Shown here: one piece after another, positions 1 to 27,387 of the stretch | Position numbering within the stretch: the first letter of the stretch is position 1 | How the letters are laid out: each line of letters opens with the position of its first letter | Origin: Candidatus Caldarchaeum sp. | GTDB lineage: Archaea > Thermoproteota > Nitrososphaeria_A > Caldarchaeales > Caldarchaeaceae | Length of the DNA stretch: 27,387 nt | Reading direction: 5' to 3' | NCBI GenBank assembly: GCA_038844785.1 | Contig: JAWBRA010000022.1 | Location: 1-27,387, forward strand | The notes under the pieces: model-generated | What the model was told of the DNA's origin: nothing | The model's input: only the letters and a program-made list of their open reading frames with translations | Databases searched by the model: none | Made by a program: the position numbers and the translations under genes

Positions 1-126
1 TCTACAACAACATAAACTCAAAGACAGTAAAGAGTGTTGAGGAGATAGCAGCAGCAATAGCCCTAACACACAACACACTCATAAAAACCAAGACAGAAGG
101 AGGCGTATTACTTGGTTGACAGTACC
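1..126 (+). mobile_element. IS6-family element, right end (transposase C-terminus plus terminal inverted repeat), cut by the window edge
   Basis: Frame from position 3 reads YNNINSKTVKSVEEIAAAIALTHNTLIKTKTEGGVLLG* (stop 117-119), closely matching the C-terminus of the transposase at 9333-9992 (FHNNINSKKVKSIEEIASAIALIHNTLLNTQREGGVIPG*). It ends in GGTTGACAGTACC, the reverse complement of the IR at 9326. Confidence 0.9.
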
Positions 127-396
127 GAGCAGAAGATCCACATCTTTTTTAGCTGGTCTCTCCGCAAGCCATGAACCCATCCCTGCCGCAACCAATTTTG
201 ATCTCACTTCTAAGTTGAGTCCATGCATGTCATGCTGTTGAATTTCCCTGAAGTGGTTGCGAGGGTTACGAGTGTGTCGAAGGGGCTGGAAAAAGCCTCC
301 CCATGGATATGGAAGCCTAAAGAACCTATACAAGCTTGAAACGGTGCCCAGACTTGGTCAGGTCCTGAAGGCCGTCACCAATACTCTAACACAGTG

Positions 397-750
397 TCAC
401 TTCATCAGCGTCCTCATCGGTCTTAGCTCTCTTCTGAGGGGGTCGAGGACGAGCCCGAATATTTCAAGCGTTACCGTTCCTAACAAATTTTCATCTTCAG
501 CTTCGCCAAGAAGAACAGGTGTGTGGTATTCACCAAAACTTGGAATCTCTATCGACGCCGCAGAAAGCTTCCTCCTTATTATAGAGCCGTCCGCGAGAAT
601 CAGCTCCACCTCCCTCTTAGGGGTGAGGCCGAGCTCTCGCCAAACGTCCTCCCGTAGCGTCGTATACGTAGCTCCAGAATCCACAAGAAGGTTTACCCTA
701 ACCTCCTTGCCTCCAGCCCTGACGTATGCCTCAACGTAAACCAGACCCAT
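397..750 (-). CDS. Clan AA (retropepsin-like) aspartyl protease, small archaeal type
   Basis: LLVDSGATYT catalytic motif, LADGS flap-like motif and C-terminal LLG..TLEIFGLVLDP. ATG at 750 chosen over TTG at 756. Confidence 0.85.
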   Translation of the reverse strand: MGLVYVEAYVRAGGKEVRVNLLVDSGATYTTLREDVWRELGLTPKREVELILADGSIIRRKLSAASIEIPSFGEYHTPVLLGEAEDENLLGTVTLEIFGLVLDPLRRELRPMRTLMK

Positions 751-933
751 CTCCAAAATACGTGAAAAGTTGCAGTTAAATTAACATTGCCCACAGGTCG
801 GTCGGTTTGGTACGACTTTGTTGGAGGCGGTTTATCTATATTCCTAAACTATATGGCCCGGCGGGTTTAACCTGGCTACCCTACCCCGCTGTTTGGCTGT
901 TTACAGGTTATGCTTTGGTTTTAATTATATCTT

Positions 934-1851
934 TTACTGCTGTGATAGGGGGTTTTGGTTTACGAGCTTTGAGATTTTTGCGTTTGCCATTCTTCCGTAT
1001 GCTATGGCGATAGCAGTTGCGTCCAACTCTCTTAAACCCATTTGGGCTGTTGCGGTGAAGAGTTCTTTAACAAGTGAGGCGAGGGGCATGGGTGTTTCAT
1101 TATCCTTTGCCATATCCAAAACCAGCCTTAGGTCTTTCACAGCCACGTCTACTGTTGCTACTGGGCTCCACTCGTCTTTTATTATTTTCTCAGCCTTGTA
1201 CTCTGTGACATAGTTCTTGAAAACCGTGTTGTTGAAGATGTCCGTGAGCATTTTTGGGTTTACCCCTAATTTTGAAGCAAGAACCACGCATTCGGAGAAG
1301 CTAGCGATGTTGGTCCACAAATAAAGGTTGAGGATTAGCTTTACCGCCATGGCTGAACCTATGTCGCCGACATAGATTATTTTCTGGCTTGTTGTTTTGA
1401 GAATGGGTGTGACAGTGTCGACGGACTCCTTTCTGCCCGCTGTTAAGATTGTGAGCATAGCCTGCTCCGCCACAAATGTTCCCCCTATCACAGGTGCTTC
1501 AACGAAATCAGCATCTTTAGCCCTGATCTTCTCAGCGATTCTCCTCGTGACTGCTGGAGTGTTTGTGCTCATGTCTACGACTATCTTGTCATGAGATAAC
1601 CCTTCCAACACGGAAGACTCTGTTCCAGTTAACACATACTCTGTAACCTCTGGGTTTAACAGCATGCTGAATACAACGTCTGTAGTTTCGGCTACTTCCT
1701 TGGGGGATTCAGCTAAGCGTGCTCCAAGCTTAGTTAGTTCCAAAGCCTTCGAACGTGTCCTGTTCCAAACAACGACCTCCAAACCGTTATTTAACATGTT
1801 CTTCGCTATCCGCTCGCCCATACGCCCTAAACCGATGAAACCTACCTTCAA
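934..1851 (-). CDS. NAD(P)-dependent beta-hydroxyacid dehydrogenase (3-hydroxyisobutyrate dehydrogenase / tartronate semialdehyde reductase family)
   Basis: GFIGLGRMG Rossmann motif, WNRT, VDMSTN, EAPVIGG (canonical DAPVSGG), catalytic Lys in AVKLILN, and KDL motif. Confidence 0.9.
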   Translation of the reverse strand: MKVGFIGLGRMGERIAKNMLNNGLEVVVWNRTRSKALELTKLGARLAESPKEVAETTDVVFSMLLNPEVTEYVLTGTESSVLEGLSHDKIVVDMSTNTPAVTRRIAEKIRAKDADFVEAPVIGGTFVAEQAMLTILTAGRKESVDTVTPILKTTSQKIIYVGDIGSAMAVKLILNLYLWTNIASFSECVVLASKLGVNPKMLTDIFNNTVFKNYVTEYKAEKIIKDEWSPVATVDVAVKDLRLVLDMAKDNETPMPLASLVKELFTATAQMGLRELDATAIAIAYGRMANAKISKLVNQNPLSQQ

Positions 1852-1952
1852 GTCTACGGGGGATTATTCCCGCACTATTTAAAAAATACTCACTAGTCTC
1901 GAACTCAGCTCTGACCAAAGCTCTGCATGCGTCTGAGACTGCCTAGCTATGC

Positions 1953-2873
1953 TTAGACGACGTATCTCTCCATTTCTAGTATTCTTCTAGCTATCCTAAT
2001 AGTTGCGTCGTCAACCATTATTCCGTCTACTGAAATGGCTCCCTTCCCCTCTTTTGAAGCCTTTTCATAAGCTTGAATAATCTTCCGAGCTCTTTCAACC
2101 TCCTCCCTAGTAGGGGTGTAAATTTTATTACATATTTCTATCTGACTCGGATGTATTACCCATTTACCGTCGAAGCCCAGGCTTTTGGAAAGCTTAGCGG
2201 ATTTTACGAGCCCATCTAAGTCTGTGTAAAGGGCGTATGGGCCGTCTATAGCTTGCAGGCCAGCCGCTGCTGAAGCATTCCTTATGGTGAAAAGCGGGTA
2301 ATGCCATATATGGCCTGGATATTCCTCTGCGAGCCCGCCAATCACCAAAGAAGACATACCGACGCAGGAGGCATAATCGCCTGGCCCAAAGATGAAAGAC
2401 TCCAGCCTTAGGCTGCTGAATGCTATGTCTCCACTGCGCAGTAGCCCCTCAGCTGTCTCTATAATTGCTTCTAATCCTATGCGTGAATCTATGCCGAGCT
2501 CATCTTCTAGAGTTCCTAAGGTTTTATCGACTGTCTCGATGTCGGCTGGTCTGTTGACTTTCGGCACGACTACACAGTCTATCTTACTACCAACTCTGTT
2601 GAAAATGTATTGGAGGTCGTCGTTCCAGAATTTCGTTTCTACCGAATTTATTCTTAAAGCTATGGTCTTCTCTTTTTTCTCGACATTACTTAAAACTTCA
2701 ACAACGTTTTGTCTCGCTGTTTGTTTATGTTGCTCGGGAACGGATGCTTCAAGGTCGAAGATAACTTCGTCCGCCGCAGTCTCCAGAAGTGCTTTCTTCA
2801 TCATCTTAAGGCTGACAGCAGGCGTGACCAACTCGGTTCTTCGAATCCTGCGTCTAACCTGATGACGGCTCAT
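1953..2873 (-). CDS. CitE-like CoA-ester lyase (HpcH/HpaI aldolase/citrate lyase family; malyl-, citramalyl- or beta-methylmalyl-CoA lyase-like)
   Basis: DLEASV (canonical DLED), LRINS, VPKV, IIETAEG, FGPGDY, IDGPY, GFDGKWVIHPSQI and DGIMVD motifs. Start placed at ATG 2873 (MSRHQV). Confidence 0.9.
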   Translation of the reverse strand: MSRHQVRRRIRRTELVTPAVSLKMMKKALLETAADEVIFDLEASVPEQHKQTARQNVVEVLSNVEKKEKTIALRINSVETKFWNDDLQYIFNRVGSKIDCVVVPKVNRPADIETVDKTLGTLEDELGIDSRIGLEAIIETAEGLLRSGDIAFSSLRLESFIFGPGDYASCVGMSSLVIGGLAEEYPGHIWHYPLFTIRNASAAAGLQAIDGPYALYTDLDGLVKSAKLSKSLGFDGKWVIHPSQIEICNKIYTPTREEVERARKIIQAYEKASKEGKGAISVDGIMVDDATIRIARRILEMERYVV

Positions 2874-3121
2874 GACAGCTACACAGACTGTAATCAAATA
2901 TTAAAAATATAAGACGTTTTCCAGAATCTCTTCACGGTCTATGTATCTCAAGTCGGACGTGGTAGCATACACATACGAAGCCGTTGTAGAGCTTACCTGC
3001 GGAGCTGTGGATAACATGTTTTTGGAACGAGCGGTCTCACGAATATTGTAGAAAGGTCTACTGCAAATTTAGCTGTGCTTGGTTTTTAAAATATAAATGT
3101 CTCTCCGAATTTCTATGCAAC

Positions 3122-4411
3122 ATGTCCAGCTACAACGTTGGCGAGATGGGTTTTCCAGAAAACACACCGTTGGGAAGGCTTGATTTTGACAGAATGCTTC
3201 GTGAGAAACTCGCTAGGGCGAGGGAGAAGATGAAGCAGTATGGTCTCAGCGCAATTATTTGCACAACCGATATAAATGTAGGATACTGCACAAATGTTCC
3301 ACCTATTTTTCCTGGGGGAATGGCTGTAGGAGGTAACAGATACGCTATTCTTCCCATCGAAGGTGAGCCTGTGCTCTTTGAAGAATGCAACACTGCCTAT
3401 GTCCTCAAGCATACAATGTCCAGCATTAGAGTTGAATATTCGATACCAGGCTCAGGCGGCCCACATCTAGCCAGCGCCGCCGAAGCACAGGAATATCTAA
3501 CCAGGGAATGGGCTGAACAGTTAGCATCCGTGCTGAGGGAGTATAAGCTTCACAGAGAAAAGGTGGGTATAGATGTCGTCTCGCCCCCGCTGATCGAGGC
3601 TTTGAGGAAAGCTGGGCTGGACGTGACTCCGGACGGTGGCAAAGCTCTTTTAGAGTCTAGGATGGTAAAGACGTCGGTGGAGCTGCAGTGTATAAGGGCT
3701 CTGGCAGCGATTATAGACGGGGTTTTCGCAACACTAGCCAACAACCTTAGACCAGGTGTTACGGAGAAAGAAATATTCGCTAAATGTGTGGCGTACGCAA
3801 TCGAGCAGGGAGTGACGCCTTACGGAGGGTTCATAGTATCAGGCCCGCACACATGGCCTAAGGACAACTCACGCCCGTTTAGCGGTAGGAGAATAAGGCC
3901 TGGGGAGGTAGTGTACGCAGACTTCTTTAACTTCAGCCTGAACGGTTACAAATCATGCTATTACAGGACTTTCGTCGTCGGGAAAGCATGGAAAGAGCTT
4001 AAGGAGACTTACGAAAGAGTTTACAGCTGGCTGAAGGAGGCTGAGAAGAAGGTCAGACCCGGCAATACAACTAAAGACATTGTGGAAAGCTGGCCGGATG
4101 AAGACAGCCTCTGGTCTGAAAAGCCACCCTACATAAAAACAGAGAGGGAGAAACTCTCAACGTTCTGGATGAACATGGGTCACGGGATTGGGTTGGGCCT
4201 GTATGAACCGCCGTTTTTCTGGCGTCCTGTTGCATTAAAATGGCCTCAGAAGCTTGAGGCAAACATGGCTATAGCCCTTGAAACACTTGACTGCACCCCT
4301 GACGGCAAATCAGGTGTAAGAATAGAGGACATGATCATAGTCACTGAGTACGGTCACGAAATTATAAGCAAGTGGCCTGCCGAAGAAATAACGGAGGCCC
4401 CTCTCTTTTAG
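3122..4411 (+). CDS. M24-family (Xaa-Pro peptidase / creatinase fold) hydrolase or lyase with an atypical metal site
   Basis: Creatinase-like N-terminal domain, RMVKT..EL, YAD...GYKSCYYRT, GHGIGLGLYEPP, ALET and GVRIEDMI. AT-rich TATA-like box at ~3085-3097. Confidence 0.88.
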   Translation: MSSYNVGEMGFPENTPLGRLDFDRMLREKLARAREKMKQYGLSAIICTTDINVGYCTNVPPIFPGGMAVGGNRYAILPIEGEPVLFEECNTAYVLKHTMSSIRVEYSIPGSGGPHLASAAEAQEYLTREWAEQLASVLREYKLHREKVGIDVVSPPLIEALRKAGLDVTPDGGKALLESRMVKTSVELQCIRALAAIIDGVFATLANNLRPGVTEKEIFAKCVAYAIEQGVTPYGGFIVSGPHTWPKDNSRPFSGRRIRPGEVVYADFFNFSLNGYKSCYYRTFVVGKAWKELKETYERVYSWLKEAEKKVRPGNTTKDIVESWPDEDSLWSEKPPYIKTEREKLSTFWMNMGHGIGLGLYEPPFFWRPVALKWPQKLEANMAIALETLDCTPDGKSGVRIEDMIIVTEYGHEIISKWPAEEITEAPLF

Positions 4412-4430
4412 TTAGACATCTGCTTGACAG

Positions 4431-5636
4431 CTATGATAAAGATCGTATTCTAGGCTTTGCCTGCGATAACCATGCGAAAAAGAAGGTCAGGGAACATAGG
4501 CAAATGAATAACACGTATAACTGCCATGCAACCCAGTAGCTTAAGATGTCTGCACTGTGGCCGAAAACGAATGGGCCTAAAGCGTTTCCAAAAGCAAGGA
4601 AAAAGTAGGTCATCCCACTTGTTGTGCCAACACGATCTGCACTAAAAAGCTCTGATCCAACCGTGAACACCACCCCAATACTTCCGAAGAGAAAGAAACC
4701 AAGAAAGGCAAGTGAAACTGCAGCAATCCATGTCTCAGACCTAACAGAGAAAAGAAAAACAGCCGAAGCCAATGCTGCAATAGCGCTTGCCAAGAAGAGA
4801 ACCATTACTCGTAGTTTTCTGAAAAACCTATCGGCCAAAACACCAAGACCTATCCTACCCAAAATGCTGAAGAACTGAACCAAGGCCAACATGAATCCGG
4901 CCTCGACAACACTCAAACCTACATCACGCGTAAGAAAGAGAGGTAGATGCGTCAACATGGCGAACATGGAGAAGCCTAAACCGAACGAGCCAAGCAAGAA
5001 CAGAACGGTTCCCCTACTAAACATAGCTCTAAATATGTAGTTCTCAGCCTCTGCCTTCCTCTGGTTGTTCACACGTACATAATTCAGCAAGATCAACGGT
5101 ATAGCTGCAGCGGCTATGGCTGCGGCAGCCATAAACGCTAAATGAGGTTTAGAAGCGACCGCTATCGGTGGTAGAATTAGCGAGGCTAGAGCGCTTCCGC
5201 TGGATGTCCCTGTCTGCTTAATCCCTAAAGCTGTTGCCCTTTCCTTTTGTTCGAAAATTATCGCAACCATTTTTGTGCTGAGCGGTCCCGAAACAGAATA
5301 GCCGATACCCATGATTAGCACGATGACAACCGCGGTAACAAAGTCCTTGACCAATGCCAGTAAAACCAAACCTAACGAAAGTATGCAGATTGAAAAAATC
5401 ACCAAAAGCTTCTCCCTAACCCTATCGGTTAGAAATCCTGAGGGAAGCGCTACGACAGCCGTGGACAGATAAAGCGCGAACATCAGCAGGCCTGCTTTGC
5501 CCGCGGTCAACCCAAGTTCGGAGCTGATTAAAGGCAGCAGGGGTGGTAGTGAAAGGGCGGCGAATGAGCATGTATGCTGATAGACATAGGCAGCGAGCAA
5601 GCATTTTTGCTTGGCAGTCACAATCTTTTTCAGCAC
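4431..5636 (-). CDS. MFS transporter
   Basis: About 12 hydrophobic segments, motif A in both halves (SGFLTDRVREK, GVLADRFFRK) and ERATALGIKQTG. Confidence 0.9.
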   Translation of the reverse strand: MLKKIVTAKQKCLLAAYVYQHTCSFAALSLPPLLPLISSELGLTAGKAGLLMFALYLSTAVVALPSGFLTDRVREKLLVIFSICILSLGLVLLALVKDFVTAVVIVLIMGIGYSVSGPLSTKMVAIIFEQKERATALGIKQTGTSSGSALASLILPPIAVASKPHLAFMAAAAIAAAAIPLILLNYVRVNNQRKAEAENYIFRAMFSRGTVLFLLGSFGLGFSMFAMLTHLPLFLTRDVGLSVVEAGFMLALVQFFSILGRIGLGVLADRFFRKLRVMVLFLASAIAALASAVFLFSVRSETWIAAVSLAFLGFFLFGSIGVVFTVGSELFSADRVGTTSGMTYFFLAFGNALGPFVFGHSADILSYWVAWQLYVLFICLCSLTFFFAWLSQAKPRIRSLS

Positions 5637-5707
5637 CGGTCCCTCAACGTTGAATTGCCAGTGCGGTGGATACTATACGCTCACATAAGCTTTTCTCTTT
5701 TTAACAA

Positions 5708-6224
5708 GGGACTGTCAACTTAGGTCTATGGCCTGGGCCTTCCCATTCGTTGGGGGTGGATAGAGTTGGGGTTGGCCTAGGCCGTCTTATGGTAGAAGTG
5801 TCTTTTTCCGTCTCAGGACGCCTCCGTGGGTGAGGGCTCTCGGCGTTAGGCTGTATGTGGAGGGGCTTAGCCTCAGGAAGGTGGCTGGTATATTGGGCGG
5901 GCTAGGATTCAAGGTAAGCCATGGGTCTGTCAGGGATTGGTTCAACAGGGCTGGTGAAGCCTTCTCATCTATAGCTAGGCGTGGACCGATAGCCGTAGAC
6001 GAGACAGTAATCCATAATCTCGCCCGGATAGGGCTCCATGGTACGTATGAAGGTTCTGGGCTTGAGGAGGAGGGTGGAGACGTTCGGCAGGAGAAACACG
6101 ATAGAGTCTTGGTTCAGCAAACTCAAGAGGAGGATAAAACAGTTCAACACATACCTCCCAACATACAGGCCTAAGGTATCAGAGAAGTGGATAAGGGCAT
6201 GGGTGACCTTAAGTTGACAGTCCC
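5708..6224 (+). mobile_element. Internally deleted, non-autonomous IS6-family element (517 bp)
   Basis: Perfect 15-bp terminal IRs GGGACTGTCAACTTA (5708) and TAAGTTGACAGTCCC (ending 6224). Contains transposase pieces GLSLRKVA...VRDW and IAVDET, then out-of-frame DRAPWY and ETFGRRNTIESWFSKLKRRIKQFN. Confidence 0.9.
5830..6217 (+). pseudogene. IS6 transposase pseudogene
   Basis: The HTH and first catalytic Asp are followed almost directly by the second-Asp motif. The roughly 50-aa segment between them in the intact 9333-9992 protein is missing and the frame is broken. Confidence 0.85.
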
Positions 6225-6278
6225 ACATACTGTGTGAAAAAACTATAAAGACTGGAGAAATCACCCTCCATACGTTCT

Positions 6279-7751
6279 ATGATTTTTGACAGGGTTAAAG
6301 ACACTGACTTGAGGAATAAAATAAAGGATGCTTTAACCACGGTCAGGGATTTTTTCAACGATGGTGTAAGCGTTGCGTTCTCCGGGATGGCTGGAACAGC
6401 TGTGCCGAAAGAGATACCTAAAGCCATAGCTGAGATATCCAGGGAAAGAGGTGAAGGGCTCAGGATAAGAGCGCTTCTCGTGGCCGGAACAACCACGAAC
6501 AGCTTTGAGGAGTGCCTGTCTATGTCCAACGTGGAGGCAAGATACCTCATAGCCGGAGGCGGTGTTATGAGGGAGAGGGTAAACCAAGGGACGATAGAGT
6601 TCTTCGACTGCTGGCTGTCAGAGTATAGCCGGCTTGTGAGACATTCTGTAATTCCTAGCGGGGGTTTAGACATAGCGGTCATAGAGGCGACATACATCGA
6701 TGAGAACGGCAATATCATACCCTCGCTTTCGCTGGACTGCATCCCGGCCATCGTCAGCGCAGCTAAGATGGTTATAGTGGAGGTAAACACTCAGAAACCA
6801 GCTCTCAAAGGAATTCACGACATATACACCCCAGAACCCCGTACACCGATACCAATACGGCATGTGGGTGACCGTGTAGGCGTACCTTACCTGAGAATTC
6901 CTAAGTCAAAGATCTCATCTATAGTAATCAGCGAGGCCCAGGAGGAGTATGCGGCTGCCTACCAGCCTCCTACAAGGTTAGAGGAAAACATTGCACGTAA
7001 CATAATAGAGTTTCTAGAATCCTCTGAAGAGATGAAGGAGAACATGGTGCTCCAAGCGGGTGTCGGGCCTGTAGCAAGCCAGCTCGTTGACGAGCTTCCG
7101 CCGAAACATGTCTCGGTTTGGACCGAGGTGGCTCCAGCGAAGTGGGCGTTGGCAATTCCAGAAAAAATCAACAGCATGAGTACTGCTTGCTTGTACACTT
7201 TGAAGGGTGAGGAAAAGTTCAGGGATGAGTTTTACGAAAGTTTTGACAAGCTTTTCAAACACATAGTGATAAGACCATATGAGGTGACTAACTCGTTGGA
7301 GGTTATATCGAGGCTTCAGGTCATCTGCGTACAACAAGCTCTTGAAGTCGATTTGTACGGTAACACAAACGTCTCCCACATAGACGGGAAAATACATAAC
7401 GGTGTGGGCGGCTCCGGCGACTTTACACGTGCATCGCATCTGACTATTGTAGCCCTACCGTCAACGGCCGCTGGCGGAAGGGTTTCGAGGATAGTACCGT
7501 TTACACTCCACACCGACGTGGTAGAACACGACGTGGACGTTGTTGTCACTGAACAGGGATGGGCGGACTTACGAGGCCTGTCGCCAAGGAGAAGGGCGAG
7601 CCTTATAATCGAGAGATGCGCTCACCCAGACTTCAGAGACGAGCTTTACAAATACCTAACCGCAGTCAAGAAGCTTGAAGGACATGCGCCAGTAGATTTG
7701 GGAGCGTTTGCACAATTCCTTCAAACAAAAGCAAGCATTAAAAAGCATTAG
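6279..7751 (+). CDS. Acetyl-CoA hydrolase/transferase family CoA transferase (AarC/Cat1 succinate CoA-transferase-like)
   Basis: LDIAVIEAT, IVEVN, GIHDIY, LQAGVG, catalytic-Glu motif WTEV, EVDLYGNTN, NGVGGSGDF and VVVTEQGWADLRGLSP. TATA-like CTATAAA at 6243-6249. Confidence 0.92.
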   Translation: MIFDRVKDTDLRNKIKDALTTVRDFFNDGVSVAFSGMAGTAVPKEIPKAIAEISRERGEGLRIRALLVAGTTTNSFEECLSMSNVEARYLIAGGGVMRERVNQGTIEFFDCWLSEYSRLVRHSVIPSGGLDIAVIEATYIDENGNIIPSLSLDCIPAIVSAAKMVIVEVNTQKPALKGIHDIYTPEPRTPIPIRHVGDRVGVPYLRIPKSKISSIVISEAQEEYAAAYQPPTRLEENIARNIIEFLESSEEMKENMVLQAGVGPVASQLVDELPPKHVSVWTEVAPAKWALAIPEKINSMSTACLYTLKGEEKFRDEFYESFDKLFKHIVIRPYEVTNSLEVISRLQVICVQQALEVDLYGNTNVSHIDGKIHNGVGGSGDFTRASHLTIVALPSTAAGGRVSRIVPFTLHTDVVEHDVDVVVTEQGWADLRGLSPRRRASLIIERCAHPDFRDELYKYLTAVKKLEGHAPVDLGAFAQFLQTKASIKKH

Positions 7752-7878
7752 ATGGTTGAGAACTTTTAGGCAGTGACTAAACATGCTTAGATTGCTAGGA
7801 GGTAATGTTGAGGGTCTAAAAACTTACGCATATACATTTGTAAAAATATTTATATCCTATCAATCGTTGAAATCCCAT

Positions 7879-9279
7879 ATGAGCGGGACAGGCCAAACAA
7901 GAAGGCGGGTCATCACTACTATCGGAGCTGGTGTCGTTGGCGTGGTCATAGGAGGAGCGGCAGCGAGCCTTTTAGGAGGTGGAACAGCGGCTGAGAAGAC
8001 AGTCACAATAACTGGGCCACGTGAGACAGTAACACAGCCAGGTCCTACGATAACACGTACTGCAGAAGTAACAAAAACAGTCGAAAGAACATTGACAGTT
8101 GAAAAACAGTATCCACAAGCTCCAGCTGAAATCCGAGTGGGCTATTCGATTTCACTTACCGGGCAGTATGCCGCGACAGCGAAAAGACAGCATGACGGTG
8201 TGTTATTGTGGGCTGACTGGGTAAACAGGCAGGGGGGGCTTTTTGTCGCCGAATACAATAAAAAGATACCTGTGAAGCTGATATTCTATGACGACGAATC
8301 CAACACGGAGAGGGCTATAGTGCTCTATGAAAAGCTGATAACAGAGGACAAGGCACATGTCCTGTTAGGGCCCTACGGCAGCCCGCTAACCGCTGCCGTA
8401 GCTCCGATAGCTGAAAAACATAAAAAAGTTTTGATCACCAGCATGGGGGCCGATGACTACATTTTCGAGCAGGGCTACAAATACATAGTCCAGCCTCTAA
8501 CACCAGCAAGCCAATATCTCTACAGCTCGATAGATTTTCTGAAGGCTACTGATCCAGCAGCCAAAAGAATAGCCGTTATTTACAGAGATGTTGCCTTCAC
8601 TAAGGTGGCTGGTGAGAGCGCCGTCAATTACGCTAGACAACAAGGTTTTAACGTTGTTTACGTCAAGTCATATCCTGACAGAGTGTCTGACCTCTCCTCG
8701 ATTCTCTTAGAAGTCAAGGCCGCAAACCCGGACGCCCTATTGATAGGATCCCACATAGCTGACGGCACTCTTGCGGTTAGACAGCTTAAAGAGCTGGACA
8801 TAAACCTAAAGTTCGTAAGCGTTACGGTAGCGATAACTGAGCCGGCGTTCGTAGAAGGCGTCGGCGGATACAGGGCCGTAGAGGGATTGGCAGGACCTTC
8901 TCAATGGGAGGTAGGATATAAGGTCCAAAGGATTGACTATGGTCCCACAGCCGACGAGCTCATTGCATCATACGTTGCTAAATACAATGTTGAGCCAACA
9001 TACCACTCGACAGGCGGTTTCGCCGGCGCTCTATATCTGGGATACGTAATAGAGAAGGCTGGAACACTGGACAACGATAAGATAAGACAGTTTTTCAACA
9101 CGATGACGCTTTCGACAATGTACGGTGACTTTAAGATAGACCCGGCGACAGGCAAGCAGTTGGCGCATAAGATGGTCCTGGTGCAGTGGCAGGGAGGAAA
9201 GAAGGCGATAATATGGCCTCCTGAAGGAGCGACGGCAAAACCCACCTATCCGCTGCCTACGTGGGGCTCGAAAAAGTAA
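7879..9279 (+). CDS. Liv-type (branched-chain amino acid family) ABC transporter substrate-binding protein, probably Tat-exported and membrane-anchored
   Basis: N-terminal TRRRVI plus a hydrophobic helix, Thr/Val-rich linker, then SISLTGQYA, YDDES, YEKLITEDK and LLGPYGS. ATG 7879 has TTTATA ~25-30 nt upstream. Confidence 0.9.
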   Translation: MSGTGQTRRRVITTIGAGVVGVVIGGAAASLLGGGTAAEKTVTITGPRETVTQPGPTITRTAEVTKTVERTLTVEKQYPQAPAEIRVGYSISLTGQYAATAKRQHDGVLLWADWVNRQGGLFVAEYNKKIPVKLIFYDDESNTERAIVLYEKLITEDKAHVLLGPYGSPLTAAVAPIAEKHKKVLITSMGADDYIFEQGYKYIVQPLTPASQYLYSSIDFLKATDPAAKRIAVIYRDVAFTKVAGESAVNYARQQGFNVVYVKSYPDRVSDLSSILLEVKAANPDALLIGSHIADGTLAVRQLKELDINLKFVSVTVAITEPAFVEGVGGYRAVEGLAGPSQWEVGYKVQRIDYGPTADELIASYVAKYNVEPTYHSTGGFAGALYLGYVIEKAGTLDNDKIRQFFNTMTLSTMYGDFKIDPATGKQLAHKMVLVQWQGGKKAIIWPPEGATAKPTYPLPTWGSKK

Positions 9280-9303
9280 GACAGCTGACCCGCAAAACCT
9301 ACT

Positions 9304-9312
9304 CCTTTTTTA
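9304..9312 (+). terminator. Possible oligo-T archaeal terminator after the substrate-binding protein gene
   Basis: CCTTTTTTA about 25 nt after the stop codon. Confidence 0.35.
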
Positions 9313-9325
9313 AATCGTTGTATAG

Positions 9326-10032
9326 GGTACTGTCAACCAGGTATTACACCTCCTTCCCTTTGGGTGTTGAGTAGTGTGTTGTGTATTAGGGCTATGGCTG
9401 ATGCTATCTCTTCTATGCTCTTTACCTTCTTGGAGTTTATGTTGTTGTGGAATCTTCTGGTCCTGTCCTTGAGCTCCCTGAACCACCTCTCTATCCTGCT
9501 CCTCTCCCCAAACGTTTCATGGAAGTATTCTATGCCTAGACGCTTTAGAGCCCATGGGTACCATGGACCCCTATCAACCACTATTACTGGCTTACCTTCG
9601 CATGTGTTTAAAACCCTTTTAAGGAATGTTAACGCGTTTAGGATAGACCTACCCCTGGAGGCGTATACCGCTATTATCTCGCCTGCATCGACATCTATTG
9701 CAGACCATACGTAGACCCCCTCTCCCAGCCTCTTCTCAACCGTCTCATCGACGGCCACAAACCTCCTAGGCTTACGCATGGGGTTGAAGACCCTCCCCAG
9801 CCTATGAACCCACCCCCTAACACCCTCCCTAGAGGCATACCTCTCAGACACATCCCTAAGGCTAAGGCCAGCCAAGAATAAAAGAGAAGCGTAAGCCTTC
9901 CCACGAGGACTATAATTATGAAACCTGAAAAGCCTAGACAAGACGTCAACAAGATAGTCGAAGACATGCATGACCAGATGAGAACATCTCAAGCCATAGG
10001 CCTATCCGAAAAAGACTTAAGTTGACAGTGCC
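9326..10032 (-). mobile_element. Complete IS6-family insertion sequence (707 bp)
   Basis: Terminal IRs GGTACTGTCAAC (9326) and GTTGACAGTGCC (ending 10032) enclose a single transposase ORF whose stop codon lies inside the IR. Confidence 0.92.
9333..9992 (-). CDS. IS6-family DDE transposase
   Basis: GLSLRDVS...VRGWV HTH, and DDE triad in VAVDET, VVDRGPWY and RIERWFRELKDR. Start uncertain (TTG 9992 or a downstream ATG). Confidence 0.92.
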   Translation of the reverse strand: MRCSHLVMHVFDYLVDVLSRLFRFHNYSPRGKAYASLLFLAGLSLRDVSERYASREGVRGWVHRLGRVFNPMRKPRRFVAVDETVEKRLGEGVYVWSAIDVDAGEIIAVYASRGRSILNALTFLKRVLNTCEGKPVIVVDRGPWYPWALKRLGIEYFHETFGERSRIERWFRELKDRTRRFHNNINSKKVKSIEEIASAIALIHNTLLNTQREGGVIPG

Positions 10033-10035
10033 TAG

Positions 10036-10360
10036 GGTTCTGTTAACTTAAGCCATCTCCATCACCCCTTTTATGCTGTTCATCAGGTGTAGCGTCTCTG
10101 GCTGGTTGAATATGTGGAATAGGTTCAGCCATCTCCATACATGCCCTAGAATGCATGCTTTCTTCCTGCATAGGAAATGGTTCTATCCTTGAGCATCTGT
10201 ACAGCCCTCTCCATGGCTTGGAACAGCCAATCCCCAAACCTGTACCTACGATGCTCAAGACCAAGCCTAGCGCATGCCTCAGGATACCAAGGCGCTCCAT
10301 CTGTCCAGACTGGATGCTTACCGTAAGCCATGACAAGGCTCCGTAGGAATAGCTCAGAAA
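10036..10360 (-). mobile_element. Truncated IS6-family remnant of a different subtype, with one IR
   Basis: IR GGTTCTGTTAACTTAAG at 10036. Minus strand reads LFLRSLVMAYGKHPVWTDGAPWYPEAC...MERAVQMLKDRT, then frameshifts to CRKKACILGHVWRWLNLF...MEMA* (stop 10048-10050). The 5' half is absent. Confidence 0.85.
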
Positions 10361-10392
10361 ACCTATATTACTAACCTAGTGTTGGGCAGACC

Positions 10393-11598
10393 GTGTGGTG
10401 GCTCACCAAACAGAGAAAAGAGTTCATAGAGCTCGCGAGAAACACCGTCAAGTCTATAATGAAAAACTACAGCTCTAGATACTGGGTGGAAAAGGACGAA
10501 GAACGGAGATTCCCCATAGAATTTGTTCAGGAAGTCGAAAAACATGGGTTAATGGGTGTTAACATCCCAGAGGAATACGGCGGCTCCGGCTACGGTGTAA
10601 CAGAGGTTGACATAATCCTTGAGGAGATAGCGGCTTCAGCTGGGGGTGTTGTGGCTTCGAACACAGTTCACGCAGGTTTCTTCAACAACCACATGTTGGT
10701 GAAGTACGGGAAAGAAGATGTTAAACATAAGTATTTGCCCGAGCTGGCGAAAGGTAGGCTGAGGTTCCAGGTCTTCGCAGTAACGGAGCCTCAAACAGGG
10801 TTTAATACACTCCGTATGAAGACAATTGCTAGACGTGAGGGAGATTACTACGTCATCAACGGCCAGAAAGCCTTCATCTCCAGGGTCCGGTATTCAGATT
10901 TGGGAATCATCGCCGCCCGAGTTATACCCTACGAGGAGGCAAAAAAGAAAACAGAGGGAATAGCTCTATTCCTAGTAGATCTCAGGAACTCTCTAGGGAA
11001 AGAGATCAAGGTAGAGGAAATACCAAACAACGTAAGACGACCCATTGACACCAATATGATGTATATCAATGAGCTGTCCGTGCCAGCGCATCATTTACTG
11101 GGCGATGAGGTAAAAGGCTTCTACTACCTGCTTGAAGAAGCTAACGTTGAACGTACACTCATTGCCGGACAATGCGTCTCCATGGGCAGGTATGCTGTTA
11201 AAAGAGCTGTGGAATACGCTAAGGAAAGGATTGTGTTCCCGCCTGACCCGATAGCAAAGTATCAGGGAATCCAGTTTCCTTTAGCCGATGCATGGATAAG
11301 GTTGGAGGCTGCAGACGCCTTGAAGTGGAGGGCCTTAGAGCTTATTGACAACGGCGGGGATTTAAAAGAAATAGGCTACTATTCTAACATCGCCAAACAC
11401 ATTTCAGCTGAGGCATGCGCGTTCGCGTGTAGGACAGCCGTTCTAACATTAGGAGGGTATGGCTATTCGATCGACATGGATCTTGAAAGGTTGTGGCGTG
11501 CAAGCGAGTTCATGATTTTTGCTCAGATATCTCCGCAAATGGTGTTAAATTTTGTAGCCACAAATGTGTTGGGGATGCCAAGGTCTTACGGACATTAG
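10393..11598 (+). CDS. Acyl-CoA dehydrogenase (resembles the subfamily associated with methylsuccinate/itaconate clusters)
   Basis: IPEEYGGSG, YLPELAKGRLRFQVFAVTEP, INGQKAFISR, NVERTLIA (LCAD/IVD-type catalytic Glu position), QGIQFPLA, GGYGY and C-terminal AQISPQMVLNFVA..VLGMPRSY with no MCAD-type Glu. Confidence 0.92.
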   Translation: MWWLTKQRKEFIELARNTVKSIMKNYSSRYWVEKDEERRFPIEFVQEVEKHGLMGVNIPEEYGGSGYGVTEVDIILEEIAASAGGVVASNTVHAGFFNNHMLVKYGKEDVKHKYLPELAKGRLRFQVFAVTEPQTGFNTLRMKTIARREGDYYVINGQKAFISRVRYSDLGIIAARVIPYEEAKKKTEGIALFLVDLRNSLGKEIKVEEIPNNVRRPIDTNMMYINELSVPAHHLLGDEVKGFYYLLEEANVERTLIAGQCVSMGRYAVKRAVEYAKERIVFPPDPIAKYQGIQFPLADAWIRLEAADALKWRALELIDNGGDLKEIGYYSNIAKHISAEACAFACRTAVLTLGGYGYSIDMDLERLWRASEFMIFAQISPQMVLNFVATNVLGMPRSYGH

Positions 11599-11608
11599 GT
11601 GTTGAAAA

Positions 11609-12133
11609 ATGACAGAACCGGAAGAGCAAGCACCGCCATGGAATGGCGAGGGCCCTTACTTCGAAGACTTCAAAACCGGTATGAAGATTAGATCATGGCC
11701 AGGTCGGACCTTCACAGAATACGACAACTACAGCTGGCTTTCCTATACCGGCGACTGTACACCGCTGTACATAGACAAAGAATACGCGAAAGTTGCGGAA
11801 TATGGTAGAATAATCATACACCCATTGATTGTCTTAAACGCGTTGCTAGCTATGAGCGTTAAAGACAGCAGCATGAACACACTGGCTTTCCTGCAAGCCG
11901 ATTACATGAAAATCTACAGACCAGTATATCCTGGTGACACGCTGTATGTTGAGACAGAAGTCATCGACGTCCGCGAATCGAGGTCGCGTCCTAATGCAGG
12001 CATAGTTACTTGGATACATCGCGGCTACAATCAGAATAACGAGTTAGTCGGCGAGATAAAAAGGACGAATCTCGTCTACAAAAGGTCTAGCTCTCCTTGG
12101 CGTGAATATTTAAAAAAGGTGCGTGGGACATAA
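11609..12133 (+). CDS. MaoC-family (hot-dog) enoyl-CoA hydratase, RipB/Mch-like, subunit 1
   Basis: YFEDF..G, PGRTFTEYDN, GDCTPLYID, RPVYPGDTLY and RESRSRPNAGIVT. RBS-like AGGTG upstream. Confidence 0.88.
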   Translation: MTEPEEQAPPWNGEGPYFEDFKTGMKIRSWPGRTFTEYDNYSWLSYTGDCTPLYIDKEYAKVAEYGRIIIHPLIVLNALLAMSVKDSSMNTLAFLQADYMKIYRPVYPGDTLYVETEVIDVRESRSRPNAGIVTWIHRGYNQNNELVGEIKRTNLVYKRSSSPWREYLKKVRGT

Positions 12134-12135
12134 CC

Positions 12136-12639
12136 ATGAAGGTGTTTTCAGGCTATCCCGGGTTGTTTTTCGAAGATGTTAAGCCAGGGCAAACCATTGT
12201 GCATCGGCTAGGAAGAACGGTCACCTTTCAGGATAACCTGTTCTTCTCACACACTCTGCTTAACACAGCATGCCTGCATTTCGACGGAGAATACATGCAG
12301 TTTACAGAGTTTAAACAACCGCTTTTAGTGATGACGATGGTTCTTGGAATAACTTACGGTATAACTTCTGAAGACTTTAAGAATGTTGCAAAGGAGAAAG
12401 AGATTAGAAATCTTAAAATGCTCGCCCCCGTCTTCGACAAAGATACATTACACGTTGTCACAGAGATCTTAGAAACCAGAGAAGAGCCAGACAGGAATGA
12501 TGTTGGTTTAGTCGTAGCCCGTCACAAAACTTACAAGAACAACTTTACTATTCAGGTCATGGAGGTTGACAGAGAGTTTCTTCTCTACAGACGAGATCAT
12601 TCACCGCGCTGGCGTATCCCACTCCAAGAACTACGTTAA
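12136..12639 (+). CDS. MaoC-family (hot-dog) enoyl-CoA hydratase, RipB/Mch-like, subunit 2
   Basis: FFEDVKPGQTIVHRLGRTVT..DN, NTACLHFD and APVFDKDTL. Starts 2 bp after subunit 1. Confidence 0.88.
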   Translation: MKVFSGYPGLFFEDVKPGQTIVHRLGRTVTFQDNLFFSHTLLNTACLHFDGEYMQFTEFKQPLLVMTMVLGITYGITSEDFKNVAKEKEIRNLKMLAPVFDKDTLHVVTEILETREEPDRNDVGLVVARHKTYKNNFTIQVMEVDREFLLYRRDHSPRWRIPLQELR

Positions 12640-12860
12640 CCGTAATTAAACAGCGGCATTTTCAGCAACATACTTAATTGCACAAACAGGCTGGTCCGTG
12701 ATGAATTGAAGATGTTACACGATAAGAGCGATGACAACCGTCATAGAACCACCGGAAGAATGTGAGAAACTACCACCGTAGCCTTGCTACACGTTTTTCA
12801 GCAAGCAACTTTTCACTTCTTACCGGGGCTATGGCTATTAAACCTGAATAAGATAACAAC

Positions 12861-12870
12861 TCTTATATTA
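12861..12870 (+). promoter_or_regulatory. Putative TATA box of the mutase operon
   Basis: TCTTATATTA about 25 nt upstream of GTG 12892, consistent with a leaderless archaeal transcript. Confidence 0.45.
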
Positions 12871-12891
12871 CTGAGGCTTACTGATAAAATT

Positions 12892-14550
12892 GTGAGCTTC
12901 GGAAAATGGTACACGGAGACCCTACAGCCTTACAGAGAAAAACATGGATTGAGGAAGAAACAGTTTTACACTAGAACCTCAAAAATACCGATAAAAGATA
13001 TCTACACACCCAGCGATCTAGGTGAAGGATGGAGTTATGAGGAGAAGCTAGGATATCCCGGTGCGTATCCGTTTACAAGAGGGGTGTACCCTACAGGCTA
13101 CAGGGGGAGGATATGGACGATAAGACAATACGCCGGATACGGCGACCCTGAGGAGACGAACGATATTTTCAAGAAGTTGTTGTCATGGGGTCAAACAGGT
13201 TTAAGTGTTGCCTTTGACTTACCAACCCAGCTAGGATACGACCCCGACAATCCGCTCGCATATGGCGAAGTGGGGAGAGTAGGTGTCTCGGTCCCAACGC
13301 TTAAGGAAATGGAGTTAATTTTTCAAGACATCCCGCTTGAAAAAGTTTCAGTCTCCTTTACAATAAATGCCACAGCACCCATAATGCTGGCTATGTTCAT
13401 AGCTGCAGCCGAGAAATCAGGTGTTCCGATGAGGTCTTTAGCGGGAACAGTGCAGAACGACAACCTGAAAGAACTTAGTGCGAGAAATGCTTTCATCTTC
13501 CCTCCAAAGCCATCCCTTAAGCTAAGCGTTGACGTAATAGAGTTCTGCGTAAAAAATATGCCGAGGTTCGTTCCGATAAACGTCTGCGAAGCCCATTACC
13601 GGGAGGCCGGCGCCAGCGCCACGACCGCAGCCGGCCTCGCTTTTTCCAACGCTATAGCTTATGTCGGATCCGCCCTTAAGAGGGGTCTAGACGTAGACAG
13701 CGTAGCTCCGAGAATAGCGTTTTACACATACTCACACATAGACTTCTTCGAGGAAGTTGCCAAGCTAAGAGCGATGAGGAGGATTTGGGCTAGGCTTTTA
13801 AGAGAACGGTTCGGGGCTAAAGACCCAGCCTCCATGGCTCTTAAGATAGGAACCGCTGTTGGTGGCAGCGTTTACACAGTTGAGGAGCCGCTGATAAATA
13901 TCGTGAGGGGAACGATCGGTGCTTTGGCTGCTGTGCTTGGAGGGGTGCAGTCGATGAATATTGCATGCTTCGACGAGGCGTACGCAATTCCAACACCACA
14001 GTCGCTGAAACTCTCCGTTCGGACCCAACAAATAATAGCCTACGAGAGCGGTGTGGCTGATGTTGTGGATCCGTTGGGCGGCTCTTACTATGTTGAGTGG
14101 CTGACTGATGAAATAGAGAAAAAGATTACAGAAGTGATTAGCAAAATAGAGGACGTGGGGGGTGCGGTGGAAGCTATTGAGAAAGGCCTTTACCATCAGA
14201 TAATTTCAGCAGAAGCCTACAATTTTCAGAAAGAAGTGGAAAATGGGGACATACCAGTAGTGGCCCACAACATCTTTAAAGAAACAGCTAGTGATGAACA
14301 GGAAATCGAATACTATAGGTTCAGGAAAGAAGTCTACGATAAGGCTCTTGAACGTTTGGAGAAAACTAAGCTGAACAGAGACTCGGCGAGGGTGAAAACA
14401 ACGTTAAAGGCTTTAAGAGATGCGGCTGAATCTGGTGAAAACGTTATGCCAGCCATAATAGACGCTGTGAAAGCTTATGCAACAGTAGGCGAGATCTGTG
14501 AGGTGTTGCGAGATGTATATGGCGAATACAAAGAGCCTTCACCGATATAG
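12892..14550 (+). CDS. Adenosylcobalamin-dependent acyl-CoA mutase, large substrate-binding subunit (methylmalonyl-CoA mutase family, divergent pocket)
   Basis: PGAYPFTRGVY, WTIRQYAG, GLSVAFDLPTQLGYD, GEVGRVGV, TINATA, GTVQND, FFEEVAKLRAMRR, DEAYAIPT and DPLGGSYYVEWLT. GTG 12892 chosen as start. Confidence 0.95.
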   Translation: MSFGKWYTETLQPYREKHGLRKKQFYTRTSKIPIKDIYTPSDLGEGWSYEEKLGYPGAYPFTRGVYPTGYRGRIWTIRQYAGYGDPEETNDIFKKLLSWGQTGLSVAFDLPTQLGYDPDNPLAYGEVGRVGVSVPTLKEMELIFQDIPLEKVSVSFTINATAPIMLAMFIAAAEKSGVPMRSLAGTVQNDNLKELSARNAFIFPPKPSLKLSVDVIEFCVKNMPRFVPINVCEAHYREAGASATTAAGLAFSNAIAYVGSALKRGLDVDSVAPRIAFYTYSHIDFFEEVAKLRAMRRIWARLLRERFGAKDPASMALKIGTAVGGSVYTVEEPLINIVRGTIGALAAVLGGVQSMNIACFDEAYAIPTPQSLKLSVRTQQIIAYESGVADVVDPLGGSYYVEWLTDEIEKKITEVISKIEDVGGAVEAIEKGLYHQIISAEAYNFQKEVENGDIPVVAHNIFKETASDEQEIEYYRFRKEVYDKALERLEKTKLNRDSARVKTTLKALRDAAESGENVMPAIIDAVKAYATVGEICEVLRDVYGEYKEPSPI

Positions 14551-14974
14551 GAGGAAACCAAGAATATTGCTTGCTAAAGGCGGTCTTGACGGACATGACA
14601 GAGGCCTCAGGGTTCTCGCCTTGGCTTTGAGGGATTCAGGGTTTGAAGTGGTTTACCTTGGAATGAGGGTTACCGCAGAGACCGTACTTAACGCCGCCAT
14701 AGAAGAGGATGTGGACGTTATCGGGTTGAGTTTCCTTTCAGGAAGCCATCTGCCCTACTTGGAGAAGCTGATGCGGCTGATAAAGAACGAGCGTATAGAG
14801 AGACAGTTCAAAATAGTGGTGGGCGGAGTCATTCCACGGAAGGACATAGATGAACTATATGCTATGGGTGTTGACAAAGTTTTTCCTGTGGGGTCAAAGT
14901 TGGGCGACATAATTTCATACTTGGAATCGCTGGGAGTGGAAGATGATGAGAAAAAACAAAGTAACAACCTTTGA
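14513..14974 (+). CDS. Acyl-CoA mutase small, cobalamin-binding subunit
   Basis: DxHxxG motif GLDGHDRG, GLSFLSGSH and VVGGVIP. Overlaps the end of the large subunit. Start is ATG 14513 (after GAGGTG) or 14519. Confidence 0.95.
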   Translation: MYMANTKSLHRYRRKPRILLAKGGLDGHDRGLRVLALALRDSGFEVVYLGMRVTAETVLNAAIEEDVDVIGLSFLSGSHLPYLEKLMRLIKNERIERQFKIVVGGVIPRKDIDELYAMGVDKVFPVGSKLGDIISYLESLGVEDDEKKQSNNL

Positions 14975-15854
14975 AGACGCTCTGCAACACGTCAAAGATG
15001 GATGCCGGGTTGCGATAGGAGGTTTTCAGCTTGCTTCAAGACCTATGACGTTGCTGAGGATGGTGATGAAAAACCATATCAGCGGGCTTACGGTGGTTTC
15101 TCCACCAAGCGGGCTCGACGTTGATATGCTCATAGCAGCCGGAGTTGTTAAGAGGATAATCACATCCTATGTGGGCGGTGAGACGATAGCAGGCATAGGG
15201 CCTGTCTTCAGAAGAGCTGTCGAGAACAACGAGATTGATGTCCGCGAATACGATACAGGCATGTTAATAGCCGCCTTGAGAGCTGAAAGCGAGGGGCTGC
15301 CTTTCGCGCCATGGCGTGGAGGATTAGGTACCTCGATACAGCAAGTAAACCCCGATCTAAAAACTTTCACAGATCCCATAACTGGTTCAAGGCTGCTCGC
15401 GGTCCCGGCGTTATCGGCTGACGTAGCTTTGATACATGCATCCTTGGCAGATGAATATGGAAACATACAACACTTGAGCCACCCGTTGCTGGACAGGCTA
15501 ATAGCCTCTGCAAGCAAGAAAGTGATCGTGGAAGTTGAGAAGATAGTGAGTAACGAATACATCAGGGCCCATTACTGGAGAACTTCAATACCTAACTACA
15601 TGGTTGAAGCGGTTGTCGTAACACCGTATGGAGCACACCCGACATCCAGCCCTGGGTTCTACACAACCGATATCGAACATCTTGCTCACGAGTATGTACC
15701 AGCCGCGAACGCGTGGTTGAAGGGAGACCAAGAACCGTTGAAAAGATATCTCAGCAAATATGTTTACGGCCCGAAAGATCATTGGGAGTATCTGCAGCTC
15801 ATAGGTTTTGAAAAACTGTTTTCTTTAGACAGTATCTATCATGATTCAGTTTAA
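14943..15854 (+). CDS. Class I CoA-transferase-fold protein, subunit A (GctA/CatI/IpdA-like)
   Basis: VKDG..VAIGGF...RPM, DVDMLIAAG, GLPFAPWRGGLGT, DVALIHA..ADEYGN, VIVEVEKIV and PYGAHPTS. Confidence 0.9.
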   Translation: MMRKNKVTTFEDALQHVKDGCRVAIGGFQLASRPMTLLRMVMKNHISGLTVVSPPSGLDVDMLIAAGVVKRIITSYVGGETIAGIGPVFRRAVENNEIDVREYDTGMLIAALRAESEGLPFAPWRGGLGTSIQQVNPDLKTFTDPITGSRLLAVPALSADVALIHASLADEYGNIQHLSHPLLDRLIASASKKVIVEVEKIVSNEYIRAHYWRTSIPNYMVEAVVVTPYGAHPTSSPGFYTTDIEHLAHEYVPAANAWLKGDQEPLKRYLSKYVYGPKDHWEYLQLIGFEKLFSLDSIYHDSV

Positions 15855-16623
15855 ACCATCTTGGAGGGAGATCCTAGCGACGTTCATATCACGCCAAATC
15901 CATGACAACACTGTCGTAGCCGTCGGTACAGGGTTGCCCGTCCCTAGGGCAGGCGTCCTGCTCGCCCACTTTACACATGCTCCAAACATGACGGTTGTTC
16001 TAGGTCCGTATGCGTGCAACCTTCTACCGTTCAAACAAGTGTTCTCTTTCGAGTTTTTCGCAGACTGGAGATACTCCAGATACGCGGAGGCCACAGTGGG
16101 CTTAGACGAGATAATGGGAAAAACAAACTTCTTTGACGTATTTTTTGTTAGCGGTCTACAGGTCGACAAGTTTGGGAACGTTAACCTGTTTGGAATTAGA
16201 GATGGCAATGTTTACAGGCTTAAGGGTCCAGGCCCTATAGGCGTGGCTTCGTTGACTACAAACTCTCGCAGGTTCATCATCTACCTTGAGAGACATGATG
16301 CAAGAACCTTGGTCGATAGATGCGACCTCGTGAGCGCCATGGGATGGTGTAGGGACAACATATACCGTGGTGAGCTTGGTCTCCGTGGAGGGCCCGAGTA
16401 CATCGTGACACCTCTAGCCGTATTTTCATTCGACACGCCGACACGCCAAGCTAGACTAAAGTATTTGATGCCCGGGGTCACGGTCGACCAGGCTGTAGCT
16501 CAAACAGGATTCACATTTGACTATTCGGATGTGAAAGAGCTTCAACCACCGTCTGACGAAGAACTAAGAGTTTTGAGGGAGAAGGTCGACCCCGAGGGAA
16601 AGCTTAGACTGGGAGGAATCTAG
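15841..16623 (+). CDS. Class I CoA-transferase-fold protein, subunit B (GctB/CatJ/IpdB-like)
   Basis: VGTGLP, THAPN, SGLQVDKFGNVN, IVTPLAVFSF, PGVTVDQAVAQTGF and PPSDEELRVLREKVDP. Confidence 0.9.
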   Translation: MIQFKPSWREILATFISRQIHDNTVVAVGTGLPVPRAGVLLAHFTHAPNMTVVLGPYACNLLPFKQVFSFEFFADWRYSRYAEATVGLDEIMGKTNFFDVFFVSGLQVDKFGNVNLFGIRDGNVYRLKGPGPIGVASLTTNSRRFIIYLERHDARTLVDRCDLVSAMGWCRDNIYRGELGLRGGPEYIVTPLAVFSFDTPTRQARLKYLMPGVTVDQAVAQTGFTFDYSDVKELQPPSDEELRVLREKVDPEGKLRLGGI

Positions 16624-17342
16624 CCCGATGTCTGGGCCAACCAGCTCTTAACTAAGTCGGGAACCTTAGTGTTGAGCTCCATCTTACTGCCTGATAATGT
16701 TACTCGCCCCATCTCCAGCACATAGATATGGTCAGCAAGCTGCACCGCGGCCCTAATGTTCTGGTCCACCAGCAGGATTGTTAACCCCTTCTCTTTAAGC
16801 CTCAAAATCTCCGAATAAATCTCCTTCGCCACTTTCGGCGCGAGGCCTGCTGTCGGCTCGTCTAAAAATAACATTTTCGGCTCGACCATTAAAAGCCTGC
16901 CGAGCTCTAGCATTCGTTGCTCTCCCCCGCTCAAGCTTCCAGCCTTTTGACCCCTCTTTTTCCTTAAGAAAGGATAATGGTCGTACACTGACTCCAGCGC
17001 GTTGGCAACCCTTTTTTTGTCCCTTTTGAACAACCATGCTCCAAGCTTCAAATTCTCCTCGACAGTCATCTCAGGGAAAATCTCCCTCTCCTGAGTCAAG
17101 TACGCTATCCCCATCCGAAGGAGCTTGTAAGGTTTTTCGCCAGTTATTATCCTATTATCGTAGATTACATTTCCACTAGAAGGCTTAATAAAACCATATA
17201 TAGTCTTCAACAACGTAGATTTGCCGGCTCCGTTAGGGCCTATCACGACGGTTATCTCCCTATCTTTGACCTCCATGTTTACATCATCCAGAACTATCAC
17301 ACCCTTAATGTAGCTCGCGCTAAGCTTGCTTACCACCAACAT
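16620..17342 (-). CDS. livF: Liv-type ABC transporter ATP-binding protein (LivF-like)
   Basis: GPNGAGKST, MTVEENL, LSGGEQRML and LDEPTAGLAP. ATG at 17342. Confidence 0.92.
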   Translation of the reverse strand: MLVVSKLSASYIKGVIVLDDVNMEVKDREITVVIGPNGAGKSTLLKTIYGFIKPSSGNVIYDNRIITGEKPYKLLRMGIAYLTQEREIFPEMTVEENLKLGAWLFKRDKKRVANALESVYDHYPFLRKKRGQKAGSLSGGEQRMLELGRLLMVEPKMLFLDEPTAGLAPKVAKEIYSEILRLKEKGLTILLVDQNIRAAVQLADHIYVLEMGRVTLSGSKMELNTKVPDLVKSWLAQTSG

Positions 17343-17343
17343 A

Positions 17344-18072
17344 TCAAACACCCAAGTACGATTCAATAACTTCTGCTGACAGCGTAACCTCGCTGGGAAC
17401 GCCTTCAGCGATTTTTTTCCCGCTGTTCATGGCTACCAGCTTGTCCGAGACCGATGTTATGGCTTTCATGTCGTGGCTTACTATCAGAAATGACGTACCC
17501 CCTATCTTCATATCACGAACAGTTGAGAGAATTGTCTCCTTGATATTGGGATGCACTCCTGCCAGAGGCTCATCCATCAAGACAACTTTCGGATCTGTAA
17601 TTAAAGCCCTAGCTATCTCAAGCAGCTTTTGCTGCCCGCCTGAGAGCTCGGAGGCGAGCATGTTTTCCATACCTGTCAGCCCAACAAGCTTTAGAAGTTT
17701 TGAGGCCTTGTTATGCATTTCAGCACCCCCCAGCTCGGTTGAGGCCATAGGCACTAGCACATTTTCAAGCACAGTCATGTTTTTAAATAGCTTGGGTATC
17801 TGAAAGGTTCTCGCGAGGCCCATCCTCATCAACACGTGGGGGCGGAGGCCAGTAACCCTTACACCTTCAAGCTCAACATACCCGCTGTCGGGTTTGATGA
17901 GACCTGATATCAGGCTGAGCAGCGTTGTTTTTCCAGCCCCGTTAGGGCCTATCAACCCAACTATTTCGCAGCGGCCAACCTCTATATCTACGTTATCGAC
18001 AGCAGTCACTCCGCCGAACTTCTTCGTCATACCTAAAGCCCTTAACACCTTACCTCTTGACAAAACCTTCAC
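17344..18072 (-). CDS. livG: Liv-type ABC transporter ATP-binding protein (LivG-like)
   Basis: FGGVTAVD, GPNGAGKTT, ARTFQ, LSGGQQKLLEIARAL, MDEP and SHDM. Exact start uncertain. Confidence 0.92.
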   Translation of the reverse strand: MKVLSRGKVLRALGMTKKFGGVTAVDNVDIEVGRCEIVGLIGPNGAGKTTLLSLISGLIKPDSGYVELEGVRVTGLRPHVLMRMGLARTFQIPKLFKNMTVLENVLVPMASTELGGAEMHNKASKLLKLVGLTGMENMLASELSGGQQKLLEIARALITDPKVVLMDEPLAGVHPNIKETILSTVRDMKIGGTSFLIVSHDMKAITSVSDKLVAMNSGKKIAEGVPSEVTLSAEVIESYLGV

Positions 18073-19039
18073 CTCTCAGCTTAACAATCTTACGTTTCCG
18101 TGCAAACCATTCCACACCTCCTACGACTCCACGGGGAGCGAATCTAACTGTCAACGTAAGCAACACACCAAACAGGAGAAAGTGAACTTCAGGATAGTTT
18201 ACTAACAGGTTTATCTTGGATATGTAGAAGACTATGCTCCCGATAACAGGGCCGAGCACCGTTCCCGCACCACCTATCAAGACTACTATGTACATCTCGA
18301 TTGTAGTAGTTATCTGGAAAACGGTTTCAGGGTTTACATAGGTTGAAAGCCATGCGAAGATCCCGCCAACAAAGCCTGTGAAGAAAGCGCTGAAAGTGAA
18401 GACTAGCCTTTTGTATCTCGTTGTGTTCACACCCATCGATTCCGCCGCCTCCTCATTTTCTTTTATCGCCCTAAGCTCAACTCCTATGATGGATTTTATT
18501 ATAAGATAAAACAATGCCAGAAGACCTGTAAAAACCGCTAAAAGAGTATAGTATGCTTCAAAGAGCTCATAGCTTGTCAGAATCACCATGCCGTATGACC
18601 CTCCCAAAAAACCCATTTTCAAAAAGATCAGCCGAATGGTTTCGGCCAATCCTAAGGTAGCGATGGCAAAGTAAATCCCCCTAGTTCTCAACAAAGGAAG
18701 GGACAGCGCATATGCCAAGCCTGCAACAAACACCCCTGCTAGAAGAGGCGCTAGAGGCATCGGAATGCCTAAAAACTTGTAGAAGACAGCAACAGCGTAA
18801 GCTCCTAAACCATAGAATGCAACCTGTCCAAAATTCACGTAGCCTAGCAGGCCGTAAAAGAGGTTAAGAGCCATCCCTAAGCATGCGTATCTGAGAATCT
18901 CAAAAGCAATGGCTGTTTGGTACGTGGTTAAAATGAATGGGAAGATTATGAAGAGTATTGTTACTGCGATTAGAGGAGCGAGCTCCAAAAACCGTATTGG
19001 CGACACCAGTCTCAACGGCTTAGCCAAAGAGCTTTTCAC
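18050..19039 (-). CDS. livM: Liv-type ABC transporter permease (LivM-like)
   Basis: GYVNFGQVAFYGLGAY, RGIYFAIATL, AIKENEEAAESMGVN and IGGAGTVLGP. Confidence 0.9.
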   Translation of the reverse strand: MKSSLAKPLRLVSPIRFLELAPLIAVTILFIIFPFILTTYQTAIAFEILRYACLGMALNLFYGLLGYVNFGQVAFYGLGAYAVAVFYKFLGIPMPLAPLLAGVFVAGLAYALSLPLLRTRGIYFAIATLGLAETIRLIFLKMGFLGGSYGMVILTSYELFEAYYTLLAVFTGLLALFYLIIKSIIGVELRAIKENEEAAESMGVNTTRYKRLVFTFSAFFTGFVGGIFAWLSTYVNPETVFQITTTIEMYIVVLIGGAGTVLGPVIGSIVFYISKINLLVNYPEVHFLLFGVLLTLTVRFAPRGVVGGVEWFARKRKIVKLRGEGFVKR

Positions 19040-19895
19040 CTCTTACCACAATCGCCGAAACTATAATGGCCAACGCTAGACCTGTAGAGAACACCGGGTC
19101 TGTCAGAACAGAGAAAACAGACTCTATTGCTCCGAACGCTATCGCTGAAGCGAGGACGCCGAAAGGGTTTGTAACACCGCCGACGAGAACTATGGCGAAG
19201 GATTTCAGAGTGTACAGAGACCCCATGAAAGGATCGACGTGGGCTATGCTCCATGAAATCAGCCCGCCTGCAACGGAGGCTAAAACTATTCCTATGACAA
19301 AGCCTAAGAGATAAACCATGTCCATGTTTATTCCAACAAGTGCCGCGGCACGTCTGTTCTGGATGACGGCACGCAGGGCTGAACCCCAGTAGCTTCTGTA
19401 AAGGAAGATGAATAGAATGGCGACGAACGTTATAGCTATCGAGAAAGCTAGCAATCGGCTTCCAACAAGAGTTACGGGCCCTAAGGTCACATGGCCAAGC
19501 TCCAACGCAACCCCCCTGACGTCAACAGACCATATGAGGATGATTATGTTTATCATTATTAGTGAAAGTCCGAAAAGAGCAAGAAGACTCGCTAAAATTT
19601 CAATCTTAGCCAGCTGCCTGACAACAGAGAAGTATAGTATGGTTGCAAGCCCTAATCCAATCAAGGCCGAGGCTATGATGGCTGTCAAGACCTGCACCGA
19701 AAGCTCGCCACCTCGCATCATGTTTATGGCCCAGTATGAGGCATAAGCGCCCACCATAAGGAACTCTCCGTGAGCGACGTTAACAAGCCTTAAAACACCC
19801 CACGTAACCATCAGCCCTAAACTCGCCAGCGCGTAAATACCTCCTTGTAGAAGACCAAGTACTAGGGATTGCATCAGCAGCTCTGCAGACAGCAC
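19020..19895 (-). CDS. livH: Liv-type ABC transporter permease (LivH-like)
   Basis: GGIYALASLGL, VNVAHGEFLMVGAY, RAVIQNRRAAALVGIN and FAIVLVGG. GTG 19895 chosen because TTTAA lies ~26-30 nt upstream. Confidence 0.9.
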   Translation of the reverse strand: MLSAELLMQSLVLGLLQGGIYALASLGLMVTWGVLRLVNVAHGEFLMVGAYASYWAINMMRGGELSVQVLTAIIASALIGLGLATILYFSVVRQLAKIEILASLLALFGLSLIMINIIILIWSVDVRGVALELGHVTLGPVTLVGSRLLAFSIAITFVAILFIFLYRSYWGSALRAVIQNRRAAALVGINMDMVYLLGFVIGIVLASVAGGLISWSIAHVDPFMGSLYTLKSFAIVLVGGVTNPFGVLASAIAFGAIESVFSVLTDPVFSTGLALAIIVSAIVVRGEKLFG

Positions 19896-20024
19896 GGCTA
19901 GAGGTCTTTTTTCATAGGACTTAAACTTTTTTAGAGCTGACAATGTTCTGATGCAGTGTCCCGCAGACACTGGCTGCTGGGTTGTCGCGTAAATTCTTAT
20001 TAGAGCCGTTTGGTTAGCTTTTTC

Positions 20025-20945
20025 ATGGTTTTGTTTTTTGGAGCTGTGCTTCCCCGTTACGATGTAGAGGTCAGGAAGGTTGTTGACTTGGCCGTGGTGT
20101 TTGAGGGTTTGGGTTTTTCATCTCTCTGGGTTACTGACCATCTTCAGCCTCGGAGGGCTTCGACAGTTCTCGAGTCCTGGACTCTTCTCTCAGCTCTGGC
20201 TCCTGCTATAGACGTTAGGCTTGGAACATGCGTGCTCTGTGCATGCTACAGGCATCCTGCCCTGCTGGCTAAAATGGCTGCTACGCTGGATGTTGTGAGC
20301 GGCGGAAGGCTTGAGCTGGGGCTGGGAGTTGGGTCTGAGCCTCAGGAAGAGGAGCTGACGGCTTTGGGAATGGAGCGTTGGTCCGGTGGAGAAAGGTTTG
20401 AGAGGTTTCGTGAGTATGTGGAGGTTGTCCGCCTGCTGCTGACTGGGAAGGAGGCTGTGGATTTCAACGGCAGGTTTTACAAGCTTTCTAAAGCTGTCTG
20501 CAACACTCCGTCCTTTCAAAAACCATCCCCGCCTATCTGGGTTGGGGGTAGGAAGCGTCGGATGGCTGAGCTTGCCGCCGAACTAGGAGATGGATGGAAC
20601 TTTTACGGAGAAACCCTAGACGAGTACGAGAAGGTTACACGCATATACGATGAAAAATGTAAACAGTTAGGCCGTAAACCCGTAAAATCTGTTTTCACCA
20701 ACATACTGGTCTACACATCCGAATCCGACAGGCTTGAGAGGATGAGAAAGCTCGGTAGCTATAGCTCTGCTGAAGAAGCTTTGAGGAAAACGTTTACTCT
20801 TCTCCATGGCAAGCCCGACGAAGTCATCAGACAGGTTGAGCTTCTCCAAAGCCTAGGAGTGAGTTTAGTCATCGTCCGAGACATGGATGTTGAAGCCTCC
20901 AGCATCAATCTTTTCGCAAAAGAAGTTACCCCCTCGTTCGCCTAG
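20025..20945 (+). CDS. LLM-class (luciferase-like) flavin- or F420-dependent oxidoreductase
   Basis: GFSSLWVTDH, ESWTLLSALA, RHPALLAKMAATLDVVSGGRLELGLGVG and PPIWVGG...DGWN. Confidence 0.9.
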   Translation: MVLFFGAVLPRYDVEVRKVVDLAVVFEGLGFSSLWVTDHLQPRRASTVLESWTLLSALAPAIDVRLGTCVLCACYRHPALLAKMAATLDVVSGGRLELGLGVGSEPQEEELTALGMERWSGGERFERFREYVEVVRLLLTGKEAVDFNGRFYKLSKAVCNTPSFQKPSPPIWVGGRKRRMAELAAELGDGWNFYGETLDEYEKVTRIYDEKCKQLGRKPVKSVFTNILVYTSESDRLERMRKLGSYSSAEEALRKTFTLLHGKPDEVIRQVELLQSLGVSLVIVRDMDVEASSINLFAKEVTPSFA

Positions 20946-20978
20946 CAGTTTATTAAAAGCTTGGAAAAAATATTGGAC

Positions 20979-21395
20979 ATGAAATCATATTCTGAAACAA
21001 TCGTTTTAAACACAAGGTCTAGAGTTGAACTGAACGATGTCTCAGACAAGGTTGAGAAGATAGTGGCGGCTTCGGGTGTTAAAAACGGCTTGGTGAACGT
21101 TTTCTCCCTCCATACCACGTTGGCCCTCTACCTTAACGAGAATGAGCCAAACCTTAGACGCGACGTCCTCGAGCTTCTTGAAAGGCTTGCCCCAGAGGGC
21201 CGTGGATACCATCATGACACGATAGACCCGACAGCCAACACTTTTTCACACCTACGTTCAATACTTCTTTCGCCTGCTGTAACCCTCCCTGTAGAGAACG
21301 GCAGAACTGTAAGGGGTACGTGGCAGTCGATTATAGCAGCCGAGTTTGACGGACCTCGGACGAGAAAGCTTTACGTCCAGGTTCTGGGCGAATGA
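20979..21395 (+). CDS. yjbQ: YjbQ/UPF0047 family protein (secondary thiamine-phosphate synthase-like)
   Basis: HTT.AL.LNENEP, YHHD....N..SHLRS and GTWQSI..AEFDGPRTR. Confidence 0.92.
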   Translation: MKSYSETIVLNTRSRVELNDVSDKVEKIVAASGVKNGLVNVFSLHTTLALYLNENEPNLRRDVLELLERLAPEGRGYHHDTIDPTANTFSHLRSILLSPAVTLPVENGRTVRGTWQSIIAAEFDGPRTRKLYVQVLGE

Positions 21396-21400
21396 AAGCA

Positions 21401-22621
21401 CTAATCCACATACTCTCTTCCGATAAGCTCTCTGGCTACGATTAGCCGTAGAATGTTTTCAGCACCCTCAGCCCCCACTACATAGCTGAAAGCCGCCAGC
21501 CAAGCCCTGAATATCGGCGTCTCTTTGAAGTATGATGCTCCGCCGTAGATTTTCATTACTTCTTCTCCGATGTCTACGGCTAGTGAGGCGCATTTGAGCT
21601 TCGCCATCGCCCCCATTCTAGCGACGTCGCCGAGAGACCCGGCTTTATCCCGGTAGTATCTGTCAGCTGTCCATGCAGCCTTGTAGCTGAGCAGTTTAGC
21701 GGCTTCAAGCTCCGTCGCGAAATCAGCCAGCTTAAAGCTAACGCCTTGGTAGGAGGCTATTGGCTTACCGAATATTGTCCTTGTCCTAACCCATTCTATA
21801 GCTCTTTCAACCAGCCATCTTGCGCAGCCTACGCAGACAGCGCCTATCATGGTGCGGGCTAGGTTGAAGCCTTCCATGGCTATTTTAAAGCCGGAGTTGA
21901 CCTCTCCAACCCTGTAAACATCGTCGACAAGCACGTTGTTTATGGTCAGGACTGATGTGTCAAGCCCTCTTCTAGCAAACTCCGTCCAAGGCTTGTATGA
22001 GATGTTTTCAACTTTTACGCCGTTCTTCTTCATCAGAAGAATGAAGTCTGTTATGGTACGGTGTTTCTGAGCCGGGTCGCCTGTCCTAGCTATAAGAAAC
22101 CATCCGCCTCCCCAGGGCATCCTATCTATAATGGATGGAAGCGAAACCATGGATTTTTCACCGTTTATCCTCCAGCTTGTTTCGTTAACTTTAACCGCCT
22201 GGCATCTCACGGCTGAGACATCGCTACCTCCATGTGCTTCTGTGCTCGCTATCCCTATGGCTGCTTCACCTGCAGCAACCCTTGGAAGAACCTCGCGTTT
22301 AGCATCCTCGGAACCATACTTCTGTATGATGTAAGGCCATGAACATTGCAGAAGGTACATGACAGCTATCGAGAGGGCTGGACCGTGGTAGGCAAGCTCC
22401 TCTGCCGCTATGGCTGCTTCGAGGAAAGACCCGTCCTGTCCATTGTAGTCGGCTGATATCGTCATCCCCATCAAACCAACCTCAGCCATCTTCTCTATGA
22501 CAACTCTGTCAATCTCACCCTTCTCGTCTATCTCAACCCACCGAGGCTCTATCACCCGTTTACAGAACTCTGAAACCTTTTCACGGAGAAGCTCCTGCTC
22601 AGCACTCAGCCTGAAATCCAT
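21401..22621 (-). CDS. Acyl-CoA dehydrogenase
   Basis: MDFRLSAEQELLR, ASTEAHGGSD, INGEK, GFKIAMEGFNLAR, FGKPIASYQGVSF, MAKL and GAEGAENI. Confidence 0.92.
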   Translation of the reverse strand: MDFRLSAEQELLREKVSEFCKRVIEPRWVEIDEKGEIDRVVIEKMAEVGLMGMTISADYNGQDGSFLEAAIAAEELAYHGPALSIAVMYLLQCSWPYIIQKYGSEDAKREVLPRVAAGEAAIGIASTEAHGGSDVSAVRCQAVKVNETSWRINGEKSMVSLPSIIDRMPWGGGWFLIARTGDPAQKHRTITDFILLMKKNGVKVENISYKPWTEFARRGLDTSVLTINNVLVDDVYRVGEVNSGFKIAMEGFNLARTMIGAVCVGCARWLVERAIEWVRTRTIFGKPIASYQGVSFKLADFATELEAAKLLSYKAAWTADRYYRDKAGSLGDVARMGAMAKLKCASLAVDIGEEVMKIYGGASYFKETPIFRAWLAAFSYVVGAEGAENILRLIVARELIGREYVD

Positions 22622-22655
22622 GAAAAAAGCTCAAACACCTACCTTATTTACGTAA

Positions 22656-22940
22656 CTAGGGTTGTTCTATGACTATTTTTATGTAGCTGACTCTCCTTGG
22701 ACGGCCGTTCATGTTAAAATCCTCGCTCCAGATGGAAATATCCTTAACTCTAACGTCTTTCCTGAAGGATTTGCGGAGCAGCTCGACTGTGTCGACGCAG
22801 AGGGGGATGTTGCGGCCTCTGGCCACGAGCTCTATCTCCTTACAGCCTCTGTTTAACAGGGTTATAGAGGCTGTGACATACCGGAAGACAGGTTTTCGGC
22901 CCACTATAACCAGACGCGGCCTAGCCGAGGCTGCAGCCAT
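22656..22940 (-). CDS. albA: Alba DNA/RNA-binding chromatin protein
   Basis: VGRKPVFRYV, ARGRNI..CVDTVE and RRVSYIKIVI, in a 94-aa basic protein. Confidence 0.88.
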   Translation of the reverse strand: MAAASARPRLVIVGRKPVFRYVTASITLLNRGCKEIELVARGRNIPLCVDTVELLRKSFRKDVRVKDISIWSEDFNMNGRPRRVSYIKIVIEQP

Positions 22941-23113
22941 TTTAACATTTAGCGTTCTGGCACACTAATAACCTTTGTCAATGTTTCCGAAGCGTCCTAA
23001 ACGGCCGCGGCCTGCCGTTAAGAGGGATGGATTTTCCAGCGTCTGGAGAATTGATTAGGAGTTAGAGCCTCTTTAAAACTTATATCATGGCTGGAGAGCG
23101 GTACTCGAACCAA

Positions 23114-23371
23114 ATGGTTGAAGAAAAGCGGCTGACCAAGAAAGGCTGGGTCAGCCAGACGCCTGAGGGAGACCTTCTGCTCGTCAACGAGAACGGAGAG
23201 GCGTACAAGGTTAATGAGGCTGTCATCGCTGTGTGGAACCTTTTTGAGGACAAGACGGTCGGCGACGTTGTCGCAGAGGTCGCGGCTCAGATAAGCCGCG
23301 AGCCTTCGGAGATAAGGGAGTCGATTGAACAGCTTGCCGTAAAACTGTTGGAAGCAGGGTTAATCGGCTAA
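23114..23371 (+). CDS. PqqD-like / RiPP recognition element (RRE) winged-helix protein
   Basis: Short beta segments (LLLVNENGEAYKVNE) followed by AVIAVWNLFEDKTVGDVVAEVA...IEQLAVKLLEAGLI, matching the PqqD pattern. ATG 23114 chosen, with TTATAT ~30 nt upstream. ATG 23087 is the alternative. Confidence 0.65.
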   Translation: MVEEKRLTKKGWVSQTPEGDLLLVNENGEAYKVNEAVIAVWNLFEDKTVGDVVAEVAAQISREPSEIRESIEQLAVKLLEAGLIG

Positions 23372-23374
23372 TTC

Positions 23375-25129
23375 CTATAGGATTAAAACCGTGAGGACGG
23401 CGGCCGCGAAAGCCAGAGCGCCGGCTAGTGTGTAGGTTTTTACGCCGAACGAAACACTTCCAGCAACGACTTCGAGAAAGTCGGAGAAAACCTTCACATC
23501 TTTGAGGACTACAGACCTGTGCGTGGCCGCTGCCGGCGCTATGTTTGTGACGGCTTCTCTATAAACCTCGTCAATCAGCTTTGTGAGGATGGGGCGTTCA
23601 ATGGCCTCGCCCAGTGGATGGTATCCGCGGCCTCCGAGCGATACGGCGTTAACCATGTGAGTGTCTGTTGTGCAAAGCTCTGCTTCAACGCATCCATATC
23701 TTCTACCTATTTCGACCACTGCGTCCCTAACCCATGGCACTGCGTTGTTTGCGTCAGCCACGACCACCGCTGCTCTTCTGCCGCCAGCTTCAAAGACGAT
23801 GCATGAGATTCCGCCGGCTCCAACCCCTTCCGCCAAACCTATCTTAGAAGGCACGATTCTAGCAAAGCCTACGCTTACTCTGTTTACATCTTCCATATCA
23901 TGGTGTCTTGTGTTTTGTAGAAGCGTCTTGATTCTTTCTACAGAGCTCTTCTCCAAGGCTTCGAACCCGTCGCTGAAGCTGTTGTGTGCATCAACTACAA
24001 CAACTCTATCTGATGAGATGTCTGCTACTATATCCGGAGGAAGATCTTCCATGGGTTGAGGATGTAGTGTCAGAACAGTCATTGTTTTTCCAGCCATGCC
24101 CCAGGTCAGTGCGCTGACACCGTTCAAACTGTGTCTAATGGGGAACGTGAAAGGCTTTAACTGCGACGACGAACTCAAAGCCAACGCCTCTGAAGCTATC
24201 TGCTCGGCGATGCTTTGGGAAGTTTCAAATTTTGCGATGTTTTTTTCATGGCTTGAAAGACCTTTAAAAACAACTGATTCAAAGCCTTTCGCACCCAGCT
24301 TCTGCTGGACAAGGCTGGGGAACATGCTGGAGCCTACATTCCTGAAAGGCCCGGGATGAATCTCAGAGACAACGATAGCTAAAGGCTGCTGCCCCTCTCT
24401 CTTGACGACAAACAGCTCGCATCTAACTTCTTCAGGCCTCCCAAGCCTTTCCATCATCTCTTCAAGGTCTTCAGACCTTCCCGAAAGAAGGCTTGACAGA
24501 AAAGCTTGGAGCAGTGTAAAAGGTTTTACGTCTTGAAAGGATTTTACTCTGTCAATCACGTAACGACAGGCCTCCATAAAAGCTAAACCCACTATGTAAG
24601 CAGTGGCCGATGTCTGTAAAGCTTTCAGAAAGCTGTTAAGGTACACGTGGAGCGGTATAATGCCTAAAATCATGGGCTGTGTTGACAGAACAGCTGCGGT
24701 CAGAGGGTTTACCTTGTATCCGATAGCTCTTCTGACAGAATATCCCATGAATACAGCTGCCGTGGTGAACGAGGTTATGACAGCCACAGCTCCTGTTGGA
24801 TGCAAAACCCCTACAGTATAAGATATCGGTAAAGCAGCCGCTAAAACAATCATCTCAACTATCGACAATGCTGTGAGCCTCCTAGCTGTGTAGTTTTGGC
24901 AACGTTGGTTGAGGGTTTTTTCAACAACATAGTTAACGGGAAAAGTGATGATCAACGCTAGCGTGAAAGCTGTGAAAGCCAAAACCATGCTTCCAGTAAC
25001 AAAAACGGTAAACGCTGCAAAAAACACAGCCATGGCCAGTATAGTGGCGGCGGCTTTACCACGCCCCCCATGGAATCCTTTAATCAGCCTGTACTTGTCG
25101 GCTATCGCTCCAGCCGATGTGTTACCCAT
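23375..25129 (-). CDS. DUF2070 family membrane protein (predicted ceramidase-like hydrolase)
   Basis: N-terminal transmembrane bundle, then IHPGPF..VGSS, SSHE, MEDLP, VDAHNS, DANN and TTDTH motifs, and a C-terminal helix. Confidence 0.85.
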   Translation of the reverse strand: MGNTSAGAIADKYRLIKGFHGGRGKAAATILAMAVFFAAFTVFVTGSMVLAFTAFTLALIITFPVNYVVEKTLNQRCQNYTARRLTALSIVEMIVLAAALPISYTVGVLHPTGAVAVITSFTTAAVFMGYSVRRAIGYKVNPLTAAVLSTQPMILGIIPLHVYLNSFLKALQTSATAYIVGLAFMEACRYVIDRVKSFQDVKPFTLLQAFLSSLLSGRSEDLEEMMERLGRPEEVRCELFVVKREGQQPLAIVVSEIHPGPFRNVGSSMFPSLVQQKLGAKGFESVVFKGLSSHEKNIAKFETSQSIAEQIASEALALSSSSQLKPFTFPIRHSLNGVSALTWGMAGKTMTVLTLHPQPMEDLPPDIVADISSDRVVVVDAHNSFSDGFEALEKSSVERIKTLLQNTRHHDMEDVNRVSVGFARIVPSKIGLAEGVGAGGISCIVFEAGGRRAAVVVADANNAVPWVRDAVVEIGRRYGCVEAELCTTDTHMVNAVSLGGRGYHPLGEAIERPILTKLIDEVYREAVTNIAPAAATHRSVVLKDVKVFSDFLEVVAGSVSFGVKTYTLAGALAFAAAVLTVLIL

Positions 25130-25506
25130 ATAGACACCCTTTTTCTTGCTCTCTACGCATGAAAACTTAATTTAAGTTATTTATGTCCGTCTGTTTCTTC
25201 TTTTTTCTTGGTTTTTCCTTTAATACTCTGTTGCGGTTGGGCATCTATCCATGGTTTTGAATGTTTTACGGCATACGCTACAAAACCATTCTTCTTTATC
25301 ATAGTGGGGTGGACGCCCGAAGGAATAAACGGGGATTCTTCATAATCTTTATAAGTAAATCGGGGTATTCCATCCCCAACCCATAAAACTATCCTAACCT
25401 CTTTACCGTCGTTAGCCTCCTAGGTATTGTCGACTTAAGCTTTTTGGAAAGGCCGGCCCGACTTTAAACAGCCGTATCAAATAGATACGGCCCAAAAATT
25501 ATCAGT

Positions 25507-25570
25507 CGGCCTTTCTCATGGGTTTCCTTGACGTTGTTCTGGTTGACGGCCTCCAGCCAAACCCTCCCCT
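25507..25570 (-). repeat. Diverged dispersed repeat, copy 1 (inverted relative to 27151-27217)
   Basis: Reverse complement AGGGGAGGGTTTGGCTGGAGGCC (25548-25570) matches 27151-27173 at 22 of 23 nt, followed by looser similarity ending in GAGAAAGGCCG. Confidence 0.7.
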
Positions 25571-25733
25571 TATTCTTTCATCTTTTTAGTAACTGGAATG
25601 TTGAAGCCACCAGACCAAACACTTTCATAACCATATCATTTTGCATGCTGTTGAGTTACTCTCTATACCCGTCTCCTAAAACTATTCCTAACCGGCACAG
25701 ATCCAAAGAGGCGATGGAACGTGTGGATGAACA

Positions 25734-26528
25734 TTATATTTGGAGCGACTCCTCTATCTCTCTTCCCAGCACAAGCCTGAACCCGTGTCTCTCAGCCTCC
25801 TCCACCAGCTTTTCCGCCGCTTGCTTCGACGCAGTAGCCACCGAGAGAACCGTCAACACAGGCCTCAGCCCATACTTCTCCTCCACAACCCTCACCCGTG
25901 TGAGAAGCTTTTCAACCTCTCTGGAGGCTGAGGCTACATCCTTGAGCGAGGACGTTACCTCGCCTACAACCAGGGGGTTTTCGGAGAATATGTCTATCTC
26001 AAGAATCTCCCCGTTGTGCAGGATGTGCTTCTTCTCAACCTTTACGCCCTCGTATCCCATTTCATGGAGGACTAGTTCAACATAGGCCGCAGCATGCATC
26101 TCGAATGTGACCCCTAAAGCGGACTTAAGCTCGCTAAAGGCCGTGAACATGTAGCTCCGTGTCCTCCTCATCTCCTCCCAGAGCTTCTCCTGACCCTCCC
26201 ACAGCTTTTCCTGACCATGCCACAGCTTCTCCTGACCCTCTCTAAGATTCTTTACTTCTTCCCACAGCTTATTCTGTCCCTCCCAGAGCTTCTCCTGACC
26301 TTCCCTCAAACTTCTAACCTCCTCCCATAGTTTATTCTGCCCCTCTCTAAGGCTTCTAACCTCCTCCCACAGCCTGTTGCTGTTGTCCCACAGCTTCTCC
26401 TGACCCTCCCTGAGATTCTTCAGCGCCTTCAGTATTTCGGAAAGCCCTAAGTAGCCTGCCACCGTGTAGCGGAACTCCTCATCCTTCTCCAGGAGCTCGA
26501 TGAACTCACGCCTGAGCTTTCCGGCCAT
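25734..26528 (-). CDS. Heptad-repeat coiled-coil protein with C-terminal PD-(D/E)xK-like domain (DUF3782-like)
   Basis: N-terminal ELLEKDEEFRYTVAGYLGL, repeats of EGQEKLW and EEVRSLR, and C-terminal EIDIF...VVGEVT. Confidence 0.8.
   Translation of the reverse strand: MAGKLRREFIELLEKDEEFRYTVAGYLGLSEILKALKNLREGQEKLWDNSNRLWEEVRSLREGQNKLWEEVRSLREGQEKLWEGQNKLWEEVKNLREGQEKLWHGQEKLWEGQEKLWEEMRRTRSYMFTAFSELKSALGVTFEMHAAAYVELVLHEMGYEGVKVEKKHILHNGEILEIDIFSENPLVVGEVTSSLKDVASASREVEKLLTRVRVVEEKYGLRPVLTVLSVATASKQAAEKLVEEAERHGFRLVLGREIEESLQI
26172..26414 (-). repeat. 21-bp-unit coding tandem repeats (heptads)
   Basis: Recurrent CCCA(C/G)AGCTT(C/A)TCCTGACCCT-type units encoding EGQ(E/N)KLW, interleaved with EEV(R/K)(S/N)LR. 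Confidence 0.85.
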
Positions 26529-27150
26529 TCAACAGTCCAATGTGAGATGTGTTGAGCACGTTATAAAGAATTTGTTGACGGCGGCGTGTCAGCTAGATAA
26601 TCGGATGCTATACTTATTTCGATTTGTCGCCTTTCATATAAGTGATGGCTTGGTCGCCTGCTCTGTGAAGTATAGGATGCTGGAAATATCGACCTCTGGC
26701 CCACGTAGCTGGAAAAAGTTTTCATCTACTGGTGCGGGCCTAGAACTCCGCCCCATTGTAAACCCTGTAACTCCTACAGGTTAGCGGAAAAGCCTTTATG
26801 AGTTAATATGAAGATTTTCCAAAAAAGGTTCTCTTCCTCTGCGAGTGCAGATATGCTCTTCGTATCTTATAATCCCGGAGGTTGTTGCCGCATGGGGCGA
26901 TTGCCACAGAGCTAGAAAGAAGACGATACCAAATAAATCAGACCTTCAGTATAACAAAAGGTTGTAGAAGGGGAGATTTCTAACCTTAGCTGTATAATCT
27001 ACGTCGGCGTTGTAGCCCAACTCCAGCTCTACCAGCAACAAGTCAACAGCGAAGCCAGCCTCCTCAACATTTTCACAGAGGTTTGGTCTATTGGGTCTGT
27101 TACAAGAACATGTAAACCAAGGTTTAACAGAAACTGAAAGAAGGAAAAAT

Positions 27151-27217
27151 AGGGGAGGGTATGGCTGGAGGCCAACCAGCAAGACAACACCTAAGAACCC
27201 CTGCAAGAGAGAGGCCG
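27151..27217 (+). repeat. Diverged dispersed repeat, copy 2
   Basis: AGGGGAGGGTATGGCTGGAGGCC...GAGAGAGGCCG. See copy 1. Confidence 0.7.
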
Positions 27218-27387
27218 GTATGTTATATTCTACGTTATGTATGGGATTGTGAGACCCATACATGTTAACTGACCGTTTCTCTGATTTTCTCGATTGTTTG
27301 TAGTTGGTTTTTGGCTGTTATCATCGCAGTTCCTTTTAAAGCCATAGTCAGCATCTCTAAAGCTTTACGAGGCCCTCCGCTGAATAT

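Follow-up and report, generated by a model that had tools for sequence, protein, structure and literature searches.

The gene cluster described here, from a hot-spring Caldarchaeum, is probably an accessory catabolic system. At its heart would be a B12-dependent acyl-CoA mutase that represents a new class in terms of specificity. It lies in a 27,387-nucleotide stretch of DNA (the window). For the pathway that the cluster might encode, we tentatively favour, with somewhat less than even confidence, a route in which a substituted succinate or related branched dicarboxylate would be rearranged and then decarboxylated.

Composition and distribution of the cluster

Gene families were assigned with Pfam and NCBIfam profiles. 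Pfam families were found for 18 of the 20 open reading frames (ORFs) scanned between 934 and 19970, the other two being IS-related scraps. All are families named in an earlier reading of the letters alone (the sequence-only reading), including the CoA-transferase, MaoC, CitE and acyl-CoA dehydrogenase (ACAD) families of itaconate and ethylmalonyl-CoA (EMC) type pathways, and every gene that it named is present and intact. Its region of 934-19895 requires a corrected end, because the last gene stops at 19970. The features are as follows.

934-1851, minus strand: beta-hydroxyacid dehydrogenase, HIBADH / tartronate-semialdehyde-reductase type (PF03446, PF14833)
1953-2897, minus strand: CitE/HpcH-family acyl-CoA C-C lyase (PF03328, PF15617)
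3122-4411, plus strand: M24 (creatinase/prolidase-fold) hydrolase (PF00557)
4431-5636, minus strand: MFS transporter (PF07690)
5708-6224, plus strand: truncated IS6-family copy, inverted end 5708-5727; orf114 is the transposase N-terminus
6279-7751, plus strand: ScpC/YgfH-type (succinate) CoA-transferase (PF13336, PF02550)
7783-9279, plus strand: Liv-type (HAAT) substrate-binding protein (LivK) with a long N-terminal anchor (PF13458)
9326-10033, minus strand: complete IS6-family insertion sequence between LivK and ACAD1 (DDE_Tnp_IS240 transposase, 9333-9992)
10393-11598, plus strand: acyl-CoA dehydrogenase, ACAD1 (three ACAD domains)
11609-12133, plus strand: MaoC hot-dog hydratase subunit 1, MaoC1 (PF19315, PF01575)
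12136-12639, plus strand: MaoC hot-dog hydratase subunit 2, MaoC2 (PF01575)
12784-14550 (ORF; database form P0001 from 12892), plus strand: acyl-CoA mutase large subunit (PF01642, 625 bits)
14498-14974, plus strand: B12-binding small subunit (PF02310, TIGR00640)
14943-15854, plus strand: GctA-like subunit of a CoA-transferase-fold pair (PF01144)
15841-16623, plus strand: GctB-like subunit (GctB 1poi match, 92 bits)
16620-19970, minus strand: LivF, LivG, LivM and LivH ABC transporter genes (PF00005 twice, PF02653 twice)

Loci are designated G000 (this genome), G006 (loci L003 and L050), G009 (locus L004) and L035 (a more distant metagenome contig). In G006, another Caldarchaeum species genome, 14 cluster genes recur in unchanged order with 70-89% amino-acid identity, and this grouping thus goes beyond chance. 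From the MFS gene through LivH, G000 and G006 have the same gene order, and the core order is partly repeated on L035. A ScpC-type transferase, both mutase subunits, the GctAB-like pair, at least one MaoC protein and Liv genes are kept together at all three loci. The co-occurrence elsewhere on which the sequence-only reading had staked its proposal is therefore found in G006 and, in part, on L035. Its term 'accessory' is also apt: of 13 genus genomes, only G000 and G006 have an intact mutase and G009 has a broken one, and among 401 sampled genomes of the phylum it was found only in those same two.

The ScpC-type transferase has orthologues next to the mutase in G006 (79%) and L035 (58%), and another (84%) belongs to a mutase-less cluster of G007. 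The Liv-type binding protein, which among solved structures best matches 8wch ('probable Leu/Ile/Val-binding protein', 101 bits), has orthologues in G006 (86%) and L035 (71%), and those of LivFGMH in G006 (74-81%) retain their order. ACAD1 recurs in G006 (85%) and G007 (88%), with none within 10 kb on either side on L035; MaoC1 recurs in G006, G007 and L035 (40% in the last), and MaoC2 in G006 and G007, with no orthologue found on L035. The MFS gene has a 70% orthologue at the matching place in G006 and is broken in G007.

The remaining three enzymes are distributed differently from the mutase. CitE orthologues (73-76% identity) occur in four of 13 genus genomes, and CitE is present in G007 and G001, both mutase-less, which also carry M24 orthologues (83-84%). 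The HIBADH gene adjoins or is near CitE in G000, G006 and G007; in G006 the pair sits on a separate contig (C24), and a search there for M24 found none. On L035, no CitE gene was seen within 10 kb, and HIBADH adjoins LivK and a 67% M24 orthologue. CitE, HIBADH and M24, which the sequence-only reading had placed in one pathway with the mutase, are thus not fixed partners of it, and M24 and CitE are only loosely linked to it. In G007, M24 also lies near another Liv system. The best solved relatives of M24 are prolidases (at most 70 bits), and the top NCBIfam match of the HIBADH-type enzyme is 2-hydroxy-3-oxopropionate reductase (212 bits, cut-off 397).

The mutase and the adjoining GctAB-like pair

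The cluster mutase is the sole Tyr/Arg-type mutase of the genome, and its large subunit shares 49% identity with the other, Phe/Gln-type mutase. Tyr, Gln, Arg and His are retained at positions known from methylmalonyl-CoA mutase (MCM), among them the carboxylate-binding Tyr/Arg pair, as are the NIACFDEA block and the DGHDRG (DxHxxG) B12 motif of the small subunit. Three blocks that are near-invariant in other relatives are altered (SISGYH to NVCEAH, RFHTQT to KIGTAV and SFFF to AFYT), and further changes convert QNDILKEY to QNDNLKEL and G-Y to E-A. The signature YAQNREAH is found in only six of 121 database sequences, which form a clade of 74-100% identity whose members all carry the altered blocks. 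Compared with 113 MCM-type relatives, this clade differs at 32 otherwise conserved positions, GYH and RFHxQT among them. An acidic residue at position 242 is rare, being present in one of 67 Tyr/Arg representatives.

The mutase therefore merits the description 'divergent' that it was given earlier. These residues set it apart from a plain methylmalonyl-CoA mutase, and its substrate pocket is rebuilt, so it probably rearranges a dicarboxylic acid other than methylmalonate. Given the structural role that we presume for Tyr243, its replacement by Ala would free space at C2, and a substrate of dimethyl- or alkyl-methylmalonyl type would need such room. The changes at RFHxQT open the pocket as well, and a substituent bigger than a single methyl group, or of another kind, is therefore suggested. 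Two new polar residues, Glu at 242 and the Asn of QNDN, are not explained by a simple alkyl substituent.

Searches of the genome, which is 95% complete, recovered no PF01039 carboxyltransferase (propionyl-CoA carboxylase included), no TIGR03081 epimerase and no crotonyl-CoA carboxylase/reductase (Ccr) above cut-off, and therefore malonyl-type esters cannot arise from acyl-CoA. The lack of Ccr and epimerase, previously noted for the window, thus extends to the genome, which fits an outside substrate. ETF genes, an adenosyltransferase and a malate synthase that is available for glyoxylate uptake are present in the genome. The cluster itself contains neither a thiolase nor a 3-hydroxyacyl-CoA dehydrogenase.

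These data also bear on an ordinary MCM function in a valine- or propionate-type route, in which Liv import, ACAD, MaoC and HIBADH would lead by way of methylmalonate semialdehyde to methylmalonyl-CoA and succinyl-CoA, followed by the ScpC transferase. The absence of another Tyr/Arg-type mutase is in keeping with this function, and the HIBADH, ACAD, MaoC, Liv and ScpC families suit valine catabolism. On L035, moreover, the cluster includes BCKDH-type E1 alpha/beta and E2 genes along with HIBADH and M24, a set that fits branched acyl-CoA traffic. However, such a function is highly improbable given the 32 departures from MCM-type relatives, the missing epimerase and carboxylase, and the lack of such a mutase in most genus genomes. 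In addition, the genome's single MeaB gene adjoins the other mutase and none lies beside this one.

The small-subunit ORF overlaps both the large-subunit gene and the GctA-like gene, and in G000, G006 and L035 alike the latter comes immediately after the small subunit, with the two genes overlapping or abutting. The best solved relatives of the GctA-like subunit are IpdA (6coj, 125 bits), GctA (1poi, 119) and AibA (5mzw, 119). In the GctB-like subunit, the alignment to GctB 1poi has a gap at the 'ES' of GctB, and Gly occupies the catalytic-Glu column. Glu stands there in 35 of the 114 members of the family that were aligned. The ExG motif is absent from all of its best 32 matches among 114 relatives. 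Because the catalytic Glu is missing, the pair is probably something other than a CoA-transferase. Thus, of the two CoA-transferase-fold systems proposed earlier, the ScpC/YgfH-type enzyme stands (TIGR03458, 379 bits; ScpC NF053853, 361 bits; each under cut-off) and the GctAB-like pair loses this assignment. IpdAB, a ring-opening hydrolase, is an equally close relative of the GctA-like subunit and counts against reading the pair as a decarboxylase. The resemblance to AibAB lies in the loss of the catalytic Glu from both. AibA/AibB, the characterised relative in which the Glu is replaced, is described in sections of PMC7756340 as a 3-methylglutaconyl-CoA decarboxylase whose activity survives the substitution of Ala, Ser, Asn or Val in the Glu position. 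Its substrate is a vinylogous (glutaconyl-type) acid and differs from a malonyl-type ester, one of the two forms proposed below for the GctAB-like pair.

Candidate routes

In the favoured scheme, the MFS transporter, the Liv-type ABC system or both would import the substituted succinate or related dicarboxylate, and the ScpC-type transferase would load it with CoA. The mutase would then move the thioester carbon to give an isomeric ester, which the translationally coupled, Glu-less GctAB-like pair would decarboxylate, either directly as a substituted malonyl-CoA or as a glutaconyl-type ester after ACAD oxidation. The resulting branched acyl- or enoyl-CoA would pass to ACAD, the MaoC pair and the beta-hydroxyacid dehydrogenase, with the CitE-HIBADH pair as a loosely attached lyase or 3-hydroxyacid module. 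The substrates, the direction of the mutase step and the decarboxylase role are all ones that we infer. E. coli Sbm-ScpB-ScpC operates by a like logic. The sequence of CoA-transferase, mutase, CO2 loss and beta-oxidation also has precedents in the iaa operon and in alkylsuccinate degradation, as outlined in parts of PMC8360864 and PMC9576796, respectively.

In ACAD1, the C-terminal YEG is replaced by AQI, and the conserved Arg of NVERT is preceded by a Glu. At what we take to be the IVD/LCAD position, this Glu would provide an isovaleryl-CoA-dehydrogenase (IVD) type base, an arrangement that serves branched or bulky substrates. This speaks for the favoured route, as do the BCKDH-type genes within the L035 cluster. 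MaoC1 matches PF19315 MC_hydratase (87 bits) better than PF01575 (54 bits), and scores 109 bits against RipB_Ich (cut-off 340); MaoC2 scores 88 bits against the same model. The CitE-family lyase is closest to the malyl-CoA/beta-methylmalyl-CoA lyase 5ugr (201 bits, with RipC 3qll at 111), and its NCBIfam scores (citE 187, RipC_Ccl 170.5) are each under cut-off. The preference of MaoC1 for mesaconyl-CoA hydratase and Ich models over generic MaoC, and the proximity of CitE to Mcl, count against the favoured route and are what the EMC-like direction of the sequence-only reading predicts. The favoured route also leaves the role of CitE vague, and ACAD1 is missing from the surveyed part of L035. 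Further points against it are the lack of a thiolase and a 3-hydroxyacyl-CoA dehydrogenase in the cluster, the new polar residues of the mutase and the insertion sequence that separates LivK from ACAD1.

That EMC-like direction holds that an imported alkyl- or dimethyl-malonate is converted to its CoA ester and, by the mutase, to an alkylsuccinyl-CoA, which ACAD, the MaoC pair and CitE would degrade to acyl-CoA plus glyoxylate or to acetyl-CoA plus a 2-oxoacid. Gene co-occurrence, a mutase other than plain MCM and the fit to an outside substrate uphold parts of it, as do the presence of all four Ecm-Mcd-Mch-Mcl enzyme types, the matches of both MaoC subunits to Ich and mesaconyl-CoA hydratase models, the CitE similarity, the Ala in place of Tyr243, which would suit a quaternary C2, and the lack of an epimerase. 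The malate synthase could take the glyoxylate. The mutase-less unit of G007 would break down substituted succinates directly, with the mutase as a second entry point; direct degradation of this kind is described for an itaconate/methylsuccinate cluster in portions of PMC12290011. However, without carboxylase or Ccr the malonyl-type ester must derive from free alkylmalonate, for which, dimethylmalonate included, a natural source is not evident. Moreover, the GctAB-like pair, tied to the mutase and devoid of the CoA-transferase Glu, has no role in such a route, and the separate contig of CitE in G006 and the failure to see it within 10 kb on L035 also count against it. YEG-site variants among ACADs, including GEG in methylsuccinyl-CoA dehydrogenase, are described in passages of PMC8360864, and the 401-residue ACAD1 differs in having AQI. 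Overall, we consider this route unlikely.

A shift between linear and branched C5 dicarboxylyl-CoA esters of an undescribed kind is a further candidate, with glutaryl-, 2-hydroxyglutaryl- or gamma-glutamyl-CoA interconverted with methylsuccinyl-, beta-methylmalyl- or 3-methylaspartyl-CoA. If true, it would connect mesaconyl-CoA chemistry or crotonyl-CoA with carbon from glutarate, glutamate or lysine. Members of the glutaconate CoA-transferase family, which includes the partner pair, act on C5 diacids, and the third-best NCBIfam match of ACAD1 is a non-decarboxylating glutaryl-CoA dehydrogenase. The larger pocket and rare acid at 242 could bind OH or NH3+ or fit an extra CH2, and the Liv-type amino-acid importer, the M24 hydrolase and the similarity of the MaoC and CitE genes to Mch and Mcl are likewise compatible. 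However, we know of no mutase reaction of this kind, and the Tyr/Arg pair is unmoved, placed for a carboxylate directly on the migration origin, which makes the shift quite improbable.

Modularity and insertion sequences

The cluster could instead comprise two or three independent modules joined through rearrangement and IS activity: the mutase, GctAB-like pair and Liv genes; ScpC, ACAD and MaoC; and CitE, HIBADH and M24. G007, which carries ScpC, ACAD1, MaoC1/2, CitE and HIBADH without any mutase, is consistent with this possibility, and its ACAD/MaoC/ScpC/CitE part appears to work as a unit independent of the mutase. The placements of CitE-HIBADH and M24 in G006 and G007 point the same way, as do the two IS6 copies flanking ScpC-LivK here and the deleted remnant in G009, where Liv genes are broken and 10 kb of the region is lost. 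However, ScpC, MaoC, the mutase and the GctAB-like pair are united in three lineages, one with a mutase of only 74% identity, and the shared MFS-to-LivH order also makes separate modules very unlikely.

The inverted end of the truncated IS6 copy matches that of the complete copy with two mismatches. Metagenome-contig depth is very high over the truncated copy, contigs stop at 6224, and the copy is absent at the G006 locus. The complete copy has inverted ends at 9326 and 10013-10032, and high metagenome-contig depth. The gap between LivK and ACAD1 measures 1113 bases here versus 85 bases in L003, and the insertion may have uncoupled these genes in this strain.

Gene content and conservation of the cluster

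The window is the entire 27.4-kb contig C22 of a 1.74-Mb host genome (G000) that is 95.5% complete, with MAGs of Candidatus Caldarchaeum sp. as its nearest relatives in public databases. Hot-spring metagenome contigs from several studies also contain near-identical DNA. A Pfam family was recovered for 18 of the 20 ORFs scanned between positions 934 and 19970, and these are the same families that the sequence-only reading had listed, so that its gene inventory is borne out. The region encodes a HIBADH-type dehydrogenase, a CitE lyase, an M24 hydrolase, an MFS transporter, a ScpC/YgfH-type CoA-transferase (ScpC), a Liv-type binding protein (LivK), an acyl-CoA dehydrogenase (ACAD1), two MaoC proteins, the large and small subunits of an acyl-CoA mutase (MutL and MutS), a GctA/GctB-like pair and LivFGMH. 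The two ORFs without a Pfam family are insertion-sequence debris. The features most often referred to below are located as follows:

3122-4411: M24 hydrolase
5708 to about 6224: truncated second IS6-family copy, between the MFS gene and ScpC
6279-7751: ScpC/YgfH-type CoA-transferase
9326-10033: complete IS6-family element, between LivK and ACAD1
10393-11598: acyl-CoA dehydrogenase, ACAD1
11609-12133: MaoC1
12136-12639: MaoC2
12892-14550: B12-dependent acyl-CoA mutase, large subunit
14498-14974: B12-dependent acyl-CoA mutase, small subunit
14943-16623: GctAB-like pair

The two IS6-family copies are oppositely oriented, enclose the ScpC and LivK genes, and have ends similar to GGCACTGTCAAC. In metagenome contigs from four runs, these stretches display an excess depth of about 10-fold up to hundreds-fold over their flanks. 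All four runs are represented by contigs, and gaps in the cover of the window by runs X9, X12 and X13 do not imply that the DNA is missing there. Both IS copies are missing from G006, another genome of the genus, in which the order MFS, ScpC, LivK, ACAD1, MaoC1, MaoC2, MutL, MutS, GctA-like, GctB-like, LivF, LivG, LivM, LivH is found at 70-89% identity and the CitE-HIBADH pair resides on a separate contig; an M24 orthologue was not found in this genome. That the modules are merely juxtaposed is a reading we consider very unlikely.

A more distant metagenome contig of 247 kb (L035) carries a mutase 74% identical to that of the window. Within 10 kb on either side of this gene are found MFS, a 263-residue protein, one MaoC, ScpC, MutL, MutS, a GctAB-like pair, LivF, the E2 and E1 beta and alpha components of a 2-oxoacid dehydrogenase, M24 (67%), HIBADH (55%), LivK (71%) and LivH, and none of ACAD1, MaoC2 or CitE was found in the same span. 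The 263-residue protein (L035:7128-7919), located beside MaoC and ScpC, is a citryl-CoA-lyase-like C-terminal citrate-synthase domain standing alone, and it may serve as the lyase there in place of the CitE of the window.

Two further genomes of the genus carry altered versions of the region. G007 (86% complete) has no match to the mutase and holds a single block in the order MaoC2-MaoC1-ACAD1-ScpC-(broken MFS)-HIBADH-HIBADH2-CitE, with M24 about 23 kb away. The corresponding locus of G009 (L004, on contig G009:C29) is a decayed version, 94-99% identical, in which LivF, LivM and LivH are broken and two deletion joints are present (in window coordinates). The first, 1155>2917, begins in HIBADH, ends between CitE and M24 and removes CitE, and the second, 3479>13622, removes the interval from mid-M24 to mid-MutL. 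The same two joints occur in a 7182-base contig of run X9.

The mutase clade is represented by two intact genes and one broken gene among 76 genomes of the order, and a sample of 401 genomes from the phylum contained it in 2. CitE orthologues occur in 4 of 13 genomes of the genus, and M24 orthologues with at least 83% identity in 3 of these 13, with a fragment in addition. Because they are shared by G000, G006 and L035, ScpC, the GctAB-like pair, a MaoC protein and the Liv system are the invariant companions of the mutase. ACAD1, MaoC2, CitE, HIBADH and M24 are looser associates.

Several minor observations concern expression and surroundings. Contigs of X13, a sediment metatranscriptome library, cover 14389-16117, which spans the 3' end of the mutase gene and the genes for the small subunit and the GctAB-like pair, at 96-98% likeness, and have variant letters in common with X9; others cover ScpC at 6290-6711 and ACAD1 at 10417-11075 at 85-87%. 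They provide a weak hint of transcription in relatives, with DNA carry-over possible. Downstream, 20010-25129 encodes a luciferase-like oxidoreductase (probably F420- or FMN-dependent), a UPF0047 protein, a second ACAD, Alba, a PqqD-like protein and a DUF2070 membrane protein. The stretch from the luciferase-like gene to the second ACAD is retained in L004 at 96-98%, and G006 retains DUF2070 and PqqD about 18 kb from the cluster.

The substrate pocket of the mutase

Matches to PF01642 (625 bits, large subunit) and PF02310 (96 bits), together with a DGHDRG sequence (DxHxxG) in the small subunit, place the enzyme in the acyl-CoA mutase superfamily. Its RQYAGYG and SARNAF segments align with the carboxylate-binding Tyr and Arg of human methylmalonyl-CoA mutase (MCM), which we take to correspond to Tyr89 and Arg207 in P. 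shermanii numbering. A Gln, a His and the NIACFDEA segment are also retained, whereas SISGYH is replaced by NVCEAH, LRFHTQT by LKIGTAV, SFFF by AFYT and QNDILKEY by QNDNLKEL. These changed residues presumably line the substrate and adenosyl pocket, as the structural literature on MCM would have it. Thus, where an MCM pocket has GYH (Tyr243-His244) and RFHxQT, the window enzyme has EAH and KIGTAV.

In an alignment of the best 120 database hits and the paralogue on contig C6 (121 sequences), the window signature is confined to six members of 74-100% identity, whereas the canonical signature occurs in 109, the same number that carry GYH. Among 113 MCM-type comparators, the GYH and RFHxQT residues are 96-100% conserved, and the window clade differs at 32 positions where one residue reaches at least 93% conservation in that set. 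The earlier description of the mutase as divergent is upheld by the pocket changes and these 32 departures. Judged by its sequence, the window enzyme is not an MCM. An MCM specific for (S)-methylmalonyl-CoA was also considered and dropped, since the methyl of that substrate would be directed away from the adenosyl radical.

Two other known specificities do not fit either. The best solved match is 2-hydroxyisobutyryl-CoA mutase (4r3u, 510 bits), whose marks we take from that alignment to be Ile at Tyr89, Gln at Arg207 and Asp117, but at the diagnostic columns the window enzyme reads Tyr, Arg and Ala. Similarly, isobutyryl-CoA mutase presumably replaces Tyr and Arg by Phe and Gln, and the window enzyme retains both. 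Plasmid homologues recovered by tblastn were named only methylmalonyl-CoA mutase, with no named Ecm (ethylmalonyl-CoA mutase); one from Streptomyces canus has a canonical pocket, and no Ccr (crotonyl-CoA carboxylase/reductase) cluster is evident around it. A cluster look-up of ten mutase representatives yielded no functional names.

A HMMER search of 1.84 billion representatives, of which the best 150 hits (50%-identity representatives) were examined, places the enzyme in a wider context. Tyr and Arg are kept in 67 of these 150, and only 24 of the 67 have the canonical pocket of Tyr243, His244, His and Gln. The remaining 43 are non-canonical, so the window mutase belongs, as one lineage among many, to a large and uncharacterised radiation of mutases that bind a carboxylate but have a rebuilt pocket, and much mutase chemistry is uncharted. 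Positions 243, 328 and 330 are all changed in 20 of the 67, and an acidic residue at position 242 occurs in only one. In trees, the window clade sits on a long stem within the Tyr/Arg group, nearest to the odd-pocket lineages P0008/P0009 and P0235, a placement for which long-branch effects are possible. When P0008, which together with P0235 and P0236 is among the nearest other variant mutases, was searched against the phylum, only G000 itself and a canonical enzyme were returned.

To our knowledge, few acyl-CoA mutase specificities are characterised (methylmalonyl-, isobutyryl-, ethylmalonyl-, 2-hydroxyisobutyryl- and pivalyl-CoA), in addition to proposed hexylmalonyl and phenylsuccinyl types. 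The window clade retains the radical machinery and the carboxylate clamp and has the remainder of the pocket rebuilt. The cluster offers a thermostable and genomically anchored entry point to uncharted mutase chemistry. Literature searches found no published description of this archaeal cluster or of the mutase signature.

G000 carries two PF01642 genes. The second (C6:12816-15636; L001, L029 and L132) has Phe and Gln at the Tyr and Arg sites of MCM and adjoins the only MeaB gene of the genome, and for these reasons looks like an isobutyryl-CoA-type enzyme by sequence. Across the order, mutases of the Phe/Gln type are the usual kind, with the signature FQGYHHQ in 18 of 63 tree rows. A sister genus holds a third kind of paralogue (L033 and L034; G015:C2 and G016:C26), which has Val, Gly and Gln at the positions of Tyr89, Arg207 and His244 and whose branch is very long.

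Partner enzymes

The GctAB-like pair had been listed as a second CoA-transferase-fold system, and its GctB-like subunit makes CoA-transferase activity improbable. The alignment of this subunit with 1poi_B has a gap at the ‘ES’ of that protein, where the catalytic Glu (ExG) of Class I CoA-transferases is expected, which we take to be Glu54 of GctB. Gly occupies the column at which 35 of 114 family members have Glu, and ExG was found in none of the 32 closest relatives (0/32). The same replacement of the transferase Glu within a GctAB fold is described for the heterodimeric 3-methylglutaconyl-CoA decarboxylase AibA/AibB (PMC7756340). However, the window subunit scores 43 bits to AibB versus 92 bits to GctB, and the residue at the site is Gly, not Cys. 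No mutase was found near distant GctAB-like homologues in eight regions examined. Because it is always accompanied by such a Glu-less pair, the mutase clade is a clearly delimited candidate both for an undescribed reaction and for a new unit of two enzymes.

ACAD1 has AQI at the usual YEG site and a Glu directly before a conserved Arg (NVERT), which we take to be the arrangement of isovaleryl-CoA and long-chain dehydrogenases that act on branched or bulky substrates. The reference positions are Glu254 in IVD and Thr255/Glu376 in MCAD. Variants of the YEG motif are discussed in PMC8360864.

CitE has as its best solved matches malyl-CoA/beta-methylmalyl-CoA lyases (5ugr, 201 bits; 4l9y, 169 bits), which are closer than RipC or CLYBL. 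Its EAIIETAEG and GPGDYA motifs, presumably those of the Mg-binding Glu and Asp, are conserved in three orthologues. Its scores are below the model cut-offs for haloarchaeal Mcl (128 against 500) and RipC_Ccl (170.5 against 375). Likewise, MaoC1 and MaoC2 match models for Ich and mesaconyl-CoA hydratase far under the cut-offs (RipB_Ich, 109 and 88 against 340), and ScpC falls below both TIGR03458 (379 against 659) and NF053853 (361 against 500), which represents family-level similarity only.

In a simple alignment of 11609-12639, at positions we assume to be those of the Asp/His hydratase motif, MaoC1 keeps the Asp and has Tyr at the His, and MaoC2 keeps the His and has Asn at the Asp. The two proteins may be active solely as a heteromer. 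In the G006 MAG, MaoC1 is split into two frames (L003 8900-9416), probably by an assembly error, and is intact in a near-identical metagenome contig (L050). In the M24 protein, at what we presume to be the metal-ligand positions, a Cys (SCYYRT) apparently replaces the second metal-binding Asp of prolidases, with the His and both Glu ligands seemingly kept. A protein atlas returned no name for it more specific than ‘M24 family metallopeptidase’.

Candidate routes and related systems

Searches of the 95.5%-complete genome found neither a PF01039 carboxyltransferase nor a methylmalonyl-CoA epimerase (TIGR03081). Ccr and glyoxylate carboligase are likewise not present above cut-off, the best TIGR01751 match for Ccr reaching 90 bits against 379. 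The genome does have three ETF gene pairs, an adenosyltransferase, malate synthase and four aldehyde dehydrogenases. With carboxyltransferase, epimerase and Ccr not found, methyl- and ethylmalonyl-CoA are not makeable here from propionyl- and crotonyl-CoA. The carboxylase and epimerase partners of an MCM pathway are missing, and the single MeaB adjoins the C6 mutase. A housekeeping MCM role for the window mutase is therefore unlikely, and a plain MCM reading, with the Tyr/Arg pair in its favour and the rest of the pocket against it, strikes us as highly improbable. Rather, the region is probably a catabolic accessory cluster built around a mutase for a dicarboxylyl-CoA other than methylmalonyl-CoA.

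Our preferred proposal, held tentatively, is that an imported substituted succinate is rearranged and then decarboxylated. ScpC would load the substituted succinate onto CoA, the mutase would isomerize the resulting ester, the Glu-less GctAB-like partner would take off CO2, and ACAD1, the MaoC proteins and HIBADH would oxidize the branched product. This route draws on the genes that invariably accompany the mutase and does without a carboxylase or an epimerase.

The E. coli Sbm(ScpA)-ScpB-ScpC operon, which converts succinate to propionate with a mutase, a decarboxylase and a CoA-transferase, offers one parallel to rearrangement followed by decarboxylation. Here too, a mutase, a ScpC-family transferase (NF053853, 361 bits) and a candidate decarboxylase form one unit. 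However, the window decarboxylase would have a GctAB fold rather than a crotonase fold, no MeaB/ArgK lies beside the mutase, and the pocket is not MCM-like. The preferred route also parallels alkylsuccinate degradation (PMC9576796) and the iaa operon (IaaL, IaaGH, IaaF) for anaerobic indoleacetate degradation, which is also reported in an archaeon (PMC8360864). Shared with the latter are a binding protein, a CoA-transferase, a B12 mutase for a bulky substituted succinyl- or malonyl-CoA and an ACAD with altered YEG (PMC8360864). In contrast, IaaF has GGG and no base where ACAD1 has AQI and the IVD-type Glu (PMC8360864), IaaL belongs to another transferase family, and the iaa ring-opening genes were not seen here.

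The sequence-only reading had proposed the opposite direction, in which an imported alkylmalonate is converted to an alkylsuccinyl-CoA and then passed to a tail like that of the ethylmalonyl-CoA pathway. This is a serious rival, if an unlikely one. It gives the best account of the likeness of MaoC and CitE to Mch and Mcl, and it accounts for the mutase-less unit of G007, which looks like the itaconate/methylsuccinate cluster (PMC12290011). Against this, it leaves the alkylmalonate source unexplained and the GctAB-like pair idle. The specific proposal of dimethylmalonyl-CoA is compatible with the change of Tyr243 to Ala, and nothing else singles it out. If the enzyme is an ordinary alkylmalonyl-CoA mutase, the result is a modest one, namely a new family member in an archaeal accessory island.

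Three known systems bear on the alkylmalonyl direction. The ethylmalonyl-CoA pathway (Ecm, Mcd, Mch, Mcl) similarly unites a Tyr/Arg B12 mutase, an ACAD, a MaoC-type hydratase and a Mcl-like CitE lyase. By contrast, neither Ccr nor an epimerase was found in this genome, and the importers suggest catabolism. The window mutase is split and differs in its pocket, the short ACAD carries AQI in place of GEG, the hydratase consists of two distinct polypeptides, and the lyase gene does not always lie nearby. The itaconate/methylsuccinate cluster (Ict, Ich, Ccl and methylsuccinyl-C4-CoA dehydrogenase), which degrades branched C5 diacids, resembles the window in its CoA-transferase, ACAD, Ich-like hydratase and CitE-family lyase, and has exactly the make-up of the G007 mutase-less unit (PMC12290011). 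The window differs in having a transferase of the ScpC/acetyl-CoA-hydrolase family, Ich and Ccl model scores under cut-off, no MmgE/PrpD isomerase and an added mutase module. Finally, the hexylmalonyl-CoA mutases ActD and MatB of actinonin and matlystatin biosynthesis, for which distant relatives in thermophilic archaea have been noted, have a split HCM-like architecture, as here, and act on a larger alkylmalonyl-CoA. Unlike the window mutase, they are biosynthetic and accompanied by Ccr and an epimerase (PMC5719088).

Two readings would take the mutase beyond known chemistry. One, decidedly unlikely in our view, is an unprecedented linear-to-branched C5 shift. The other, which we hold to be quite unlikely, is an undescribed 1,2-shift, for example between methylsuccinyl-CoA and glutaryl-CoA, or between 2-hydroxyglutaryl- or gamma-glutamyl-CoA and beta-methylmalyl- or 3-methylaspartyl-CoA. 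Its partner would be a cofactor-free decarboxylase derived from glutaconate CoA-transferase, and the two enzymes would jointly form a carboxylase-free bridge from branched or linear C5 dicarboxylates or amino acids to central acyl-CoA metabolism in archaea. A leucine route in which the mutase replaces methylcrotonyl-CoA carboxylase was considered and dropped, since it offers no chemically possible shift. Only if its reaction proves unprecedented would the cluster be categorically new.

Follow-up and report, generated by a model that had tools for sequence, protein, structure and literature searches.

A glutamate-less CoA-transferase-like protein pair linked to a B12-dependent acyl-CoA mutase in Candidatus Caldarchaeum

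The window, a 27,387-nucleotide stretch of DNA from the hot-spring archaeon Candidatus Caldarchaeum sp., encodes a pair of proteins, here called A and B, directly behind a B12-dependent acyl-CoA mutase. The pair is best explained as a heteromeric protein with the family I CoA-transferase fold that falls, judged from its sequence, in the glutamate-less branch together with IpdAB and AibAB, where it belongs to a distinct subclade. The absence of the beta-subunit nucleophile, the alteration of the oxyanion loop and the absence of the IpdA-type alpha-subunit glutamate together support the view that A/B is not a ping-pong CoA transferase. Since the transferase residues are missing and a mutase is the neighbor in distant microbes as well, A/B probably performs an undescribed job on the substrate or product of the mutase. 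The original prediction of a repurposed, non-transferase CoA-ester enzyme is thereby supported, as every point of it that can be tested on the sequence agrees. Loss of the beta glutamate by itself is already known from IpdAB and AibAB; what sets the subclade apart is the double glutamate loss combined with the mutase linkage. We tentatively favor a role as a cofactor-independent, AibAB-like decarboxylase that would convert (alkyl)malonyl-CoA to propionyl- or butyryl-CoA in a route resembling that of ScpA/B/C.

Gene organization

Subunit A (alpha; 303 aa; 14943..15854, forward strand) matches the CoA_trans domain PF01144 with an E-value of 3e-35, and subunit B (beta; 260 aa; 15841..16623, forward strand) matches the same domain with 4.3e-08 over its C-terminal half only. 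They are preceded on the forward strand by the large mutase subunit (12784..14550; PF01642, 1e-187; TIGR00641, 645 bits) and the B12-binding small subunit (14498..14974; PF02310, 1.6e-27; TIGR00640, 130 bits). The predicted overlap with the small-subunit gene is real: A starts 32 nt within that ORF, and B starts 14 nt within A. The listed large-subunit ORF opens with TTG, but alignment with homologues sets in about 35-40 codons further on, where the true start probably lies.

The upstream forward-strand genes encode a family I CoA transferase of the acetyl-CoA hydrolase/transferase type (6279..7751; TIGR03458, 2.4e-113, below cut-off), a Liv-type ABC transporter solute-binding protein (7783..9279; PF13458, 4e-56), an acyl-CoA dehydrogenase of the short-chain type (10393..11598) and two adjacent MaoC-type (R)-hydratase subunits (11609..12133 and 12136..12639; PF01575, PF19315). 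The transferase resembles ScpC/YgfH and AarC, and its PDB matches include the succinyl-CoA:acetate transferases 2G39 (4e-81) and 4EU3 (ca. 1e-72), which agrees with the conventional CoA transferase that had been proposed at this position. The dehydrogenase carries Pfam ACAD domains; its best NCBIfam match is AcrC (4.7e-55, below cut-off) and short-chain and butyryl-CoA dehydrogenases lead its PDB matches; the enzyme is of the short-chain monocarboxylic type. The MaoC-type genes gave RipB/Ich matches in NCBIfam of 2.4e-31 and 7.6e-25, both below cut-off. An IS6-family transposase gene on the reverse strand (9333..9992; NF033587, 3e-30) separates the binding-protein and dehydrogenase genes; comparison of gene order showed that this ORF is absent at the equivalent position of the syntenic loci L002 and L044. 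Convergent to A/B, the reverse strand encodes LivF, LivG, LivM and LivH-like ABC transporter proteins (16620..19970).

Short RNA contigs from three libraries of two studies match positions 14264-16117 at 95-100%, and one of them spans the junction between the small mutase subunit and A. They cover part of the stretch, the uncovered parts being uninformative, and are a weak sign that the A/B region is transcribed.

Active-site residues

Subunit B contains THAPNMTVVLGPYACN and KGPGPIGVA. In a profile alignment, with which MAFFT agrees, Gly55 of B stands opposite Glu54 of GctB, residue 56 of AibB (the position that varies among 5N00-5N03) and Gly57 of RHA1 IpdB. A single-sequence HMMER alignment places the catalytic 'ES' of GctB (1POI_B) opposite a gap in B. 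The catalytic (I/V)xESG motif that had been reported missing is thus indeed absent. The glycine loop of the PGSGGA type is replaced by GPGPIG in B, and this predicted deviation also holds: 17 of 20 aligned Thermoproteota B homologues have PGSGGA or PGSGGG. Both (V/I/F)xE(S/A/G/T)G and PGSGGA occur in 16 of the 20, the ortholog itself being one of the remaining four. These 16 glutamate-bearing subunits were rejected as functional equivalents of B because they have the canonical Glu and no mutase nearby (19 loci, with the ortholog locus L023 excluded).

Three further residues of B deserve attention. Glu83 is nearly invariant in the subclade and, according to the profile alignment, common to IpdB and AibB, while GctB has Asn at this position; the AF2 model of B (pLDDT 89.6) places it in strand 82-85, after the strand ending at Gly55. 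Tyr57 is kept in 11 of 16 subclade rows. The glutamate of FSFEFF (Glu71) showed no conservation in the subclade. GctB is the best match to B, with E-values of 3e-25 for the single sequence and 2.6e-43 for the profile, and Foldseek TM-scores of the B model were 0.82 with 1POI_B, 0.77-0.85 with AibB and 0.75-0.81 with IpdB.

Subunit A (AF2 pLDDT 93.3) contains GGET and REYDTGM. Its YDTGM aligns with MDEGM of IpdA, and profile alignments confirmed that Thr105 occupies the column of the IpdA glutamate, in agreement with the loss of the alpha glutamate that was originally suggested. PDB entries 6COJ and 6CO6 differ at precisely this glutamate, which IpdAB uses in catalysis. Column 105 holds Glu in 32 of 40 rows of the alignment (A4) in which A has Thr; AibA (D-G) and GctA (S) also lack Glu here. 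Against PDB sequences, A gave E-values of 4e-35 to 1e-34 with IpdA (6CO6/6COJ/6CON), 1.8e-33 with GctA and 2.3e-33 with AibA.

Family distribution and linkage to the mutase

Loss of the beta glutamate had been taken as the mark of an unusual enzyme. The loss is real in B, but it is common in the family, as only 22 of 149 cluster representatives have Glu at the catalytic column. Similarly, IpdAB was a valid choice as glutamate-less precedent with respect to the Gly at the beta column, but AibAB, the closest doubly glutamate-less precedent, had been omitted. In a tree of B sequences every mutase-linked row, including B from the window, falls in a clade of 12 rows (SH-like support 94). None of the 10 known alpha subunits of this subclade has Glu at column 105, compared to 48 of 48 in a sister clade of 63 rows, which retains the IpdA-like D-E motif. 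An adjacent B12 mutase of the methylmalonyl-CoA mutase type was found for 7 of the 12 subclade rows and for none of the 63 sister rows; the evidence from the subclade in total represents one phylogenetic event rather than independent replicates. The proposed action next to the mutase thus gains from a linkage that is conserved well beyond the genome of the window.

Gene order in the subclade differs between archaeal and bacterial members. It is ScpC-MutL-MutS-A-B in L043, with the ScpC-like transferase directly upstream of MutL, A-B-MutL-MutS-SucC-SucD in L089 and A-B-AOR-carboxyltransferase-MutL-MBL-MutS in L113. Subclade member L084 lacks a mutase in the 10 kb to each side. The altered features of A/B are no chance effect, since they are kept in orthologs at 66-81% identity and across the whole subclade. 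In a set of 16 sequences from the subclade, which are 38-81% identical to B, 40 columns are invariant. Plasmid records also contain glutamate-less pairs, encoded in operons for CoA-ester catabolism together with class III CoA transferases, dehydrogenases and hydratases. Matches in the ESM Atlas belonged to generic 'CoA-transferase subunit beta' clusters only, and no enzyme of CoA-transferase type with a link to a mutase is described in the literature searched.

The mutase and its metabolic context

The mutase has the Tyr in RQYAG, the Arg in SARNAF and the SVAFD motif that match methylmalonyl-CoA mutase (MCM) structures 1REQ and 2XIJ; the corresponding residues of HcmA (4R3U) are Ile, Gln and Asp. 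Linked mutases retain the Tyr and Arg for binding of the substrate carboxylate. The pocket is unusual in reading CEAHYRE versus SGYHMQE in MCM, which makes the substrates considered for this mutase candidates only. The only other mutase of the genome is encoded beside MeaB and carries a Phe/Gln signature. Among 61 genomes of the order, orthologs of the mutase at at least 85% identity were found only in the window's own genome (G000) and in G231 and G306, for which completeness is 95%, 90% and 82%, respectively. A/B is present in the same three genomes. The module of G306 is partly deleted, with a truncated mutase gene beside intact A and B.

A biotin carboxyltransferase (PF01039) was not found in these three genomes, the methylmalonyl-CoA epimerase TIGR03081 was not found in the six Caldarchaeum genomes searched, and crotonyl-CoA carboxylase/reductase (Ccr) was not found in G000, where the best match reached 90 bits and the cut-off is 379. 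These genomes therefore show no other evident way to make or consume (alkyl)malonyl-CoA. An ethylmalonyl-CoA pathway was rejected, given the lack of Ccr in G000 and a dehydrogenase of the short-chain type. Methylmalonyl-CoA epimerase is also listed as missing in a published Aigarchaeota reconstruction (PMC4681859).

Possible functions of A/B

For the decarboxylase that we tentatively favor, A/B would bind (2R)-methylmalonyl-CoA, or a larger 2-alkylmalonyl-CoA, delivered by the neighboring mutase, with the thioester held at the remodelled GPGxxG loop of B. The substrate would lose CO2 directly to give an enolate, as in the calculations on AibAB, and the enolate would then be protonated by a local acid, for which Tyr57 and Glu83 of the beta subunit are candidates. 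In the corresponding route the ScpC-like transferase encoded at 6279 would activate succinate or methylsuccinate, the mutase would rearrange the resulting CoA ester, and A/B would release CO2 and propionyl- or butyryl-CoA, which the short-chain acyl-CoA dehydrogenase and MaoC hydratase of the operon may process further. A/B would then be a non-orthologous substitute for the crotonase-type ScpB/YgfG. Several observations count against such a decarboxylase. Tyr57 is not retained throughout the subclade; of the two residues in the AibB proton relay, Cys56 is opposite Gly55, and Glu72 is opposite Gln66 in a gapped, unreliable stretch of the alignment; L084 has no mutase in the 10 kb searched to each side; G306 keeps A/B beside a truncated mutase gene; and the CEAHYRE pocket of the mutase is unusual. 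Furthermore, any of the six crotonase-family genes in G000 could encode an ScpB-type decarboxylase.

The main rival, which we consider unlikely though worth weighing, is a 2-alkylmalonyl-CoA epimerase. As an analogue of the VOC-family enzyme, A/B would equilibrate the 2S and 2R forms via the thioester enolate, allowing carboxylase products to enter the mutase. Epimerization is the only function that partners every alkylmalonyl-CoA mutase in any pathway, and it fits the varied contexts of the subclade, where SucCD accompanies the pair in L089 and L049, and a carboxyltransferase does so in L113. The biotin-type carboxyltransferase in the L113 operon makes an epimerase a better fit there than a second decarboxylase. 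The lack of a TIGR03081 match in the six Caldarchaeum genomes searched points in the same direction, as does the corresponding gap in the Aigarchaeota reconstruction, and no VOC domain was found among 30 scanned neighboring ORFs (L049, L076, L084, L089, L113). However, with no carboxyltransferase found in the three module-bearing genomes and no Ccr in G000, the 2S form would have neither a maker nor a user, and the two-base mechanism needs two acid/base residues, whereas the subclade lacks the alpha Glu. An intramolecular CoA transfer on methylmalonyl-CoA that inverts C2 was rejected, as the nucleophile is missing and the reaction would presumably need a four-membered anhydride.

We find it rather more doubtful that A/B acts on a different CoA ester, e.g. 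a 3-hydroxyacyl-CoA or a beta-keto thioester, as an IpdAB-like hydrolase, retro-Claisen enzyme, thioesterase or other lyase or isomerase. The nearest relatives of known structure include IpdA and IpdB, Gly at the glutamate column is common to B and RHA1 IpdB (PMC5380842), the plasmid-borne glutamate-less pairs lie in catabolic operons for CoA esters, and the title of PDB entry 9CQ2 reads 'CtfAB E46D active site mutant hydrolase'. This would leave the specific mutase linkage unexplained, and the IpdAB-type alpha Glu, whose catalytic role the 6COJ variant supports indirectly, is missing from all 10 known subclade alphas.

A CoA transferase with a relocated nucleophile, such as beta Glu83, that supplies the mutase with activated methylmalonate, propionate or some other acid appears improbable. 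Near-invariance of Glu83 and its place in the predicted strand after the one ending at Gly55 would suit this role, the aldehyde:ferredoxin oxidoreductase in L089 and L113 would supply a free acid needing activation, and no second transferase was visible in the L089 and L113 stretches scanned. However, Glu83 also occurs in the non-transferases IpdB and AibB, the oxyanion loop is remodelled, and a conventional transferase is already encoded in the Caldarchaeum clusters (the window, L002/L044 and L043). According to PMC5380842, moreover, IpdAB did not transfer CoA when acetyl-, propionyl- and succinyl-CoA were combined with the corresponding acids.

It is very improbable that A/B is a non-catalytic, CoA-ester-binding partner of the mutase or a decaying remnant: both classical catalytic residues are absent and the module is partly deleted in G306, but the subclade keeps its 40 invariant columns, the frames are intact, both AF2 models are confident and contigs from RNA libraries cover the genes.

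Implications

The routine annotation of proteins of this type is 'glutaconate CoA-transferase subunit A/B', a label that on sequence grounds is very probably wrong for them. The alpha-Glu/beta-Glu pattern offers a simple sequence rule that divides the family into functional classes. A broader reading, put forward here as a possibility rather than an expectation, is that the subclade is a new family of enzymes that work with B12-dependent alkylmalonyl-CoA mutases, either as decarboxylases that need no cofactor or as epimerases. It would be the missing link from C4/C5 dicarboxylates to propionyl- or butyryl-CoA where biotin carboxyltransferases and the known epimerase are absent, and, following those of IpdAB and AibAB, the third chemistry to arise independently from loss of the transferase glutamate. 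If so, the repurposed CoA-transferase fold would support a third reaction type, and a decarboxylase or epimerase would fill a recurring gap in reconstructions of Aigarchaeota and other uncultured lineages, such as the missing methylmalonyl-CoA epimerase reported in PMC4681859. Engineered routes from succinate to propionate or through C5 dicarboxylates could in that case also gain a thermostable enzyme that needs no cofactor.

Comparison with known systems

The closest doubly glutamate-less system is AibAB of Myxococcus xanthus (PDB 5MZW-5N03). This 3-methylglutaconyl-CoA decarboxylase (5MZW), in which the glutamate is replaced by Cys, was calculated to decarboxylate its substrate directly via an enolate on the CoA-transferase fold (PMC7756340). 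AibAB shares with A/B the two-subunit fold (TM 0.77-0.85 for B), the lack of Glu at both the beta catalytic column and alpha column 105, and the conserved Glu at the 'AE' position of the beta subunit. The AibB loop follows PGxxGx (PGVAGA), as does PGPIGV in B, whereas canonical relatives have PGSGGA. The identity of AibB and B is only about 22%, AibB has Cys56 where B has Gly55, and its partner Glu72 is not clearly conserved in B. AibAB acts on a dicarboxylic acyl-CoA (PMC7756340) in the context of isovalerate biosynthesis, whereas the substrate proposed for A/B is a malonyl-type thioester, which is not vinylogous, in the context of a B12 mutase.

IpdAB, the hydrolase that opens the ring of COCHEA-CoA in steroid catabolism (6CO6, 6CO9, 6CON), is the top match of A among PDB sequences (4e-35). 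Like B, IpdB has Gly at the beta Glu column and the Glu of the beta 'AE/IEG' motif, and PMC5380842, which also reports this Gly, describes IpdAB as devoid of CoA-transferase activity. The Glu of MDEGM in IpdA is Thr in A, and the steroid-catabolic context is not seen around A/B, where the neighbors are the mutase, acyl-CoA dehydrogenase, MaoC hydratases, CoA transferase and Liv genes. Glutaconate CoA-transferase GctAB of Acidaminococcus fermentans (1POI) has subunits of the same sizes as A and B and, like them, the CoA_trans fold in both, but Glu54 and the SGG loop of GctB are absent from B.

In the E. coli ScpA-ScpB-ScpC (Sbm-YgfG-YgfH) operon for conversion of succinate to propionate, ScpB is a decarboxylase with a crotonase fold. 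The operon combines a succinyl-CoA transferase, a B12 mutase and one further enzyme, as does L043 with its ScpC-like transferase, the two mutase subunits and A/B. Since ScpB has the crotonase fold and A/B the CoA-transferase fold, the likeness would be an analogy of the putative role only.

Gene organization of the locus

The genes of the GctAB/IpdAB/AibAB-like pair, encoding the α subunit A (14943-15854, 303 aa) and the β subunit B (15841-16623, 260 aa), are the last of a co-directional row in a window that also has Alba and DUF2070 among its archaeal markers. The row begins at 6279 with a ScpC/AarC-like gene, which bears out the conventional CoA transferase proposed in the original prediction, and continues with genes for a Liv-type binding protein (7783), a short-chain type acyl-CoA dehydrogenase (10393), two MaoC hydratase subunits (11609 and 12136) and the large and small subunits of a B12-dependent acyl-CoA mutase (MutL, 12784; MutS, 14498). 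The overlap with the mutase described earlier was also found: A starts 32 nt within the MutS ORF, and B starts 14 nt within A. LivFGMH-like genes on the opposite strand are convergent with B. Two studies provided three RNA libraries with short contigs that align to 14264-16117 at 95-100%, and one such contig crosses the MutS/A junction; because DNA carry-over is possible in RNA libraries, this is only a weak hint of expression.

An IS6-family transposase gene (9333-9992, minus strand) is inserted between the binding protein and acyl-CoA dehydrogenase genes. The syntenic loci L002 and L044 have no such ORF at the corresponding point, and the insertion may divide the operon and change how the mutase and A/B genes behind it are expressed. 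The mutase ORF as listed at 12784 has a TTG start and a hydrophobic leader of 35-40 residues without aligned homologue; the true start probably lies further downstream. Genes further upstream, at 934-2897 (minus strand) and 3122-4411 (plus strand), encode 3-hydroxyisobutyrate-dehydrogenase-like, CitE/HpcH-type acyl-CoA lyase-like and M24 peptidase proteins. The peptidase and dehydrogenase-like genes also accompany the module in metagenomic locus L043 and in another Caldarchaeum genome (G306), and thus may belong to the same pathway.

Catalytic residues and fold

Both subunits have the CoA_trans fold, and the predicted models are confident (pLDDT: A, 93.3; B, 89.6). Structure comparison of the B model gives TM scores of 0.82 with GctB, 0.77-0.85 with AibB and 0.75-0.81 with IpdB. 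Profile alignment places Gly55 of B opposite GctB Glu54, RHA1 IpdB Gly57 and AibB residue 56 (the variable position of entries 5N00-5N03); in a single-sequence alignment the GctB 'ES' falls opposite a gap in B. The loop that reads PGSGGA in canonical enzymes is GPGPIGVA in B. In A, YDTGM aligns with MDEGM of IpdA, and PDB entries 6COJ and 6CO6 differ at exactly the Glu of this IpdA motif; the same column is Gly in AibA and Ser in GctA. The catalytic β Glu and the IpdA-type α Glu are therefore both absent and the glycine loop is altered, as had been proposed. Lack of both glutamates makes A/B resemble the AibAB state.

Loss of the β Glu is common in the family. Searching the subclade profile against 1.84 billion cluster representatives gave 246 at E 1e-30 or better, and among the best 149 of these 246 the Gly55 column holds Glu in 22, Gly in 36 and Ala in 22. 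The 'AE' glutamate (Glu83 of B) occurs in 66 of the same best 149, and also in IpdB and AibB; GctB has Asn there. IpdAB and AibAB are the two characterised members of the Glu-less branch. IpdAB showed no CoA transfer and has a Gly at the β Glu position (PMC5380842). AibAB, with Cys at this position, is a 3-methylglutaconyl-CoA decarboxylase for which calculations favor direct decarboxylation through an enolate (PMC7756340).

Other Glu-less pairs, on plasmids, adjoin class III CoA transferases, dehydrogenases and hydratases. Six Glu-less relatives (P0161, P0168, P0186, P0188, P0249 and P0250) are single chains of ~540-610 aa with the B-like part C-terminal, and look like fused α-β forms; among other long matches, P0196, P0243 and P0266 retain both PGSGGA and the canonical Glu.

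A mutase-linked clade

Scanning metagenomes gave 80 loci with relatives of 37-80% identity; altogether, a relative was encoded in 566 stretches. In a FastTree phylogeny of 75 Glu-less B sequences and 24 more distant ones, the 75 form two clades, of 12 rows (SH-like support 94) and 63 rows (support 91). The α Glu at column 105 is found in none of the 10 known cases of the smaller clade, which have T, L, V, N or Q, as against all 48 known cases (D-E) of the larger. A B12 mutase is adjacent in 7 of the 12 rows and in none of the 63. The seven are the window, L043, L044, L049, L080 (judged from the visible start of MutS only), L089 and L113; L115 and L119, near-identical to L089 and L113, have the mutase too. 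The contigs of L046, L075, L076 and L082 are too short to judge adjacency, and L084 has no mutase within 10 kb on either side.

Gene order varies: ScpC-MutL-MutS-A-B in L043, 3HCDH-A-B-MutL-MutS with SucCD-like genes further on in L049, A-B-MutL-MutS-SucC-SucD-hydantoinase in L089 and A-B-AOR-carboxyltransferase-MutL-MBL-MutS in L113. Survival of the linkage through such rearrangement argues for functional coupling; since the 12 rows are one clade, they represent one evolutionary event and not independent replicates. Around the pairs of the 63-row clade, the proteins commonly encoded are an HTH-cupin regulator together with a PotA-like ABC transporter (14 of the 137 scanned ORFs in these neighbourhoods), citrate-synthase-like proteins, SDRs and acyl-CoA dehydrogenases. 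Upstream of the bacterial operon in L113 (241-6146) lie PrpF, two PrpD/MmgE-family genes, an isocitrate/isopropylmalate-dehydrogenase-like gene and a sigma-54 activator, which hints at feeding of that module by tricarboxylate or methylcitrate-type metabolism.

The partner mutase and genome context

All linked mutases keep a SVAFD-type motif and the Tyr (RQY) and Arg (xRN/xRG) of the MCM structures 1REQ and 2XIJ, residues that bind the substrate carboxylate; in HcmA (4R3U) the corresponding residues are Ile, Gln and Asp. Where MCM has SGYHMQE, and the MCM and HcmA structures together SGYH(M/I)(Q/S)E, the motif is CEAHYRE in the window mutase (window 13600-13700) and in its close orthologs. Ala thus takes the place of the Tyr adjacent to the catalytic His, as in L113 and L119; L049 and L089 keep the Tyr. 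With this replacement the pocket may be enlarged or altered and accept a substrate larger than methylmalonyl-CoA. The only other mutase of the genome (contig C6, 12807-15690, minus strand), a B12 large subunit beside a MeaB-like GTPase, has the isobutyryl-CoA-mutase-type Phe/Gln signature, which leaves the window mutase as the sole carboxylate-type mutase there.

Orthologs of the window mutase with at least 85% identity occurred in only three of the 61 genomes searched across the order, namely its own (G000) and the Caldarchaeum genomes G231 and G306. A/B are present in the same three, so the module is accessory and travels as one piece. No PF01039 carboxyltransferase was detected in these genomes (95, 90 and 82% complete); two of the three further genus members examined do have one. 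Searches for the known methylmalonyl-CoA epimerase family gave no match in any of the six genomes, and crotonyl-CoA carboxylase/reductase was not found in G000 (best match 90 bits vs a cut-off of 379). The published C. subterraneum genome analysis likewise reports the mutase, the epimerase and carboxylase subunits as missing (PMC3082918). These absences leave (alkyl)malonyl-CoA made by the mutase without an evident biotin-dependent or epimerase partner in these organisms. Elsewhere in the window's genome, contig C24 (10100-14400) holds a second CoA_trans pair, with open frames of about 309 and 249 aa. Two crotonase genes and one for a medium-chain dehydrogenase/reductase flank this pair, which probably forms a conventional operon for a CoA transferase of the 3-oxoacid type.

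Proposed function and alternatives

As far as sequence goes, the data support the original idea of a repurposed CoA-ester enzyme beside the mutase. We tentatively propose that A/B is an AibAB-like (alkyl)malonyl-CoA decarboxylase coupled to the mutase. A/B would bind the malonyl-type thioester from the mutase and decarboxylate it via an enolate, in the manner of AibAB acting on its vinylogous substrate, and Tyr57 and Glu83 of B may take part. The product, propionyl- or butyryl-CoA, would be processed by the short-chain dehydrogenase and MaoC hydratase of the operon, and CoA would be recycled by the ScpC-like transferase, which would pass it to the incoming dicarboxylate.

Several observations speak against a decarboxylase. 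Only 11 of the 16 subclade rows have Tyr57, and one of six crotonase genes in G000 could be a hidden ScpB-type decarboxylase. In G306 (C29, 9000-17500) both A and B are intact, with 98-99% identity, yet only the final ~300 residues of the mutase large subunit remain, and this remnant directly adjoins the M24 peptidase gene; several genes nearby have been lost and the Liv genes are fragmentary. Either a deletion or an assembly error accounts for this locus. The carboxyltransferase within the A/B-mutase operon of L113 also counts against decarboxylation, and, together with the epimerase being the universal partner of alkylmalonyl-CoA mutases, favors A/B as an epimerase, which we nevertheless consider rather unlikely. 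IpdAB-like hydrolysis or another lyase reaction is more doubtful still. Less probable again is a non-canonical CoA transferase, kept alive by the aldehyde:ferredoxin oxidoreductases encoded in L089 and L113, whose free-acid product would need activation.

Comparison with known systems

No mutase-coupled pair of this kind was found described in the literature searched. The pair is a variant within the known Glu-less branch, defined by double glutamate loss and mutase coupling. IpdAB shares the Gly in place of the β Glu but, unlike A, keeps the α Glu of MDEGM. AibAB, like A/B, has neither glutamate, with Cys in place of the Gly of B. The proposed route mirrors the logic of the Sbm-YgfG-YgfH operon of E. 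coli, with the decarboxylase role here falling to a different fold.
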